From Nitrospirales bacterium (GTDB lineage Bacteria; Nitrospirota; Nitrospiria; Nitrospirales; UBA8639), in assembly GCA_965223295.1 (NCBI GenBank), contig CBDCWC010000003.1:1760001-1824000 (forward strand): a stretch of DNA of 64,000 bases, read 5' to 3'. The notes below the pieces were generated by a model. That model did no database searches. It was not told where the DNA came from and saw nothing but the letters and a program-made list of their open reading frames with translations. Shown piece by piece: positions 1 through 64,000 of this stretch (positions within the stretch are counted from its first letter, which is position 1; every line of letters starts with the position of its first letter). The translations under genes and the position numbers were made by a program.

Positions 1-3
1 TGG

Positions 4-3000
4 TTGTTAATTGAACAAGGAAAGCGGGAGGAAGGATTAGCCCAATTGAAACGAGGCGGCCTGGACACTCGGGATCTTGTGACCGCTCAGGTGCAAACTG
101 TTGATATCTTACTGCAGGAGAGACGTTTTCAAGAAGCCTATCGTGAAATTGAAAGGTTGTTAGAAGAAACTCCAAATGACAAGACTGTTCAGGTGAAACT
201 TGCTAACTATTATGTTCATCGGCGACGCCTGCCCCAGGCCCAGCGGCTCTATGAGACCTTATTGGGAACCTCGGTAGACAAAGAGAGCCGGATGGGATTG
301 GTGAACGTGGCATTAGCACGAGGCAATCTAGAATCGGCCACTCACTATCTTGCAGATCTTCACCAACAATTTCCTCAAGATCCGTATATCCAAAAACAAC
401 AGGTGTTGTTATGGGGACGAGAAGGACGTATTGATTCTGCGTACAGGGGACTCGCCCAGATGACGCTAGAACCTCTGCGTAAGTTGACTGAAGCAGAACT
501 CTTGAATGTCACGGGGCAGTACTATTCTGCCGAGTCGCAGTTTTCTGAGCTGGTGACTGAACAACCTGGTCATTATGCCGCCATGATGGGGTTGGCCTAT
601 GCCTATGTCGGGCAACATGATGACGCGAAAGCGGCTGAGGCTTTACATTCTGTACTGGAAAAATTTCCTGAAGATCTGGAAGCGCGGTTGGCGCTTGTCG
701 AGATTCTCACGTATCAGCGTCGTTGGGAAGCGGGAAGGGAAATGCTGTCACCGGTCCTTCAAGAAGAGCCTGATGTCCTAGAAGCTATCTATCTGGACTA
801 TCAATTGAATGACCGGGTTTCGTCTTCAGGAAAAAGGAGAGTCTCACCTTCCGCCCGTCATTGGTGGAACGATACTATTCATGACTCAGAAGAAGCTATT
901 CGAGCAAAACAACAATTAGCTCGATTTGAGGATCTGCATGGTATCCGTGAAGTTTCCGCTCCGTTTCTTCGGGAAGCCCCTCTGTCAACCTCTCTCTTAT
1001 CACAGTGGACTCGAGCCATGATTGTGACGGGCCGTTCACCAGAGGGTCTCAAACGTCTTCAGTCACATCAGGAGCAATCGAGCCAGGACGTGAGATTGTC
1101 CAGAGCGACATTTCATGCACATGAGGGAGAAGATTCCGATGCGATGGCCTTACTCGAAGATGTTTCTCCTACCGTCGAGAAAGGACACCTCTATCAACAA
1201 TTAGGGGACTGGGAGCAGGCAGAACAGACCTTCTCGGCTATTATCCAAAAAGATGCAAAACATACCAGAGCACACATTGGCAGAATCACCAGTTTAGCTA
1301 TGATCGGCGAGGAGTCAGCTGCACAAGATGCGTTGCAGCAACTCTTTGAAGAATGTCCGGAACAAGGCTGGCCGGCCCTGGCCGCGCTGTTGGTGTATGC
1401 AGAAGGCTCGAGTTCTTCATATCAATCCATGCTACAGACTGAATTCAACGCGCGAGGGTTAGATGATGAGCCTGAGAGTTTGGACACTCGATTACGGTAT
1501 TTGGCCTTGTTGAGCCGACAAAAGGAATATGCTGACGTTGTTCAGCAGTATCAGGCGCTGAATCGCGACAACCCTCAACGTCCGGACTTGGTTCTAGGGT
1601 TGGCTCGAAGTCTTTCGCAAGATCAGAATTCACGAGCCATGCATGAATCGCAGCCTGTTGTTGAGGCCTATGACCACTACCTGGCGTTAAAGCCGTATGA
1701 TGTGGCGGTGTGGACAGAAAAAGCGAGATATCTTGGATGGCAGTCCAAGTATTCTGAGGCAGAACGGGAGTATGAGGCAATCCTGGCGCAGTATCCCCAT
1801 GAAGACGTCGTGAGGTTAGAACTCGAAGGTAAGCAAAAGTTTTGGCGAAGACACGACCGCATGGCCTATCAACGATATCGGGAAGTGTTGGAGCTTCGCC
1901 CTCAACATGAAGAGGCTCTTAGTGACCTCGGCCAAATTCATAGCGCGGCATTTCGTTTTGAGGATGCTCGACCCTATTACCGAAGACTGCTGGCAGGAAA
2001 TCCCGGCCATCGGCTTGCGAGCGAATCGTTAGAACTAACAAACATTTTTGCCCCCCCTCAAATCACGGCAGGGATTGGGTACGTCAAGATGGATGGGTTT
2101 GATGGTTCATTGTTGACCAAATACATGCCCGTGACTGGCGAGGTGTTCGCCCCATTTTCACAAGATTTTTGGGCGGGAGTAGGCTATCAATGGGTGAAGT
2201 TTGATATACCTGGGAAACCTTCTTCGGCCAATATTGGGCGGGTCATGGCTAGATATTCGCCTTCGCCGTTTTGGCATATTGATGGCTATGTGGGTGGTTT
2301 GAAGTACTCAGGCACCAACAAATCCAATGTGAATTTTGGAGCAGGCGTGTCGTATGAATGGCAGTCGGGGTTGAAGGGCCGAATTGAAACGGGCAGGCAA
2401 GATCTTTGGCAGAACGCCGAGACGATTCGGCGAAACCTGTCGTATCATTCATATGCGGTAGGGGCAGAATACAACGTGACCAAAGAATTAGAACTAACCG
2501 CTGGAGCAGGCTTCTGGGATTATTCCGATGATAATTGGAACGTGAACGGACAATTTTCAGGCACGTATTCGTTGCTGCCGTTTCCTCATCCACTTCGGGT
2601 CACCTATCAACTGGACACATTTGGTTTTGATGAGAAGAGCGTCTATTTTTCTCCAGAGTTCTTTGCCAAAAATACCTTTGCGATCGGGTGGCAACATTTT
2701 CTTGGGTTCCCCCGTCGTAAGGAACATCACGGAGAGTCGCCCATGAGGAATCGATATTCCGGGACGGACATTGGACAATATTTGGGCTGGCCGATACGTC
2801 CCGTGTATTTGCCCAAGACAGCTTTAAATGCGTATTCATTGGATTATGGGTTCTCTGTTGATGATGAAAACAATCTCTATCATCAAGTGTCAGCGTCGTT
2901 TGCCTATGCGATCACCAAACGATGCCATCTCCATGCCGTTGGCATGATCATTCGGGCGGATGTGGTGGACCAGGATTCTGTGAATGGATTTTTGCAATGT

Positions 3001-3009
3001 CATTTATAA
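4..3009 (+). CDS. TPR-repeat protein with C-terminal outer-membrane beta-barrel (BcsC/PgaA-like exopolysaccharide export protein); probably 5'-truncated by the window edge
   Basis: Long TPR-like helical repeats followed by alternating aromatic beta-strands; directly upstream of a GH8 endoglucanase. Confidence 0.7.
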   Translation: MLIEQGKREEGLAQLKRGGLDTRDLVTAQVQTVDILLQERRFQEAYREIERLLEETPNDKTVQVKLANYYVHRRRLPQAQRLYETLLGTSVDKESRMGLVNVALARGNLESATHYLADLHQQFPQDPYIQKQQVLLWGREGRIDSAYRGLAQMTLEPLRKLTEAELLNVTGQYYSAESQFSELVTEQPGHYAAMMGLAYAYVGQHDDAKAAEALHSVLEKFPEDLEARLALVEILTYQRRWEAGREMLSPVLQEEPDVLEAIYLDYQLNDRVSSSGKRRVSPSARHWWNDTIHDSEEAIRAKQQLARFEDLHGIREVSAPFLREAPLSTSLLSQWTRAMIVTGRSPEGLKRLQSHQEQSSQDVRLSRATFHAHEGEDSDAMALLEDVSPTVEKGHLYQQLGDWEQAEQTFSAIIQKDAKHTRAHIGRITSLAMIGEESAAQDALQQLFEECPEQGWPALAALLVYAEGSSSSYQSMLQTEFNARGLDDEPESLDTRLRYLALLSRQKEYADVVQQYQALNRDNPQRPDLVLGLARSLSQDQNSRAMHESQPVVEAYDHYLALKPYDVAVWTEKARYLGWQSKYSEAEREYEAILAQYPHEDVVRLELEGKQKFWRRHDRMAYQRYREVLELRPQHEEALSDLGQIHSAAFRFEDARPYYRRLLAGNPGHRLASESLELTNIFAPPQITAGIGYVKMDGFDGSLLTKYMPVTGEVFAPFSQDFWAGVGYQWVKFDIPGKPSSANIGRVMARYSPSPFWHIDGYVGGLKYSGTNKSNVNFGAGVSYEWQSGLKGRIETGRQDLWQNAETIRRNLSYHSYAVGAEYNVTKELELTAGAGFWDYSDDNWNVNGQFSGTYSLLPFPHPLRVTYQLDTFGFDEKSVYFSPEFFAKNTFAIGWQHFLGFPRRKEHHGESPMRNRYSGTDIGQYLGWPIRPVYLPKTALNAYSLDYGFSVDDENNLYHQVSASFAYAITKRCHLHAVGMIIRADVVDQDSVNGFLQCHL

Positions 3010-3095
3010 CCGGGAGTCGCAACCTTTTCTGGTTGATATTGTAGCATGTGTTGGAGACAGATAGGTTCGTGTTCTCTCTGCTTGGGTGCGCTTGT

Positions 3096-3283
3096 GGGAG
3101 TGTTGAATAGTAAAGATATCAAACGCCATACTTCGCAATGGAGCCCTTGGCGTTCAACAGCGTCGGGTCTGTTCAAAAAAGTCCGTCCAGCAAGGCCACA
3201 GCCATTTTCGCGCGTGGAGCGTACTGGTCCTACGTGAGCACGGAAAAAGGGCGAAAACGCTGGCGGCTTTTTTCAACAGACCC
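3096..3283 (+). mobile_element. MITE-like repeat, copy 1 (subfamily A)
   Basis: Homologous to four other copies; ends GGGAGTGTTGAA...TTCAACAGACCC; flanked by CTTGT/CTTGT. Confidence 0.85.
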
Positions 3284-3284
3284 C

Positions 3285-4532
3285 TTGTCTATTGTTGCCT
3301 ATCTCAGAACGTTGTGGTTTTTTCTGCTTCTCTTGACTTTTTTGGTGTTGACTAGCTGCCACTCGTCACGACCTATGCTGCCGATTAACACTTTGATTCC
3401 CTTGGCTTGGGAAGGCTATCAACAGCGGTTTATTAATGCTGATGGACGAGTGTTCCGGCCGTTCAATCAAGACGATACGGTGTCTGAGGGACAGGCCTAT
3501 GCATTGCTGATGGCGGTGGTGTTGGATGATCGTCAGACGTTCGACCGTGTATTGAATTGGACGACCACACATCTCTCTAGATACCAAAAATTTGGTGATC
3601 ATCTTTTAGCGTGGCATTGGGAAGTGGAGAAGGGTGTGACGGATTGGAACAGCGCATCTGATGCGGAAGTGGATTTGGCGTTGGCGCTGCTCTTAGCATG
3701 TGCACGCTGGGAGGATGAAACGTATCGTACGCAGGCTTTCCTTCTTCTCCAAGATATTCTGGACCTAGAGACCGAAGTTATTATTGGCGATGAACGGTAT
3801 CTCATGCCGGGTAATTGGCGTTTGGGTCACAAGATTCATCTACTGAATCCATCGTATTTTTCTCCTGCGCACTTTCGGTTGTTTTATCAGGTCACTGGTG
3901 ATGAACGGTGGAACGAGCTTCTTCGGAGTACCTATGCCTTTTTGCATCGATTACCGCTTCAGGAGATTGTCCCGGTTCGGGCTGGGTTAGTTCCAGATTG
4001 GATCGGTATTGATCCCCAAGGTAACCTAAAAATTACTGAAGGATTTTCTCAACATGTCACTTGGGATGCAGTGCGAATGCCATGGCGGGTTTCCCTTGAT
4101 GTGTTATGGGGGCAAGGACCGTGTGGCCATGATACGGTCTCAGGTTTGGAGCATATACGGAGCATCACGGACTTTTTGGCTCAAGAATGGGATGAACGGG
4201 AAGGTCAATTTTTTCTGGAATACGGTCTCGATGGGAACCCCATCAAATTTGAAGAACAGGTAGGTGCGTATGCGATGGCTTTGCCAGCGTTACAGAGCTT
4301 GCAGTCGAGTCTTACTACAGGAGTCATGAACAAGATACAAGCATTGTTTTATGAGGAGGGGCAATATTTTCAGAATGCCCAGGATTACTATCAAAATAGT
4401 TTAAGTCTCTTAGGCCTTTTGTCCCTTCAATCAGCCAGTACTCAGGGCTTGCCCTCTTTAGTTCATGAACTCCAGAACTATACTCAGAATGACATCACAC
4501 TCTGTGCCAGCCGGACGAACTCTTTACGGTAG
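3285..4532 (+). CDS. bcsZ: Glycoside hydrolase family 8 endoglucanase (BcsZ-like), probable lipoprotein; start uncertain (TTG 3285, or ATG 3138 inside the repeat)
   Basis: GH8 motifs TVSEGQAY, NSASDAE, LNPSY, WDAVR; lipobox-like LVLTSC. Confidence 0.85.
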   Translation: MSIVAYLRTLWFFLLLLTFLVLTSCHSSRPMLPINTLIPLAWEGYQQRFINADGRVFRPFNQDDTVSEGQAYALLMAVVLDDRQTFDRVLNWTTTHLSRYQKFGDHLLAWHWEVEKGVTDWNSASDAEVDLALALLLACARWEDETYRTQAFLLLQDILDLETEVIIGDERYLMPGNWRLGHKIHLLNPSYFSPAHFRLFYQVTGDERWNELLRSTYAFLHRLPLQEIVPVRAGLVPDWIGIDPQGNLKITEGFSQHVTWDAVRMPWRVSLDVLWGQGPCGHDTVSGLEHIRSITDFLAQEWDEREGQFFLEYGLDGNPIKFEEQVGAYAMALPALQSLQSSLTTGVMNKIQALFYEEGQYFQNAQDYYQNSLSLLGLLSLQSASTQGLPSLVHELQNYTQNDITLCASRTNSLR

Positions 4533-4580
4533 GCCAAAACCTTTCCTGCGTCCTACAGGTTCTCTCACAATCCTAAGAGG

Positions 4581-5564
4581 TCATGGTTTTCGAGCGAGCG
4601 CCAGGCTGATGAGTTGGTCGGGGTCGGTATACCATTTGACCAATTCAAATCCTGCGGTGTTGAGGAGATTCTCAGTCAAGGGGCGATCATACTTAGTGCT
4701 AAGTTCGGTACGAATTTCTTCGTCTTTTTTGAGCAGCACAAAGAGGTCAAGTTCTGGGATATCAAGGGTCTGTTCCTGGGTTGATCGTAACCACATTTCA
4801 ATCCGATGTGCATCTGAGTTGTAGCGCGCAACATGCTCGAAATTGTCTGGGTTGCATTGGGCGCCCAGTTGGGTCTGTAGGACTCGAAGAATATTTTTAT
4901 TGAATCTTGCCGTAATACCCTTTTGATCATTATAGGCGGCTTCTAATCGGGCAGAGTCGGTGATGAGTTGTACTCCTAATAGGAAATAATCCCCTGAGGC
5001 CATTTCGGTGTTCACCGCCGTAAGAAAATCTTCAGCAGCGAGAGTTGGGAGATTGCCGATGGTCCCTCCCAAAATTACGACTAGCCGTTTACCGCCTTCA
5101 GGAATATGTTCAAGGTGAACTAAAAAGTCTCCCGCGACACCATGGACCTGAAGCCCAGGATATTCCTTCACAAGTTCTTCGGAGACGCGGCGCACAATGG
5201 TTTCATCCACATCAAATGGAATGAAATGCCGGAGTTGGCCCACCTCGGTCATCGCGTCTAGCAAGACGCGGGTTTTGGTTGCGGCCCCTGATCCCAATTC
5301 AACAAGTTCCTCGGCTCCACTCAGGGCAACGATTTCATCAGCCCACCTGACTAGCAATTGGTGCTCAGTCCGTGTTTGATAATATTCCGGCAATTCGCAA
5401 ATTTGTTCGAAGAGCGTCGAACCCCGTTCATCGTAGAAAAGTTTTGATGGCAAGGTTCTTGGATTGGCAAGGAGGCCTGTTTTGACGAGATCCCCCAATG
5501 TCTCGGGTTTTTCTCTCGTGATGGGTACGTCGATCGTAATTGATGCCTCGGTTTTTGAATCCAT
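4581..5564 (-). CDS. egtD: L-histidine N-alpha-trimethyltransferase (hercynine synthase)
   Basis: PSKLFYDERGS..LPEYYQTRTE, LVELGSG, GGTIGN, AAYND..GITARFN, IRTELSTKY. Confidence 0.92.
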   Translation of the reverse strand: MDSKTEASITIDVPITREKPETLGDLVKTGLLANPRTLPSKLFYDERGSTLFEQICELPEYYQTRTEHQLLVRWADEIVALSGAEELVELGSGAATKTRVLLDAMTEVGQLRHFIPFDVDETIVRRVSEELVKEYPGLQVHGVAGDFLVHLEHIPEGGKRLVVILGGTIGNLPTLAAEDFLTAVNTEMASGDYFLLGVQLITDSARLEAAYNDQKGITARFNKNILRVLQTQLGAQCNPDNFEHVARYNSDAHRIEMWLRSTQEQTLDIPELDLFVLLKKDEEIRTELSTKYDRPLTENLLNTAGFELVKWYTDPDQLISLALARKP

Positions 5565-5836
5565 ACATTCCTCCCTGGTTCGAGAACAACCGAATCTAGT
5601 GAGATAAATATTTCTGTTAACGGCTTGTGATGAACGTGTTATGTACGTTCAGATGTTGATAAGCAGATTCCTTCTTAATACAAAGGAAAAGCGAATGAGA
5701 TTGGAATAGGGAAGAATGAAATAGGAAATGATGGGAACACTATACTGGGCATGATCCATGGATGCAACCGACAATCATGATATGACCACTCAAATAATAA
5801 GACAGATGAATCGTAAAAACGTGAATGGTTGCTGGG

Positions 5837-7441
5837 TTATCGTGTCGATTCCAAACCTCTGGGTCTGACCCATCGTTCGATCCAACCGAGGAGGCTATCA
5901 ACAAGTAATGCCAGGATTGTGGCTGGCAAGGCTCCAGACAGAATCACATGGACATTGGCTAGTTGGAGGCCTGAAACAATGGGGACTCCTAATCCTCCAG
6001 CTCCAATGAATGCGGCGAGGGTGGCCGTTCCGACGGTCCATATGGCGGCAGTTCGAATGCCAGCCATGATGGTGGGGGCCGCCAGTGGCAGGCGCACTGA
6101 TCGTAAAATTTGCCATTCTGTCATGCCAAGGGCCCGACCGGTCTCGACGACCGATGGGGCCGCATCGCGCAGACCTGAAAAGGTATTGCGCACGATGGGG
6201 TAGAGAGAATAGATCCACAGGGCCATGATGGCGGGGAGGGTTCCGACGCCAAACAGTGGAATCATAAAGGCTAACAAGGCTATGGAGGGAATGGTTTGTG
6301 ACATGCCGATGAGACGGATCATCGTTTCTGCGCCTGTTCGCCACCGCTCCAGTAGAAACGCAAGGGGGATGGCGAGCAGAATGCCAAGCAATAGTCCCAA
6401 GCCAGCCAATCCCATATGTTCTCCTGTGCGAACCAGCAATGTTGTTCGTTGTTCCCATAGATAAGTCAAGAATGATGAGGAGCTCTTTGTCGTTGACGTT
6501 GTTGGCCGCTGTGTTTCTTTGACGAGGTGGAGAGTTTGCAAGGCGTCAGAGGCCACGTGGGGTATGGGTTCACCCTGTTCTTGGATTCGGAGATTCAATT
6601 CACGCATCCGTGCTGGGTTGAGGGCATGAGTCAGTTCGCTCAGCACTAGGGCTAATTCAGGATGTTCGGTTAATGTTTCGCCCCGCACGAGTGCGGTGGC
6701 CTCATAGGGCGGAAAAAATCGGAGATCGTCTTCTAAGACAATAAAATCATATGCGGCCAAACGACCGTCGGTTGTGTAGACATCCAGCACATCAATGTCT
6801 CCATTCTTTGTGGCTTGGTATTTCAGGGATTGTTGCATTCCTACGACTTCATGAAACTTCAGTCCATATCGTTGTCGCAGTCCTGGCAAGCCGTCAGCCC
6901 GTTGGATAAATTCGTAGCCAAACCCGGCTTTCAATGTTGGAGAAACCTTCACTAAATCCGTAATCGTGCGGATACCCAAGGCTTGTGCGTGATCTCGTCT
7001 GAGAGCCAGTGCATAGGAATTCTCAAATCCCAATGGTGCCAGCCATCTTATATCCCACCGTGCCCGAAATTCACTTCGTACTCGGTTCAAGACAGCCGCT
7101 GGATCGTGCATAGCTTCTTCCCCAAGAATGGTGACGAGACCTGTGCCGGTGTATTCTGGGTACAGATCAATGCCGCCGGTGGTTAGTGCTTCAAAGCATA
7201 TTTGTGTGCCGGCCATTCCAAATCGTCGTTCTACCGTTAAGGTCGTTTGGGTTTCGATCAATTGTGCGAACATTTCTGCGAGAAGTCGATTTTCTAGAAA
7301 ATTTTTTGAACCCACAATGATGGTCGTTTGAACTCCAGACCAGGAAGCTGTGTGATACATCAAGAGCAGTGAGAGAGCGAAAATGCCTCCCGCGATCCAT
7401 TTTACAAACGACGAGTTTGGAGAACAAGAAACATTCAGCAT
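5837..7441 (-). CDS. Betaine-family (OpuBC/EgtU-like) ABC transporter, substrate-binding domain fused N-terminally to a permease
   Basis: SBP motifs GSKNFLE, YPEYTGT, EFIQRADG, YTTDG, FFPPY; permease motifs QTIPSIALL, FIGAGGLG; start placed at the ATG just after the ATPase stop. Confidence 0.88.
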   Translation of the reverse strand: MLNVSCSPNSSFVKWIAGGIFALSLLLMYHTASWSGVQTTIIVGSKNFLENRLLAEMFAQLIETQTTLTVERRFGMAGTQICFEALTTGGIDLYPEYTGTGLVTILGEEAMHDPAAVLNRVRSEFRARWDIRWLAPLGFENSYALALRRDHAQALGIRTITDLVKVSPTLKAGFGYEFIQRADGLPGLRQRYGLKFHEVVGMQQSLKYQATKNGDIDVLDVYTTDGRLAAYDFIVLEDDLRFFPPYEATALVRGETLTEHPELALVLSELTHALNPARMRELNLRIQEQGEPIPHVASDALQTLHLVKETQRPTTSTTKSSSSFLTYLWEQRTTLLVRTGEHMGLAGLGLLLGILLAIPLAFLLERWRTGAETMIRLIGMSQTIPSIALLAFMIPLFGVGTLPAIMALWIYSLYPIVRNTFSGLRDAAPSVVETGRALGMTEWQILRSVRLPLAAPTIMAGIRTAAIWTVGTATLAAFIGAGGLGVPIVSGLQLANVHVILSGALPATILALLVDSLLGWIERWVRPRGLESTR

Positions 7442-7451
7442 GGCAGTCTGG

Positions 7452-8195
7452 TCATTGAGATTGGTGTTGAAGCAGCGTTGCCACATACGGGGTGGCTGGA
7501 GAAGCCATGAGTTCTTGTGCCGTGCCAATCTGATGAATGTACCCATCTTTCAGCACCGTAATACGATCACCGAGGCGAAAAGCTTCGGACATATCATGAG
7601 TAATCAAAGCCATGGTTTTGTGAAGGCGAGTTTTGAGAGCCAGAAACTGTTCGTGTAATTCCCGGCGTGTGATGGGGTCTAAGGCACTGAAGGGTTCGTC
7701 TAAAAGGACGATGGGCGGGTCTGCTGCTAGGGCTCTGGCGACGGCGACCCGTTGGCGTTGTCCGCCGGATAGTTCAATAGGATAGCGGTCAGCTATGTGT
7801 GCCGGATCCAGGTTGACCAATGGGAGCAAGGTATTCAGGCGTTGTTCTTGTTGCTCAACGGGCCATTCTAATAGTTGCGGAACTAAACAAACATTGTGCC
7901 TGATGGTCCAATGAGGCAACAGACCACCGTCTTGAGGTATGTATCCCAGTCGGCGTCGCAGGGTGATTGGGTTGTGATCGGTTGCAGGTTGCCCCTGAAT
8001 ATAGACTTCGCCGGACGTTGGATCTACGAGACGGTTGAGTAAACGCAGCATGGTCGTTTTTCCTGACCCACTTTCTCCAATAAGTGCCATCGTTTCACCT
8101 TGTTTCACCTCCCAGTCGATATCGTGGAGTGCATAGGTGCCGTCGGGAAATCGTTTGCTCACGCGTTGGAGTATGAGGTCACAGCTTTGTGTCAT
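7452..8195 (-). CDS. ABC transporter ATP-binding subunit (OpuBA/OsmV-like)
   Basis: Walker A GESGSGKT, signature LSGGQ, Walker B LLDEPFSALD. Confidence 0.9.
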   Translation of the reverse strand: MTQSCDLILQRVSKRFPDGTYALHDIDWEVKQGETMALIGESGSGKTTMLRLLNRLVDPTSGEVYIQGQPATDHNPITLRRRLGYIPQDGGLLPHWTIRHNVCLVPQLLEWPVEQQEQRLNTLLPLVNLDPAHIADRYPIELSGGQRQRVAVARALAADPPIVLLDEPFSALDPITRRELHEQFLALKTRLHKTMALITHDMSEAFRLGDRITVLKDGYIHQIGTAQELMASPATPYVATLLQHQSQ

Positions 8196-8495
8196 AGAAA
8201 GTTCAGACGTGAGTGCAAGGAGAAGTTTCTCAGGCAACTACCGTCTTCAAGCACCGATTGAGAGTTCTACGGTCATAGATGGATTGTTGCCAGGATAGCA
8301 GGGAACGCGAATGGTGGCTAGCAAAAGAAGAGAGGCCAAGGTCCTGAATGATGTGAGGCGCAGAGGACTGAATTTTCTTGAACTCACGGGAAAAACTTTT
8401 GGATCGGCAGTGTTTTCGCTATACTATGGACAGCTCCATGCGGAGCTTTTTTTATTGGCGCCAACGATGAGTCTTTTTTCGTTCCGTTTTTATGA

Positions 8496-9725
8496 ATGAG
8501 GTCAAGCATGCTGACACAATGTTCCAGTCTTCAACAGGAATTAGAACAAGCCCGTAGCCTGACAGACCGACTTTTTGCCATGGTGAGTCCAAGGGCAGTA
8601 TATGCCCGTCCGATTCCTGAACGCCATCGATTGATATTTTACCTAGGTCATCTCGAAGCCTTTGATTGGAATCAATTGTGTCGCTGGACATTGGGTAAGC
8701 CGTCTTTTCATTCTTCATTTGACCAACTATTTGAAGCGGGTATTGATCCAGCAGTGGGTACTGCATCCACCGATATGCCTTCTGATTGGCCAACAGTTAA
8801 GGAAGTGCAAGGGTATAATTTTCGAGTCCGACAAGAAGTGGATCGGGTTTTAGAGCAGGTGTCTGATGAGATGATTCATGTGATTATTGAACATCGTCTC
8901 ATGCATGTTGAAACAACGGCTTACTTGTTGCAACACCTAGATTTTACTGAGAAACAAGACCCATTCTCATCACGGCTATCTTACGACGACCATCTTCCTA
9001 CAGAAGAGATGGTGAAGATTCCGGAAGGATGTGCTCGTTTAGGTCGTTGTAAGGAGGAGGGGTTTGGTTGGGATAATGAATTTAATAACCATGAAGTGTT
9101 TGTTCCAGAGTTTGCGATTAGCCGATATAAAATTACCAACGCCCAATACCAGGCATTTGTAAAAGCGGGTGGGGAGCCGCCTGCCCTCTGGAAGCGTCAA
9201 GGCCAAAATTGGTTTTTAAGGACAATGTTTTGTGATGTTCCTTTGCCTCTTTCTTGGCCGGTCTATGTGACTCGGCAACAGGCTCAGGCTTATGCCACAT
9301 GGAAGGGATGGTCTCTCCCAACCGAAGCGCAATTTCATCGTGCAGCTTATGGAACTCCTGTCGGAATTGAGCAAGAATTTCCCTGGGGTGATTGGGCAGT
9401 TCGCCGGGACTATGGCAATTTCGATTGTCATGCTTGGGATCCCGTCCCGGTCACGGAACACCCACAAGGAGCCAGCGCGTTTGGCGTTGCACAAATGGTT
9501 GGAAATGGTTGGGAATGGACATCGACGTTGTTCCGCCCATTTGAAGGGTTCAACCCTCTCCCGACCTATCCTGGATATTCTGCACGGTTTTTTGACCAGG
9601 ACCATTATGTGGTGAAAGGTGGTGGGCCTCAAACCGCCAGAACATTATTGCGGCGCTCGTTTCGAAATTGGTTCCGTCAGGATTATCCCTATGCCCACAC
9701 TGGGTTTCGTTGTGTGAAAAATTAG
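8496..9725 (+). CDS. egtB: Non-heme iron sulfoxide synthase, EgtB/Egt1/OvoA family (DinB_2 plus FGE-sulfatase domains)
   Basis: IFYLGH, HRLMHVE iron-binding motif, FGWDNE, LPTEAQF, GNGWEWT, RRSFRNWF; divergent from egtD. Confidence 0.8.
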   Translation: MRSSMLTQCSSLQQELEQARSLTDRLFAMVSPRAVYARPIPERHRLIFYLGHLEAFDWNQLCRWTLGKPSFHSSFDQLFEAGIDPAVGTASTDMPSDWPTVKEVQGYNFRVRQEVDRVLEQVSDEMIHVIIEHRLMHVETTAYLLQHLDFTEKQDPFSSRLSYDDHLPTEEMVKIPEGCARLGRCKEEGFGWDNEFNNHEVFVPEFAISRYKITNAQYQAFVKAGGEPPALWKRQGQNWFLRTMFCDVPLPLSWPVYVTRQQAQAYATWKGWSLPTEAQFHRAAYGTPVGIEQEFPWGDWAVRRDYGNFDCHAWDPVPVTEHPQGASAFGVAQMVGNGWEWTSTLFRPFEGFNPLPTYPGYSARFFDQDHYVVKGGGPQTARTLLRRSFRNWFRQDYPYAHTGFRCVKN

Positions 9726-9849
9726 ATTGCCTTCTCAGCTTTCTTGAGATTGGGCAAGCATTGGGAGTTGACTGTACATACCGTGTCTGGATGGTCTGAC
9801 GGCTCCCGAATTCTCTAAGTGAGTTCTCTGCCATCTTCTTTTCTCAATC

Positions 9850-12276
9850 ATGAGTGTTCTCTTCACGTTTGTTGATCCACGCCGATGGTGGGCTGATCTG
9901 GCAGGTGTGTGGAGAGATACTCGACTGATCGTCGTCACAGCTCAAATTGCGGCGATATATGCCGCGATTCTTATTCCGTTCAAGGCAGGAATACCCATTA
10001 TTCCAGGATTTGTGGAGCTGCGTCCGGCTAATGCCGTTCCTATTGTTGCATCTCTATTATTTGGCCCTGCAGCGGCATGGGGAGCTGGAATAGGCAATAT
10101 TATTGGTGATTGTTTTGGGACGTTAGGCCCCGCCAGTCTGTTCGGTTTCTTCGGGAATTTTTTCTTAGGCTATCTGCCTTATTTGTTCTGGGGACATCTG
10201 GGGTGGTTGTCATCTGGACAGCCGCCCATCATTCAATCTTGGCGGCAAGCTTTAGAGTATGGCGTGATTTGTGTTGTCGCTTCCGGAGCATGTGCGGGAA
10301 TTATTGGGTGGGGCGTGGAACTATTGGGTTTGCTTCCCTTTATGGTGTTGGCGCCTGCGATTTTTTTTAACAATATTGTCATGGCCATCTTTTTAGGTCC
10401 GCCCCTATTGGGATTTCTCTATCCTCGGGTTCAGCGATGGCAAGTGGGATGTGAGCACATACAGCTCGGCACTGTTTCACCAAAGTACTCTGATCAAGTA
10501 AGTCATGCGGATTATGGAGAAATTGATAGCATCCATTGTGTAAATCATCATGCTCAGGGTTCTTTGCCTCTTTTAGATTGTCGAGAATGTTCTTTTTCTT
10601 ATCCCAAACAAACAGTTTCGGCACTTCAGGGCATCACCTTCTCCATTATGCCTGGCGAAATTGTTTTGCTGTTAGGACGTAGTGGGTCAGGTAAATCGAC
10701 GCTCTGCTATACCTGTAATGGGCTGATCCCCCATATGGTTCCAGGAAGCATAAGTGGAACGTTACGAGTATGTGGCTCGGATACACGAACCAAACCGGTC
10801 TGGAAATGGGCGGACAGAGTAGGCTTGGTCTTCCAGGACTTTGAAACGCAACTCGTCGGAACGACGGTCAAATCAGAAATCCTCCATCCATTGGAATACC
10901 ACGACCCACCCCTCTCTTCAGATGATATAGAGGGACGCATTGCCCGGACACTTCATTGGGTTGGGTTGGACGTCAATCTTGACCGTGATCCGATGATGAT
11001 GTCTGGTGGGCAACGTCAACGGCTTGCGATGGCTTCAGTCTTGGTTCAGCACCCGAAGTTGTTAATTTTGGATGAGCCCAGTTCGGATTTGGATCCCGTG
11101 AGCCGTCGACATTTACGGCAGACGCTGCGCCAATTGCGGGATGAGGGAGTGGGCTTACTGCTCACTGAGCAGAGTCACGATGATCTTCAGTTCGCGGATG
11201 AAGTGATGATACTTGACCAGGGCCAGTTGATTTGGAAGGGGCCACCAAGTGCATTGCTCCGAATGCCGCAGATGATGCGGCAGCATGGGATCAGGCCCCT
11301 TGCCCTGACGGAATGTTTTGAGGACCTGGAAGGTGATTCGTTACCTATTACGGTAGAGGAAGCGTGGGCCTATGCGGAGAAATCTCATTTAACAATCCAA
11401 CCTCCAGGGGAGGTGTTGGATGATGTTGTGAGGTTGGGCAAGCGAGCTGGATGGTTAGACAGACAACAAAAACCGTACATTCAGATGAGTAATGTCTGCT
11501 TTCATTATGCGGAACAGCCGGTTCTTCAGAACATTAATTGTGCCATCTACTCAGGAGAGTTTCTGGCCTTGTTAGGAGCCAATGGGTCGGGGAAAAGCAC
11601 ATTGGCGCGATTGCTGAATGGACTCTTGACGCCAACTCAAGGAAAGATTGTTGTTGATGGTTTGGATGCATGTGAGGCATCAATGAACGAGATTGCAAAG
11701 CGGGTCGGCTTGGTTTTTCAGAACCCTGACCAGCAAATTTTTGCTGACACTGTATGGGAAGAAGTAGCCTTTGGTGCCAAAAATTTTGGATGTTCACAAG
11801 ATGAGATCGTGACTCGTGTTCGTGAATCGTTACTGGCAGTGGGGCTTCCGGTCGAGAAGAGTCGTGATTTGGACCCTTTTTCGTTACGAAAAGGCGAGCG
11901 TCAACGTGTGGCTGTTGCTGCAATTCTTGCGACTCAACCCGCTTGCTTGATTTTTGATGAACCGACCACAGGTCTTGATGCCGACGAAACTGACCGCATG
12001 ATGGCCATGCTCAGCGAGTTAAATTGTGAAGGGCATACCGTTGTGGTGATCACCCATTCGATGAGATTGGTCGCTGAGTATGCGCATCGATGTCTTTTAC
12101 TCAAAGAAGGAAAAATTTTGACTGACGGGTCCCCGCGAGATATTTTTCAAGATGTAGATCTTGTCCGTTCTTCATCTTTGGCAATTCCCCATATTGTTCA
12201 GTTTAGTCAACGATGGGGCCAGACATTATTAACTGTCAACGAGGTGAAAGCCTCTCTGAAGCGCAAGTTGGTATGA
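9850..12276 (+). CDS. ECF transporter: QueT-like S-component fused to two ABC ATPase domains
   Basis: N-terminal ~190 aa hydrophobic domain (ELRPANAVP..LFGP..GNIIGD), then two ATPases (GRSGSGKST and GANGSGKST, VFQNPD). Confidence 0.85.
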   Translation: MSVLFTFVDPRRWWADLAGVWRDTRLIVVTAQIAAIYAAILIPFKAGIPIIPGFVELRPANAVPIVASLLFGPAAAWGAGIGNIIGDCFGTLGPASLFGFFGNFFLGYLPYLFWGHLGWLSSGQPPIIQSWRQALEYGVICVVASGACAGIIGWGVELLGLLPFMVLAPAIFFNNIVMAIFLGPPLLGFLYPRVQRWQVGCEHIQLGTVSPKYSDQVSHADYGEIDSIHCVNHHAQGSLPLLDCRECSFSYPKQTVSALQGITFSIMPGEIVLLLGRSGSGKSTLCYTCNGLIPHMVPGSISGTLRVCGSDTRTKPVWKWADRVGLVFQDFETQLVGTTVKSEILHPLEYHDPPLSSDDIEGRIARTLHWVGLDVNLDRDPMMMSGGQRQRLAMASVLVQHPKLLILDEPSSDLDPVSRRHLRQTLRQLRDEGVGLLLTEQSHDDLQFADEVMILDQGQLIWKGPPSALLRMPQMMRQHGIRPLALTECFEDLEGDSLPITVEEAWAYAEKSHLTIQPPGEVLDDVVRLGKRAGWLDRQQKPYIQMSNVCFHYAEQPVLQNINCAIYSGEFLALLGANGSGKSTLARLLNGLLTPTQGKIVVDGLDACEASMNEIAKRVGLVFQNPDQQIFADTVWEEVAFGAKNFGCSQDEIVTRVRESLLAVGLPVEKSRDLDPFSLRKGERQRVAVAAILATQPACLIFDEPTTGLDADETDRMMAMLSELNCEGHTVVVITHSMRLVAEYAHRCLLLKEGKILTDGSPRDIFQDVDLVRSSSLAIPHIVQFSQRWGQTLLTVNEVKASLKRKLV

Positions 12277-12333
12277 GTATAGGGCGGCTTTTTGGGGAAG
12301 AATGAATCCTAAAATAATAGTAGGTGAAATACG

Positions 12334-13122
12334 ATGAACGTTTCTTTGTATGTGAACAAGAATACATGGGTTCATCGGTTAGATGGACGAACAAAAACCC
12401 TGGCCGTCCTCGGCTTCTTTTCGCTAGCGTTGTGTTTTTCGCATCCGGGATACCTCTTTCCTGTCTTGGCCCTCTTGGGTGCGTGTTTGATTGCCGCCCA
12501 AGCAGGGGAAAGTCTCAAAAAGGTATGGGTTTTGGCGGCTTTGTTGGTGGTGTACAGCATGATTCTTTGGCCATTTTTTGTGGAGGGAACAACTCCAGTT
12601 CCTATTTTTCAAGCGATAGGGGTGACATGGGAAGGGTGTCTTTTTGGATTTGGCATGGGACTTCGCTTACTCATCATGATGTTAGGAGGTGTGTGGTTGC
12701 TTTCCACAACAACAATTGAAGAATTGGCGCAAGCCTCTGAGCGCCTAGGCTTACCTTCCAGAATTGGTTTTGCTTTTTCCTTAGCTTTTCGCTGGGTTGG
12801 GATTCTTTTAGGAGCAGGAGTCGGGGTGGTTCAGGCTCAACGTTCCCGAGGATTGGATATTTCATCGGGAACGATCGTTGACCGTATCCGCAAGTATGTG
12901 CCTTTGGTCGTGCCGTTAATTGGACATGCACTTCGTCAAACCAATCTCCTTGCCATGGCCCTGGAGTCTAAAGGATTTCATCCCTTGGCGCTTCGCTCGT
13001 ACTATACCAGGGGAAGGATGACGTGGTTAGATTATGTTGTCCTGCTTCTACTCGGTATTTTACTGGTAGCCAGTGTGTGGATGAGGTGGAGCGGAATCGG
13101 GATAGTAGAGGTGAGATTTTGA
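12334..13122 (+). CDS. ecfT: ECF transporter transmembrane T component
   Basis: HRLDGRTK, AQRSRG and ALESKG motifs. Confidence 0.9.
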   Translation: MNVSLYVNKNTWVHRLDGRTKTLAVLGFFSLALCFSHPGYLFPVLALLGACLIAAQAGESLKKVWVLAALLVVYSMILWPFFVEGTTPVPIFQAIGVTWEGCLFGFGMGLRLLIMMLGGVWLLSTTTIEELAQASERLGLPSRIGFAFSLAFRWVGILLGAGVGVVQAQRSRGLDISSGTIVDRIRKYVPLVVPLIGHALRQTNLLAMALESKGFHPLALRSYYTRGRMTWLDYVVLLLLGILLVASVWMRWSGIGIVEVRF

Positions 13123-13136
13123 TGACTGTGACAGAG

Positions 13137-13174
13137 AAAAAATGGCCCATCCAATATTCCTTGGATGGGCCATT
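13137..13174 (-). terminator. Rho-independent terminator between convergent ecfT and PEP-CTERM genes
   Basis: Perfect 14-bp stem AATGGCCCATCCAA/TTGGATGGGCCATT with a 6-nt loop and a T-run on the minus strand. Confidence 0.85.
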
Positions 13175-13198
13175 AATGAGGTCAAAAGACTCGGAACG

Positions 13199-13771
13199 TT
13201 ATGCTTGTTTCTTGCGGAGACGCCAGGCGCCTAAACCGAGTAAGCCTGATCCTAACAATACGATAGTCGAAGGTTCGGGATTGGCAATCAATTTGCCTTG
13301 GGCGGTGTTACCACTTGTGGTGGTATTACTAAATTCAAAGACAAGATCATTATAATCTTTGTCTCCGCCACCCAATTTATCTTCCCAGCCTACCGTTATA
13401 CCGTTATCACCTTGTGTCGACATGGTATGAGCAACGCCATCAATGTTGTTTGCCCCTACTCCGGTGAAAAAAGTCTGTCCCGTGTTCTCTACTTCTAAGC
13501 GAAAGTCTAGGACGGTTCCTGCTGAGAAGTTGCCGAGTGAAATGGTGCTCCCCTCAGCTGAATTGGTGGAAAAAAGAGCTGTATCGCCGAGATACAATGT
13601 GCTGGTATACCCTGCATTACTGCCGGCAAAGGTGATATTCACGTTACCGTCATTCTGGACAATGAGATCTCCCCCAATTGACCCTGCTTGGGCAAAAGCT
13701 GGGATAGCCAAAAGTCCTACAGCAAAAGAGAATGTGGCTAGCATTCTTGATTTCAAAAGTGAATTCTTCAT
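13199..13771 (-). CDS. PEP-CTERM sorting-domain protein (DUF4114-like)
   Basis: Signal peptide; GWED..GGGDKDYNDLVF; C-terminal NPEPSTIVLLGSGLLGLGAWRLRKK. Confidence 0.9.
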   Translation of the reverse strand: MKNSLLKSRMLATFSFAVGLLAIPAFAQAGSIGGDLIVQNDGNVNITFAGSNAGYTSTLYLGDTALFSTNSAEGSTISLGNFSAGTVLDFRLEVENTGQTFFTGVGANNIDGVAHTMSTQGDNGITVGWEDKLGGGDKDYNDLVFEFSNTTTSGNTAQGKLIANPEPSTIVLLGSGLLGLGAWRLRKKQA

Positions 13772-13851
13772 GTTTTTTCCCTCCTTCTAAATAATCTTAA
13801 TCAAAAACTCGATTTCGTAGATGTCTAGCTCTAAACCGATGACAATGGATT

Positions 13852-13868
13852 AAGCAAAAGTTAGGCCA
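13852..13868 (-). promoter_or_regulatory. Sigma54 promoter of the PEP-CTERM gene
   Basis: Minus strand TGGCCTAACTTTTGCTT, GG-N10-GC. Confidence 0.75.
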
Positions 13869-14018
13869 TATGTAATATGTAGAATATAAGCTATTGAATA
13901 TTAGGAGAATTAGTGTGAATTAAATGCTGATATGTACATTCTAGTACTCATTTTTAGAGTGTTTTACCCTACTATTTTGCAAAATGTGACTCTCAAATTG
14001 CAACTGACACAGCAAACT

Positions 14019-14035
14019 TGTAAAGAAATATGACA
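14019..14035. promoter_or_regulatory. Enhancer-binding-protein site (TGT-N11-ACA, PrsR-type)
   Basis: TGTAAAGAAATATGACA, ~150 bp upstream of the sigma54 promoter across an AT-rich spacer. Confidence 0.6.
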
Positions 14036-14273
14036 TTTTTTTTACCAATAGCAAGAATTTATGGTCATTTAACAAAAAAAATCTTAAAAAACAATTGATA
14101 TGATAGTCAAAATTCCTAACAACCTATGGAGTGGGGAATAGGCGTCCTCCTAGGATTAGGTATTTAGTCGGTGTAGGGTTCTTCATACCCTCGAGCACTG
14201 TTGACCTCGGGGCAATATACGTGAACACTCGAATAAGATAGGGCGGAACAATCTTATGAAGAGAAGAAGTGTG

Positions 14274-14480
14274 TTACCCAAGAACTGGAGATTGAGGACA
14301 TGATTGCTCTTCTTTGGCAAGGTCCACAAATTTCGAAATATTTTTAATACAGCGACCACAACAATTTTTCTTGTCGTCGAGCTCTAGCGTAGAGGCAATT
14401 TTTTTGGGACAGATCATACCTGATTTGCCTAATTGCCGCACATCAGATTCCCGAATGCCTTTACAAATACAGATATACAT
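14274..14480 (-). CDS. bfd: Bacterioferritin-associated ferredoxin (Bfd-like 2Fe-2S)
   Basis: MYICICKG...CCGRC. Confidence 0.85.
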   Translation of the reverse strand: MYICICKGIRESDVRQLGKSGMICPKKIASTLELDDKKNCCGRCIKNISKFVDLAKEEQSCPQSPVLG

Positions 14481-14508
14481 CGTTTGTGACCGTTACTGTG
14501 CGTAATTC

Positions 14509-14527
14509 GATAATGATAATAATTCTC
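14509..14527. promoter_or_regulatory. Fur box upstream of bfd
   Basis: GATAATGATAATAATTCTC, 17/19 match to GATAATGATAATCATTATC. Confidence 0.8.
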
Positions 14528-14538
14528 AAATTTAATAG

Positions 14539-14567
14539 ATTTTACTATGGAAGCACTGGGCTGTCAA
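14539..14567 (-). promoter_or_regulatory. Sigma70 promoter of bfd
   Basis: Minus strand TTGACA-N17-TAAAAT. Confidence 0.75.
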
Positions 14568-14726
14568 GAGCAGAAATATCTGTTCAAGTATTTGATAATC
14601 TTATCAATTATGTAAAATTTCCGTAATTTTTTCTTGCTTTTTTGTGGTATTTAAGAGATCTATTTTTTGAAAATACGCGGCAAAAATTTGATGAAGAAAT
14701 GGAGCAGAGTGGGGGCAGAGTACGGA

Positions 14727-15020
14727 ATGAAAATCAAGCCATGTTTCATAGAAGGTTCTGAAGATGTAGTGCTCCGCATCCACTGTCAGCCACGAGCATC
14801 GAGAACAGAAATTGTTGGAATGCATGGGGATTCCATCAAAGTTCGGCTGGCAGCGCCTCCGGTCGATGGTGCTGCCAATATTAAGTTATGCCAATTTCTT
14901 TCGGAGTATTTCGGTGTTTCACATCAAGATGTCAAGATTCTTTCGGGACACAGTTCGAGGAAAAAGCATGTGTTGATTCAAGGTAAAACTGTTCTAGAAC
15001 TTCAAAAGTATTTAACGTAA
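14727..15020 (+). CDS. yggU: DUF167 (YggU) family protein
   Basis: QPRASRTEI..G..IKVRLAAPPVDGAAN..SGHSSRKK. Confidence 0.88.
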   Translation: MKIKPCFIEGSEDVVLRIHCQPRASRTEIVGMHGDSIKVRLAAPPVDGAANIKLCQFLSEYFGVSHQDVKILSGHSSRKKHVLIQGKTVLELQKYLT

Positions 15021-15126
15021 AAACATGAAAACAATTCAACAATGATCTGTAGAGCTTATAGATTTGCCCGATCAATCTTCATAGCAATCAAGCCAAAATT
15101 CTCCTAACACCTTCTGTTGGTTTTGG

Positions 15127-15155
15127 TTTACAACCTCCCAGCCCAATTTTATAAT
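15127..15155 (+). promoter_or_regulatory. Sigma70 promoter upstream of the vWA gene
   Basis: TTTACA-N17-TATAAT. Confidence 0.55.
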
Positions 15156-15265
15156 GCCCAGCCTTGGTCAGTTTTTTGTGGTTGGTTAGGTTTCCCAACT
15201 TGAACGAACTTTCTCTGCTTAAAAGGCAACTAATTGTGAACTGGTGAAGCAATTAATAGGTTGAA

Positions 15266-18200
15266 ATGTCGCAACAGTCGCAACAACCAAATATTGTTAG
15301 AGAGCTTTTACGTGATCGGCTCGATGAGAAGACGGCTCAGAACATCTACGACCAACTGGTCGAAGTGCAACTTCAGGGTCCTGTCAGGGAATTGTTAGTT
15401 GAGTTAGGAGCGATTTCCACGAAAGTTCAAGGGGAGTCTATCTCGGCTTTAGGGGAGCTGCACCGTCGAGGATGTCTGGATAGTGTTGTCCCTTGGCTTG
15501 ATCTGGGCATCACACTCTCACAGGCAACGGGAGCGCTAGGTCTTCGGTATTTTAAGGAAAGCCCAGCCATCCTGAGCTTTATCAAAAAAGAGTATTGCAC
15601 GGACCAGTTGTTTGCCCAAGTCCTCGAGTTAGCTGACGGGCCGTCGGAGACGGCGCCGCAATGTGCCTATGAATGGTTCAAGGTGTTACCTCAGATGTCT
15701 GAGGAGCATTCTTTATCAGATTTGCAGGAGTGGGCTTCGCTGGGGATGGAGCTTGCGGGCTGGAACTATGTGCTCGGGAATGAATTTCTGCGTGAGTGTC
15801 CATCTATTGCAAAGGCAATTCCCCTAGATGTTGCAAAAGATTGGATTGGGTTTGGCATGAAGTTGATGGTGCAGAACAGCTTTGGAAAACCAGACTATGT
15901 CGGGACTTTAGAATTTTTTCGAACCAGCCCCAGTCTCTTTCTAGAAGTCCCTGAATCTGGTGTCAAGCGATGGGTGGTTGATTTTGGGTCCAACTTAGCG
16001 GACCGTTCTCCTGAGCAGGCCATTGCCTTTTTAGCCGAAGCGCCGGCAATTCTGGGGCGGTTGCCCAATGAGGAATGGAAGGTGCGGGTATTAAAATTTG
16101 GACTGTTAGTGATTGACCGAGATCCTGAGGCGGCGTTGACCTACTTTCGGCAAGTCCCTGAAGTTGTGGGGTTTCAGAGCTCAACGGGCGAAACCTCGGT
16201 GTTCGATGCGTGGTTTAAGCAGGGGATGGAGGCATTAGAATATAGCATCGAAGCCGGGTGTGCCTTTTTTGCACTTGAGACTCAACAAGCTTGCGCTGTT
16301 GTGGAAGAGGCGCTTAGTGGGGTTCCCTTCCGTCACGTTGCCCGTTCCTTGAAAATGTTTGCGAAGGCGTTATGTGGAGAAGATGTGACGTTGGAGACGC
16401 TGCCAGAACAAGGAAAGACAGGTAGGGCGTCAGAACAATCTATGTCGGATGGGAGTTCTGCTCGAGCGCAGTCGAATCCTGGAAATTTCACAATTTATCT
16501 TCCGCTCATCATGAAGCGAGCTTCAACCCAAGAAGGAAATCGACGTTGGTATTCTGTCATGGTGGCCCATGAGGTTGGCCACATAGAGTTTGGCACCTAT
16601 CGCGTATCAAGTGAATTTGTGCAGCATATTGCGTCGGATGTGCAAGAGCGATATGGAACACAGGACGCGAGACCTTCTGGTTCGATCCGTACGTTGGGAG
16701 ATGTATTTCGCCTCTATCCTCAGCCAGGAATTATACGGGATTTGTGGGAAATTCTGGAGGATGCCAGAATTGATTTTCTACTGAAGCAGGAATATCCAGG
16801 GTTGCAGGAAGATTTAACGATTTTGACAACCGAGGCCATTCAAACTCGTACGCTGTCACATGGGATGACGGCGCGAGAAATTGTATTGGATGCGTTGCTG
16901 CTATATTTTTCTGGGCTGACCAAGGATGATTTTTCACGTCCAGGGCTCCAAGAGGTTATCGATCATGTGTGGTCCATGGCTCGGACCATTCTCCATTCGA
17001 CAGCCACGGTCGATGATGCACTTCGACTTGCAGATCGCCTGTACCAAACATTAGAAGATCAGATTGGCACGTTGGCAAAGGATTCGGAAGAGGAGGATCG
17101 TGAAGATTTCGCCGAAACAGGAGCTCTATCGAACGAAGAGCAACATCATGAAGGGACAGAACATTTAGAGAATGCCTACCAACCTCTTCAAAATTTGGCC
17201 TTTCGAGGGATCCTAAATCCAGATCATATTCAAGCACAAAATAATGAGTCCTCGGATGATAAACAGCCTGGAGGGCAGCAAACGGGAGGAGGCCATTTAG
17301 AGGGCCAAATGGGGAACGAATTGATAAGTCGGCAGCAGCCCGCTCCTTCTTCTCCATCGCAAACTTCACAAGACCCTCAACAACCTGTTTTTGGAGTCTC
17401 ACCTCTACAACAGTGGTTTCAGCCGAATCTTCGCCCTCAAGGAGTATCCGGTGTGACCGTCAGCGGTGGGGAATATCTGTATGATGAGTGGGATGGCATC
17501 ATTCGTGACTATCGTCCTCAGTGGTGTCGAGTGTTTGAAAAGACAGGTGTGGAAGGTTTGCCAGATTTTGTTGATGAAACCTTTCAGTCTTATGGGCCGA
17601 TCGTCCGGTTGATTCGACGCTACTTTGAGGCGATTCGTCCGGAAGCCTTTCGGAGAATTGGTCGGCAGGCCGATGGAGAGGATATCGATCTTGACGCACT
17701 GGTGAGTTGGATGGTGGACCGGCGACAAGGACATGAACCACCCGAGCAAGTCTATTCCACCCGTCGAAAACATGACCGCCAGGTGGCAGTAGCTTTTTTG
17801 GTTGATATGAGTGGTTCAACCGGGCGCCAAATTGGAGTACGGAGTCGCCCAGTTATTGATATCGAAAAAGAAGGACTGTTGTTGTTGTCCGAGGCTCTTT
17901 CGGCTATTGGTGATCAATATGCAATGTATGGATTTTCTGGACAGAGTCGACAATCTGTCGACATCCATGTTCTGAAAGATTTTGAGCAACGTTCAGGGAG
18001 GCGGGTCGGGCTGAAAATCAGTGGGGTGAAGCCACGGCAACAAAATCGTGATGGGGCTGCTATCCGTCATGCGACTCAACGGTTGATCCAGCAGGCTGCA
18101 AAGGTCCAGTTGCTTATGTTGCTCAGCGATGGGAAACCGTTAGATGATGAGTATGCAGATGAATATGCGTTAGAAGATACGAAGATGGCGCTTAGAGAGG

Positions 18201-18361
18201 CAAGACGTCAAGGGATTCATCCCTTTTGCATTACCATTGACCATGCGGAGACTGATTATGTTCAACGCATGTATGGAGATATCGGATTTCTGGTTGTTGA
18301 TGAGGTTGAGACTCTTCCAACCCGATTGCCCAAAATTTATCAACGGTTAACCGCGATGTAA
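15266..18361 (+). CDS. CbbO/NorD-like von Willebrand A domain protein with long N-terminal extension
   Basis: HEVGH and EDARID motifs; YDEWD..DY; DGEDIDLDA; MIDAS DMSGST; RDGAAIRHA; LSDGKP. Confidence 0.85.
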   Translation: MSQQSQQPNIVRELLRDRLDEKTAQNIYDQLVEVQLQGPVRELLVELGAISTKVQGESISALGELHRRGCLDSVVPWLDLGITLSQATGALGLRYFKESPAILSFIKKEYCTDQLFAQVLELADGPSETAPQCAYEWFKVLPQMSEEHSLSDLQEWASLGMELAGWNYVLGNEFLRECPSIAKAIPLDVAKDWIGFGMKLMVQNSFGKPDYVGTLEFFRTSPSLFLEVPESGVKRWVVDFGSNLADRSPEQAIAFLAEAPAILGRLPNEEWKVRVLKFGLLVIDRDPEAALTYFRQVPEVVGFQSSTGETSVFDAWFKQGMEALEYSIEAGCAFFALETQQACAVVEEALSGVPFRHVARSLKMFAKALCGEDVTLETLPEQGKTGRASEQSMSDGSSARAQSNPGNFTIYLPLIMKRASTQEGNRRWYSVMVAHEVGHIEFGTYRVSSEFVQHIASDVQERYGTQDARPSGSIRTLGDVFRLYPQPGIIRDLWEILEDARIDFLLKQEYPGLQEDLTILTTEAIQTRTLSHGMTAREIVLDALLLYFSGLTKDDFSRPGLQEVIDHVWSMARTILHSTATVDDALRLADRLYQTLEDQIGTLAKDSEEEDREDFAETGALSNEEQHHEGTEHLENAYQPLQNLAFRGILNPDHIQAQNNESSDDKQPGGQQTGGGHLEGQMGNELISRQQPAPSSPSQTSQDPQQPVFGVSPLQQWFQPNLRPQGVSGVTVSGGEYLYDEWDGIIRDYRPQWCRVFEKTGVEGLPDFVDETFQSYGPIVRLIRRYFEAIRPEAFRRIGRQADGEDIDLDALVSWMVDRRQGHEPPEQVYSTRRKHDRQVAVAFLVDMSGSTGRQIGVRSRPVIDIEKEGLLLLSEALSAIGDQYAMYGFSGQSRQSVDIHVLKDFEQRSGRRVGLKISGVKPRQQNRDGAAIRHATQRLIQQAAKVQLLMLLSDGKPLDDEYADEYALEDTKMALREARRQGIHPFCITIDHAETDYVQRMYGDIGFLVVDEVETLPTRLPKIYQRLTAM

Positions 18362-18374
18362 ACGAGATAAGATA

Positions 18375-18782
18375 ATGACTACCTCAACTCATCCTGAGGT
18401 CCCTCCGTGGCTGTATAAACTGTTTACCGGTCATCAATATCCCTATGTCCGGCGACAAGCCAAATTTGATAAGAAAGATCGTCCGCCCGATGGTGATCGG
18501 CCTGAGCCGACACCAGAGGAAATCCAAGAAAAATTTTGGCAAATCTACCCACGTTGTCGGGCCAAGATGTTGCAAGAAGTCAAAACCGGGATGATTGTGG
18601 CGTTTAACGAATTGGGTGAATATGCGGCTGGAACCTATCAGGAATTTATCGATCACCCTGAGGATTTTTTGGCTCGAGAATATGGAAAGAAGAAGATTAA
18701 AGTAAATTTTTATGATGGGGATAATTTTGTCTGTACCATTAATTTTAAAGTCGCAGGGTGGACCAGCCATGAGGATGATTAA
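18375..18782 (+). CDS. Hypothetical protein
   Basis: 135-aa ORF packed between the vWA gene and mdh in the same orientation. Confidence 0.7.
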   Translation: MTTSTHPEVPPWLYKLFTGHQYPYVRRQAKFDKKDRPPDGDRPEPTPEEIQEKFWQIYPRCRAKMLQEVKTGMIVAFNELGEYAAGTYQEFIDHPEDFLAREYGKKKIKVNFYDGDNFVCTINFKVAGWTSHEDD

Positions 18783-18821
18783 ACCCGCTTGGCTGAAATC
18801 TTGTAAGGGATAGGTGGCGTT

Positions 18822-19769
18822 ATGAGGCGAGTGAAAGTCACGGTGGTTGGAGCAGGGAATGTGGGTGGGTCTATCGCTCAACGCCTTGCTGAAAAAAACT
18901 GGTACGACATTGTTTTAGTAGATATTGTGGAAGGTATGCCTCAGGGCAAAGCGCTGGACTTGGTGGAGGCGGGGCCAGTTTGTGCGTACGATTCTGCTGT
19001 CACAGGTGCCAATAACTATGAGGCCACAAAAGATTCAGACCTGGTGGTCATTACCTCGGGTATCCCTCGAAAGCCCGGCATGAGTCGTGATGAATTATTA
19101 GCCACCAATACCAAGATTGTTTCCTCCGTTGTACGCGAAACCGTCAAGCGATCCCCAGAAGCGATTCTCATTATTGTTTCGAATCCGCTCGATGTAATGA
19201 CGCATGTGGCTCACCAGGTGAGTGGGTTTTCAAGAAACCGAGTCATAGGGATGGCTGGTGTCTTGGATTCAGCCCGGTTTCGCTCCTTCATTGCGGAAGC
19301 TTTACAAGTCTCCGTAGAAAATATTCATGCCATGGTCTTAGGTGGCCATGGGGATTTGATGGTGCCCCTTATTCGGTATTCGACCGTGGCTGGGCGACCA
19401 CTTCCTGAATGGTTCTCGCCGGAAAAGCTAGAAGCGTTGATCAAGCGAACACGCGAAGGCGGAGCAGAAATTGTCAATTTATTAAAGACTGGAAGTGCCT
19501 ATTATGCTCCAGCTGCTTCCGTGGTGGAAATGGTGGAGGCGATTACCAAAGACCAAAAGAAAATTCTCCCCTGTGCAACCTTATGCGAAGGAGAATATGG
19601 GTTTGATCATTTGGTGTTGGGGGTGCCGGTGAAACTTGGATCTAACGGTGCGGAGGCCATTATTGAATATGCTCTGACTCATGAGGAAAAAACAGCGTTA
19701 GAAGCCTCGGCGAAAGCGGTGCAGGAATTATGTGGAAAAGTTGATGTGATGATGGAAAAAATGTCTTAG
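18822..19769 (+). CDS. mdh: Malate dehydrogenase (LDH-like)
   Basis: GAGNVG, RKPGMSR, LDSARFR, VLGGHGD. Confidence 0.95.
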
Positions 19770-19846
19770 AAGCACACCTTTCTCCGCACGTAATTTCAAA
19801 GGTGTTGTTCAAGAAATTCGCCAATGAAAACCGTACTCTTGAATGC

Positions 19847-19876
19847 TTGACGCCCTGAGAACCCCATTCGTATAGT
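19847..19876 (+). promoter_or_regulatory. Candidate sigma70 promoter of the nuoF-like operon
   Basis: TTGACG-N18-TATAGT. Confidence 0.5.
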
Positions 19877-19931
19877 GGTCATAAGTATAAAGAAGCACTC
19901 CTGAAAAAAGTCGTCCCTGTTTACTCTATAT

Positions 19932-20124
19932 AGGCGTGTTGAATAATTGAATATCTCAAAGATCATATTTCGCCAGGAAGCCCTTGGCAATCAACAGCGT
20001 CGGGTCTGTTCAAAAAAGGTTCGTCCAGCAAGGCCACAGCCATTTTTGCGCGCGGAGCGTACTGGTCCTACGTGAGCACGGAAAAATGGCGAGAACGCCG
20101 CTGGCGGCTTTTTTCAACAGACCC
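19932..20124 (+). mobile_element. MITE-like repeat, copy 2 (subfamily A)
   Basis: Homologous to copy 1; flanked by TATAT/TATAT. Confidence 0.85.
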
Positions 20125-20171
20125 TATATTCACTCCAATGCCTTATGAACCAGAAATAATCGAGAATCAAT

Positions 20172-21470
20172 ATGCTTGAAACTATGGCACCACGAGTATT
20201 ACGTGAAATTCCTGGAGAGCCCTGGGAAATTGAGTCATATTGCCAAGAGGGTGGCTATGAAGTCTGGAAACAATGCGTGACGAAGCCTGATCCTCTCGCC
20301 ATTATTGCTCAATTGAAGGAGGCACATCTTCGTGGACGAGGTGGAGCCGGGTTTCCGACCGGATTAAAATGGGACAAAGTTCTGAACCATCGTGTGGAAG
20401 AACGCTATTTTGTCTGCAATGCCGGTGAGCATGAACCGGGAACGTTTAAAGATCGGTATTTACTCAAACACCATCCGCATCAGCTATTAGAAGGCTGTCT
20501 TATTGCTGCCCATACGGTGGGTGCCAAAGAAGCGTATATTTATCTGAATCATGAGTTCGCCAAAGAGAAGGCGAACTTCGAACGGGCTAAAGAAGAGGCG
20601 AGGGCCAAGGGCTATTTGGGCGATAATATTTTAGGTACGGGTCTGAATTTAGATATCCAAATTTTTGATGGCTATGGGAGTTATGTGGCTGGTGAAGAAA
20701 CGGCGATGTTGGAGTCGATGCAAGGACGTCCAGCCCAACCAAAACAAAAACCGCCATTCTATCCCACGGAATATGGGCTCCATGGGAAACCGACGTTGGT
20801 GAATAATGTGGAAACACTTTCCAATATTCCACAGCTTTTACGGAATGGAGCGGCATGGTTTCGGGAAGTGGGAACCAGTACGACGCCAGGGACGATGTTG
20901 TTCTCTCTCAGTGGATCTGTCAATCGACCGGGTGTGTATGAATTGCCGTTGGGGACCACGGTTCGTCATTTGATAGAAGTGTGTGGACAAGGTGTTCTCC
21001 ATGGTCATGGTGTCAAAGCGGTCTTTCCTGGAGGACCATCATTTTCCATGATTGGCGTTGATCAGCTAGATCTTCCCATGGACTTTGATTCTTTAAAAAA
21101 AGCTGGCACTGGATTGGGTTCTGCAGGTGTGATTGTCGTGGATGATGCCACATGTATGGTGGCCCAAACGCTGAAGTTTTCGGAATTCTTTGAAGACGAA
21201 ACCTGTGGCCAATGCCCGCCCTGTCGAATTGGTACGGGAGAGTTGGCCATGCTGATGCGGAAAATCGAAAAAGGGCAAGGCGAAGAGAAAGATTTAGAGA
21301 AGTTGTTGCAAATCTGTGGATTTGTGAAAGGTACAGGGTTTTGTACGTTGGTATCCGGTGCTGCTGTGCTTGTTCAGAATAGTTTGCGCTTATTCCGTCA
21401 TGAGTTTGAAGCCCATATTGAATTAGGTCGTTGTCCGATGAATGCAGTTCCAGAATCTGAGGGGGCGTGA
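20172..21470 (+). CDS. nuoF: Stand-alone NuoF-like flavoprotein (NADH/FMN-binding, 4Fe-4S)
   Basis: LRGRGGAGFPTGLKW, EPGTFKDR, GEETA, NNVET, CGQCPPCRIG. Confidence 0.88.
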   Translation: MLETMAPRVLREIPGEPWEIESYCQEGGYEVWKQCVTKPDPLAIIAQLKEAHLRGRGGAGFPTGLKWDKVLNHRVEERYFVCNAGEHEPGTFKDRYLLKHHPHQLLEGCLIAAHTVGAKEAYIYLNHEFAKEKANFERAKEEARAKGYLGDNILGTGLNLDIQIFDGYGSYVAGEETAMLESMQGRPAQPKQKPPFYPTEYGLHGKPTLVNNVETLSNIPQLLRNGAAWFREVGTSTTPGTMLFSLSGSVNRPGVYELPLGTTVRHLIEVCGQGVLHGHGVKAVFPGGPSFSMIGVDQLDLPMDFDSLKKAGTGLGSAGVIVVDDATCMVAQTLKFSEFFEDETCGQCPPCRIGTGELAMLMRKIEKGQGEEKDLEKLLQICGFVKGTGFCTLVSGAAVLVQNSLRLFRHEFEAHIELGRCPMNAVPESEGA

Positions 21471-21479
21471 GCTTTGCCC

Positions 21480-21827
21480 ATGCCTCGTGTCACCTTTATT
21501 CATCCTGAAGGAAAAAGTGGAGAGGTTGCGCCTGATCTGTCGCTTCTCGAAGCGGCTGACCAGTTGGGATTTCCTCTCAATCATGATTGTGGCGGTAATG
21601 CCTCGTGTACAACCTGCCGAGTGGATGTGGTCGCGGGGTTGGAAAATTTATCCGACATTGATTTTGACGAACAAGATTTACTGGATCGCGAAGCGCTCAT
21701 CGAACCTTATCGCCGCTTAGGGTGCCAAGCTCGAGTGTTAGGCGATGTGATTGTTCAGGTGCCTGAAGAAAAATGGGAGAAGACTTCGCTGGACCAATCC
21801 CAGGAAGTCGAGTCCTCCCCTCAATAA
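21480..21827 (+). CDS. 2Fe-2S ferredoxin (adrenodoxin/Isc type)
   Basis: CGGNASCTTC...RLGCQ. Confidence 0.9.
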   Translation: MPRVTFIHPEGKSGEVAPDLSLLEAADQLGFPLNHDCGGNASCTTCRVDVVAGLENLSDIDFDEQDLLDREALIEPYRRLGCQARVLGDVIVQVPEEKWEKTSLDQSQEVESSPQ

Positions 21828-21893
21828 CAAGGGCAACAAGACAGTATTCTTGCCTGGTTCGTGCAAGAAGATCCTTTCTTTTTCATTTCGTTT

Positions 21894-22325
21894 ATGGCTA
21901 GCTCGACATCAATTACCCGCACCTATACCTTTTGCGCAGCACATCGGCTGCATACTGACCAATTGCCGGATGACGTCAATCAAAAAATATTTGGCAAATG
22001 TAATAATTTAAATGGGCATGGCCACAATTATACGGTTCAAGTCACGGTTCAAGGGGAAGTGGATGGCAAGACAGGGTTGGTCATTGATGTTGATCAACTT
22101 GATCAGATTGTCCACGAAACGGTTGTCACTCGTTTTGATCATCAACATTTGAATTTCGACTCAGCGTTTCAACACCTCACCACGACCGGTGAAAATCTGG
22201 CCTATGTGATATGGCATTTGTTGGTAGATAAGCTGCCATCGGGCCAATTGGGAAAAATTGGTGTACTGGAAACACGGGACAATTTTTTTGAATATATTGG
22301 AGATTCAAAATCGTCAAAGATTTAG
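21894..22325 (+). CDS. 6-pyruvoyl-tetrahydropterin synthase family protein (PTPS-II-type motif)
   Basis: FCAAHRL, CNNLNGHGHNY (C-X5-HGH), TTGENLA. Confidence 0.85.
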   Translation: MASSTSITRTYTFCAAHRLHTDQLPDDVNQKIFGKCNNLNGHGHNYTVQVTVQGEVDGKTGLVIDVDQLDQIVHETVVTRFDHQHLNFDSAFQHLTTTGENLAYVIWHLLVDKLPSGQLGKIGVLETRDNFFEYIGDSKSSKI

Positions 22326-22361
22326 GAGCTCTTTGTTATTCACTTGAACGTATGGAGAAGT

Positions 22362-23030
22362 ATGAAGCCGAAACCGAAGAAATCTAAGGCCGCATCTGTC
22401 CAGCGCAACCCCCGGAAGTTAGCAGATTCCGATCAGATTGAAATTACCTCTCCAGCGGCGATCAAAGACATTGAGCCCACGGTTCGAAAATTACTCAGTC
22501 AGTTAGGTGAGAATCCTGACAGAAATGGATTGCAGGAGACTCCCAAACGAGTGGCCAAGGCCCTCACGTATCTCACGCAGGGCTATCATCAAGATATTGA
22601 TACCTTGCTGAATCATGCTCTTTTCCCCATCCAATATGACGAAATGGTCATCGTCAAAGATATTGATTTTTATAGTTTGTGTGAACATCACCTGTTGCCA
22701 TTTTTTGGCAAGTGTCATGTCGGATACATTCCTAGAAAGCATGTGGTGGGTTTAAGCAAAGTGCCTCGCATTGTGGATATGTTCAGTCGACGTCTGCAGG
22801 TGCAAGAACGACTAACCGTGCAAATTGCCCATACGATTCAGGAAAAACTCAATCCTCATGGGGTAGGCGTGGTCATGGAAGCTCGGCATCTATGTATGAG
22901 TATGCGAGGAGTTGAAAAGCAAAATACCGTAGCCGTGACCAGTGAGATGTTAGGCGTATTTAGAAATCAACAACAAACGCGAGATGAGTTTCTGAAATTA
23001 ATTCGCCAGCGTGGCGGTGATAACGACTAA
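22362..23030 (+). CDS. folE: GTP cyclohydrolase I
   Basis: [31 protein letters not shown]. Confidence 0.95.
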
Positions 23031-23261
23031 TATTCTCGCAACCGACTGATCCAGGTTGACCATGTCTGATGAAATTTCCTCCTTGACCTATTTCATGAAA
23101 TCAGCTTTAATGCGCGGCATCTTATCTTTCTTACTGTAGCTTCCCACGGATGGGCTAGGAGCGCAGGATGCGCCGGTCTTATAGAGTGTAGTTGTTTGGG
23201 AGTCAGGTCACCCATCTGTATGCACAAAGACTAACGCTCATCACCCCAAATCCTTTCCCCT

Positions 23262-23423
23262 CGTTCTCGCCATTTTCCCGTGCTCACGTAAGACCAGTAC
23301 GCTCCGCGCGCAAACATGGCGGTGGCCTTGCTGGAGGGCTTTTTTGACCATTCCCGTCGCATCGCAGTCTCCACTGCACTGAAAGCGTTTTCGTAACTTG
23401 CAATTGAACTATTCAACAGTCTC
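23262..23423 (-). mobile_element. MITE-like repeat, copy 3 (subfamily B, right end truncated)
   Basis: Closely matches copy 5; lacks the terminal ~30 bp. Confidence 0.8.
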
Positions 23424-23444
23424 ATTGTTGATCCGTCATTCACT

Positions 23445-24014
23445 ATGAACACTCCTGCTCATATGATGGTAAATGTGGGACTGCTCGGCAAAGGAAAAGC
23501 GCCGTCGCATCAAGTTGCTGTGCTGATTGGGGCGGTGATTTCGGATGTGCCGATGTTCGTGTTTTATTTTTGGGAAAAGGTCTGGAGGTCGTTACCGGAA
23601 TCCGTTATTTGGCAACAGTATTTTGATCCGCGCTGGCAGATGGTCTTTGATCTTTTTCACTCATTTCCCATCGCGCTTATTGGTTGGTTTCTGAGTGTAT
23701 GGGCAAAGTGGAAGGGGGGTGCGCTATTTTGGGTCAGTATGCTCCTGCATAATGTAGGCGATTTTCCGCTCCATCATGATGATGCGCACCGACATTTCGT
23801 TCCTTTATCGGACTGGCAGTTTGCCAGCCCGGTCTCCTATTGGGATCCCCGATTTTATGGAAATGTTGTGACGATCATTGAAATTTTCCTGGTTTTGGCC
23901 ATTGGACTCTGGCTTTGGCGAGACGCCAGCTGGATAGGGACAAAGATCATGGTGGCTTCAATCTTCTCCATTTATCTTGGATACTTAGGATATGTGGCTC
24001 TCGTGTGGATGTGA
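23445..24014 (+). CDS. Putative membrane-bound metal-dependent hydrolase-like protein
   Basis: MNTPAH, FHS, LLH..D..LHHDDAHRHF in hydrophobic helices. Confidence 0.65.
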   Translation: MNTPAHMMVNVGLLGKGKAPSHQVAVLIGAVISDVPMFVFYFWEKVWRSLPESVIWQQYFDPRWQMVFDLFHSFPIALIGWFLSVWAKWKGGALFWVSMLLHNVGDFPLHHDDAHRHFVPLSDWQFASPVSYWDPRFYGNVVTIIEIFLVLAIGLWLWRDASWIGTKIMVASIFSIYLGYLGYVALVWM

Positions 24015-24046
24015 GAGGTCAGTTACTTTTTGGGATCTTTAGCCAG

Positions 24047-24841
24047 TCATAACCCGTGTGTCTGAAGAAAAGATTGCACAGCCTGATTAAATGCCACAGG
24101 CTGCTCAAAATTGGAAAGATGGCCTGCTTCGGGAATGATGACCAATCTTGCTTCAGGAATTCGCTGGGTGATGTACTGAGATTCTTCGACTGGAGTGGCT
24201 TGATCCTTTTCTCCGACGATAACCAGAGTGGGACAGGTGATCATCGAAAGAAGATCGGTAGAATCAGGCCGAGCGGCCATTGCGACCAAATCAACGACAA
24301 TTCCCGACTCAGGGGTTTGAAGAATCATCTGCCGAACCTGTTCTACAAGTTCAGGCCGGTGTTGGAAGGTTGTTGGGGCTAGAAGTTTAGGAAGCATGAT
24401 GTCGGCAATGGCCGAGGCTCCATCTTTGAATGCAACTTCAGCCATCGACCGACGTCCCGCTTTCCCTTCCTCGCTATCCGCTTGAGCTCTTGTATCGGCT
24501 AACACCAAGCCTTTTACCCGATTCGCATAACGACGGTAAATCGAAAAGAGGGTGTAACCGCCCATCGACAAACCCACAAACACGGCTTGAGAAATTCCGA
24601 GATGGTCGAGCAGGTGAATGACATTCTTGGCATAGTCGTTCAAACTATCATTCCATAAGACGATGTCGGATTCTCCATGTCCTCCAATGTAGATGGTGAT
24701 GACTCGATAGGCGTCTTGCAGGGCATCCACTTGCGGTTGCCACATGGCCTTGCTTAAGGGAAAGGCATGGATGAAGATGAGAGGCGTGCCGTTTCCTTGG
24801 TCTGTATACCCAATTGTCATTCCATTGATATTAGCCTTCAC
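24047..24841 (-). CDS. Alpha/beta-fold hydrolase
   Basis: GLSMG nucleophile elbow, GEKD, AGHLSN. Confidence 0.9.
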   Translation of the reverse strand: MKANINGMTIGYTDQGNGTPLIFIHAFPLSKAMWQPQVDALQDAYRVITIYIGGHGESDIVLWNDSLNDYAKNVIHLLDHLGISQAVFVGLSMGGYTLFSIYRRYANRVKGLVLADTRAQADSEEGKAGRRSMAEVAFKDGASAIADIMLPKLLAPTTFQHRPELVEQVRQMILQTPESGIVVDLVAMAARPDSTDLLSMITCPTLVIVGEKDQATPVEESQYITQRIPEARLVIIPEAGHLSNFEQPVAFNQAVQSFLQTHGL

Positions 24842-25016
24842 TATCCACTCCTTTTTCTTCTATGGCAGCGGCATGTTTTCTTTGGCTGGCTGGAAGGCAC
24901 TAACCACATTTTCTCTCATTTGCCGGTTCATGGCCGATGGTTATAGCATATTGAGAGTAGAGAGGTAATGAAGAAAGCTGCTCTCAGAAGTGCATGCTGT
25001 TTTTAGTTTATGAGTA

Positions 25017-25241
25017 GGGCGTGTTGAATAATGAAGATATCAAGGGCCATATTTCGCCCGTAAGCGGTTCGCTATCAGTAGCATCGGGGCTGTTCAAAAA
25101 TGTCCGCTCGCCTGCGCGAAGCCGCTTCGGCGAAGCCAGGTCCAGCAAGGCCGCAGCTATTTTTGCGCGCGGAACGTACTGGCACTACGTGAGCACGGAA
25201 AAATGGTGAGAACGCCGCTGGCGGCTTTTTTCAACAGACCC
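25017..25241 (+). mobile_element. MITE-like repeat, copy 4 (subfamily A) with a 34-bp nested insert
   Basis: Homologous to copies 1 and 2; flanks GAGTA/AAGTA; extra sequence at 25107-25140. Confidence 0.85.
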
Positions 25242-25361
25242 AAGTAAGATCGTTTAAAGCTCTCTCGCCATTTCAGGGCTTGGCCTCGAAGAGAGGACGA
25301 GGGTTTGGGTGATGGAAGCTCACCAAAATATTCAAGCACTGTAGACTTGGAGCGAGTGCCG

Positions 25362-26705
25362 ATGGAACCATTTGATTCAGAGTCTCAAGGAGATCTCTTC
25401 CCGAGTACAAAATTTTCCGATAGCCGCCAAGCGCCCTTAGCAGATCGCATGCGGCCGCAGTCTTTTGATGACTTTGTCGGCCAAGAAGAAGCCTTGGCAG
25501 TAGATCAGCCGCTTCGCAAGGCCATAGAGAATGATCGTGTGCCTTCTCTGATAGTATGGGGGCCACCAGGCACAGGCAAAACGACCTTGGCGCATCTCAT
25601 CGCTAAGAAAACGCAGTCAGCATTTGTGCCATTTTCGGCTGTGCTGAGTGGTGTGCAGGAATTGCGAGGACTTCTCAAAACGGCGCAACAACGTAAAAAG
25701 GTGTCGAATCAACATACGCTGCTCTTTGTCGATGAAATTCATCGATTCAATAAAGCGCAACAAGATGCCTTTTTGCCATATGTGGAACGGGGCGATATCA
25801 CCCTTATTGGTGCAACCACGCAAAATCCTTCGTTTGAAGTGATCGCACCTTTATTGTCTCGGTCGATGGTGGTGGTACTCAAATCGTTGAACGATGATGC
25901 CTTAGGGCAGATTTTAGATCGTGCCTTAACGGATTCAAAACGAGGACTCGGAGCTTCACAAACAACTCTCACCCCTGAAGCGAGGCGTTTGCTCATTGCA
26001 TACGGTAATGGTGATGCCCGTTCAATGTTGACGGGGTTGGAATTTGTTGTGGGTCACTATGCAGAAAACGGGAAATCAGCCTCTATCGATAAGCCTCAGG
26101 TCGCGCAGGCTCTTAAAGAAAAAGCGCTACGATACGATCGAGCTGGAGAAGAACACTATGATTTGATTTCCGCGTTTATCAAAAGTATGCGTGATTCTCA
26201 CCCGGATGGCGCACTCTATTGGTTGGCTCGAATGCTGGAAGGTGGAGAGGATCCCAAATTTATCGCAAGACGCATGATGATTTTTGCATCAGAAGACATT
26301 GGGATGGCTGACTCACAAGCCCTTGTCATCGCCTCGGCCGTTTTTCATGCTGTAGAGGTGGTTGGTTTGCCAGAGGCACAAATCAACCTGGCTCATGGGG
26401 TGACCTACTTAGCTACGGCTCCAAAAAGTAATGCGTCTTATGCTGGAATTCTTGCTGCAAGAAAAGACGTGAAAGAAAAAGGCAATTTGCCCGTGCCGCT
26501 TCATTTGCGGAATGCCGCGACTTCTCTCATGAAAGAGCTGGACTATGGGAAAGACTACCGCTATGCACATGATGACCCACATGGCGCCAAGGCCCAAACC
26601 CATCTTCCCAAAGAACTAGAAGGCCGTCAGTATTATCAGCCCAAGAGTTCTTTCTTCAGGTCTTCTCCAAATGATATGGAAGAAGATATCAATAATCCCT
26701 GGTAA
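25362..26705 (+). CDS. rarA: Replication-associated recombination protein A (MgsA/RarA AAA+)
   Basis: PLADRMRP, WGPPGTGKTT, DEIHRFNKAQQD, HYDLISAFIKS. Confidence 0.95.
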   Translation: MEPFDSESQGDLFPSTKFSDSRQAPLADRMRPQSFDDFVGQEEALAVDQPLRKAIENDRVPSLIVWGPPGTGKTTLAHLIAKKTQSAFVPFSAVLSGVQELRGLLKTAQQRKKVSNQHTLLFVDEIHRFNKAQQDAFLPYVERGDITLIGATTQNPSFEVIAPLLSRSMVVVLKSLNDDALGQILDRALTDSKRGLGASQTTLTPEARRLLIAYGNGDARSMLTGLEFVVGHYAENGKSASIDKPQVAQALKEKALRYDRAGEEHYDLISAFIKSMRDSHPDGALYWLARMLEGGEDPKFIARRMMIFASEDIGMADSQALVIASAVFHAVEVVGLPEAQINLAHGVTYLATAPKSNASYAGILAARKDVKEKGNLPVPLHLRNAATSLMKELDYGKDYRYAHDDPHGAKAQTHLPKELEGRQYYQPKSSFFRSSPNDMEEDINNPW

Positions 26706-26854
26706 TTCAGGCCGATCCGACAACTCGAAAAATAAAGCTGTATTTTTTAGATCGTTGTGGGGAAGAGTGGGTAGGCAGTTCGAGTATGAGGTCCTCAGTA
26801 TAGTACCTTGATCACAGTATCTGAATCTTGATGAACAAGAGAATGCGGATTTTT

Positions 26855-27508
26855 TCAGTTTTCTTGGGAAATGATACTGTGTTCATTCTTTTTGAGTTGT
26901 AGCTCATCGGAATGAACAAGATCTGCATTCTTGCCTTGGTCGGCGAATTCTTTGAGGCGTTGATTGATGACTGCAACGGTGGAGGTAATGCCAGTATCCA
27001 CCTCTTCTGACAGAGCGTTGAGGCCAGTGAGAATATCCCGGGCTTCTTCCACACCTTTCCCTATGGCCTTGCCAATAAAGTTGACAAATTCGCTCCGAAC
27101 GTCCTCTTCGCTTAACTCGGGGTGATTTTCTTGAAATTGCGAAAAGGCGAGGAGGGCAAAGTCTACAATCCGATTAGCTGTGGCTTCGGGAGAAACATCG
27201 AGGGATGTATCAGGTGATACGCCAAGGTCAGCTTTAGCCGATTCCACCAGACTTTCGAGCTTTTGAAGATCCTGTTGTGAGAGTCCATTGTGGAGGTCTG
27301 GTTCCAGTCCACCAGCTTTTTGAATATTGGCCAAGGTTTTATTCAAGACAAGTTCGGCCACATCTTTTCGCGATGTTGGGCCACTCAAGGAAACGGTGTC
27401 AGTTTGAGCTGAGGCCGCTGGTCGAGCCTGGGTGTTTCGAGCTGGCAAGGTCTTTTGAGCAAAACTCGGGGCCTGCGCCTGAATAGGGAGGGATACTTCT
27501 CTCACCAT
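26855..27508 (-). CDS. DUF5610-like protein
   Basis: SPEATANRIVDFA...GVEEARDILTGLNAL. Confidence 0.6.
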   Translation of the reverse strand: MVREVSLPIQAQAPSFAQKTLPARNTQARPAASAQTDTVSLSGPTSRKDVAELVLNKTLANIQKAGGLEPDLHNGLSQQDLQKLESLVESAKADLGVSPDTSLDVSPEATANRIVDFALLAFSQFQENHPELSEEDVRSEFVNFIGKAIGKGVEEARDILTGLNALSEEVDTGITSTVAVINQRLKEFADQGKNADLVHSDELQLKKNEHSIISQEN

Positions 27509-27568
27509 GCGTGCCTACTCCTTGTGTGTCGTCGTGAACTATCAAATCGATCTAGAGATGCTGAGACC

Positions 27569-27596
27569 TTATCGGCTTTTCCTTGGTAGGCCTTGC
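27569..27596 (-). promoter_or_regulatory. Candidate sigma28 (FliA) promoter
   Basis: Perfect -10 GCCGATAA; weak -35 GCAAG. Confidence 0.5.
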
Positions 27597-28263
27597 GAGG
27601 GGATAGCACAGAATGAACTGGTCAAGAGCTTATTTCGGGGGAGCAAGACGATTTCTTCTAGGTCCGGGATGGAAAGCAAAGGGCTCCAAGTGAGGGCCAG
27701 GACGCCTCTTTTAGATCAATACTGACATTATCCGAAGGAACAACTGGCCTATCAGCCACAATCGACCCAAAGCGGACATCTAAAATTTAAGATATCTCCG
27801 TAATATATTCAAGAATAGACTCATTACGTGAGCCATAGCTTTATTGTTAACACTTGTATGCTGTTTGCAGTTAGCTATCACCGCTTCCAATTCCGGCGCC
27901 GAGAACGACTTCTTATAGTCAAAAAACTCAAATCCCCTGTTTCTCAAGGATGTACCCCACAACTTCAGTATTCTCATTCGGTGCTCCAATTAGCTTAGTC
28001 AGAAATCTCCAAGCGCCCAAAAATAATAGCGCTTTTCCCTACAAGTGCCATGGTCATACCCAGTGTGCAGTGTGCTTTCTCCTGAGGGTAAAGAATCCCA
28101 GCTACTGGTGTTGAGATTGCAATGAAAAAGGGGAGCGAACAATGTGGCGCATATGGTATAAGGGATTGGCTTTCACTCTAAGGGCTGCATGACTAGGAAT
28201 CTGCCATGTGCAGGCGCCTAGGTTAGAAAGAATCGCATCGCTTGGAAATACCATTCAGGTGGA

Positions 28264-29388
28264 ATGATACTCAGACGACAAACAGCGGTGGGCTGGCGAT
28301 CATCTCAGGATATCCTTCTGTGCGCACTGGTGTGTCTTGTTAGTGTCATGGGGTTCACGCCACTGGCTACGGCGCAGGATCTTGATGTTTTAAAGGCCGC
28401 GGTCGTCAAGATTAGAGCCAATACGGGGCAAGTGGGTTCGGGCTTTATCGTTCGAGTTGAACAGGACAAGGTCTTCATCATTACAGCCGCGCATGTCATT
28501 GCAGGAGACCCTCAGCCTGAGGTGGAGTTTTTCTGGGAGCGCAATGTGCCGATCAAAGGCACGGTCTTGCCTGGAGCGGAAGTGAATGATGACGTACGAG
28601 GGTTAGCTTTGGTTATAGTGCTCGGAAAAGAGTTTTTCTCAAAGGGGATACAAAGCCTAGCGTTTGGGTTGGTCACAGATCTAGTGTCGGGGGGAGAGGA
28701 AGCCCTAGTCATAGGCCATCCTGGGGGAGGAGGCGACTGGACGGTGGTGAACCGGCATATTTCAAATCGGGTCGGCCGCGACATTACGCTCGATCCAGGT
28801 GTGATGGCCAGATTTTCCGGTGGGCCTATTCTGGTAAAGAACAAAGTGATGGGCATTGTAATGACCAATAGAGGTGGCTTTGGCTTAGGCAGCACCCATA
28901 AAAGCGTATTGGACTATATGGAGGGCTTTGGGGTGATCCCTTCTACCGTTCCCATTATCGATGCGAAGGAACCTCCTTCCACCGCCGAAACAACAGTGCC
29001 TACTGTCCACGTTCCTCCGCTCTCAAAACGTCCCAGTCAGTCGTTGCCTCAAACCAAAACTGGCAAAGATGGTGCGCCGATCAACAGTATTGTGGAGGAC
29101 CAGACTGACGGAAGGCCTCCTGCAAAGAAAAATACGCACGAAACCAATGGAGTGAATGGCACAATTTCGTTTATATGGGAGGGTGCGACACCGACATGGT
29201 GGAAGGTGTTGCAGGCCGATCAATTTGGTGAGTACCAGGAGGTCGCACGGACGAACCAATTACGCCGGGGTAAAAGGCAAGTCATGGAACTAGCGCCTGG
29301 CAAATACCAGGTCAATCGAAGTGCCGAAGGCGCAGAACGACAAGATGTAACTGTCAATATTGGAAAAGATGTGCTTATAACTGAGTAA
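28264..29388 (+). CDS. Secreted trypsin-like peptidase domain protein
   Basis: Signal peptide; GSGF, TAAHV, FSGGP; Pro/Thr-rich linker. Confidence 0.75.
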   Translation: MILRRQTAVGWRSSQDILLCALVCLVSVMGFTPLATAQDLDVLKAAVVKIRANTGQVGSGFIVRVEQDKVFIITAAHVIAGDPQPEVEFFWERNVPIKGTVLPGAEVNDDVRGLALVIVLGKEFFSKGIQSLAFGLVTDLVSGGEEALVIGHPGGGGDWTVVNRHISNRVGRDITLDPGVMARFSGGPILVKNKVMGIVMTNRGGFGLGSTHKSVLDYMEGFGVIPSTVPIIDAKEPPSTAETTVPTVHVPPLSKRPSQSLPQTKTGKDGAPINSIVEDQTDGRPPAKKNTHETNGVNGTISFIWEGATPTWWKVLQADQFGEYQEVARTNQLRRGKRQVMELAPGKYQVNRSAEGAERQDVTVNIGKDVLITE

Positions 29389-29789
29389 ACTCCTGGTCCT
29401 CGGCATAGAGAGTCGGTCGTCGTAACGGATTCACCAGCGCCTCGTCAACGGCGTCCGGCGAGTGCTGTCATTCAAAGATCGTCTGGATGAGCAAAAGAAT
29501 ACCTTTGACGAATGATGCCTATTGGCCGTGAACTGACACAATCTAGGATTTAAAGATGCTGTCTAATCTGTCTATGCAATGGACATGTAAAGCTGCACTC
29601 AATTTATGCGGGTCAAATTATTAATGCAATTGCCGTGAGTATTTCATGAATCTTCTTGAGTTCTTTAATACGTAAGGAGACAGTTGTCCTTCAAAATCCG
29701 TCGATTGACTTTCTTCTCTTTTCTAGCGATAGTCGTCAGTACTCTGTCCCGTACTTTTCCTCGTAATTTTCACGAAAATCTGTAGGTGC

Positions 29790-29839
29790 TTGACATCATT
29801 GGCTGGAGTTGTATACTGCATGGTGTGGGAAAAAGTGGG
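29790..29839 (+). promoter_or_regulatory. dcw promoter with MraZ-type GTGGG boxes
   Basis: TTGACA-N16-TATACT followed by GTGGGA at 29825 and 29835 (10-bp period). Confidence 0.7.
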
Positions 29840-29876
29840 AAAATTCCCTCAATATGGCAAAAATGAAACATGATGA

Positions 29877-30791
29877 ATGAATGATGTGCATGTTCCTGTT
29901 CTTGCTGGAGAAATTTGCCAGTGGCTTCACCCAAAACCAGGTGGAATTTACGTAGATTGCACATTGGGTCTTGGAGGAACATCATTAAAAATACTCGAAA
30001 GCACAGGATATAATGCTCATATTCTTGGTTTGGATAGGGATCCTGAGGCCTTGGCTGAGGCGGAGAAAGGCTTAGAGCCCTATAGATCGAAAGTGAAGCT
30101 TTTCAATGGGAATTACTCCCACCTTACGGATTTTGTTCAGCAAGCTGGCGTTGAGAGGGTCGATGGCGTGGTGTTCGATCTAGGGGTGTCCTCATTACAG
30201 TTAGATCGGCCAGAGCGAGGCTTTAGTTTTGCTGCGGATGGGCCTCTGGATATGCGTATGGACCAAACTCAGGGCGCAACAGCGGCTGATCTCATAAAAG
30301 TGCTGCCTGAGAAGGAGTTGGCCGATTTGTTTTTTGTCTATGGGGAGGAGCGATTTTCTCGACGCATTGCCCGTGCGATTGTGGAATCCAGAAAAACCTT
30401 TTCATTGGAAACTACGCAAGCGTTGGTTTCCGTCATTAAAGGCGCGGTTCCTCATGCCTATAGAAACGGACGTATTCATTGCGCCACTCGGACGTTCCAA
30501 GCTCTTCGAATTCGGGTGAATCAAGAACTAGAACTGTTGCAGCCGGCTCTTCGAGATGCGGTAGATCTTCTCAAGGAGGGTGGGCGATTGTGTGTGGTGG
30601 CGTTTCATTCCCTGGAAGATCGAATGGTGAAGCACACATTCCGAGCATTAGCCGGGAAAGACCATCCCCAGATTACATTGCTCACGAAGAAACCTATCAT
30701 CGCTTGTGAAGAGGAAATTCGCCAAAACCCGCGGGCGCGGAGCGCCAAGCTCCGGGTCGCCCAACGTTTAGGGGAGGAAACGCGCTCATGA
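29877..30791 (+). CDS. rsmH: 16S rRNA m4C1402 methyltransferase
   Basis: HVPVL, DCTLGLGG, DLGVSS, PLDMRM, FHSLEDR, NPRARSAKLR. Confidence 0.96.
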   Translation: MNDVHVPVLAGEICQWLHPKPGGIYVDCTLGLGGTSLKILESTGYNAHILGLDRDPEALAEAEKGLEPYRSKVKLFNGNYSHLTDFVQQAGVERVDGVVFDLGVSSLQLDRPERGFSFAADGPLDMRMDQTQGATAADLIKVLPEKELADLFFVYGEERFSRRIARAIVESRKTFSLETTQALVSVIKGAVPHAYRNGRIHCATRTFQALRIRVNQELELLQPALRDAVDLLKEGGRLCVVAFHSLEDRMVKHTFRALAGKDHPQITLLTKKPIIACEEEIRQNPRARSAKLRVAQRLGEETRS

Positions 30792-31135
30792 AAAAAAATG
30801 TCTTGCTTGGAATTATGCTGATTTTAGGCGCCTGGTGTCTGGTGTACGTCGGAATGAAGATTGATATGTGGCGGTTGGGATATGACATGGAAGAATTAGA
30901 GAATCAGCGTACGGTTCTGAAGAAAGAACAAGAGCTTCTGCAGGTCCGTCTGTCTGAGCTCACAGACCCACAGCAAATTGCACAACGAGCTCAAGAAGAA
31001 TTACAGCTCATGGTCCCCCAAGACGGTCAAGTCGTGATGGTCTCCCGTGATATGAATCCTTCCTCCGAATCAGAAAGCGATTCTCCGATGCGGTTAGTCC
31101 GTGAGTTTTCAGAAGGCATAGTGAGTCTGCCATGA
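30788..31135 (+). CDS. ftsL: Cell division protein FtsL
   Basis: TM helix plus coiled coil, between rsmH and ftsI. Confidence 0.8.
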   Translation: MKKNVLLGIMLILGAWCLVYVGMKIDMWRLGYDMEELENQRTVLKKEQELLQVRLSELTDPQQIAQRAQEELQLMVPQDGQVVMVSRDMNPSSESESDSPMRLVREFSEGIVSLP

Positions 31136-32907
31136 GTCCGCCCAGCCAAGATATCCATCCTATCTGCAGAATTCGCAGTGGCATTGTGTGTCTTTGCCTG
31201 CTTTTTGGATTTGTCGCGATCGGGTGCCGGCTATTTTATTTGCAGGTGCTGCAATCGGACACTGGTGCCCATGCCGTTCAACGCCAGCACCAAAAATCGA
31301 TGATTGTTCAGTCTGATCGCGGAGTGATTTTTGATCGGCAGGGCCATCCCTTAGCACTCAATGTTGATGTCTCCTCTGTCTTTGTGAATCCCAAGTCTCT
31401 CAAAAATCCTGAGCAAACTGCAGAGGCACTAGCGCGGGTGTTGGATATGCCAACGCCTGAACTACACAAGGTTTTCAAGGATGCGAAATCTCGTGTTCGG
31501 CTGAAGCGGCGACTTCCAGAAGAGCAAGCTCGACAGATTGAGGACATGGCGATTCCCGGAGTAGACGTGGTCAGAAGGCCTCAGCGTTTTTATCCCAAGA
31601 AGCAATTGGGTTCTCATATTTTGGGTTTTGCGGGTGATGATAATCAGGGCTTAGAAGGGATTGAATTTCATTACGAGTCATTTTTGCGAGGCGAAAAAAG
31701 CCGCGTGCGTTACCAGCGGGATGCGCTAGGCGGGAGAATTGCCTCGCTGATTAATCCGGCTTCAACCAGTCATCATGCTGGCTATCATGTCACTCTTTCG
31801 ATTGATGAAGTCATCCAGTTTATTGCTGAAGATGAATTAGCAAAAGCTGTCAAGCAGAGTCATGCCAAATCAGGAACCATTTTGATCATGGATCCCATGA
31901 CTGGAGGCATCTTAGCTTGGGCTGTCTATCCGACCTTTGATCCCAACCGCTTCCGGAAACTTTCAGCAGAAGATTGGAAAAATTGGACGGTCACCGACCC
32001 ATATGAGCCGGGATCGACGTTGAAAATCGTGGTGGCTGCTGCGGCTTTAGAAGAAGAAATCATGGCGCCTGACACGTTGATTTATGGAGGCGATGGGCAA
32101 ATGTCCGTCGCCGGAAAGCTTTTTCATGATCACGCGAAGGCCAACTGGCTCACATTTACGGATGCCATTGTGCAGTCAAGCAATGTTGGGGTTATTAAGG
32201 TGGCGCTCGAACTGGGAGAGACGCGAATGTTTAAGTACCTGAAGGCCTTTGGGTTTGGAGCGAAGACAGGTATTGATCTCTCCGGAGAAACGCCAGGCAT
32301 TTTACGTGATCCGAAAAATTGGAGTGGCCTCAGTTTGTCGTCTTTAGCCATGGGACAAGAAATCGGGGTGACTCCGATTCAAATGGTGACGGCCATGTCC
32401 GTGGTTGCCAATGGTGGATGGTTGATGACCCCGTATGTGGTGTCGTCGGTAATGGATGGTCGTGGGCAATCAGTCCTGACGAAAAAATTGGAACCCAGAA
32501 GGCGACCCATTTCTTCGCAGACGGCCAAACGTCTGAGCCGTATTCTTGAAACCGTCGTAGAAAGTGGAACAGGTCGACAGGCTAAATTGACGGGGTATCG
32601 CGCAGCAGGCAAGACCGGAACGTCTCAAAAAATTGATCCAGAAACTGGAGCCTATTCGTCAACGAGTGTCATTGCTTCGTTTGTGGGATTTGTTCCGGTT
32701 GAACAACCGCGCCTGACTATGCTGGTCGTGATCGACGACCCAAAAGGAAAAGAATGGAGGTGGGGTGGGAAAAGTGCGGCTCCGGTGTTTGGAAATGTGG
32801 CCAATCGCGTCTTACCGCATTTAGGCATCTTGCCAGGTGGGCCTCAAGTAATCCGGACGGCTTCTTCTTCTCATATTTCATCCCCCCTCAATACGCTTGT
32901 GCAGTAA
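31132..32907 (+). CDS. ftsI: Peptidoglycan transpeptidase FtsI/PBP3
   Basis: RGVIFDR, EPGSTLK, SSN, KTGT. Confidence 0.93.
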   Translation: MSPPSQDIHPICRIRSGIVCLCLLFGFVAIGCRLFYLQVLQSDTGAHAVQRQHQKSMIVQSDRGVIFDRQGHPLALNVDVSSVFVNPKSLKNPEQTAEALARVLDMPTPELHKVFKDAKSRVRLKRRLPEEQARQIEDMAIPGVDVVRRPQRFYPKKQLGSHILGFAGDDNQGLEGIEFHYESFLRGEKSRVRYQRDALGGRIASLINPASTSHHAGYHVTLSIDEVIQFIAEDELAKAVKQSHAKSGTILIMDPMTGGILAWAVYPTFDPNRFRKLSAEDWKNWTVTDPYEPGSTLKIVVAAAALEEEIMAPDTLIYGGDGQMSVAGKLFHDHAKANWLTFTDAIVQSSNVGVIKVALELGETRMFKYLKAFGFGAKTGIDLSGETPGILRDPKNWSGLSLSSLAMGQEIGVTPIQMVTAMSVVANGGWLMTPYVVSSVMDGRGQSVLTKKLEPRRRPISSQTAKRLSRILETVVESGTGRQAKLTGYRAAGKTGTSQKIDPETGAYSSTSVIASFVGFVPVEQPRLTMLVVIDDPKGKEWRWGGKSAAPVFGNVANRVLPHLGILPGGPQVIRTASSSHISSPLNTLVQ

Positions 32908-32910
32908 GTC

Positions 32911-34419
32911 GTGACGCTTCAAGAGTTACTTGATCCGATTGATGTGGTAAACGCTACTGGCGATTTCCAGGAAGAAATTATTTCTATCACTGAAGATTCG
33001 CGGGCCGTTGGGCCAGGCTCGGTGTTTGTGGCGATTCAGGGAACGCAACAAGATGGACATCATTTTGTGAATCAAGCCATTGCTCAGGGTGCCACTGCTG
33101 TTGTCGTGGAGGAAGGGTGTTTGCCATCGCCAGCCTCCCAGACTTCATCGCCAGATTCCGCAGCAGTGATTCAGGTGAAGAATTCCCGTAAGGCTTTGGG
33201 GTTGATGGCCTCACAACTTTATGGGAACCCATCAGCTCATCTGAGGATGGTGGGCGTCACGGGGACGAATGGGAAAACCACGGTGACGCATTTGGCTCAC
33301 GCGATTTTAGAAACTCAAGGGCATCGAGTTGGGTTGCTCGGGACAGTGGGCTATGTCTATGGGAACGCACGTCGTGCGGCATCTCATACGACGCCGGCTC
33401 CCGTGCCACTTCAAGAAATGTTAGCTGAAATGGTGGGGGATCGAGCGGATGTGGCTGTGCTGGAAGTTTCATCTCATGCATTGGCATTAGAGCGAGTGGC
33501 CGGCTGCGAGTTTGATATTGTCGTGTTCACCAATTTGACGCAAGACCACCTAGATTTTCACCAAACCATGGAACAATATTTTGAGGCCAAGCTCCAGTTA
33601 TTCACCCGCTATGTGGGCGGGGGTGGTAAGTCGGGTCCCAAGCGAGCGCTCGTAAACGGAGACGACACATGGGCTCGGCTGATTGCTCAGCAATGTCCCA
33701 TTCCTGTTTGGACGTTTGGTCTCCATGGCAAAGCTGATATTCAAGCTGAAGGAATTCAGTTGGGAATGGAAGGAACGCAATTTAGCGTCAACAGTCCTGT
33801 GGGGCCTATGACTATCACTAGCCAATTGGTGGGTGAACATAATGTGTCCAATATGCTGGCCGCTATAGGTATTGCCTTGGAAATGGGGATGTCTCCCGCT
33901 CAGATTGAAGAGGCCCTGAAGTCAGTTGGCAATGTTCCGGGACGTTTTGAACGGATTCAGGAAGGACAGGATTTTACCGTGGTGGTGGACTATGCCCATA
34001 CCGATGATGCACTTCAACAGTTACTGGAGGCCGCACAGATGATCAAGCGAGGGCGCATCATTACGGTGTTTGGTTGCGGAGGAGATCGAGATTCGGGCAA
34101 GCGGCCCAAAATGGGACAAGTCGCTGTTACGCATAGTGATTGGGTCATTGTCACGTCTGATAATCCTCGAACTGAAGATCCGCTGGCCATTCTGGCTGAT
34201 ATTGAAAAAGGTATTACGGCTTTGCCTGAGAAAGACCGGTGTGACTATCGCATGATTTCGGATCGTGCGGAAGCTATTCAGGCCGCTATAGCTGCTGCCA
34301 AGCCAGATGATCTTGTGCTGATTGCGGGCAAAGGCCATGAAGATTATCAAATTCTAGGAAAACAGAAAGTACATTTTGATGATCGTGAAGAAGCTCGAAA
34401 AGCTCTTCAACAACGATAG
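32911..34419 (+). CDS. murE: UDP-MurNAc-tripeptide synthetase (DNPR motif, meso-DAP type)
   Basis: GVTGTNGKTT, EVSSH, DYAHT, DNPR. Confidence 0.96.
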   Translation: MTLQELLDPIDVVNATGDFQEEIISITEDSRAVGPGSVFVAIQGTQQDGHHFVNQAIAQGATAVVVEEGCLPSPASQTSSPDSAAVIQVKNSRKALGLMASQLYGNPSAHLRMVGVTGTNGKTTVTHLAHAILETQGHRVGLLGTVGYVYGNARRAASHTTPAPVPLQEMLAEMVGDRADVAVLEVSSHALALERVAGCEFDIVVFTNLTQDHLDFHQTMEQYFEAKLQLFTRYVGGGGKSGPKRALVNGDDTWARLIAQQCPIPVWTFGLHGKADIQAEGIQLGMEGTQFSVNSPVGPMTITSQLVGEHNVSNMLAAIGIALEMGMSPAQIEEALKSVGNVPGRFERIQEGQDFTVVVDYAHTDDALQQLLEAAQMIKRGRIITVFGCGGDRDSGKRPKMGQVAVTHSDWVIVTSDNPRTEDPLAILADIEKGITALPEKDRCDYRMISDRAEAIQAAIAAAKPDDLVLIAGKGHEDYQILGKQKVHFDDREEARKALQQR

Positions 34420-34448
34420 CCTTCAGGATAATCCAGGCCATATGACTC

Positions 34449-35861
34449 ATGGCAATATTTGAGGTGGAAGAAGTGGTTGCAGCCACGAAAGGAACATTGC
34501 TCGCACCAAGAGGAAAACCCCACGTGAAATTTCGTCGGGTGGAAACGGACTCTCGAGCGGTCAAGCTGGGCGATCTCTTTGTGGCGTTAAGAGGTCCGAA
34601 TTTTGATGGTCATGATTTTGTTGGCAAAGCTTGGAAGATGGGGGCCAAGGGGGTTGTTGTAGAAAAGAAATGGGACAGCAAGGGATTGAAAGGTTTGGGA
34701 AAGGTGAGCCGGTCTCCACTTGCAGTCGTGTGTGTGAACGATACCCTACAGGCCTACCAAGATTTAGCTAAATTTCATCGCGCAAGGTTTTCCATTCCTG
34801 TTGTGGCCATTACTGGGAGTAATGGAAAAACGACAACGAAGGAAATGGTGAGTCGCGTATTGGAGACTCGTTGGCGCATCTTGAAAACTCAAGGGAATTT
34901 CAATAATGCGATTGGCGTTCCTAAAACGTTGTTAGGCCTTCAGGCAAAGCATCAGGCTGCCGTTATTGAAATGGGCGTGGATCAAGTGGGACAAACCGCC
35001 CGGCTTGGAGAGATTGCCCGGCCCACTTTAGGCGTCATTACGAATGTCGGACAGGACCATTTAGAATATTACAAAACCATGGCGCGCTCAGCTAGGTCAA
35101 AGGCTGAATTGTTTGCCTGGCTTCCGGATGACGGCGCCGCCATTTTAAATGCGGATGATGAATATTTTTCATCATTTTCCCAAAAAGCGACTTGCCCGGT
35201 GGTTTCCTTTGGATTGCAGGCTGATGCAGATGTGCGGGGAACCAAACTCAATTGGAATGGAAAGCACACAGAATTTCGCTTATGGCTGCCGAATCGAAAA
35301 ACCAGTAAACGCACGATTGTCCGAACAATGGGTTTCCATAATGTGTCTAATGCACTTGCCGGGGCAGCCGTAGGACATGCGCTACAGTTTTCTGCCACGG
35401 ACATTGTGGCGGGGTTGGCCAGGTTTCGTCCGGCGCCAATGCGATCAGAAATTCGTCGATTAAGAGGCGCAATTTTTCTCTATGATTGCTACAACGCGAA
35501 TCCAGATTCTGTGAAGGCAGCGTTAGACGTCTTGGTTGAGCTGGCTCCACAGCAGCGAACGATTGCCGTTCTTGGCGATATGCTGGAGTTGGGGGTTAAA
35601 GAAGCGCACTTGCATGAGGAAATAGGTCGATACGCTGCTCAAAAACAGGTCAGTCATGTGATCGCCTGCGGGACCTTTGGTTCTATGATCAGCAAAGGTG
35701 TAGGAAAAGCTCGAACGCACACCTCCATCACGGTGGTGAGAGATGCGTTAGAGGCTGGGACAGTCTTAAAGACCATGCTCGCGCGGGGTGATATCGTACT
35801 GATTAAGGCCTCGCGAGGCGCTCAAATGGAGGGTGTGTTTGATGTACTTCCGACACGTTAA
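34449..35861 (+). CDS. murF: UDP-MurNAc-pentapeptide synthetase
   Basis: TGSNGKTTTK, NFNNAIG, DCYNANP, GDMLELG, KASRG. Confidence 0.96.
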   Translation: MAIFEVEEVVAATKGTLLAPRGKPHVKFRRVETDSRAVKLGDLFVALRGPNFDGHDFVGKAWKMGAKGVVVEKKWDSKGLKGLGKVSRSPLAVVCVNDTLQAYQDLAKFHRARFSIPVVAITGSNGKTTTKEMVSRVLETRWRILKTQGNFNNAIGVPKTLLGLQAKHQAAVIEMGVDQVGQTARLGEIARPTLGVITNVGQDHLEYYKTMARSARSKAELFAWLPDDGAAILNADDEYFSSFSQKATCPVVSFGLQADADVRGTKLNWNGKHTEFRLWLPNRKTSKRTIVRTMGFHNVSNALAGAAVGHALQFSATDIVAGLARFRPAPMRSEIRRLRGAIFLYDCYNANPDSVKAALDVLVELAPQQRTIAVLGDMLELGVKEAHLHEEIGRYAAQKQVSHVIACGTFGSMISKGVGKARTHTSITVVRDALEAGTVLKTMLARGDIVLIKASRGAQMEGVFDVLPTR

Positions 35862-35990
35862 GAATTGGTGTGGGTACAATGATCGCATCATACAAGAAAG
35901 CTCGAAGTCATACGTTTAAGAACGGATCGAGTAAGCAGAGGTAACATAGCCTTGCCATTTTCATATCATGTAACCGAAGAGGTTTGTTGA

Positions 35991-37067
35991 ATGCTCTATC
36001 AGTGGCTATACCCTCTTCACAACGATTTTGCGATTTTTAATGTATTTCGCTATCTCAGTTTCCGCATGATTTATGCGGCAATCACGGCGTTTCTCATTGT
36101 CTTTTTTCTGGCTCCGCCCGTCATCAAGAAATTACAACAACTGGGATTGGGACAAAAGGTGCGAACCGATGGTCCGCAAACGCATTTTGGGAAGTCCGGG
36201 ACGCCCACGATGGGTGGAGTGCTTATTTTGTTTTCAGTGTTACTGGCGACGCTGTTATGGGCAGATGTGTCAAATTTTTATGTCTGGCTGGTTCTCCTGG
36301 CGATTGTGGGATTTGGGCTGATTGGCTTTGTGGATGATTACATAAAAATATTACGTGGGCAGTCCGAAGGGCTTACCGCCGCGCAAAAATTTATTGGACA
36401 GTTGGGCGTGGGGTTAGGCGTGGGTTTATTTTTTTATCTTTCCCCAGCATATTCTACTGAACTCAGTGTTCCATTTTTTAAGAATGTGAATCCCGACCTT
36501 GGTCTCATGTACATTCCTTTTGCCATATTGGTCATTGTGGGATGCTCCAATGCGGTGAATTTAACCGATGGGCTGGATGGCTTGGCCGTTGGACCCGTGA
36601 TCATCGCTGCGATGGCCTATACGGTGGTGGCCTGGGCCGTGGGGAATCGAATCGTTTCTGAATATCTTTTGATTCCGCATATTGAAGGAGCAGGAGAACT
36701 GGCGATTTTGACGGCCTCGATCATCGGGTCTGGTCTGGGATTTCTCTGGTTCAACACCTATCCTGCATCGGTTTTCATGGGGGATGTGGGGTCGTTGCCG
36801 TTGGGCGCAGCCTTGGGAACGGTGGCCGTCGTTTGCAAGCATGAATTGCTGTTAGTGCTGGTTGGTGGCGTCTTTGTGATGGAAGCGGTCTCAGTGATTT
36901 TTCAGGTGTTATCGTTTAAGTCACGAGGAAAACGTATTTTTCTCATGGCTCCGCTACACCATCATTTTGAAATGAAAGGGTGGGAGGAGCCGAAAGTCGT
37001 CGTTCGTTTGTGGATCATTGCGATTATTTTGGGATTGCTGAGCATTAGTACATTGAAATTGCGTTAA
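35991..37067 (+). CDS. mraY: Phospho-N-acetylmuramoyl-pentapeptide transferase
   Basis: [30 protein letters not shown]. Confidence 0.97.
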
Positions 37068-37080
37068 ATGTAGGGGCTGA

Positions 37081-38502
37081 GTGAAATTCTCTGGAGTCAT
37101 GGAACCCGTGAAAACTTCTTCGGTACTTCCCATGACAAATTGGAAGAAGACGAACGTGGCGGTGATGGGTATGGGACGCAGTGGGCAATCGGCTGCTGAT
37201 CTTCTTCTTGACCAAGGGTCAAATGTGATTCTGGTTGAAGAACATCCACGGCCTGAACTTGAAGGATTGAAAGAAGAGTATGAGCGCCGAGGAGCTCAAA
37301 TATGCTTTGGAAACCACATGGAGTCAATCTTGAGTCAGGTTGCACTTCTGGTTGTCAGTCCTGGTGTCCCGAATGATCATTCTTTTCTTGAACAGGCACA
37401 TCAGCAAAACATTCCGGTCATTGGGGAAATTGAATTAGCAACATGGTTCCTTCGGGCTCCGATTATTGCTGTCACGGGCACGAACGGGAAAAGCACCACT
37501 GTTCGGCTGATCGGATCTATTCTAGAAAAAAGTGGGAAGCATGTTTTTATGGGAGGAAATCTGGGGCTTCCCCTCTGCGAAGCCGTACCAAAAACAGGAA
37601 ATCCGTATCAGGGCAAGGACTTTGACTATATCGTTGCCGAAGTTTCAAGTTTTCAACTTGAAACCATTCACCAATTCAAACCATGGATTTCAGTCCTCTT
37701 GAATGTGACGCCCGATCATCTGGATCGACATCTCACCCAAGAAGAATATCAGGCAGCTAAGCAAAGGATTTTTGAAAATCAAACCATTCAGGATTGGATG
37801 ATCATCAATGTTGATGATCCAACCGTGAGAGCTCTGGCCCTCGAGGCCAAGGCACGACGCGTAGAATTTAGTCTCCAGCATGAAGTTGAGCAAGGTATCT
37901 ATGCCGAAGGTGACAAGATTCGTGCTCGGCTAGAAGGTAAGGCTGAGGTTGTCTTTGATCGTGACGATATCCCTATGCGTGGTTTACATAATGTCGCGAA
38001 TGCTATGGCGGCGATTTGTGTGGGGTTATTGAGTGGGTGTTCTAAAGAAAATATCGTAAATGGGCTCAAGGAGATTCCTGGGTTTGAGCATGCCTTGGAA
38101 TATGTGCGGACCTGGAAGAGCATATGCTTCATTAACGATTCAAAGGGAACTAATGTGGATGCCACGCTTAAAGCTGTGCAATGTTTTGATGAGCCAGTGA
38201 TATTAATTCTGGGAGGAAAGGACAAAGGTGGAGACTTTGCTCGCCTTGTAGATGCGATTCATCAAAGAGTGAAAAATGTCGTCGTTATTGGAGAAGCCGC
38301 GCCTCGAATCCTTTTTGAATTAGGAGAACAGGTTCCCACACGTCAGGCAACGAGTCTTAAAGATGCGGTAGCGCAAGCCGTTTCTCTGGCGTTGCCAGGC
38401 GATGTCGTATTGTTTTCGCCGGCTTGCTCGAGTTTCGATATGTTTCAAAATTATCATCAGCGCGGACTTGAATTTAAACGCGTGATACAGGAACTCCAAT
38501 AA
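37081..38502 (+). CDS. murD: UDP-MurNAc-L-Ala:D-Glu ligase
   Basis: VTGTNGKST, EVSSFQL, DHLDRH, NDSKGTN, SPACSSFD. Confidence 0.96.
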   Translation: MKFSGVMEPVKTSSVLPMTNWKKTNVAVMGMGRSGQSAADLLLDQGSNVILVEEHPRPELEGLKEEYERRGAQICFGNHMESILSQVALLVVSPGVPNDHSFLEQAHQQNIPVIGEIELATWFLRAPIIAVTGTNGKSTTVRLIGSILEKSGKHVFMGGNLGLPLCEAVPKTGNPYQGKDFDYIVAEVSSFQLETIHQFKPWISVLLNVTPDHLDRHLTQEEYQAAKQRIFENQTIQDWMIINVDDPTVRALALEAKARRVEFSLQHEVEQGIYAEGDKIRARLEGKAEVVFDRDDIPMRGLHNVANAMAAICVGLLSGCSKENIVNGLKEIPGFEHALEYVRTWKSICFINDSKGTNVDATLKAVQCFDEPVILILGGKDKGGDFARLVDAIHQRVKNVVVIGEAAPRILFELGEQVPTRQATSLKDAVAQAVSLALPGDVVLFSPACSSFDMFQNYHQRGLEFKRVIQELQ

Positions 38503-39678
38503 GTGAGCATGTTGTTGCTGAGACGTCGGAATGCTCACCGAGATAGACGAGCATGGGCTGATTTATTTCAAGGGCATGTTGCTCTTGGTCAACGTCGGGT
38601 TGATCCGTTGATTCTTGGAATTACCGTTGCTCTTTCATTGGGTGGATTGATTATGGTGTTCAGCGCCAGCGGCGTTGTAGCGGAAATGAAATATCAAGAT
38701 GCGACCTTTTATCTGCAGCGTCAAATCGTGTGGATAGTATTGGGCTTTTGCGTGCTCTTTGTCGGATCCAAGATTGATTATCGGCTATGGAAACAATGGG
38801 TTCCCTGGATTGTGATGGGATGTGCGGCAGGGTTGTTGCTTGTCCTAGCGTTTGGTCCTCAAATCAATGGTGCCCGTCGATGGTTGACGTTCGGTTTCTT
38901 TTCCATTCAACCCACGGAAATGGCCAAGTTGGCAGTGGTGTTGTATGTGGCGGCCTTTCTGGCCAATCCCAATCGTCGGATTACTGATTGGCGACGTGGG
39001 TTTCTTCCGCCAGTCGCCGTGGTCAGTGGGCTCTGTCTTTTAATTGTTGTCGAGCCTGATTTGGGAAGTATCGTCGTCATTGGGCTGGTGTTTGTCTTCA
39101 TGATGTATTTGGCCGGTGCTCGGCTTCGGCATTTGGCCTGCTTGGGGTTGCCAATGATTCTAGGGTTTCTGGCGCTCATTTTCATCAGTCCTGAGCGGTG
39201 GGAACGATTGACTACTTTTCTCAACCCCTTTCAGGATCCAGAAGGTGCCGGCTATCAATTAGTGCAATCTCTTTTGGCGTTAGAAAACGGTGGAATTTTT
39301 GGCGTGGGCCTGGGGCATGGGAAACAGAAACTCTTGTACCTCCCCGAAGGCCATACTGACTTTGTGCTCGCATTGGTTGGCGAAGAGCTGGGATTGATGG
39401 GGACCTTAGGGTTATTGGGACTGTTCGTCATTTTGGTGTTTAAAGGATTTCGCGTTGCCGCATTGGCGCCTGATGTATTCGGTCGGTTTTTGGCTCTGGG
39501 AATCACGTTGCTTCTGACGATGCAAGCGATGATCAATGCGGGAGTGGTGAGTGGCATGTTGCCCACGAAAGGCTTGACGCTTCCTCTGGTGAGTTATGGA
39601 GGTTCGTCGCTTCTGACGACCATGTTAGCGATTGGAATCTTGTTGAGTATAGCTCGTCGTGGGCGGACAGGCCCCTAG
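38503..39678 (+). CDS. ftsW: SEDS glycosyltransferase FtsW
   Basis: NGARRW, QPTEMAK, LPEGHTDF, SYGGSS. Confidence 0.95.
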   Translation: MSMLLLRRRNAHRDRRAWADLFQGHVALGQRRVDPLILGITVALSLGGLIMVFSASGVVAEMKYQDATFYLQRQIVWIVLGFCVLFVGSKIDYRLWKQWVPWIVMGCAAGLLLVLAFGPQINGARRWLTFGFFSIQPTEMAKLAVVLYVAAFLANPNRRITDWRRGFLPPVAVVSGLCLLIVVEPDLGSIVVIGLVFVFMMYLAGARLRHLACLGLPMILGFLALIFISPERWERLTTFLNPFQDPEGAGYQLVQSLLALENGGIFGVGLGHGKQKLLYLPEGHTDFVLALVGEELGLMGTLGLLGLFVILVFKGFRVAALAPDVFGRFLALGITLLLTMQAMINAGVVSGMLPTKGLTLPLVSYGGSSLLTTMLAIGILLSIARRGRTGP

Positions 39679-39691
39679 CTAGGGGATCGGC

Positions 39692-40771
39692 ATGCGAGTC
39701 GTGATTGCCGCGGGAGGTACCGGAGGACATATCTATCCAGCGATTGCTTATGCAAAAGCCATTCAAGCCTATGATCCTGAGGGACGGATTGTATTTGTAG
39801 GAACAGGAAAAGCCGTGGAACGCAATATTCTCTCTCAAGAAGGATTTTCTCTCGAGTCTATTCAGGTGGAAGGTATTGTGGGGAAGAATCTCTTGAAGAT
39901 GTTGCGTGCGCTTTGGCTCCTGCCTCAATCGCTGTGGCAGGCCATCAATATTCTTCGATCGCCTCCAGCCGATTTAGTTATCGGGACCGGGGGATATTTC
40001 AGCCCACCGGTTATCGTTGCGGCCTGGTTGCTTCAGATTCCCCGAGTCATCCTGGAACCCAATGCCATGCCTGGGTTAGCCAATCGTCTTGTGGGTCCGG
40101 TGGCTAATCGAATTTTCTTAGCGTTCGAAAGTGCCAGATCATTTTTTTCTTCGTCCAAAGTCCGGGTCATTGGGACACCAATCCGTCAGGACTTTGTGTT
40201 GGAACAAGCTCCCGAACCTCCTCAACAGGTCAAACATCTTTTGATATTTGGAGGAAGCCAAGGTGCTCGGGCGATCAATTCTGCCATCCTTGAGGCGCTT
40301 GACCATTCAGAGGCTCTGAGAACATCGGTTACGCTAACCCATCAAACCGGAGCTGAGGATTGTGAGCGAGTGCGGCAAGAGTATCAACAGCGCGGGGTGC
40401 AGGCTGATGTTCAACCATTTCTATTTGATATGCCTAGAGAATTGGCTAAAGCGGATCTCGTGATCTGTCGCGCGGGAGCAAGCACGCTGGCGGAGTTGGC
40501 CGCTTGTGGGAAAGTTGGCATTCTCATTCCCTTTCCTTACGCCACTCATAATCATCAAGAAATGAATGCACGCGCCATGGAACAATCAGGTGCGGCGAGA
40601 ATGTTGCTCCAATCTGAATTAACTGGGCAGAGGTTGGCAGAAGAAATTCAAGGCCTTATGGACGATATCCCATCTTTGCATTTCATGGCTCAGCGCAGTT
40701 GGGAGGGAAGAAAAACTCATGCCACTGAAGAAATGCTTGGCGAATGCCTCTCGTTGGTCAAACGTGACTAG
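39692..40771 (+). CDS. murG: Lipid II GlcNAc transferase
   Basis: GGTGGHIYP, GGSQGA, RAGAST, HQEMNA. Confidence 0.96.
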   Translation: MRVVIAAGGTGGHIYPAIAYAKAIQAYDPEGRIVFVGTGKAVERNILSQEGFSLESIQVEGIVGKNLLKMLRALWLLPQSLWQAINILRSPPADLVIGTGGYFSPPVIVAAWLLQIPRVILEPNAMPGLANRLVGPVANRIFLAFESARSFFSSSKVRVIGTPIRQDFVLEQAPEPPQQVKHLLIFGGSQGARAINSAILEALDHSEALRTSVTLTHQTGAEDCERVRQEYQQRGVQADVQPFLFDMPRELAKADLVICRAGASTLAELAACGKVGILIPFPYATHNHQEMNARAMEQSGAARMLLQSELTGQRLAEEIQGLMDDIPSLHFMAQRSWEGRKTHATEEMLGECLSLVKRD

Positions 40772-41083
40772 GCAGAAATTTTCGTATTAAGTTGCTGGAA
40801 AGATTTTCAACGATACAGAAAAAATCATGGGTTCAATGATCATCTTTAATGAGAGGGATGTGTGCAGGGAATAAAAAAGGCGGATGTCAAGAGGTGAACC
40901 AGACAGTGGCCATGCCCCCGCTTGCTGACCATGAATGTGCTTGTATCCCTATTTTGGTATCGAACACCTATCAAGGGAACCAAGAGGCCATGACAAGAAT
41001 CGAGTCTGTTTCTGTTTCAAAAATGAAGCCTATCTTGATGACGTTGAAAAATTTTTCCCGTTCCTCTGGGAGTCAAGGGAGCT

Positions 41084-42460
41084 ATGTTCCGAAAAATTCA
41101 GCACATTCATTTAGTGGGAATTGGTGGGAGTGGCATGAGCGGCATTGCGGAGGTCCTCCTTACCTTAGGCTATAAGGTGACGGGTTCCGATACCGGATAT
41201 TCCGACAGCATTCGCCGGTTAGAAGAAATGGGTGGAATCGTGTCAATCGGACATGATGAATCACATATTGAAGGCGCCCAGGTCGTAGTCATGTCATCAG
41301 CTATTGCTTCGTCAAACCCCGAAATTCGTGCGGCACGAGCTAAAGTGATTCCAGTCATCCCTCGCGCTGAAATGTTGGCCGAATTGATGCGACTGAAATT
41401 CGGGATTGCGATAGCGGGCGCACATGGAAAAACCACAACAACGTCTATGGTGGCGTCGATTCTGGCCCAGGCTGGCTTGGACCCGACGTTTGTGGTGGGT
41501 GGGAAAGTCAATGCCATGGGGACTCATGCCCGGTTAGGTCGAAGTGACCTTCTGATTGCGGAAGCCGATGAGAGCGATGGATCGTTCTTGCGTTTGTCTC
41601 CTTCCGTCGTGGTGGTCACCAACATGGATCGAGAGCATCTGGAACATTATGGAAGCATGGATCGATTGCAGGAAGCGTTTTTAGAATTTATCAACAAGAT
41701 TCCATTCTACGGTGCGGCGATTCTGTGTGCCGATGATCCGTGGATTCGTGGGCTGTTGCCTGGGATCGTCAAACGCTATCAGACTTTTGGCATGAATGAT
41801 TTTTCGGGTGTGCTGACCCCGGATTTATGCGCAACGGATATTGAATCAAGGGCTCTGGGTGTAGAATTTCGTGCCCATTATCGCGGGCAGAAAATCGGAC
41901 CATTTCGCATTCGTATTCCTGGTGTTCACAATGTCTCGAATGCGCTAGCAGCTATTGGTGTGGCTTTGGAATTAGATGTGCCTGTGGATTTGATTCGATC
42001 AGGCTTGGCGGCGTTTTCCGGAGTGGAGCGGCGATTTCAAATTCGAGGAGAAAAAAATGGCATTTTAGTTGTCGATGACTACGGTCATCACCCCACGGAA
42101 GTTCGTGCGACGTTAGCAGCCGCACGGGCTACCTGGTCTCGACGCATTGTTGTGATCTTTCAGCCTCATCGATATTCCAGAACGCGAGACCTTGCTAATG
42201 ATTTTGCCAAAGCCTTTGAACAAGCAGACGTGGTGTACATCTTGGATATTTATGCCGCAGGGGAGGAACCCATTCCTGGGGTCAGCGGTCAGACACTTGT
42301 CGAAAAAATCAGTGAGTCTGGTCATGCCGCCGTGTATTGGGTCAATAGCGATCCTGGGATTGTGAACCGGCTACGAGATGATCTGCAGGAGGGAGATGTC
42401 TTGTTGACGTTAGGTGCAGGAGATGTGTGGAAGATTGGGCAGGAATTCTTAACGACGTGA
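41084..42460 (+). CDS. murC: UDP-MurNAc:L-Ala ligase
   Basis: GIGGSGMSG, HGKTTT, EADESD, DDYGHHPTE. Confidence 0.97.
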   Translation: MFRKIQHIHLVGIGGSGMSGIAEVLLTLGYKVTGSDTGYSDSIRRLEEMGGIVSIGHDESHIEGAQVVVMSSAIASSNPEIRAARAKVIPVIPRAEMLAELMRLKFGIAIAGAHGKTTTTSMVASILAQAGLDPTFVVGGKVNAMGTHARLGRSDLLIAEADESDGSFLRLSPSVVVVTNMDREHLEHYGSMDRLQEAFLEFINKIPFYGAAILCADDPWIRGLLPGIVKRYQTFGMNDFSGVLTPDLCATDIESRALGVEFRAHYRGQKIGPFRIRIPGVHNVSNALAAIGVALELDVPVDLIRSGLAAFSGVERRFQIRGEKNGILVVDDYGHHPTEVRATLAAARATWSRRIVVIFQPHRYSRTRDLANDFAKAFEQADVVYILDIYAAGEEPIPGVSGQTLVEKISESGHAAVYWVNSDPGIVNRLRDDLQEGDVLLTLGAGDVWKIGQEFLTT

Positions 42461-42602
42461 GAGGCGAGAAGTCAATGAAGTGAAAAGCAAGAAGGGAGCA
42501 GCAAGGATACCTGTTCCTCGTGTTTTTTCTCTCCTGACTTTTTTCTTCTCAGGTTGCACTTGGACAAGAGAGTTTGGTGAATGAAATTAGATCAAGACGG
42601 TC

Positions 42603-43526
42603 ATGAAGCAATCGTCACGAAACAAATCATTCATGCCTGTGCTTCGTCGAACTCTATCCCATATCAAAGGAGAAATTTTCTGGCACGAACCTTTGGCCTC
42701 ACATACATCTCTCCAAGTCGGGGGACCAGCTGATGCATTGGTGTTTCCCGTCGATGTGGAGGATGTGATCCGTCTGGTACGAGAGGCGCGAGTGAATCAT
42801 GTTCCTTTGATGGTCTTGGGTGGAACAAACGTGGTGATTCGAGATAAAGGCATTCGAGGCATTGTGATGCAGTTAAAGCATTTACATCAGATACACGAAA
42901 ATCCGAAGCATGTGGTCTATGCACAAGCTGGTGTGAGGTTGCCGCGATTAATGCAATTTGCTTTGGGTCGGAAACTTTCAGGAATGGAATGGGCAGCAGG
43001 AATTCCGGGAACGGTGGGTGGGGGCGTCGTGATGAATGCTGGAACCCATTTAGGTGAGATGCAGGATGTGTTGCAGGCCGTGGATTTTGTCACAATGTAT
43101 GGCAAACGGAAACGGATAGAGGGTTCAGCCTTATTATTTGAATATCGGAAGACAGTCCTTCCAAAAGGTTTTGTGGTTGGCGCGTGGATGCAACTCAGAT
43201 CGGCAGCCAAAGAAACGATTCAGGCTGCCACGAAACAGTACTTGCAGTATCGAAAGTCGACCCAACCACTCACGCTGCCCAATGCTGGTTCGGTGTTTCA
43301 AAATCCTGACGGAGATTCGGCTGGCCGCTTAATCGAAGCGGCAGGGTTGAAAGGGTTACGAATCGGGGATGCTGAAGTTTCGACAAAGCATGCCAATTTT
43401 ATCGTGAACAAGGGAACGGCAACGGCCGAGCAGGTCCTTCAGTTAGTCAGAAAGGTTCGTGAACAGGTTGCGAGAAAATTTGGTATTCGTTTGAAGTTGG
43501 AATGGAAAGTGGTTGGGGAGCGCTGA
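42603..43526 (+). CDS. murB: UDP-N-acetylenolpyruvoylglucosamine reductase
   Basis: GIPGTVGG..MNAG, AGSVFQNP, HANF. Confidence 0.95.
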   Translation: MKQSSRNKSFMPVLRRTLSHIKGEIFWHEPLASHTSLQVGGPADALVFPVDVEDVIRLVREARVNHVPLMVLGGTNVVIRDKGIRGIVMQLKHLHQIHENPKHVVYAQAGVRLPRLMQFALGRKLSGMEWAAGIPGTVGGGVVMNAGTHLGEMQDVLQAVDFVTMYGKRKRIEGSALLFEYRKTVLPKGFVVGAWMQLRSAAKETIQAATKQYLQYRKSTQPLTLPNAGSVFQNPDGDSAGRLIEAAGLKGLRIGDAEVSTKHANFIVNKGTATAEQVLQLVRKVREQVARKFGIRLKLEWKVVGER

Positions 43527-43604
43527 GCGATGACAGAGTGAGAAGTATGAGAAAAGACAACCACACAAACTTGAAGTCACATTAGAGGATATAAGTAGGA
43601 AGCT

Positions 43605-44567
43605 ATGAGCAGGAGGTCTTTACGTGTCGGTGTTCTCATGGGGGGGACTTCAGCAGAGCGCGAAATTTCTTTAAAGACCGGCCGATCTGTTTGTCAATCC
43701 TTACGCCGCCGCCGGTATACCGTGGTGCCTATTGATGCCGGTGCGACGTTGCCGCAGCAACTCCGCGCCAAGAGGGTTTCAGTCGCGTTTATCGCGCTTC
43801 ATGGATTAGGTGGAGAAGATGGCACGGTTCAGGGCCTCTTGGAAATTATGAATATTCCCTACACTGGATCGGGTGTGAGTGCGAGTGCTGTTTGTATGGA
43901 TAAAGGGTTGACCCGTGTGCTGCTTCAGGCTGCGGGTGTACCTGTCCCTGCTGGGAAAATCGTACATCGTACATCACCGCCCGCTGCTTCGCCACGTGGT
44001 ATTGGCTGGCCTCTTGTCGTTAAGCCTTGTATGGAAGGGTCCAGTCTTGGGGTGTCGATTGTGAAAAGTTCCGCAGGGTGGAAGAACGCCTTACGGAAGG
44101 CGTTTCGACATGGAGAACAAGCGGTGGTCGAAAAATATATTCCAGGTCGTGAGGTGGCCATTGGGATCCTGGATCACCGGACATTACCGGCTGTTGAAGT
44201 TATTGCACCAGGCGGGTTTTACAATTTTAGGGCGAAGTATGGAAAAGCCGGCACCCAATATCTTTGTCCTGCTTCCCTCACACCTCGTTTACAGCGGTTA
44301 TTGAATGCACAGAGTCTCCAAGCATATCAGGCTTTGGGATGTTGTGGCGCCGCCCGTGTTGATTTTCGGATTCATCCCAATGGACGTCCCTATGTTCTGG
44401 AGCTGAACACCATTCCTGGAATGACAGAGCGAAGTTTACTGCCGATGGCTGCAGCTCAAGAGGGCATGACTTACGATGACTTGGTAGAAGCCATGTTGCA
44501 AGAAGCCCTACAAAAGCGAAGAAGACCTTCTGAAAACGTCAAGACCCTGAAAAGGAAAACGGCATAA
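43605..44567 (+). CDS. ddl: D-alanine-D-alanine ligase
   Basis: GGTSAEREIS, LHG..GEDG, GSSLG, ELNTIPG. Confidence 0.95.
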   Translation: MSRRSLRVGVLMGGTSAEREISLKTGRSVCQSLRRRRYTVVPIDAGATLPQQLRAKRVSVAFIALHGLGGEDGTVQGLLEIMNIPYTGSGVSASAVCMDKGLTRVLLQAAGVPVPAGKIVHRTSPPAASPRGIGWPLVVKPCMEGSSLGVSIVKSSAGWKNALRKAFRHGEQAVVEKYIPGREVAIGILDHRTLPAVEVIAPGGFYNFRAKYGKAGTQYLCPASLTPRLQRLLNAQSLQAYQALGCCGAARVDFRIHPNGRPYVLELNTIPGMTERSLLPMAAAQEGMTYDDLVEAMLQEALQKRRRPSENVKTLKRKTA

Positions 44568-45388
44568 TGGGTGTTCGAGAAATCGCTTCTTCAAAATCGC
44601 CCCGTAAAAATCGATCACTCAAGCGGGGAGATGTTGTTGGAAGAAAAGAAACAGCGCGCGCCAAATCGCCTGCTCGACGGGTCGTCATAGGCAGTCTCCT
44701 GGCCTGTCTTTTGGTCGTGCTCATGGTTGGTGGGCGAGTGGCGATACAGTCGATCAATGAATGGACCAAGATTCAACAAACCACAATTTTAGGCATGGAT
44801 CATCTTTCGCGAGAGGAGATTTCCACTGAATTGAACTTGGCTCCCGATTCAAGTTTGTGGTCCATCGATACTGATCATCTCAGAGAACAGTTGGAGGTTC
44901 ATCCTTGGATTCGTTCTGTGAGGTTTGAGCGTGTTTTCCCCAACACTCTGGTTGTTCAAATTGAAGAACGGGAACCTGTGGCTGTGTTGAAATCATCAAA
45001 ACAAGAACATCTACTGGATGTAGATGGCTATTTGTTGCCTGGGGAGACAGCGAAGGTTCACAGGGGTTTGCCAGTTCTTGAGGGACTCACATTGAAATAT
45101 TTTGCCGAGCATGAAGACGAAAGCCATCAACGTGCAAAAGAAGGCATTCATTTGGCGGCCCTGTTGTCAGAGCGTTTTTCGGGCCGGCCGCGAGTGAATG
45201 TGGCCCATGATCATACAACAGTAGTGGATCTTCCGCGTCTTCGAGTTCAATTTGGATCAGACGCTGAACAACAGTGGGGGAGGTTCTTGGTTCTCTATCC
45301 CAGTATCAAAAGCACGATCGGGCGGTATAGGCAAGAAGTGGATTTGAGATTTTCTCAAAAGGTCATTCTTCGCAAGAGGACATTGTAA
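44567..45388 (+). CDS. ftsQ: Cell division protein FtsQ/DivIB
   Basis: TM helix plus POTRA (PWIRSV..RVFPNTL..EREP); position in cluster. Confidence 0.85.
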   Translation: MGVREIASSKSPRKNRSLKRGDVVGRKETARAKSPARRVVIGSLLACLLVVLMVGGRVAIQSINEWTKIQQTTILGMDHLSREEISTELNLAPDSSLWSIDTDHLREQLEVHPWIRSVRFERVFPNTLVVQIEEREPVAVLKSSKQEHLLDVDGYLLPGETAKVHRGLPVLEGLTLKYFAEHEDESHQRAKEGIHLAALLSERFSGRPRVNVAHDHTTVVDLPRLRVQFGSDAEQQWGRFLVLYPSIKSTIGRYRQEVDLRFSQKVILRKRTL

Positions 45389-45391
45389 GCT

Positions 45392-46645
45392 ATGACAAAA
45401 AAAGAACACATTGTAGTGGGTTTAGACATTGGAACGACCAAAATTTGCGCAGTCGTTGGCGAAATTTTATCTGATCGGTCGGTGAACGTGATTGGCATCG
45501 GTTCGCATCGTTCGACTGGCTTACGCAAGGGCATGGTCGTCAACATGGATAACACGGTGGAATCCATTAAACGGGCCGTGGAAGAAGCCGAACTCATGGC
45601 GGCGGTACAAATCAATTCTGTGTATACCGGCATTGCCGGAGGCCACATTGGGAGTGAGAGCGCACAAGGAGTGGTAGCGTTAAAAAAACGGGAAGTCACA
45701 AAGAATGATATCCGGCGTGCTGTGGATACCGCTCGTGGGTGCGCGGTACCGCCTCCTGATCGGCAAATTTTGCATGTGCTGCCCCGAGAATTCATTGTCG
45801 ACGACCAAGAAGGCATTCGAGATCCCTTAGGCATTGCCGGATCGCGCCTTGAGGTCGATGTTCATATCGTGACGGGAGCGGTTACATCTGCCCAGAATCT
45901 TGCGCGGTGTGTCAGCCGCGCGGGACTAGATGTCGTCGATATTGTCTTACAGCCCCTGGCTTCTAGTGCGGCGGTGTTGTCGTCAGAGGAGAGAGAGTTA
46001 GGGGTGGTGATGGTTGATATTGGTGGAGGCACGACGGACGTCGCGATTTGGGTAGAAGGGTGCATTCGGCATTCGGCCGTCATTCCTATGGGCGGACATC
46101 ATTTAACGTCAGATTTAGCCATTGGGTTACGAACGGCGCCGGAAGATGCTGAAAAAATAAAACTGCAATATGGCGTGGCTAGCAGCCAGTTACTAAATGA
46201 GGAAGAAAATATTGAAGTCCCGAGTGTCGGGGGACGTCCATCCCGAGTCATGCCGCGAGATGTGGTGGCGCAAATACTCTCGCCGCGTGTGGAAGAAATG
46301 TTTGACATGGTGCGTCGGGAAATTCGGAGAGCGGGCTATGACGGAATGTTGGTCGCGGGCGGGGTGTTAACGGGAGGGACTTCGTTGCTTCCGGGGATGT
46401 CTGAAGTTGCCGAGCAGGTTCTGAATCTCTCGGTTCGGTTAGGGCGTCCTTTAGGTGTTGGGGGCCTGCGGGATATCGTGCAAAACCCTATGTATTCTAC
46501 GGCTGTTGGTTTGATCGTGCATTCCGTGAGTGAAGAAAACGAATTCGAAGTGGTCGGGGCCGGAGGTGGAAAGTCTACCAAATCCTCACGATGGATGGGG
46601 GGAATGGTCTTCAAGATGAAGAGCTGGGTCATGAACTTTTTTTAA
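45392..46645 (+). CDS. ftsA: Cell division protein FtsA
   Basis: GLDIGTTK, DIGGGTTD, LTGG. Confidence 0.96.
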   Translation: MTKKEHIVVGLDIGTTKICAVVGEILSDRSVNVIGIGSHRSTGLRKGMVVNMDNTVESIKRAVEEAELMAAVQINSVYTGIAGGHIGSESAQGVVALKKREVTKNDIRRAVDTARGCAVPPPDRQILHVLPREFIVDDQEGIRDPLGIAGSRLEVDVHIVTGAVTSAQNLARCVSRAGLDVVDIVLQPLASSAAVLSSEERELGVVMVDIGGGTTDVAIWVEGCIRHSAVIPMGGHHLTSDLAIGLRTAPEDAEKIKLQYGVASSQLLNEEENIEVPSVGGRPSRVMPRDVVAQILSPRVEEMFDMVRREIRRAGYDGMLVAGGVLTGGTSLLPGMSEVAEQVLNLSVRLGRPLGVGGLRDIVQNPMYSTAVGLIVHSVSEENEFEVVGAGGGKSTKSSRWMGGMVFKMKSWVMNFF

Positions 46646-46757
46646 TCCATGGAAGGAAAGGAGCACTCGACATCCATGTCCTCGTTCGCCACAACATTGC
46701 AACAACAATTTCATGTAACCACAATCTGCCGCAGTGATGGCAGAAAGGAGGCGTCCA

Positions 46758-47972
46758 ATGTTTTCAATGTCTGATGAAGAACAATCGGCGATCAACATTA
46801 AGGTTGTCGGAGTCGGCGGTGCAGGCTGCAATGCCGTGAATACCATGATTGAATCGGGTCTGAGCCGCGTAGAGTTTGTGGTGGCCAATACGGATTTGCA
46901 GGCGCTTGGACGTTCAATGGCTTCCTATAAGATTCAATTGGGTCCTGAGCGTGCGCGTGGTCTGGGAGCTGGCGCTCGGCCGGAAGTTGGAAAGGAGTCG
47001 GCTATCGAAAGCGAAACGCAAATTCGAGATGCGCTAGAAGGCTCGGACATGGTGTTTGTCACAGCGGGGATGGGCGGTGGAACTGGAACCGGTGGCGCCC
47101 CAGTGGCCGCAAAAATTGCTCGGGAACTGGGTATTCTTACGGTCGGTGTGGTGACTAAGCCTTTTCAATATGAAGGAAATCGTCGCACCAGTTTTGCAGA
47201 AGAAGGTATTCGCGAATTGAAAAAACATGTGGATTCTCTTCTGATCATCCCTAATCAAAAGTTACTCGGGTTGGTGGATAAAAACACGCCACTCCTTGAA
47301 GCCTTTAAGATTGCGGATGATGTCTTGCGACAGGCGATTCAAGGTATTTCCGATGTGATTACCACTCCAGGTTTAGTGAATGTGGATTTTGCGGATGTTC
47401 GAACGGTGATGGGGTATTCTGGTCGTGCCGTCATGGGGATGGGAACTGGCCGAGGTCCGACCAGGGCCGAAGAGGCTGCCCAATTGGCCATTGCCAGTCC
47501 ATTATTGGAAGACGGCAGTGTGGAAGGAGCTCGTGGCTTGTTACTGAACATTACCGGCGGCCCCAGCATGACATTGCATGAAGTCAATGAGGCCTCCAAT
47601 ATTGCGCGTGAGGCCGCCGACCCACAGGCGAATATTATTGTGGGCCAAGTCATTAATCCTGACATGGGTGAAGAATTGACCGTGACGGTGATTGCGACCG
47701 GATTCGAGCAGGGAGAGTCAGTTTTACGGTTCCCGGGCACTCATCAATCAACCCTTGTAGTGGAACCTCTGAAAACGCCGTCTCTGGTATCGGTCGGGGT
47801 CGAGAATGAGGCCGACAATGGCATAGATGATATGGATCGGCCCACATACTTGCGCCGACAGGCTGCGGTACGAAAGACCGGAGAAAATGGCAACGGCAAC
47901 GGTAATGGGAGTTTGCTGGTGGACGATGATTGGGATGTGCCAACGTTTCTCAGAAAAAAACCGGAAAACTAA
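46758..47972 (+). CDS. ftsZ: Cell division protein FtsZ
   Basis: [16 protein letters not shown]-terminal [18 protein letters not shown] before ATG 46758. Confidence 0.98.
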
Positions 47973-48001
47973 GGGCTGATTCCACAGACGAATTTTAAAG
48001 G

Positions 48002-48739
48002 TTGGCGCCTGTGAGTTCGGTGTTGTCTGATGATGGATTCACGAGTGACGTGATTCCTATATGTCATTTCTTTGGCACTCGTGAGTTGCCAAAAGACTTG
48101 CATGCTTTCGTTCAAATAGGAGAAATGACGAATGGGTCTGCAAGATTTCCTTTCATCGCAAGCTTAAAGCAAATACACAGCACTCGGGTTGTGGTGTTTG
48201 ATGGTCCAATAAAGGCTGGAGTCTTGTCGGCGGATGAAGGGGATGCACTTGTCACGGGCCAACCGGAGTTGTTGTTGGTTGTTCGGACCGCCGATTGTGT
48301 TCCCGTGTTGTTAATTGACCAAAAAGTAGGGGTTATTGGAGCCGTTCATGCTGGATGGCGAGGAGCGGTCGGCGGCATCGTTCCCAAGACCATTCAAACC
48401 TGCCTTGAACAATTCGGTTCAGATGTCACACATATGCACGTGGCTATAGGGCCTTCAATTGGTCCCTGTTGTTATGAGGTGGACTCCCAAGTAATCGACC
48501 CCTTGCGTTTTGACTATCCCGATTGGCATGGGGTGCTGCAAGAGACCAGCTCTGGCAAAGGCATGTTGGATCTCAAGCAATTGATTTGGCATCAAATTCT
48601 TGCCAGTGGCGTTCCCGAGCATCAGGTTGAACAAATAACGCATTGTACTCGGTGTCGAGGGGACCTGTTTTTTTCCTACCGTCGTGAGGGAAAAGTTAAC
48701 GGGACGATGATGAGTGGTTTGATGCTGTCATCGAGATAG
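48002..48739 (+). CDS. pgeF: Peptidoglycan editing factor PgeF/YfiH
   Basis: QIHS, TADCVPV, HAGWRG, GPSIGPCCYEV, FFSYRR. Confidence 0.92.
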   Translation: MAPVSSVLSDDGFTSDVIPICHFFGTRELPKDLHAFVQIGEMTNGSARFPFIASLKQIHSTRVVVFDGPIKAGVLSADEGDALVTGQPELLLVVRTADCVPVLLIDQKVGVIGAVHAGWRGAVGGIVPKTIQTCLEQFGSDVTHMHVAIGPSIGPCCYEVDSQVIDPLRFDYPDWHGVLQETSSGKGMLDLKQLIWHQILASGVPEHQVEQITHCTRCRGDLFFSYRREGKVNGTMMSGLMLSSR

Positions 48740-48780
48740 ACCAAAAGCAGGTTCCTATTGACGATACAGTTGCGGCTTGA

Positions 48781-49494
48781 TTGGACGAATCAGTGCTTTC
48801 TTCGAACATTGCTAAAAATGTACAGAACATTCAAGAAGGTATCAGGCAGGCTGCTCTTAGAGTGGCACGGGAGCCTTCCTCCGTGCAATTGGTTGCAGCC
48901 ACCAAGACGGTTGAGCCGAGGCGGCTTATTGAAGCCTATCACGCCGGGGTGCGAATTTTTGGAGAAAATCGACTTCAAGAAGCCCAGGAGAAAGTTCCGG
49001 CTGTTGGCCCCTGTGAAGGTCTGGCTTGGCATTTCATTGGACGTATGCAGCGTCGAAAGCTGAAAGATATTGTTGGGCGTTTTGCCTTACTCCATTCCGT
49101 AGAAAGTCTGGAGCAAGCGAAAAGTATTCAGGCTGTCGCTAAACGATTGGGCATTCGACAGAATATCTTCCTTGAAGTGAATGTGTCAGGAGAAAAGACC
49201 AAAGGAGGTTTTGCTCCTTCAGAAATAAAACAAAATGTGGAGGTCATTGATCAGTTCTCCAATCTGACTATCCAAGGGTTGATGACGCTCCCTCCATTTA
49301 GCGAAAATTCCGAACATGTTCGGCCCTATTTTGCAGAACTTCGTCATATACGTGATTCTCTTGTGCAACAGAACGTAAAGTATAGTAGAGTAAAGGAATT
49401 ATCCATGGGAATGTCCCGTGACTATCAAGTGGCTATTGAGGAAGGCGCGACGATGGTACGGATTGGGACAGCTATTTTTGGCCGGAGACAGTAG
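48781..49494 (+). CDS. yggS: PLP homeostasis protein YggS
   Basis: VAATK, FGENRLQE, WHFIG, LSMGMS, VRIGTAIFG. Confidence 0.95.
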   Translation: MDESVLSSNIAKNVQNIQEGIRQAALRVAREPSSVQLVAATKTVEPRRLIEAYHAGVRIFGENRLQEAQEKVPAVGPCEGLAWHFIGRMQRRKLKDIVGRFALLHSVESLEQAKSIQAVAKRLGIRQNIFLEVNVSGEKTKGGFAPSEIKQNVEVIDQFSNLTIQGLMTLPPFSENSEHVRPYFAELRHIRDSLVQQNVKYSRVKELSMGMSRDYQVAIEEGATMVRIGTAIFGRRQ

Positions 49495-49545
49495 TTCCTT
49501 TTAGGGTGGCAATAGGCAATATTTGCCTTATAGCAAAGGAGGGTC

Positions 49546-49845
49546 ATGTTTATTGCTGGAAATGTGCTAGAAGGTATCGCGACCATACTTGATACGATTT
49601 TATGGTTGTATATGTGGGTGATTATCATTCGGGCACTGATATCTTGGGTGAATCCTGATCCATGGAATCCAATTGTACAATTTTTGCAAAGAGTAACGGA
49701 TCCTGTTCTTTTTCAAATTCGAAAGCGATTAGGGATGGGAAGTATGGGATTTGATTTTTCTCCGATCATTGCTATTCTAATAATTATGTTCCTACAAATT
49801 GCTGTGGTCGGTTCATTGAAAGATTTAGCTATGAGAATGCACTAG
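49546..49845 (+). CDS. yggT: YggT family membrane protein
   Basis: LISWVNPDPWNPIVQFL, DFSPII. Confidence 0.92.
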   Translation: MFIAGNVLEGIATILDTILWLYMWVIIIRALISWVNPDPWNPIVQFLQRVTDPVLFQIRKRLGMGSMGFDFSPIIAILIIMFLQIAVVGSLKDLAMRMH

Positions 49846-49869
49846 AAGGTGCAGAGAAAGGGTATGACT

Positions 49870-50418
49870 ATGAAAATTACACCGTTGGATATTCAACATA
49901 AAGTGCTTGAGACACAATGGCGGGGATATCATAAAATCCAGGTTGATCAGTTTTTGGAGGAGATAGCCGAATCTGTTGAAGAACTGACTAAAGAAAATTT
50001 AGTCATGAAGCAACAATTGTCCGGGAAAGATGAAGAACTCAATCAATTGAAACGGGCTGAATCGACTTTGACCAGTACCCTCATATCCACACAATCCTTT
50101 GTGGATCAACTGAAGCGTGGTGCGCAACGGGATGCTGATCTGATCGTTAAGGAAGCCGAACTGAAAGCCGAAGAGATTCTCTCGCAGAGCCGGGCCGAGT
50201 TAGTGGAGATGCGACGGACGATTTCTGGCTTGCGTCAACAACGTGCCTTAGTGCTGGATCGCTTACGCTCTACGTTAAACTCTTTTCATCGATTGGTCGA
50301 AGTGGAGGAGCAGGCTGATGCCTCTCCTGATTCCTTATTTGAAGAGTCTGAAGCAGCGGCAGAGTCGGATTTCTCTCAGTTAAATGCTGAACCTGCTGCA
50401 CATCGGGAAGCGGGATAA
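49870..50418 (+). CDS. divIVA: DivIVA domain protein
   Basis: ITPLDI..RGY..VDQFL plus coiled coil. Confidence 0.88.
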   Translation: MKITPLDIQHKVLETQWRGYHKIQVDQFLEEIAESVEELTKENLVMKQQLSGKDEELNQLKRAESTLTSTLISTQSFVDQLKRGAQRDADLIVKEAELKAEEILSQSRAELVEMRRTISGLRQQRALVLDRLRSTLNSFHRLVEVEEQADASPDSLFEESEAAAESDFSQLNAEPAAHREAG

Positions 50419-50442
50419 TGGTTCCTTTTCTCCCATGATTCA

Positions 50443-51534
50443 GTGGGTGCGACCGATTCCATTACACATGTTCTCCAGGAAGGAATTCGGACACGAGTCT
50501 TTCCTGGAGCCGTGCTTTTTGTCCGGCACAAGGGGCTCATTCGATTCCATCAGGCTGTTGGCCTAACCTCTTTTCTCCAAGATTCTCTTCCTGTCCAACC
50601 CCACACGATTTATGATCTCGCTTCCCTAACCAAGCCTTTGGCTACGGCATCGTCTCTTCTTCTCTTACTCCAAGAGGAGAAATTGAGTCTTGCCCAACCG
50701 TTGGCGACTCTCTTAGAAGAAGCCAAAAACTTTCCCTTGGGTGGAGTCTTCATTCAAGATCTTCTGTCTCATCAGAGTGGACTGCCAGCTTGGCGGCCTT
50801 TCTATAAATCAGTTTCTCCAATTTTTCCTTCCGAGCCTAACACTCGGCAAAAACGAATGCAGGCTGTCCTGGAGATGATTCTTAAGGAGCCGATTGCTGA
50901 TTCCTCAGCACCAACCAGCGTCTATAGTGATTTAGGGTATATGGTGTTGGGATGGGTTATTGAGCGGATGACTGGGCAGTCATTGGAAGATTTTTGTCGG
51001 GAGCGAATTTTTGAGCCACTACAGGCCAATCTGCTTGGTTTTGGAACTCAACACAATAAAGGTCCCAGGTCGGGCCGGATAGCACCCACAGAAAAAGATC
51101 CATGGCGGGGCAGACTGCTTCACGGCGAGGTTCATGATGAAAATGCTGCCGCCCTTGGAGGAATAGCTGGACATGCGGGACTATTTGGAACAGCTCAAGC
51201 GGTCGGACAAGTGACGAAAGCCTGGTTGGAGAGTTATCTCGGAAAGTCGAATATTTTTAAGCAAGATGTTGTTAGGCAATTTACGATAGCTCAACCTGGC
51301 ACCAGTTGGGCGTTAGGTTGGGATACTCCTTCGCAACCCTCATCGTCCGGGCAATGGTTTTCACCGGAATCATTTGGACATTTAGGATTTACTGGAACGT
51401 CGATTTGGATCGATCCAATCAGAGAATTAGAAGTGATCTTCCTGTCTAACCGTGTGCATCCCACTCGTCAGAACCAAGCCATCAAAACCTTCCGTCCAAA
51501 ACTTCACGACGCCATTGTTCTAGAACTTTCGTAG
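50443..51534 (+). CDS. Serine hydrolase, beta-lactamase class C-like family
   Basis: DLASLTK, YSD, VHDENA, GHAGLF, GHLGFTG. Confidence 0.88.
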   Translation: MGATDSITHVLQEGIRTRVFPGAVLFVRHKGLIRFHQAVGLTSFLQDSLPVQPHTIYDLASLTKPLATASSLLLLLQEEKLSLAQPLATLLEEAKNFPLGGVFIQDLLSHQSGLPAWRPFYKSVSPIFPSEPNTRQKRMQAVLEMILKEPIADSSAPTSVYSDLGYMVLGWVIERMTGQSLEDFCRERIFEPLQANLLGFGTQHNKGPRSGRIAPTEKDPWRGRLLHGEVHDENAAALGGIAGHAGLFGTAQAVGQVTKAWLESYLGKSNIFKQDVVRQFTIAQPGTSWALGWDTPSQPSSSGQWFSPESFGHLGFTGTSIWIDPIRELEVIFLSNRVHPTRQNQAIKTFRPKLHDAIVLELS

Positions 51535-51576
51535 TGACTCTGTGAAAAAGCCGATCGATAGCATGTTGCATAGTAG

Positions 51577-51605
51577 TTGACCTTATTTTTGTCTTTACAT
51601 ATGAT
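51577..51605 (+). promoter_or_regulatory. Sigma70 promoter of the second PEP-CTERM gene
   Basis: TTGACC-N17-TATGAT. Confidence 0.55.
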
Positions 51606-51688
51606 CCATTGATTAAGTCGTAAAAGGGAGAACTCTCTATTCAGTGACATTCACACTTGGTTTTCTTGATTGGAAGGAAGGTGCTGGT

Positions 51689-52360
51689 ATGAGAACGAAA
51701 CTTCATGGAGGATGGGTTTTCAAGCCGGTGTTAGGGTTTATAGGGATGATGATCTGTATTCCCGGATTGGCCCTGGCCGTAGATTTTTCGTTTTCTGGGA
51801 ATTTCAGTAGTGACGATGATTTGGAGTTGTTTGATTTTTCGGTTGACGTACCTTCAGATGTGACGTTAGTCACGAAATCGTATGCTGGAGGGACCTTGTC
51901 GGATGGAACCGTTGTGCCTGCGGGTGGGTTTGATCCAGTCTTATCCCTGTTTGATTCAAGTGGGCTTTTGATCGGGGAGAATGATGACCCCTTGTCGCCT
52001 AATGTTGGAATCGATCTGGTTACTGGCGAAGCATTTGATGCATTTCTGGAATTGGCCCTCACCGAGGGAGATTACACTGTTGCCGTGACTCAATTTGACA
52101 ATTTTGCCAATGGGCCCAATCTGTCGGATGGATTTGAACTAACAGGCGACCCATTTTTTACGTCAATCGATGGATGCTCCAACGGACAATTTTGCGATGG
52201 AGAGTTTAATCGGACGAATGCTTGGGCTTTTGATGTGTTAAATGTTGGGCAGGTAAGTAATCCGGGAGATTCATCAACTGTTCCGGAGCCTTCGACTGTC
52301 CTACTATTTGGATCCGGACTGGCTGGTTTGTTGGGGTGGCGATTACGAAGGACAACTTAG
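51689..52360 (+). CDS. PEP-CTERM protein (DVUA0089/PPC-like domain)
   Basis: FDPVLSLFD..G..IGENDD; C-terminal VPEPSTVLLFGSGLAGLLGWRLRR. Confidence 0.88.
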   Translation: MRTKLHGGWVFKPVLGFIGMMICIPGLALAVDFSFSGNFSSDDDLELFDFSVDVPSDVTLVTKSYAGGTLSDGTVVPAGGFDPVLSLFDSSGLLIGENDDPLSPNVGIDLVTGEAFDAFLELALTEGDYTVAVTQFDNFANGPNLSDGFELTGDPFFTSIDGCSNGQFCDGEFNRTNAWAFDVLNVGQVSNPGDSSTVPEPSTVLLFGSGLAGLLGWRLRRTT

Positions 52361-52396
52361 AATCGATTATGGCTAGACTTCTTGCCGCAAATTAAT

Positions 52397-52471
52397 AAGG
52401 GTTAGACTCCAATTAAATGAAAGTCTTTAGCTGGTAGGACGAGGTAGCTTTTTAATTCGAGTCTGACCCCT
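52397..52471. repeat. REP-like inverted repeat pair
   Basis: AAGGGTTAGACTCCAATTAAA ... TTTAATTCGAGTCTGACCCCT (18/21 complementary, 33-bp spacer). Confidence 0.7.
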
Positions 52472-52632
52472 ATTTTTTCTGGAAAGGGGCGTGGAGTGAC
52501 CGGAACGACTTGCCCACTATAACGGTCCTGCTGAGGGGGATGCTTTTTCAAAGAAAAAGGCTTGGGGCTTTGGCAAAGACCGAGCTTTTGGAGGGTGTCC
52601 CTATAAGGCAGTTTTTGATTTGAGTGAGAATT

Positions 52633-52950
52633 TTATGAATCGGGATATTCGACCCAGGTTTCTTTTTCGGCGAGATATTTTTTCCCGTTGAAATTGAGAC
52701 GGGTGCGCATTTTGGAGAATCCTAACGCGCGAAGTTGGTCGACAAGGTCTTTCGTTGCCTCTTGTACAGTGCGATGAACCTGGGAGTGGAGGGTCAGGGC
52801 TTCGTACATCACTGACCCGCTATATCCTCCTTCAACGCGTTTGATGGGGATGAGCCGGTTAAAGTAGCGCTCACTGGGATCAGTTCCTTCCAATTGATGT
52901 TTCTCCACAACAGCATTTTTGACTCGAAAGGATAGCGGTAAAGAGGTCAT
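52633..52950 (-). CDS. Hypothetical protein
   Basis: 105-aa ORF with GGAG RBS upstream. Confidence 0.65.
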   Translation of the reverse strand: MTSLPLSFRVKNAVVEKHQLEGTDPSERYFNRLIPIKRVEGGYSGSVMYEALTLHSQVHRTVQEATKDLVDQLRALGFSKMRTRLNFNGKKYLAEKETWVEYPDS

Positions 52951-53290
52951 ATAATATTAGCTCCAAGGAATAGCCTCTGCATCACCCCAATAGGGGAGTT
53001 GTTGAAGCAAATTCTAGGGGAAAAGTTAAATCTCCATCTGTCTTCTTTACAGATTATAGGCTGGTCTGAAAAGGGCTGCAAGTCTGGTTGACTTGTATCA
53101 GAAACGGCACGTACCCTTCACTACGTATAGATGAATGCGTCGAGAAATTTGAGAAGCCGCGTGCCAGCTCTTTTGTTGTGCATCTGTGTGGTTTTGTGGG
53201 CACAACTCACTGCAGATTGGCCAGGATGAGATGGTTCAACCCTCTCCTTAGAATGATCATGTTCGGTGGTGCGAAAGGCTGTGTGGAGCT

Positions 53291-53887
53291 ATGAACGGTG
53301 AGTCATCCGTTGCCGACATTCCAATCAATCTTCCCAATAGTCTTACGGTTCTTCGAATTCTCCTCGTCCCTGTGTTTGTTGGGCTATTGCTCTACGAACA
53401 TTATGATATCGCACTCATCACGCTGCTGATTGCGGCCTTGACCGATATGTTGGACGGGATGATTGCCCGTATTACCGACCAACAGACTCGCTTGGGTGAA
53501 TATTTGGATCCTCTTGCCGATAAACTTTTGTTGATGTCGGCCATCATCACACTTTCGGTACTACATTTCATCCCACTCTGGGCTGTCATTGTGGTCGTGA
53601 GCCGCGATGCCATTTTGTTGACCGGCACACTCGTGGCCAATTTGTCTGAAACGGATATCAATATCGCCCCTACGGTGTTAGGTAAAGGAACGACTTTTGC
53701 TCAAATTTGTTATGTCATTTCGATCATGTTGTATGCCACCGGGCGGATACCGGACTTTCTTGCTCAGCCTTTCTTAGTTGTGATGGTGGTGCTAACCGTG
53801 GGCTCTGGGGTCCATTATCTATTCCGCGGTATTCAACACATCAATGGGTCAAATACGGGGGTCGACTCAGAAGGGGGAACCCCATGA
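53291..53887 (+). CDS. pgsA: CDP-alcohol phosphatidyltransferase (PgsA-like)
   Basis: NLPNSLT..R, TDMLDGMIAR..G.YLDPLADK. Confidence 0.85.
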   Translation: MNGESSVADIPINLPNSLTVLRILLVPVFVGLLLYEHYDIALITLLIAALTDMLDGMIARITDQQTRLGEYLDPLADKLLLMSAIITLSVLHFIPLWAVIVVVSRDAILLTGTLVANLSETDINIAPTVLGKGTTFAQICYVISIMLYATGRIPDFLAQPFLVVMVVLTVGSGVHYLFRGIQHINGSNTGVDSEGGTP

Positions 53888-55683
53888 GTCGAGAGCGTGT
53901 TGGCCATCAGCTCGTGGATGCCAAGGTTATTTCATCATCAGATTTAGCCAAGGCCCTTGAGGTTCAACAGAGTGAAGGCGGTCGACTTGGTAGCATTCTG
54001 GTTCGGATGGAGGTGTTGTCTGAAGCCACATTGCTGGAATTCCTAAGCCAGCAGTATGGAGTCTCTACGATAGATCTTTCCACATGTACGATAAATGAAA
54101 GCCTGTTGGCGCTTCTTCCTCTTTCGATCATTCAGCAACATTTAGTGGTGCCGGTCCAGCAAACTGTGTCTCGTTTAACCTTGGCCATGGTTGACCCTAC
54201 GAATGTTTCCTTATTAGACGAGCTTCGTTTTAGAACAAGCCTTCATATTGTTCCGATGGTGGCCACTGAATCGGATGTACGTGCAGCCATTAGCCGGATG
54301 TATGGCCAATCTCAAAATGGAGGTTCACGAATGTCCAGTCCTTCCCTCGGATTGGAGAGAGTCGATCAGCAGACGAATGTCACGAACGTCCTGGCTCCAT
54401 CGTCTTCATCGTCGTTCGACAGAGGTGCCGCCTATTCTTCGGGTGGAGAATCTCGGCTCGACTCCAGGAGTAAACTTCGCATAGCCATTGAGGGTGATCC
54501 TTCGGCTGTTGACGTAGTGAATGCCCTGGTCCAGGAAGCTTTAGCCATGGAAGCGAGTGATATTCATATTGAACCGTTGGAAAATATTATCCGGATTCGG
54601 TTCAGATTAGATGGCGTTTTGCGGCCCATCCATAATTTACCGAAAGTCTTACATCAATCCTTGCTAGCTCGGCTCAAAATTCTTTCGGACCTAGATATAG
54701 CTGAACGGCGGCTCCCTCAGGATGGGCGGATGAATATTGAGGGATTTCCTCAGGTGGATATTCGAGTGGCGATCTTGCCGTGTTTATTTGGAGAAAAGGC
54801 AGTCTTGCGGCTCTTGAATCAATCGGGATTGGCTCTTCATCTCACAAATCTTGGATTAGATCAACCTGATTTAGATCGGGTGACCACAGCTCTAGAAAAG
54901 CCGTACGGCATGATTTTGGTCACTGGCCCAACGGGCAGCGGAAAAACCACCACGCTGTATAGCGCGTTACAATATTTGAATACGCCATCGATGAATATTG
55001 TGACGGTAGAAGATCCCGTGGAGTTTCAAATTCAGGGGATCAATCAACTGCAGATTCATGAAGAGATTGGTTTGAACTTTTCAATGGGGCTGCGTTCCTT
55101 CTTGCGGCAGGATCCTGATGTGATGATGGTGGGAGAAATTCGCGACCGCGAAACAGCTCAAATTGCTATTCAAGCTTCACTGACTGGACATCGAGTGTTA
55201 TCCACGCTCCATACCATGAATGGCCCTGGAGCTATCACGCGTCTTATCGATATGGGAATTGAACCATTTCTCGTGTCCTCAGCCATCTCATTGATTATTG
55301 GCCAACGGCTTGTGCGGAAAATATGTCAGCATTGCGTAGAACGTGAGGCGGTCTCTCCGGTTCATTTACGGGATTTGGGTTTTGAAGAGCATGTGCTTGA
55401 TACGGTCGAGCCCAGAAAAGGACATGGCTGTGATCACTGCCATGGCACAGGGTATAAAGGACGGATGGCCTTATTTGAAACATTGCCTATCCTTGAACGG
55501 TTACATGCCACCATTTTGTCTCGCGCCTCGACTCATGAACTGATCGACTGTGCAAAGCAGGATGGATTTCGGACCCTGCGTCAAGCTGGATTGGCCGCTG
55601 TACAGCGAGGGCAGACAACGGTGAATGAAATTTTGACGGAAACTAGTGACGATGGAGCCTGTACGGCTTTGGCCGGAAAGTAG
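53884..55683 (+). CDS. pilB: Type IV pilus assembly ATPase PilB
   Basis: MshEN-like N-terminus (RLGSILV), ASDIHIE, GPTGSGKTT, LRQDPD, CxxC pairs; start overlaps the pgsA stop. Confidence 0.92.
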   Translation: MSRERVGHQLVDAKVISSSDLAKALEVQQSEGGRLGSILVRMEVLSEATLLEFLSQQYGVSTIDLSTCTINESLLALLPLSIIQQHLVVPVQQTVSRLTLAMVDPTNVSLLDELRFRTSLHIVPMVATESDVRAAISRMYGQSQNGGSRMSSPSLGLERVDQQTNVTNVLAPSSSSSFDRGAAYSSGGESRLDSRSKLRIAIEGDPSAVDVVNALVQEALAMEASDIHIEPLENIIRIRFRLDGVLRPIHNLPKVLHQSLLARLKILSDLDIAERRLPQDGRMNIEGFPQVDIRVAILPCLFGEKAVLRLLNQSGLALHLTNLGLDQPDLDRVTTALEKPYGMILVTGPTGSGKTTTLYSALQYLNTPSMNIVTVEDPVEFQIQGINQLQIHEEIGLNFSMGLRSFLRQDPDVMMVGEIRDRETAQIAIQASLTGHRVLSTLHTMNGPGAITRLIDMGIEPFLVSSAISLIIGQRLVRKICQHCVEREAVSPVHLRDLGFEEHVLDTVEPRKGHGCDHCHGTGYKGRMALFETLPILERLHATILSRASTHELIDCAKQDGFRTLRQAGLAAVQRGQTTVNEILTETSDDGACTALAGK

Positions 55684-55688
55684 GTAAT

Positions 55689-55878
55689 GGAAATGTTGAA
55701 AAAAGCCGCCAGCGGCGTTCTCGCCATTTTTCCGTGCTCACGTACTCCCAGTGCGCTCCGCGCGCAAAAATGGCTGCGGCCTTGCTGGACGGACTTTTTT
55801 GACCATTCCCGTCGAATTGAAGTCACCATTGCTCTGAAAGCCTTTTCGTAACTTGAAATTGAATTATTCAACAGGGCC
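55689..55878 (-). mobile_element. MITE-like repeat, copy 5 (subfamily B)
   Basis: Reverse-oriented full copy; flanks GTAAT/GTAAA. Confidence 0.85.
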
Positions 55879-55888
55879 GTAAATCTCT

Positions 55889-57015
55889 ATGGAACTCTAT
55901 GATCTTCTACGAGAATTGAAACAGCAAGAAGGTTCAGACCTCCATTTGGTCGTAGGCACAGTGCCTCGACTACGCGTGGACGGTCAATTGAAGCCCCTGC
56001 AGACGGCAAGCGTCACACGTCAAGCGTCACACGTCAAGCGATGAGTCAATTCATGGAGAGTTTCTTGACTGAAGAACAACAACGACAGTTGGCTGAAAAG
56101 GGTGAATGGGATGGAGGCTGTACCGTCGAAGGTGTTGGGCGTTTTCGGTTTCATCTGTACAAGCAGCAAGGGGCTCATGCCATGGCAGTCCGGGCAGTTC
56201 CCGATGCCGTTCCGTCCTTAGATGAACTTGGCTTGCCTTCGGTCGTCAAGGGTTTGATGCAAAAATCTCAAGGGCTCGTATTGGTGACTGGCGCCACCGG
56301 CAGTGGAAAAAGTACAACGATGGCGGCGATGTTAGATCAAGTCAATCGGGAGCGGCGAGCGCATATTGTTTCGCTGGAAGATCCTATTGAAGTCGTGCAT
56401 GCCCACAAGAAGAGTCTTGTCTCGCAGTTAGAAGTTGGTGCAGATGTTTCAGAGTTTCAGATGGCCCTGAAAGGAATATTGCGGCAGGACCCCGATGTTG
56501 TCTTTTTAGGAGAACTAAGGGATCGCGAGACAATTCAGGCAGCCCTGACTATAGCTGAAACCGGACATTTGACTGTGGCAACCCTCCATACTAATTCAGC
56601 CATTCAGTCTTTGACGAGGCTCATTTCGGTGTTTCCGCCACATCAACAACCGGAAGTGCGGGTGCAGTTGTCGATGGTGTTGGAGGGAGTGTTGTCGCAA
56701 CGGTTGGTGCCTCGCTCGGAAGGTGCTGGCCGTGTGTTAGCGCTGGAAATTTTGGTGCTTTCTCCAGCGATTCGCAACCTTATTCGTGAGGATAAATTGC
56801 ACCAAATCTATTCGATGATGCAAACGGGGCAAGCTCAATATAGTATGCAGACGATGAATCAGGCGCTAGCGGATTTATGTTCCCAAAGGGTGATTGCGAC
56901 AAAGGTTGCGTTAGGCATGACTGTTTCCCCCGAGGAACTCACGAAGTTGTTGGAACGAAGCGGGCAAGTTCGATCTTCGCCTATATCGTTGGCGAGATTG
57001 CGGCCGAGGGTATAA
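55889..57015 (+). pseudogene. pilT: Pilus retraction ATPase PilT, frameshifted by a 14-bp tandem duplication
   Basis: ATG 55889 encodes the PilT N-terminus (SDLHLVVG.VPRLRVDGQL) and stops at 56042-56044; the ORF from 56041 has GATGSGKST and AIRNLIRE; removing one repeat unit rejoins the frames. Confidence 0.85.
56007..56040 (+). repeat. 14-bp tandem duplication (2.4 copies)
   Basis: CAAGCGTCACACGT-CAAGCGTCACACGT-CAAGCG. Confidence 0.95.
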
Positions 57016-57183
57016 ACAATTGTAAGGGGTAAGGCGTAAAGAGAGAAAAGTTGTGATCAAGATAGAAGGAAGAACAACCTGTTTATCCTCAATGATTTCT
57101 CCTTGTCTTATCTCCTTACTTCTCACTCCTACCTTTTTACTTGCACGATTAGGCCAGTACCAACACAATGTGAAATGAACGAA

Positions 57184-58404
57184 ATGACGCTCTATCACTA
57201 CATGGCAAAAGACAAAGCTGGAAAGTCGCTGCAAGGGGAAATTTCTGCAACGACCTCTCAAGAAGCCATTCAACAACTTCGGAGCCAGGATATGCTGGTG
57301 ACCTGCCTGAACGAAAAAGCTACGAAGCCTATTGGGGCTAGTCCACTGCAATTTTCCTGGAAGAGGAGCGGTGTAACAAACAAGGAGCTGATTGTGTTCA
57401 CGCATCAATTGGCAACCTTGATTCGGGCAGGAGTGCCTCTCTTGGAATGTTTGGACATTTTGGGGGCAGAAGTGGAAAATCCTGCCTGGCACCCTATCCT
57501 TAAGCGCATTTATCTGGATGTTGAGCAGGGAGCATTTTTGGCCAAAGCCTTAGGTTCGTTTCCGGAAATTTTTCATGACTTCTACCGACGGATGGTAGAA
57601 GTGGGAGAAACCACAGGGCGGTTGGATGAAAGTTTGGCTCAGTTGGCGCTCTATCTCGACAAACAAGCTCAGTTACGGGCAAAGATTCTTTCTGCGTTAG
57701 CATATCCGGCCTTGTTGGTGACGGTGGCCTTTTCTGTGTTGATCTTTTTGTTGGTGTGGGTGGTGCCTCTCTTTTCCGACCTTTTTCTGGAGTTTGGGGA
57801 ATCTCTTCCGTGGCTGACGAAAGTCGTTATTCATCTTGCAGACGGCATTCGAGAGCACGCAGTCCTATTAGCAGGACTCTTGGTGGCTGTCTTTTTAGGA
57901 AGCCGTTTCATGCTGACCCATGCCAAAAGTCGGCACATGATTGATGGGGTCATTTTGAGTGTCCCATTCGTGGGTGCGATATTCCGGAAGTCTTCGATTG
58001 TGCGGTTTGCTCGAACATTAGGATTCTTAATTCGGCGGGGCGTTCCGCTGCTAACGGGACTCACAGTGGCAGGGACTGTCACAGGGAATAGCGTATTCGA
58101 GAAAAATCTTGAAGCTGTGGCTATTGATGTTGAAGATGGTAAGTCGCTATCAGAGACGTTGCGAGCCAGCGGTGTGTTTCCGCCCATGGTGATTCAAATG
58201 ATCAAAGTCGGAGAGTCGACCGGGTCATTAGATGCCATGTTGGAAAAAATTGCGGATTTGTTTGAACAAGAAGTCGATCGAGTCGTTGCCAGCTTTACCG
58301 CGGTGCTAGAGCCTTGCGTAATCGTGGTTGTGGGAAGCGGGATTGCACTTGTCGTGATAGCCATGTATCTTCCCATTTTTACCATTGGTTCCGTGATTGG
58401 ATAA
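57184..58404 (+). CDS. pilC: Type IV pilus platform protein PilC (T2SS F family)
   Basis: QLATLIRAGVPL, GETTGRLD, GESTGSLD, AMYLPIF. Confidence 0.92.
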   Translation: MTLYHYMAKDKAGKSLQGEISATTSQEAIQQLRSQDMLVTCLNEKATKPIGASPLQFSWKRSGVTNKELIVFTHQLATLIRAGVPLLECLDILGAEVENPAWHPILKRIYLDVEQGAFLAKALGSFPEIFHDFYRRMVEVGETTGRLDESLAQLALYLDKQAQLRAKILSALAYPALLVTVAFSVLIFLLVWVVPLFSDLFLEFGESLPWLTKVVIHLADGIREHAVLLAGLLVAVFLGSRFMLTHAKSRHMIDGVILSVPFVGAIFRKSSIVRFARTLGFLIRRGVPLLTGLTVAGTVTGNSVFEKNLEAVAIDVEDGKSLSETLRASGVFPPMVIQMIKVGESTGSLDAMLEKIADLFEQEVDRVVASFTAVLEPCVIVVVGSGIALVVIAMYLPIFTIGSVIG

Positions 58405-58454
58405 TCGATCAATACAAGTAGAAGGAAAATTTTTATCTCGTGAGAGACGGTGGC

Positions 58455-59387
58455 GTGACAGAAACGGAAATTGTGGTCAAGGCTCCAGCAAAAGTGAATC
58501 TCTTGATCCGTGTGCTGGATCGTTTGCCCAATGGCTATCATGCTTTGTGGTCCCTCATGCATTCAGTTGACCTTTTCGACCAATTGCGTATTCGGTTGAA
58601 TTCAAATCATGATCGAGTGCAACTAACTTGTAGTCAGGCTGATTTGCCAGTTGATCAGGGAAACCTGGTCTATCGTGCTGCGGAAGCCGTTCTCGAGCGC
58701 GTTGGACGATCTGATGGTGTGGATATTGAACTGACCAAACAGATTCCCTTAGCGGCTGGGTTGGGTGGTGGAAGTAGTGATGCTGCGGCGGCGATCTTTG
58801 GTCTTGCTCACTTACTACAATTGGAGTGGGGGCTATCAGAGTACCGGGAAGTTGGTGCGGCTTTGGGAAGTGACATTCCTTTCTTTTTTCAAGCACCATG
58901 TGCCATGGTCCGAGGATGGGGGCAGGACGTGACTTCGTGCACAATTGAAGGCAAGCGGTGGGTGGTGTTAGTCAATCCAGGTTTTCCAATCCAAACAAAA
59001 TGGGCTTATGAGCAATTGGCTGGAAGTCGCACCGACATTCTGCCTTTGAAGCCGTGGGCCGAGACCATGGAAAGGCAGTTGTATGCTTCCTGGGACGATA
59101 TCATTAAGGTGATGGAGAATGATTTTGAATCCCCATTGTTTCCTCTTTACCCAATTTTACGCTTTATTAAAGACAAGTTGTGCGATCTAGGTGCTCAGTC
59201 AGCTCTCTTGTCGGGGAGCGGAGCCACGGTCTTGGGGATATTTCTGACAAACGAAGCTGCGAAAGAGGCGGCAGCTCGGTTGCGGCATGATACCGATTGG
59301 CATGTTTTTTCCGTCCCAGTGGGAAACTCAAGGTTGCCACACGAGGCCATTTCTCCCACCTTCTCTCCTGAGGTCTTATCCGTCTGA
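58455..59387 (+). CDS. ispE: 4-diphosphocytidyl-2-C-methyl-D-erythritol kinase
   Basis: APAKVNL, IPLAAGLGGGSSDAA, GSDIPFF, SGSG. Confidence 0.95.
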   Translation: MTETEIVVKAPAKVNLLIRVLDRLPNGYHALWSLMHSVDLFDQLRIRLNSNHDRVQLTCSQADLPVDQGNLVYRAAEAVLERVGRSDGVDIELTKQIPLAAGLGGGSSDAAAAIFGLAHLLQLEWGLSEYREVGAALGSDIPFFFQAPCAMVRGWGQDVTSCTIEGKRWVVLVNPGFPIQTKWAYEQLAGSRTDILPLKPWAETMERQLYASWDDIIKVMENDFESPLFPLYPILRFIKDKLCDLGAQSALLSGSGATVLGIFLTNEAAKEAAARLRHDTDWHVFSVPVGNSRLPHEAISPTFSPEVLSV

Positions 59388-59502
59388 GTTCAAAAAGTTG
59401 AGTTGACAAGCAGAAGTTTTTCGCATTACCTTTGCTCTGTTTTTCTTCCACGAGTTTTGGTCCCAAAATCCTGAAATTTCTTCCAGAAAGAACAAACAGC
59501 CT

Positions 59503-60444
59503 ATGCCACGTGATTTAAAGTTACTCACAGGGAATTCAAATCCTTCACTGGCGAAGGAAATTGCTGGATATATTGGTCAAGACTTATGCCGGGCGACCGT
59601 CACGACGTTTAGTGACGGAGAAACCCGAGTTCGGATTGATGAGAATGTCCGGGGCGGGGATGTATTTCTTATCCAGTCCTGCTGTCACCCCGTCAATTCC
59701 TCAATTATGGAGCTATTGCTGCTGTTGGATGCCGTGAAGCGCTCTTCAGCCTCACGAATCACGGCTGTCATTCCGTACTATGGGTATGGTCGGCAAGACC
59801 GTAAAGATCAACCTCGTGTGCCTATTAGTGCCAAGTTGATTGCTGATTTGCTAACGGTTTCCGGGGCTAACCGGATTCTCACCATGGATTTGCATGCTGG
59901 GCCAATACAAGGGTTTTTTGATATTCCCGTTGACCATTTGTATGCCATGCCTATTCTCCTCGACTATATTAAGAAACAGCAAATATCTGATATGGTCATT
60001 GTTTCTCCGGATGCGGGTGGCGTAGAACGGGCGAGAGCCTTTGCCAAACGCCTGAATTCCTCGTTGGCGATTATCGATAAGCGCCGTGAATCTCCGAATG
60101 AGGCGGAAGTCATGAATATTATCGGCGATGTCAAAGGCATGCATGCTCTTCTATTTGATGATATGATCGATACGGCTGGAACTATTGTTCAAACGGCCCA
60201 AACATGTTTAGATAATGGAGCACTTTCGGTCTGGGCGGGCTGTACTCATCCGGTGTTATCAGGGCCAGCTCTGGAGCGGTTAGAAAAGTCTTGCTTACGA
60301 GAAGTGACCGTGACGAATACGATTCCCCTTAATGGGAAAGAGCAACAATGTTCAAAACTCAAGGCCCTTTCGGTGGCACCCCTCTTGGGAGAGGCCATTT
60401 TAAGGATTCATCGCGAAGAATCTGTCACATCGTTATTTGTGTAA
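59503..60444 (+). CDS. prs: Ribose-phosphate pyrophosphokinase
   Basis: [32 protein letters not shown]. Confidence 0.97.
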
Positions 60445-60504
60445 TGATCTGCGATTGTCGGTTGGGGCCGTTTATTTCACAACCAGACAAAAGAGGGTAC
60501 AACC

Positions 60505-61200
60505 ATGCAATATGATCTTGCAGTAGAGAAGCGGGACCAAGCTGGGAAAGGCATTGCCCGGCAATTGCGCCGGCAAGGGAAAATTCCTGGCGTGATCTAT
60601 GGCGGGGGAAAATCTGATTTTTTTTCGCTAGACCATAATGTCGCGCGGAAGCTCATCCTTTCTCAAGTTGGGCATACCGGTCTGTTGACGGTCAAAGTCC
60701 CTGGGCAAAAAGATCGTGTTGCCGTGCTGCAAGACCATCAGTTGGATCCTATCACTGGAGCTATACTTCATATTGATTTATTTGAAGTTTCAATGGATAA
60801 GCCCATTCGGGTAAAAGTCCCTGTTTCCATGGCGGGGGCTGCGCCAGTTGGCGTGAAGGAAGGGGGAATTGTGCATCAACCTCTTCGAGAATTGCATATT
60901 GAATGTTTACCAGCCAAAATCCCTGACCATATTGAGGTGATTGCAACGGAGCTTCATGTGGGAGAAGGTATCCGTGTGAAAGAAGTAGCATCACCTGAAG
61001 GCGTGAAAATTTTAGATGATCCAGGGTTAATGGTGGTTCATGTGGCGACGAAGATGTCTGAAGCCAAATTGGAATCTTTGCTGGCTCGCGAGGCCGGGGA
61101 AGGTGAGACACCTGCGGCCGATGACAAAGCCAAGACGGAAGGGGCTCCAGCTGCTGAAGCGGCAGCTCCAGAAAATAAGGCGAAAGAAGGTAAAAAGTAA
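60505..61200 (+). CDS. rplY: 50S ribosomal protein L25/Ctc
   Basis: RQLRRQGKIPGVIYG, HIDL, GVKEGG. Confidence 0.95.
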   Translation: MQYDLAVEKRDQAGKGIARQLRRQGKIPGVIYGGGKSDFFSLDHNVARKLILSQVGHTGLLTVKVPGQKDRVAVLQDHQLDPITGAILHIDLFEVSMDKPIRVKVPVSMAGAAPVGVKEGGIVHQPLRELHIECLPAKIPDHIEVIATELHVGEGIRVKEVASPEGVKILDDPGLMVVHVATKMSEAKLESLLAREAGEGETPAADDKAKTEGAPAAEAAAPENKAKEGKK

Positions 61201-61203
61201 TCC

Positions 61204-61785
61204 TTGCATGTGGTTGTGGGTCTTGGGAATCCTGGACCAGCCTATCAGCACACGCGGCACAATCTGGGATGGATGGTTCTTGAACGTGCGGCGTACCGGT
61301 GGGGGATTTCTTTAACCCCACAATCACAAGCCATTCAAGGGCGGGGAGCTTTTGGTGAGCACTCGGTGCTTCTGGCAATGCCCCTGAAATGGATGAATCT
61401 ATCTGGAGAAGCGGTCTCTGCAATTCTCCATGATCAGAATCTCAATTCCTCAAATCTTATCCTTGTCTACGATGACTTGGATCTTCCTCTGGGGCAATTA
61501 AGAATTAAAACTCGTGGTGGCGCCGGTGGCCATAATGGTGTGCGTTCCGTGTTGGATTCTCTTGGGACGGATGATTTTTGTCGTGTAAAACTTGGTATTG
61601 GCAAGCCTAAGGATCATGAAGATACGGCCCAGTATGTATTGTCTCCCTTCACTAAGGATGAACATACGGAAGTGGATAGATTACTTCCCCGTGCTGTTGA
61701 TGCGTTGGAATGTGTGTTAACCGAAGGAGTTCCCGCAGCGATGAACAAGTTTCACATGCGTCCTGGACAGACCAGTCCAGAATAG
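61204..61785 (+). CDS. pth: Peptidyl-tRNA hydrolase
   Basis: GLGNPG, TRHN, MNLSG, DDLDL, GGHNG. Confidence 0.96.
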   Translation: MHVVVGLGNPGPAYQHTRHNLGWMVLERAAYRWGISLTPQSQAIQGRGAFGEHSVLLAMPLKWMNLSGEAVSAILHDQNLNSSNLILVYDDLDLPLGQLRIKTRGGAGGHNGVRSVLDSLGTDDFCRVKLGIGKPKDHEDTAQYVLSPFTKDEHTEVDRLLPRAVDALECVLTEGVPAAMNKFHMRPGQTSPE

Positions 61786-62055
61786 CAAAGCGATGAGATG
61801 CTGTTTGATCAATTGGCCTATTTGTTACATGCGAACAGTTATTGTTTAGGTGTTTTCGTCGTTCATCGTGGAGGAACGACCGGAAAATTGTTCTCATAGT
61901 AAACGTTAATTTTTCCCTATCCTATCAGTGGGCCGTGCCACTATATTCCACGTTTGACAGTATCTTTTACCCTATGCTACTTTCGTTTCCCCTTTGTGAT
62001 ACAAGGCTATGGGTTTGTCTGTTAACCTGTTCATCATTCAGCGAGAAAGGGTGTT

Positions 62056-62436
62056 ATGAAACTTTATGAATCAATAAGTATTCTTCGGCCTGCCCAAGTC
62101 GAGACGGAAAGTGAACGGGTTATAGAGAAAATACAGGAAATTTTGACCAGTTCTGGGGCCAATATCTTAAAGTTAGACAATAGTGGAAAGAAGAAATTGG
62201 CTTATGATATCAAACACGAACGAAAAGGAACCTTTATTACTGTTCAGTTTGAAGGGCCCGGAACTGTTATTGCTGAGTTAGAGCGCTTTCAACGAATGGA
62301 AGATCAAGTCATGAAATTTATGACAGTTCGTCTGAATCCGGCTGACTTAATCCCTGTACCTGAGACGGAAAATGAAGGTACGGAAAATGGAAGTGAAGCT
62401 GAGGGAGAGGATTCGGGAGATGGTGGGATTCAATAA
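62056..62436 (+). CDS. rpsF: 30S ribosomal protein S6
   Basis: YE..ILRP, GKKKLAYDI. Confidence 0.93.
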   Translation: MKLYESISILRPAQVETESERVIEKIQEILTSSGANILKLDNSGKKKLAYDIKHERKGTFITVQFEGPGTVIAELERFQRMEDQVMKFMTVRLNPADLIPVPETENEGTENGSEAEGEDSGDGGIQ

Positions 62437-62830
62437 AGTCATCTTAATTGGCAATCTGACGAGAAATCCTGAGCTCCGGTATACTCCCAGTGGGACCCCG
62501 GTTGTTAATTTTCCCCTGGCCGTCAATCGGCGTTATCGTCAAGCGGATGACCAAAAAGAAGAAGTATGCTATGTTGATATCGTTGTTTTTGGGAGGCAAG
62601 CGGAACATTGCGGGCAATATCTCAATAAAGGTGATGGAGCTATCGTTGATGGACGCTTACAGCAGCGTCGTTGGGAAACAGATGATGGGCAGAAGCGAAG
62701 CAAGCACGAAGTCGTGGCTCAAACCGTGACCTTCCTGCCTAAAAAAGCACCTTCGGGGAGTTCTGGTGCCGGAACAGCTGAAGATGCGTCTTACGACTCA
62801 GAAGATTACTACCCTGACCCCATGCCCTAA
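62420..62830 (+). CDS. ssb: Single-stranded DNA-binding protein
   Basis: NKVILIGNLTRNPELRY; acidic tail; overlaps the rpsF end. Confidence 0.95.
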   Translation: MVGFNKVILIGNLTRNPELRYTPSGTPVVNFPLAVNRRYRQADDQKEEVCYVDIVVFGRQAEHCGQYLNKGDGAIVDGRLQQRRWETDDGQKRSKHEVVAQTVTFLPKKAPSGSSGAGTAEDASYDSEDYYPDPMP

Positions 62831-62853
62831 TTTTTAGCTGAGGAGAAGTTTCT

Positions 62854-63084
62854 GTGGAAAAAGGTCGGTTATTTCAGCGGAAAAGAATGTGCCGTTTTTG
62901 CTTTGATAAAACACCATTGGATTATAAAGATGCCAATCTGTTGAGAAATTTTCTGACCGAACGGGGAAGGATTATCCCTCGTCGAACCTCGGGCAATTGT
63001 TTGCGACATCAACGGCGGCTGACGCAAGCTGTAAAGCGGGCACGGCATATCGCCATTCTTTCTTTTTCCGAAGAACAACGGTAG
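62854..63084 (+). CDS. rpsR: 30S ribosomal protein S18
   Basis: CRFC, DYKD, GRIIPRR, HQR.L..AVKRAR. Confidence 0.95.
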   Translation: MEKGRLFQRKRMCRFCFDKTPLDYKDANLLRNFLTERGRIIPRRTSGNCLRHQRRLTQAVKRARHIAILSFSEEQR

Positions 63085-63155
63085 GTGAAGAGCGAAAGAA
63101 TGATTTTCCTCTTGAGAAGTAAAGAAATGAGTTCAATCATTTGTTTGTGTGATGC

Positions 63156-63776
63156 ATGTCTTGGATAATTGATTTAAAGGATATTCCAGCTGACGGTTTG
63201 GCTGTAGAGCAGGAGATTTCGCCCTCCGATATGGAGTTGCCTGCGGAGGATGGCACAATATGTGGCCTGTTGCATTGTGTGGGACAAATTTCTTTTCCAG
63301 ATGCACATATGGCTAATTTTCAGGGAATCTTGAAAGGTCGTCTTGCAAGGGAATGCGTACGTTGCCTGGTTAATTTTGAAGAAGAAGTGGCATGTCCATG
63401 TGAAGTGAATTTTTGCCAATCCATATCTTCAGCTCTTTCTCCTCAGTCATCCAAAAAATCAAAAAAGGGAAGTCGTGTCAAGAATTTGGTCAATCAAGAA
63501 CAAGACGATGAGGTTGATGCCTACCAAATTACGGATCAAAAAATTGACCTACTTCCTGCGTTACGAGAACATCTGATTTTGGCGGCGCCCCTCAATCCGG
63601 TATGCAGGGAAGATTGTGCAGGATTATGTCAGGTATGTGGAGCAAATTTAAACGAAAGCGCCTGTGCCTGTTACGCGCCTGTTATGCCGTCATCGACATT
63701 TGATTCGGAAGGTGGCTCTTTGTTCAGCAAGAAAGCTTCAAAGTCTTTTTCGAGACCCATTCGAAGAGGCGCGTGA
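63156..63776 (+). CDS. yceD: YceD/DUF177 family protein
   Basis: CVRCL, C.EDCAGLCQVCGANLN; upstream of rpmF. Confidence 0.9.
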   Translation: MSWIIDLKDIPADGLAVEQEISPSDMELPAEDGTICGLLHCVGQISFPDAHMANFQGILKGRLARECVRCLVNFEEEVACPCEVNFCQSISSALSPQSSKKSKKGSRVKNLVNQEQDDEVDAYQITDQKIDLLPALREHLILAAPLNPVCREDCAGLCQVCGANLNESACACYAPVMPSSTFDSEGGSLFSKKASKSFSRPIRRGA

Positions 63777-63808
63777 AATCATTATCTAAACGGAAAAGAT
63801 GGTAGACT

Positions 63809-63991
63809 ATGGCGAATCCCAAACACAAAACGTCAAAAGCTCGCCGTGATAAACGACGATCTCATCATAAACTGATGCTTCCTAATTTATCAGTATGCCC
63901 CCAATGTCATGAGATGAAACAACCTCATGTCACCTGCCTGAACTGTGGGACATACAAAGGGAAGGCGATTATTGCAGTGGAAGAGGGATAA
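63809..63991 (+). CDS. rpmF: 50S ribosomal protein L32
   Basis: MANPKHKTSKARRDKRR, CPQC..H..CLNCG. Confidence 0.96.
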   Translation: MANPKHKTSKARRDKRRSHHKLMLPNLSVCPQCHEMKQPHVTCLNCGTYKGKAIIAVEEG

Positions 63992-64000
63992 GGACTGCCC

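Follow-up and report, generated by a model that had tools for sequence, protein, structure and literature searches.

The five repeats found in the window, that is, the whole stretch of 64 kb of Nitrospirales DNA analysed here, are probably copies of one non-autonomous MITE family that is mobile and inserts in the manner of transposase-driven elements. The family is new, and its kind, the prokaryotic MITE, is well known. It is a mobile DNA family that is numerous in marine-type Nitrospirales genomes.

The window contains four complete copies and one right-truncated copy of a non-coding element of ~190 bp, all five sited between ordinary genes. When a profile of 86 family members was run against the window, the true family matches were these five copies alone; the extra matches comprised three weak self-matches, in which a copy was hit on its opposite strand, and three at scattered places with E>2. 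The core motif, with 18 specified bases, matched five times against 0.04 expected, and none of 100 shuffles reached five. The five coordinates and strands given in the earlier note were all borne out, both by direct check and by the profile search. Because the profile match of copy 3 ends at position 164 of 191, this copy is without its right terminus. The copies and their parts are as follows.

3096..3283, + strand: copy 1, complete, 188 bp (profile positions 1-191, E 7e-57); ORF scan places it between a TPR-repeat gene (ends at 3009) and a GH8 glycosyl hydrolase gene
3091..3095: left target-site duplication of copy 1, CTTGT (5/5 match to 3284-3288)
3284..3288: right target-site duplication of copy 1, CTTGT
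3096..3112, + strand: left terminal inverted repeat of copy 1, 17 nt
3165..3181, + strand: internal inverted copy of the right terminus in copy 1, opening the right hairpin module (one mismatch against the right end)
3267..3283, + strand: right terminal inverted repeat of copy 1 (0 mismatches)
19932..20124, + strand: copy 2, complete, 193 bp (profile match; folded); ORF scan places it between genes for a malate/lactate dehydrogenase and a NuoF-like protein
19927..19931: left target-site duplication of copy 2, TATAT (5/5)
20125..20129: right target-site duplication of copy 2, TATAT
19932..19948, + strand: left terminal inverted repeat of copy 2
20002..20018, + strand: internal inverted copy of the right terminus in copy 2 (1 mismatch)
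20108..20124, + strand: right terminal inverted repeat of copy 2 (0 mismatches)
23262..23423, - strand: copy 3, truncated, without the ~27 final nt that hold the right terminus (profile positions 3-164); left module of variant B; neighbours GTP cyclohydrolase I and an ORF without Pfam match
23407..23423, - strand: left terminal inverted repeat of copy 3
23339..23355, - strand: internal inverted copy of the right terminus in copy 3, diverged (3 mismatches)
25017..25241, + strand: copy 4, complete, 225 bp, with an extra insert of ~34 nt at ~25106-25139 (profile match); divergent intergenic region between an alpha/beta hydrolase gene (-) and a MgsA/RarA-type ATPase gene (+)
25012..25016: left target-site duplication of copy 4, GAGTA (4/5 match to 25242-25246)
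25242..25246: right target-site duplication of copy 4, AAGTA
25017..25033, + strand: left terminal inverted repeat of copy 4 (right-end pattern on the opposite strand, 3 mismatches)
25086..25102, + strand: internal inverted copy of the right terminus in copy 4 (2 mismatches)
25225..25241, + strand: right terminal inverted repeat of copy 4 (0 mismatches)
55689..55878, - strand: copy 5, complete, 190 bp, variant-B left module (profile match; folded), between two T2SSE-family ATPase genes (PilB-like and PilT-like)
55879..55883: target-site duplication on the element-left side of copy 5, TTTAC on the element strand (4/5 match to 55684-55688)
55684..55688: target-site duplication on the element-right side of copy 5, ATTAC on the element strand
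55862..55878, - strand: left terminal inverted repeat of copy 5
55794..55810, - strand: internal inverted copy of the right terminus in copy 5, diverged (3 mismatches)
55689..55705, - strand: right terminal inverted repeat of copy 5 (2 mismatches)

The element starts with GGGAGTGTTGAATAATG and finishes with the inverse of GGGTCTGTTGAAAAAAG. Its terminal inverted repeats are 17 bp long, with the outer ends agreeing at 13 of 17 positions, and the inverted ends claimed earlier are thus real, the 17-nt right end recurring as the left end of a copy with at most three mismatches. The end recurs a third time, inverted, in the middle of the element, where it agrees with the right end at 16/17 positions, so that the element consists of two hairpin modules: a variable left module of ~70 bp, present as several old sequence types, and a conserved right module of ~120 bp, itself enclosed by the 16/17 inverted repeat. 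This two-module architecture with its internal terminal-repeat copy had been missed in the earlier note. Among 88 copies, element length ranged from 181 to 267 bp, typically ~190 bp, with longer classes near 214, 237 and 262 bp arising from inserts of ~24 nt. The same ends also enclose other cargo, namely a 44-bp minimal form (L035, 6073-6116), a 73-bp form with the left module alone (L061, 7927-7999) and forms with another core (L008, L024 and L062).

The flank duplication is 5 bp in length, as determined in 88 non-identical full copies. The flanking 5-mers matched at 5/5 positions in 54 copies and at 4/5 in 17, where shuffled pairing expects 0.2 and 2.8, respectively; the remaining 17 copies had three matches or fewer. 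Position by position, the five flank positions matched in 70-77 of the 88 copies, the adjacent positions in 36-45 and other offsets in 6-39, and the five duplicated positions were 66-76% A+T. The flank tabulation across the family thus put the duplications far above chance, and the 5-mers read earlier around the four complete window copies (CTTGT/CTTGT, TATAT/TATAT, GAGTA/AAGTA and TTTAC/ATTAC) are exactly so. At the same time, the duplication length of 4 bp claimed from them has to be corrected to 5 bp family-wide; the two window copies with a 4/5 match are 5-bp duplications carrying one mismatch. Eight copies have a duplication of 9-11 nt that replaces the element's own left tip, and for these copies a fixed 5-bp stagger is no explanation.

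The core-motif scan of reference genome contigs matched at least 82 stretches and found the family in at least 11 Nitrospirales, Nitrospiraceae or Nitrospirota assemblies; among the matches listed, 77 of 80 came from those 11 assemblies. The census is a lower bound, and the source genome of the window is absent from the loci. The other three loci listed (L022, L055 and L068) gave no family match and were set aside as chance hits. One contig held 82 distinct sites in 465.5 kb, and its 31 non-seed sites correspond to 0.68 per 10 kb, or, by extrapolation for that contig, ~280 per 4.12 Mb, in agreement with the large genome-wide family that had been proposed. The copies are dispersed at unrelated sites with unrelated flanks, and the window flanks match none of the loci, the similarity being confined to the element. 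Within one genome, pairwise identity had a median of 86% and a maximum of 97.9%, with none of 1485 pairs at 98% or above; these copy identities give no hint that the family was active very recently.

Insertions survive almost solely in intergenic DNA: 83 of 84 evaluable copies lay outside long ORFs, with a median distance of ~40-90 nt to the nearest gene end on most sides. In one orthologous pair of loci, a 237-bp copy at L040, whose duplication GGTAA overlaps a stop codon, faces a site at L006 without the element, and homology resumes on both sides after removal of the element and one 5-mer. The two loci belong to different species, with genes just ~70-78% identical. At this divergence the target 5-mer itself is no longer conserved, and precise loss of the element would be an alternative to insertion. 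Two further orthologous pairs were unalignable across the intergenic region. Sites in the evaluable cases are not shared between species, which suggests that the insertions post-date divergence, the intergenic DNA being already unalignable.

A scan of the 55 ORFs in the window revealed no transposase, as had been claimed. Open frames over the window copies span 59-78 codons from stop to stop, except at copy 1, which feeds the long ORF 3138-4532, a GH8 gene with a spurious N-terminal extension. The peptide shared by several ORFs proved, as suggested, to be a by-product of the repeat: it lies in an open frame over every one of the five copies, and a long ORF occurs at copy 1 only. The description of the element as non-coding, non-autonomous and MITE-like, with terminal inverted repeats and target-site duplications, was borne out. 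An autonomous partner with the same ends was found neither in the 64-kb window nor in 795 kb of related loci from 11 genomes, where the ORFs scanned were those beside candidate ends and repeated elements. Three resident IS elements, of the IS256, IS5 and IS1 families, were present in the related loci and differ from the family in their ends or in duplication length; the IS1-family element has an 8-bp duplication and matches the MITE tip at 11/17 positions by eye. No IS1182-type element was seen in the loci inspected. Other IS elements had inserted into family copies at L001, L047 and L050.

The 5-bp AT-rich direct duplication is the signature of transposase-type insertion at a 5-bp staggered cut. 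The transposase would presumably act in trans and come from an autonomous element with recognition of the 17-bp ends. The earlier assignment to IS5/IS1182 was not supported, as it rested on the first ~12 bases of the ends alone, and the resident IS5-family element (L001, 4054-4893; DUF4096 and DDE_Tnp_1) has unrelated ends and a TAG/CTAG-type duplication. These first ~12 bases (GGnnnTGTTGAA) resemble the tips of several IS families (IS5/IS903, IS1 and IS6), a likeness common to too many IS families for any single one to be assigned. The duplication is typically 4 bp in the IS5 group and 9 bp in the IS903 group, and 5 bp is not known to be typical of either. The 5-bp AT-rich duplication together with the GGG tips would favour a Tn3-like enzyme over IS5/IS1182 as a candidate; a Tn3-type enzyme is the better fit by duplication, but the terminal repeats are too short for the Tn3 family.

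Other explanations were weighed against that of a mobile MITE family. The copies might be relics of an extinct element, immobile in all these genomes and kept as fossils by drift, which we regard as possible but rather unlikely. The lack of any copy pair at 98% identity, the lack of an autonomous partner in the window and the 795 kb of loci, the decay of the duplications in 17 of the 88 copies and the interruption of copies by other IS elements (L001, L047 and L050) are all consistent with it, but the duplications are still perfect in 54 of 88, the evaluable sites are unshared between species, as expected of insertions after divergence, and the inspection for a partner covered ~0.8 Mb of 11 genomes. 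Far less credible is a palindromic repeat of the REP/REPIN type, spread on single-stranded hairpins by a RAYT (Y1 HUH) transposase rather than by a DDE enzyme. The architecture of a long-hairpin doublet, the hundreds of intergenic copies and the persistence across related species recall such repeats, but a variable 5-bp direct duplication surrounds 71 of the 88 copies, and REP/REPIN and IS200/IS605-type elements are not known to produce a direct target duplication. The orientation of copies relative to GC skew (51 to 32) likewise indicates no strong strand specificity.

A further alternative is that the right module is mainly a functional structured RNA (a portable terminator, insulator, mRNA-stability hairpin or small regulatory RNA) under selection, with mobility secondary; we judge it improbable, and note that it overlaps the MITE reading, the two being compatible. 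If transcribed with their neighbours, the elements are predicted to fold into long RNA hairpins (folding z-scores of copies -4.7, -5.2 and -3.2), and in either orientation a predicted hairpin followed by a T6 run could alter termination or mRNA stability. The right module is 92-96% identical to consensus, against 76-78% for the left-module interior of the same copies, and the contrast recurs in copies not selected by the search motif. Of the right-module cells, 94-98% are paired, and the long hairpin is kept by compensatory changes: 26 pairs have changed on both sides, where shuffles give 18.3 and none of 500 reaches 26; the covariation score reaches 0.123, where slid partners give 0.036-0.047; and one pair is C:G in 48 copies and A:U in 26. 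On the element strand, 102 variant cells are G:U and 25 are A:C, tandem gene contexts hold 31 co-oriented and 15 anti-oriented copies, each orientation offers a hairpin and then a T6 run, and copies in different species reach 94.8% identity, against 70-79% for the flanking genes.

Against this RNA explanation, right-module divergence between copies (6-11%) hardly follows that of the left module (2-63%), so that module shuffling explains the uneven conservation without selection, and in the closest pairs the right module is no less diverged than the left. Counted per pair position, the G:U excess falls to 23 vs 17. A simple terminator scan covered a region with three copies and flagged just weak stems, 5-6 bp long, at two of them; the regional count of 9 terminators, with 7.1 expected, is not above shuffles. 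Rfam gave no match in the whole window at the gathering score and none over copy 2 at E up to 10. The variants with another core between the same ends imply that the core is dispensable for the family. Covariation, G:U excess and mild co-orientation with genes are no more than suggestive of an RNA-level role. In its boldest form, for which we see little likelihood, the ~120-bp right module would be a functional RNA hairpin riding on the transposon, preserved near-unchanged (92-96% to consensus) across at least 11 Nitrospirales species for its action on the transcripts that receive it, e.g. in two-way termination or as a stability element. Variation would then be open to the left module and the inserts, the family would form a mobile genome-wide layer of post-transcriptional control in nitrite-oxidising bacteria, and its mover would be a transposase type new to MITEs, with a 5-bp stagger and 17-bp ends.

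As a MITE family, the element can be compared with several known systems. Prokaryotic MITEs, including Correia/NEMIS of Neisseria, ERIC and RUP, are reviewed in PMC10969869, where BOX and SPRITE elements of Streptococcus pneumoniae are also mentioned. The Nitrospirales element resembles these MITEs in being small, non-coding and intergenic, in having terminal inverted repeats, target duplication and tens to hundreds of copies, and in the stable hairpin predicted on transcription; it differs from them in its 5-bp AT-rich duplication, its Nitrospirales host, the internal third copy of the terminal repeat and the two hairpin modules. The word stem "nitrospir" does not occur in that review, and our search of the literature on MITEs and Nitrospira/Nitrospirae found no report of such an element. 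BOX and SPRITE are likewise modular with a variable number of internal units, have terminator-like hairpin content and cluster, with elements inserted into each other. They have no sequence relation to the Nitrospirales element, which, unlike them, has clear terminal inverted repeats, a 5-bp duplication and modules that consist of two hairpins with ~24-nt inserts.

The Tn3-derived MITEs known as TIMEs are recognised by 38-bp terminal repeats and a 5-bp (rarely 6-bp) AT-rich target duplication (PMC4133298). The search among ORFs beside candidate ends and repeated elements in the loci identified no Tn3-family transposase. Repeat length speaks against a TIME: similarity of the inverted repeats stops after 17 bp, against 38-40 bp. 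Like TIMEs, the Nitrospirales element shows 5-bp AT-rich target duplications, measures a few hundred bp, is without a transposase, is predicted to form RNA hairpins and carries different cores. However, the 38-bp repeats of TIMEs are common to Tn3-family transposons, whereas those of the Nitrospirales element are 17 bp long; and TIMEs, at 262 bp, are usually single-copy in Pseudomonas plasmids and chromosomes, whereas the Nitrospirales element is present in hundreds of chromosomal copies.

The repeat studied here represents a genuine, clearly delimited MITE family that is new to Nitrospirales, and its hallmarks are a 5-bp target duplication, 17-bp ends and a modular build of two hairpins. Inspection of each window copy confirmed the five positions assigned in the earlier note:

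Copy 1: 3096-3283, plus strand
Copy 2: 19932-20124, plus strand
Copy 3: 23262-23423, minus strand
Copy 4: 25017-25241, plus strand, with an extra insert of ~34 nt
Copy 5: 55689-55878, minus strand

A repeat search of the window connected these copies to one another through direct and inverted matches 69-107 nt long at 74-100% identity, and the core motif (18 specified bases) was matched five times against 0.04 matches expected, a count reached in 0 of 100 shuffles. The profile built from 86 family members recovered the same five copies; its further window matches were three weak opposite-strand self-matches, which reflect the palindromic build of the element, and three scattered ones at E > 2. 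The match of copy 3 to the profile runs no further than position 164 of 191, and this copy is therefore without the right terminus. All five copies are intergenic.

The 55 window ORFs scanned against Pfam were all ordinary chromosomal genes, including an mraW-to-ftsZ cell-wall and division cluster, ergothioneine-type genes, transporters, type IV pilus ATPases and ribosomal proteins, and none encodes a transposase, as had been stated. The earlier view that the element is non-coding and its shared peptide spurious also held, because indels and hairpin covariation rule out a coding reading. The longest ORF of a GH8 glycosyl hydrolase (3138-4532) begins within copy 1. As its Pfam domain does not start until residue 84, translation of the initial ~50 codons, shared peptide included, is unlikely, and the true gene start probably lies downstream of 3283; the element thus gives rise to false ORFs and false N-terminal extensions in annotation. 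All 4-kb bins of the window (1-64000) have positive GC skew (0.056-0.175), and the plus strand carries nearly all genes. The window as a whole resembles leading-strand DNA with strong strand bias. The complete division cluster at 29877-47972 (MraW, PBP, Mur ligases, MraY, FtsW, MurG, MurB, Ddl, FtsQ, FtsA, FtsZ) holds no copy, the window average being one per 13 kb. At 4581-9725, an EgtD-like histidine methyltransferase gene and an EgtB-like gene (DinB_2 + FGE-sulfatase) stand on either side of a glycine-betaine-type ABC transporter, a possible ergothioneine and osmolyte locus.

A core-motif scan of reference genome contigs returned at least 82 stretches (the L-numbered loci below). Among the matches listed, 77 of 80 loci belonged by assembly name to Nitrospirales, Nitrospiraceae or Nitrospirota (at least 11 assemblies), 51 of them lying on a single 4.1-Mb contig; the remaining three, of other taxa (L022, L055, L068), were not matched to the family by the profile and were discarded as chance matches. 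The window flanks matched no locus by megablast or blastn, the element alone being in common, and the window's genome is therefore not among the loci. Application of nhmmer to the window and loci gave 149 matches, 98 of them near full length, and removal of identical sequences from overlapping loci left a set of 88 copies. In the 465.5 kb sampled from the 4.1-Mb contig there were 82 distinct sites; the 31 non-seed sites correspond to 0.68 per 10 kb, similar to the 0.78 copies per 10 kb of the window, and to ~280 sites per genome, a rough figure, given possible enrichment in the DNA that flanks seeded copies. The large genome-wide family proposed from the window is thus borne out. In a BLAST comparison of copy 2 with 72,556 plasmid records, the sole match was 22 nt long and due to chance.

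Copies within the best-sampled genome were 86% identical in the median pair and 97.9% in the closest one, with 0 of 1485 pairs reaching 98%. The window copies are 90.6-93.6% identical to copies of other genomes versus 72-89% among themselves, and the subfamilies therefore either predate these species or pass between them.

The length of the target duplication was derived from the 88 copies. In the five bases outside GGGAG...ACCC, the left and right flanks agree in 70, 76, 76, 75 and 77 of 88 copies, compared to 36-45 at adjacent positions and 6-39 at other offsets. Per copy, all five bases match in 54, four in 17 and three or fewer in 17, where shuffled left-right pairing expects 0.2 copies with five matches and 2.8 with four. 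As both measures exceed adjacent positions and shuffled pairing, the duplication is 5 bp long; the 4 bp of the earlier note arose from two window copies with one mismatch each, and the flanking 5-mers that it gave were correct. The five duplicated positions are 66-76% A+T. The two positions before them are enriched in C (38 and 35 of 88) and the two after them in G (37 and 36 of 88), which suggests a CC-N5-GG-like target preference. A 9-bp duplication covering this whole motif was rejected, since its outer positions match in 36-45 copies versus 70-77 for the inner five. Among the 41 copies whose first four bases are other than GGGA, eight show a duplication of 9-11 nt (control expectation, 0.4), the extra bases standing in place of the element's own left tip:

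Copy in L081
L066, 1391-1627
L024, 4826-5065
L006, 7284-7474
L075, 6987-7178
Copy in L050
Copy in L057
Copy in L043

The right end, CTTTTTTCAACAGACCC, is present again, inverted, in the middle of every window copy (1-3 mismatches) and, less strongly, matches the left end too; the element therefore consists of two units. The left module of ~70 bp has the borders GGGAGTGTTGAA and TCAACAG, and the right module of ~120 bp is bordered by an inverted repeat matching at 16 of 17 positions. In RNA folding, single copies form two independent hairpin domains, with z-scores of -4.7 (copy 2), -5.2 (complement of copy 2) and -3.2 (copy 5). At least two types of left module occur in the window (copies 1, 2 and 4 versus copies 3 and 5), and further types were seen outside it. 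In the copy alignment, length classes of ~214, 237 and 262 bp reflect a ~24-nt unit that is inserted one to three times into the left arm of the right hairpin, each time with a CCCGAAGGG-like mini-hairpin (e.g., L018, L015, L019 4802-5064, L048 and L043); a separate ~30-nt insert with the same CCCGAAGGG-like motif is located in either arm of this hairpin in a few copies. More strongly altered variants were as follows:

L035, 6073-6116: 44-bp mini-variant with little beyond the two ends
L061, 7927-7999: 73-bp variant, left module only
L008, 1137-1345: same ends, unrelated T-rich core
L024, 8982-9299: same ends, unrelated T-rich core
L062, 97-335: same ends, unrelated T-rich core

Element sites differ between genomes. 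Locus L040, minus its 237-bp copy and one GGTAA, aligns on both sides to the orthologous region of L006, which is without the element; this empty site is a coarse one, the genes being only ~70-78% identical and the target 5-mer itself differing. The GGTAA duplication of the copy at L040 4958-5194 takes in the stop codon of the upstream gene, and in the L006 orthologue the reading frame extends a few codons beyond that of L040. In the L050/L074 and reciprocal L006/L040 comparisons, the intergenic DNA was not alignable at this divergence, and no alignable flank is common to the window and any locus. The MITE is itself a landing site, since IS5- and IS1-family elements sit within copies. Three IS elements recur among the loci:

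IS5 family, 840 bp: L001 4054-4893 (inside a MITE copy, TAG/CTAG-type duplication), L045 3021-3860
IS1 family, 772 bp: L015 822-1593, L047 4109-4880 (inside a MITE copy, 8-bp duplication)
IS256 family, 1329 bp (Transposase_mut, 422 aa): L035 632-1960, L050 608-1935 and 7717-9045, L067 8936-10021, L072 7871-9197

The IS256-family element has several identical copies in one genome and shows 79% identity in another. In L050, it adjoins a truncated family copy, and two direct copies with a common flank motif enclose ~5.8 kb, an arrangement that might resemble a composite transposon.

A role at the RNA level was considered with an alignment of 86 of the 88 copies, leaving out L047 (IS-broken) and L014:4877-5078 (weakly matched, on the opposite strand). 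Of the cells in the right-module hairpin, 94-98% are paired. Pairs changed on both sides numbered 26, compared to 18.3 in shuffles (0 of 500 reach 26), and the covariation score was 0.123 versus 0.091 for shuffles and 0.036-0.047 with slid partners; these values were obtained with the structure of the folded consensus, which favours the consensus, and count inherited changes many times over. RNAalifold on the gapped alignment returned part of the hairpin only. Among variant cells, G:U (102) outnumbered A:C (25), a difference that shrinks to just 23 versus 17 by pair position. Identity to the consensus is 92-96% in the right module versus 76-78% in the left interior, a contrast that could be read as selection on the right module. 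This reading was downgraded because, in a pairwise test, right-module divergence (6-11%) was nearly independent of left-module divergence (2-63%) and not lower in the closest pairs; module shuffling explains the contrast. Crude ORF calls, evaluable for 84 of the 88 copies, placed 31 copies co-oriented and 15 anti-oriented in tandem gene contexts, a mild bias, and 21 and 17 in convergent and divergent regions, respectively; orientation relative to GC skew was 51 to 32. A hairpin with a T6 run is present in both orientations, a simple terminator scan showed weak stems only, and no Rfam family matched the whole window, or copy 2 when E values up to 10 were allowed. The element may plausibly act in termination or mRNA stability.

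A literature search on MITEs with Nitrospira or Nitrospirae, which lay outside bioRxiv supplements and subscription journals, returned no description of such an element; the paper with both MITE and Nitrospira-type terms in its abstract deals with other contigs, and a 2024 review of prokaryotic MITEs (PMC10969869) does not mention the group. Nitrospirales, poorly studied nitrifiers known mostly from metagenomes, now have a documented high-copy mobile repeat that, at about one copy per 13-15 kb, affects many intergenic regions of these genomes. It offers a marker for typing strains and checking assemblies and is a candidate regulator of adjacent genes. Interest would be greater if the right module were a functional RNA or the partner enzyme of unexpected type.

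This partner, an autonomous element with the same ends presumed to supply transposase in trans, would place the family in the mobile-element classification once found. Fuzzy searches of the window and loci, with known copies excluded, gave 6 places for lone left ends, 18 for lone right ends and 42 for the 12-nt tip, and no partner: these places were mini-variants, chance matches within genes, or ends left where other IS elements had broken a copy. The only inverted pair, at L037 3096 and 4672 (spacing 1.6 kb), has a TonB-dependent receptor gene between its ends and no transposase. The three repeated IS elements were also rejected, as their ends differ; inside family copies the IS5-family element has junction duplications of ~3-4 bp and the IS1-family element of 8 bp, and no matching flank duplication was seen at the IS256-family copies. 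For the 772-bp element, an IS6 identity suggested by its tip gave way to IS1 by Pfam. The MITE tip GGnnnTGTTGAA looks like the tips of several IS families and so assigns no family; the IS5/IS1182 assignment made earlier from the ends is accordingly not retained, the ends of the resident IS5-family element being different as well.

A 5-bp AT-rich duplication is made by Tn3-family elements and their miniature derivatives, which have 38-bp repeats and are usually single-copy (PMC4133298). The Nitrospirales family shares this duplication with the Tn3-derived miniature elements but differs from them in its 17-bp ends and its hundreds of copies, and this combination fits none of the families considered.

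Follow-up and report, generated by a model that had tools for sequence, protein, structure and literature searches.

A short gene cluster in a marine Nitrospirales bacterium, a relative of nitrite-oxidisers, combines a predicted EgtB-IV-type ergothioneine pathway with a betaine-family ABC transporter, and the recurrence of this pairing in many unrelated bacteria suggests that producers may recapture ergothioneine or its precursor. The cluster lies within a stretch of 64,000 nucleotides, here called the window. All four ORFs were found at the positions and on the strands given by the first-pass annotation (Table 1), with ORF positions and domain searches bearing out its description of ATPase, fusion and egtD genes on the minus strand and a divergent synthase gene. 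Each of the four is single-copy in a genome that is 100% complete. The genes of the cluster may be co-transcribed. No sigma-70-like site was detected in the intergenic segment, and the five such sites found in the region, as compared to 6.0 expected, correspond to the chance level.

Table 1. Features of the ergothioneine-type locus and its transporter genes (positions in the window).
Feature	Positions	Strand	Basis
egtD, histidine N-alpha-trimethyltransferase (product hercynine)	4581..5564	-	327 aa; TIGR03438, PF10017
Binding-protein-first permease fusion	5837..7441, open frame to 7546	-	PF04069 then PF00528
ABC ATPase, ProV/OpuBA type, no CBS domains	7452..8237, probable start 8195	-	PF00005
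Segment separating the divergently oriented ATPase and synthase genes, presumably holding promoters	8238..8495	.	Layout
Non-heme iron sulfoxide synthase, EgtB-IV-like	8496..9725	+	409 aa; DinB_2 and FGE-sulfatase

In profile searches, the egtD product scored 331 bits against TIGR03438 (cut-off 290.9). The protein aligned along its full length with mycobacterial EgtD (E 7e-82), with the histidine-site positions Y56, N166, Y206, T213, E282 and S284, residues named in PMC8593015, all being kept.

The divergent gene had been labeled egtB. A sulfoxide synthase is indeed encoded, yet its scores fall below the cut-offs for EgtB (180/360 bits), SenA (183/420) and OvoA (225/400), the OvoA model giving the highest value. 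The best solved relatives are EgtB-IV 8VIH (E 4.5e-50) and 8VIG, followed by OvoA 8KHQ. When motif columns were inferred from alignments to these three structures, R43, Y49, H52, D84, H133, H137, Y358, N391, W392 and F393 matched the EgtB-IV composite motif, RxYH--DxHxHYxNWFx (PMC11030361). The protein comprises DinB_2 and FGE domains only, with the OvoA methyltransferase domain being absent, and its similarity to OvoA exceeds that to EgtB-I/II or SenA. Cut-offs and motifs together rule out assignment as EgtB-I/II, SenA or OvoA itself. The enzyme is instead predicted from its sequence to be EgtB-IV-like, of the OvoA branch, using cysteine and hercynine as substrates. It shares with 8VIG and 8VIH an OvoA-branch sequence, the composite motif and an egtD-based pathway lacking EgtA and EgtC, but is shorter (409 aa versus 463-468 aa), only distantly matched and encoded by a Nitrospirales host. 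Characterised EgtB-IV members are cyanobacterial.

The first-pass annotation had noted the absence of egtA, egtC and egtE from the window, and searches extended this to the whole genome, where no GCS2/EgtA-family match was obtained, the best EgtC score was 35 bits (cut-off 218) and the EgtE-like lyase that relatives additionally have was not found. The lack of egtA and egtC is accounted for by the synthase being of the cysteine-using, EgtB-IV-like type. In the proposed pathway, EgtD would trimethylate histidine to yield hercynine, the EgtB-IV-like enzyme would couple cysteine and hercynine, and a PLP lyase would free ergothioneine; most relatives have a dedicated lyase, and this genome presumably draws on one of general function. 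The earlier description of a producer cluster is supported, and we infer that this bacterium makes ergothioneine. From this locus, marine Nitrospirales would be expected to have an ergothioneine pathway of the EgtB-IV type.

The transporter comprises a fusion protein and a separate ATPase. In the fusion, Pfam places OpuAC (PF04069) at residues 75-337 and BPD_transp_1 (PF00528) at residues 385-561, such that an N-terminal anchor helix is followed by a betaine-family substrate-binding domain, a linker and an ABC permease. These coordinates confirm that the domain order is reversed relative to EgtU. The start at 7441 (M36) is probable and gives 534 aa, the length also of a homologue (P0001) that is 91% identical. 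The AlphaFold model (pLDDT 90.3; interdomain linker disordered) shows a binding-domain fold to which OpuBC-derived sensors, EgtUC, OpuCC and ProX are similarly close (target TM 0.85-0.95), the OpuBC-derived sensors being the best matches in sequence and fold. The 261-aa ATPase frame contains ABC_tran as the sole domain reported by Pfam, with no CBS domain, and scored 267 bits against TIGR01186, below the cut-off of 326.6, covering profile positions 6-232 of 363. Osmoregulated OpuA/OpuC/ProU importers carry CBS domains on their ATPase. In the proposed type I ABC importer, the ATPase would associate with two fusion chains; the aromatic cage of the periplasmic domain would hold a trimethylammonium group, and K81/T135/R216 a carboxylate.

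Conservation of the linkage between transporter and egt genes was considered in a neighborhood survey that had been set beforehand as a test of the first-pass proposal. Among 63 binding-protein-first loci sampled outside the family of this Nitrospirales transporter, 20, from nine other phyla, have egtD or a synthase gene no more than 4 kb away, as compared to about 0.14 expected by chance; the linkage is conserved, and the proposal withstands this test. When the linked non-Nitrospirota synthases were scanned (n=17), EgtB was above its cut-off in ten and SenA in two (L080, L104); the partner at L091 is EgtB-IV-like. EgtB, SenA and EgtB-IV-like partners are of different classes, the hercynine scaffold being common to all. 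On a quickly built tree that includes no characterised protein, omits L038 and domains shorter than 200 aa, and in which L116 stands in only imperfectly for EgtU (it has G244 and P401 together with Y293/F337), the linked/unlinked label requires 12 changes, at least seven of which are forced by well-supported branches. The remaining 43 homologues are unlinked, with no egtD match in 14 of their 43 genomes, these being drafts. No recurring betaine or choline gene was seen among 91 neighbors scanned from unlinked loci; a search for ectoine synthase found no match in any control and was, as such, uninformative.

Across 101 Gemmatimonadota genomes, the binding protein occurs in 38, egtD in 34 and both in 27, with seven of these 27 placing them within about 4 kb. 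In 121 Nitrospirota genomes, full-length egtD is found in 8/10 with the transporter versus 3/111 without. Such counts overstate independence, since the genomes are related. Among 19 loci of the genus, the transporter is linked to egtD at 17 and to the synthase at 10. A metagenome scan reached close relatives only, and the 29 loci checked added no independent support. Transporters encoded by separate genes or with the permease first are also egt-linked (L028, L034-L037 and L119), and domain order accordingly does not define a class. The earlier suggestion of a distinct importer class marked by that order is hence weak, given that binding-protein-first fusions form a large family of which 43 of 63 sampled members do not adjoin egt genes, and domain order was rejected as a class marker.

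Pocket residues were mapped by motif from an alignment to 7TXL. At the three positions diagnostic of high-affinity Firmicutes EgtU, the fusion presents ProX/OpuF-type residues (G244 to F83, F293 to Y132 and Y337 to F174), and further changes replace I243 by N82 and P401 by Q239. The clamp, the imidazole-binding Glu and the cage are kept, with K242/T296/R379/E375/D381/N339/Y341/Y419/Y443 corresponding to K81/T135/R216/E212/D218/N176/Y178/Y257/Y281, as are EgtU E246 and T275. As reported in PMC9732360, G244F in SpEgtU costs about 100-fold in affinity, yet ergothioneine is still bound (Ka 2e5 per M), F293Y costs about 10-fold, and H. pylori EgtU is a lower-affinity importer of the same cluster; the same source describes E375 as helping EgtU to distinguish ergothioneine from hercynine and the equivalent Glu as mattering in AfProX too. 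At the two positions compared with H. pylori EgtU, G113 equals Hp G327 (position 274), while N82 differs from Hp P296. Neither G244 nor F293 nor Y337 occurs in any of the 20 linked proteins (one ends short at 244), the thione-contact position I243 varies freely among homologues (N, K, P, H, R), and no consistent pocket difference separating egt-linked from unlinked homologues was found. The residues kept are general betaine-binding ones.

Like the ergothioneine importer EgtU/EgtUV (S. pneumoniae SPD_1642-1643, 7TXK/7TXL; L. monocytogenes BilEB 4Z7E; H. pylori 8DP6/8DP7), the system combines the binding-protein fold, a fused permease and a separate ATPase, and its binding domain shares 38% identity with SpEgtUC (target TM ~0.9) and 31-32% with HpEgtU. 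Unlike EgtU, in which the binding domain is C-terminal, it lacks G244, F293, Y337, I243 and P401 and lies in a producer cluster; EgtU belongs to host-associated Firmicutes, whereas the fusion family is spread over environmental Gram-negative phyla. With quaternary-amine importers of the AfProX, OpuCC, OpuBC and OpuF type it shares the four-tyrosine cage, F at 244, the Y293/F337 arrangement of AfProX and an equal fold match, but differs from them in its binding-protein-first fusion, CBS-free ATPase and egt rather than osmolyte neighbors.

The best explanation, held tentatively and judged nearly as probable as its opposite, is that the transporter is a moderate-affinity importer that recaptures ergothioneine as part of a short pathway with a coupled importer. 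It would take up ergothioneine, probably cross-binding hercynine or selenoneine, and may serve to regain leaked product and scavenge ergothioneine from outside. Counted in favor were the 20/63 linkage, the several synthase classes, the repeated changes of the linkage label on the tree, the lack of a recurring betaine gene and the co-occurrence counts, as well as the CBS-free ATPase and two BCCT carriers in the genome that could serve osmoprotection. The retention of E375, R379, D381, K242, T275, T296 and the cage, and the analogies with G244F EgtU and the lower-affinity H. pylori protein, were likewise counted for it. Against it were counted the ProX-type replacement of three Firmicutes EgtU marker residues and of I243 and P401, the affinity costs of G244F and F293Y in SpEgtU, the seemingly alike linked and unlinked pockets with their general betaine-binding residues, the 43/63 unlinked homologues with 14/43 genomes lacking an egtD match, and linkage tighter to egtD than to the synthase, which suits hercynine uptake as well.

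An unlikely reading, although one of appreciable weight, is that of a ProX/OpuC/OpuF-type importer with broad specificity for quaternary-ammonium osmoprotectants such as glycine betaine, proline betaine and carnitine, adjoining egt genes because both act in stress protection or share regulation. The three diagnostic pocket positions and the best match, to OpuBC-derived sensors, fit this reading, OpuCC and ProX being no more distant in fold than EgtUC, as do the fusion being the genome's only PF04069 protein and related anaerobe transporters, L026 being binding-protein-first, that adjoin MttB-family methyltransferase genes. Speaking against it, egtD or a synthase recurs near scanned loci while betaine and choline genes do not, the pairing is repeated with three synthase classes, the ATPase is without CBS domains and BCCT carriers are available.

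It is rather improbable that the importer prefers hercynine, returning leaked hercynine, or that from desulfurised (oxidised) ergothioneine, to the synthase and so saving three SAM per molecule. The freely variable thione contact agrees with such salvage, as does the fact that EgtB, EgtB-IV and SenA all act on hercynine. The transporter also keeps its place beside egtD where the synthase has relocated (at L043 the synthases are elsewhere), and in one family, f4, 5/5 genomes contain both transporter and egtD, with no synthase found. Salvage would, however, lead one to expect loss of egtD with the synthase kept, yet EgtB was above its cut-off in 0/20 fusion genomes without an egtD match (25 were searched, five of which proved to have egtD); two of these contain long OvoA-length frames (~150 bits), not assigned to a class. 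The retention of E375 likewise argues against it. That the neighborhood is incidental, reflecting synteny inherited within one family much like the unrelated QueT-type ECF transporter conserved beside the synthase in this Nitrospirales family, or that the system exports ergothioneine, is very improbable and largely refuted by linkage in nine other phyla and on several tree branches, binding-protein-dependent ABC systems of this fold being importers.

The bacterial ergothioneine importers that have been characterised belong to host-associated bacteria that do not make the compound. Should this family carry ergothioneine or hercynine, producers import too, importers are missed when the EgtU residue signature is used to predict them, and many soil and marine 'glycine betaine transporters' are mis-annotated. 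It is fairly unlikely that the egtD-linked binding-protein-first fusions, with a pocket unlike that of EgtU, represent the first case of import selective for hercynine or for all compounds built on its scaffold (hercynine, ergothioneine, selenoneine). Were this so, producers of about ten phyla would run a redox recycling loop, with oxidised, desulfurised ergothioneine being regained as hercynine and then re-sulfurised or re-selenated, and hercynine-scaffold compounds would be shared goods in soils and sediments. The family also offers a direct test of the ligands bound by other EgtU-related subclusters, stated as unknown in PMC9732360.

No ligand test of such transporters was found in the main texts of the literature searched. 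The co-occurrence of synthase and transporter is itself already tabulated in print by Abbott et al. (2026; PMC13674229), whose main text calls NHISS-adjacent transporters housekeeping genes without studying them and does not discuss their domain order, pocket or ligand. The pairing is of the same type as here: in Table 1 of that work, 5.4% of sulfoxide/selenoxide synthase genes have an OpuBB/PBP2_AfProX_like permease within 5 kb, and 13.6% of the same genes an OpuBA/LolD/PhnC ATPase.

All four genes that the first-pass annotation had placed in this cluster were recovered at the positions claimed, each as a single copy in a genome that is 100% complete. Names of close homologs put the host in Nitrospirales. 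EgtD scored above the curated cut-off in a profile search, and its histidine site retains the residues described for mycobacterial EgtD in the text available from PMC8593015. Domain searches placed the betaine-family binding domain of the fusion before its permease, bearing out the reversed order proposed earlier, and the AlphaFold model (pLDDT 90.3) comprises an N-terminal helix, then a binding domain of two lobes that a disordered linker joins to the permease helices. The fusion likely starts at M36 (position 7441), 11 bases past the ATPase stop codon. A QueT-type ECF transporter, with an S component fused to two ATPases and a T component, directly follows the synthase gene, a position conserved within the host's family only. 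Convergent with egtD lie genes for a long TPR protein and a BcsZ-like GH8 glycosidase, probably part of an exopolysaccharide locus.

Coordinates of the cluster genes, their neighbors and features of related loci (L-numbers)
Feature	Location	Positions	Strand
egtD	window	4581-5564	-
Binding protein-permease fusion	window	5837-7441 (open frame to 7546)	-
ATPase	window	7452-8237	-
Sulfoxide synthase	window	8496-9725	+
QueT-type ECF transporter	window	9850-13122	
TPR protein and GH8 glycosidase	window	4-4532	
Class V PLP enzyme	L023	10248-11336	
Class V PLP enzyme	L041	11726-12916	
Formiminotransferase	L041	14856-15830	
PF10017 methyltransferase	L109	4798-5865	
PF10017 methyltransferase	L121	6040-7014	
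Molybdopterin-domain/cysteine desulfurase fusion	L169	2388-5768	

Within the genus, the transporter fusion was found in 22 of 24 genomes. In the 1.5 kb flanks of the 19 best genus loci, egtD lies downstream of the fusion in 17 and the divergent synthase is present in 10; two of the remaining loci run into a contig end upstream, and in seven the synthase is elsewhere or was not found. In a sister genus, the cluster is intact in all four cases retrieved. Among 121 Nitrospirota genomes, 10 contain the transporter, 11 a full-length egtD and eight both, seven of these eight belonging to one family. Five genomes from two other Nitrospirales families (L028 and L034-L037) combine these functions in another way: the same EgtB-IV-like synthase type accompanies a different egtD (~35% identical) and separate permease and binding-protein genes from another branch of the tree.

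For linkage across phyla, an alignment built from 39 fusions served to scan GTDB genomes, and the 80 top-ranking of 607 confirmed loci were used. Of these 80, 63 are binding-protein-first, and 20 of the 63 are linked, with egtD or a synthase no more than 4 kb away, as compared to ~0.14 expected from a simple genome-size estimate. The linked loci span nine phyla, namely, Acidobacteriota, Gemmatimonadota, Verrucomicrobiota, Armatimonadota, Methylomirabilota, Pseudomonadota, KSB1, Myxococcota and Poribacteria. As such, the association of transporter and egt genes is real and conserved. The proposal of an importer class set apart by domain order is weak: the reversed order is real but does not define the egt link, since one of the 17 loci of other architecture (L119, permease-first) is also linked. 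Ten of 17 linked synthases scanned exceeded the EgtB cut-off, two exceeded that of SenA and five passed none, one of these five being EgtB-IV-like. In a rapidly built tree of 100 binding domains, that of the window grouped with Acidobacteriota and then Gemmatimonadota fusions; the linkage label requires 12 changes, seven of them forced by supported branches, a pattern compatible with either repeated gain or ancestral linkage followed by losses. Among the genomes of the 43 unlinked binding-protein-first loci, egtD occurs elsewhere in 29 and had no match in 14, and no betaine or choline gene recurred beside unlinked loci among 91 of 108 candidate neighbors scanned. In an evenly drawn sample of 101 Gemmatimonadota genomes, the binding protein was present in 38, egtD in 34 and both in 27 (odds ratio 19.6, overstated by kinship), the two lying within about 4 kb in seven genomes and within about 11 kb in four more.

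The window synthase fell below the EgtB, SenA and OvoA profile cut-offs, its best solved relatives being EgtB-IV and OvoA. According to the available text of the ovoselenol preprint (PMC11030361), EgtB-IV joins cysteine to hercynine and carries the composite motif RxYH--DxHxHYxNWFx, seen in 466 of 39,678 sequences. With motif columns inferred from alignments, the window synthase offers R43, Y49, H52, D84, H133, H137, Y358, N391, W392 and F393. A cysteine-using synthase has no need of EgtA or EgtC, and searches of the whole genome turned up neither family. Seven family loci have a class V PLP enzyme downstream of egtD, and 18 of 24 genus genomes contain it; it was not found in the window's genome or in its closest relative (G016). 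Its EgtE score falls well short of the cut-off (76 of 400 bits), so this enzyme is a candidate divergent C-S lyase, for which three full-length class V PLP enzymes of the window's genome might substitute. With this lyase not found and its substitutes putative, ergothioneine synthesis by the host is a prediction. Five Nitrospirales loci also have a formiminotransferase gene (histidine catabolism) close to the cluster.

The reading preferred here, held tentatively and just short of even confidence, is that the host would make ergothioneine and the transporter would recapture it at moderate affinity. The pocket was mapped by alignment with Streptococcus pneumoniae EgtUC, with residue roles taken from the available text of Zhang et al. 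and Legg et al. The carboxylate clamp, E375 and the cage are kept, while G244 is replaced by F, F293 by Y, Y337 by F, I243 by N and P401 by Q (SpEgtU numbering), all ProX/OpuF-type choices; each such residue tested in SpEgtU reduced ergothioneine affinity (Zhang et al.). Given these diagnostic positions, the protein is placed by sequence outside the Firmicutes EgtU subcluster. The EgtU signature is likewise replaced in all linked homologs, and no consistent pocket difference separated linked from unlinked homologs. The pocket residues favor a general betaine importer, yet the neighboring genes, an ATPase in which domain searches detected no CBS domains and the two BCCT carriers of the genome speak against this rather unlikely reading. 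Moreover, G244F EgtU retains ergothioneine binding (Ka 2e5 per M) and Helicobacter pylori EgtU mediates lower-affinity uptake (Zhang et al., available text of the journal version), such that EgtU-like function is still compatible with a ProX-type pocket. A fold search does not discriminate ligand, since OpuBC-derived sensors, EgtUC, OpuCC and ProX rank closely together, with near-equal likeness to the window domain.

It is unlikely that the transporter closes a recycling loop by importing hercynine or the entire hercynine scaffold. Hercynine salvage proper, doubtful in turn, would fit a transporter tied more tightly to egtD and a variable thione-contact position; against it, EgtB exceeded its cut-off in none of 20 fusion-bearing genomes lacking an egtD match. 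Chance neighborhood or export is highly improbable beside linkage of such breadth. As to what is already known, the available text of Abbott et al. (2026; PMC13674229) reports that 5.4% of these synthase genes have an OpuBB/AfProX-like permease nearby and 13.6% an OpuBA-type ATPase, terming such neighbors housekeeping genes. The literature searched, mostly at title level, yielded no published test of a producer-linked importer and no ergothioneine pathway named in Nitrospirales.

Related loci with other partners were also noted. In family f4 (L163-L168), the fusion occurs in all five genomes, as do one or two genes resembling egtD, a sulfoxide synthase was found in none of the five, and one copy adjoins a heme-oxygenase-like iron enzyme (PF14518); hercynine is possibly the end product, or another pathway operates. 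At L109 and L121, the genes immediately upstream of related betaine transporters encode divergent methyltransferases of PF10017 (76-79 bits) that perhaps make another amino-acid betaine, and no synthase was found in either genome. In an anaerobic Nitrospirota genome, the molybdopterin-domain/cysteine desulfurase fusion adjoining egtD at L169 shares its architecture with MES, the metallopterin ergothioneine synthase (available text of PMC9516567). Related transporters in anaerobes (L026, L089, L102 and L106) have MttB-family and pterin-binding methyltransferase genes as neighbors, which points to demethylation of quaternary amines. Betaproteobacterial binding-protein-first fusions (L062, L066-L068, L070, L072, L076, L079, L082, L095, L097 and L100) had no adjacent ATPase gene above the score threshold. 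Several proteins of 730-810 residues resemble extended fusions that carry these two domains C-terminally.
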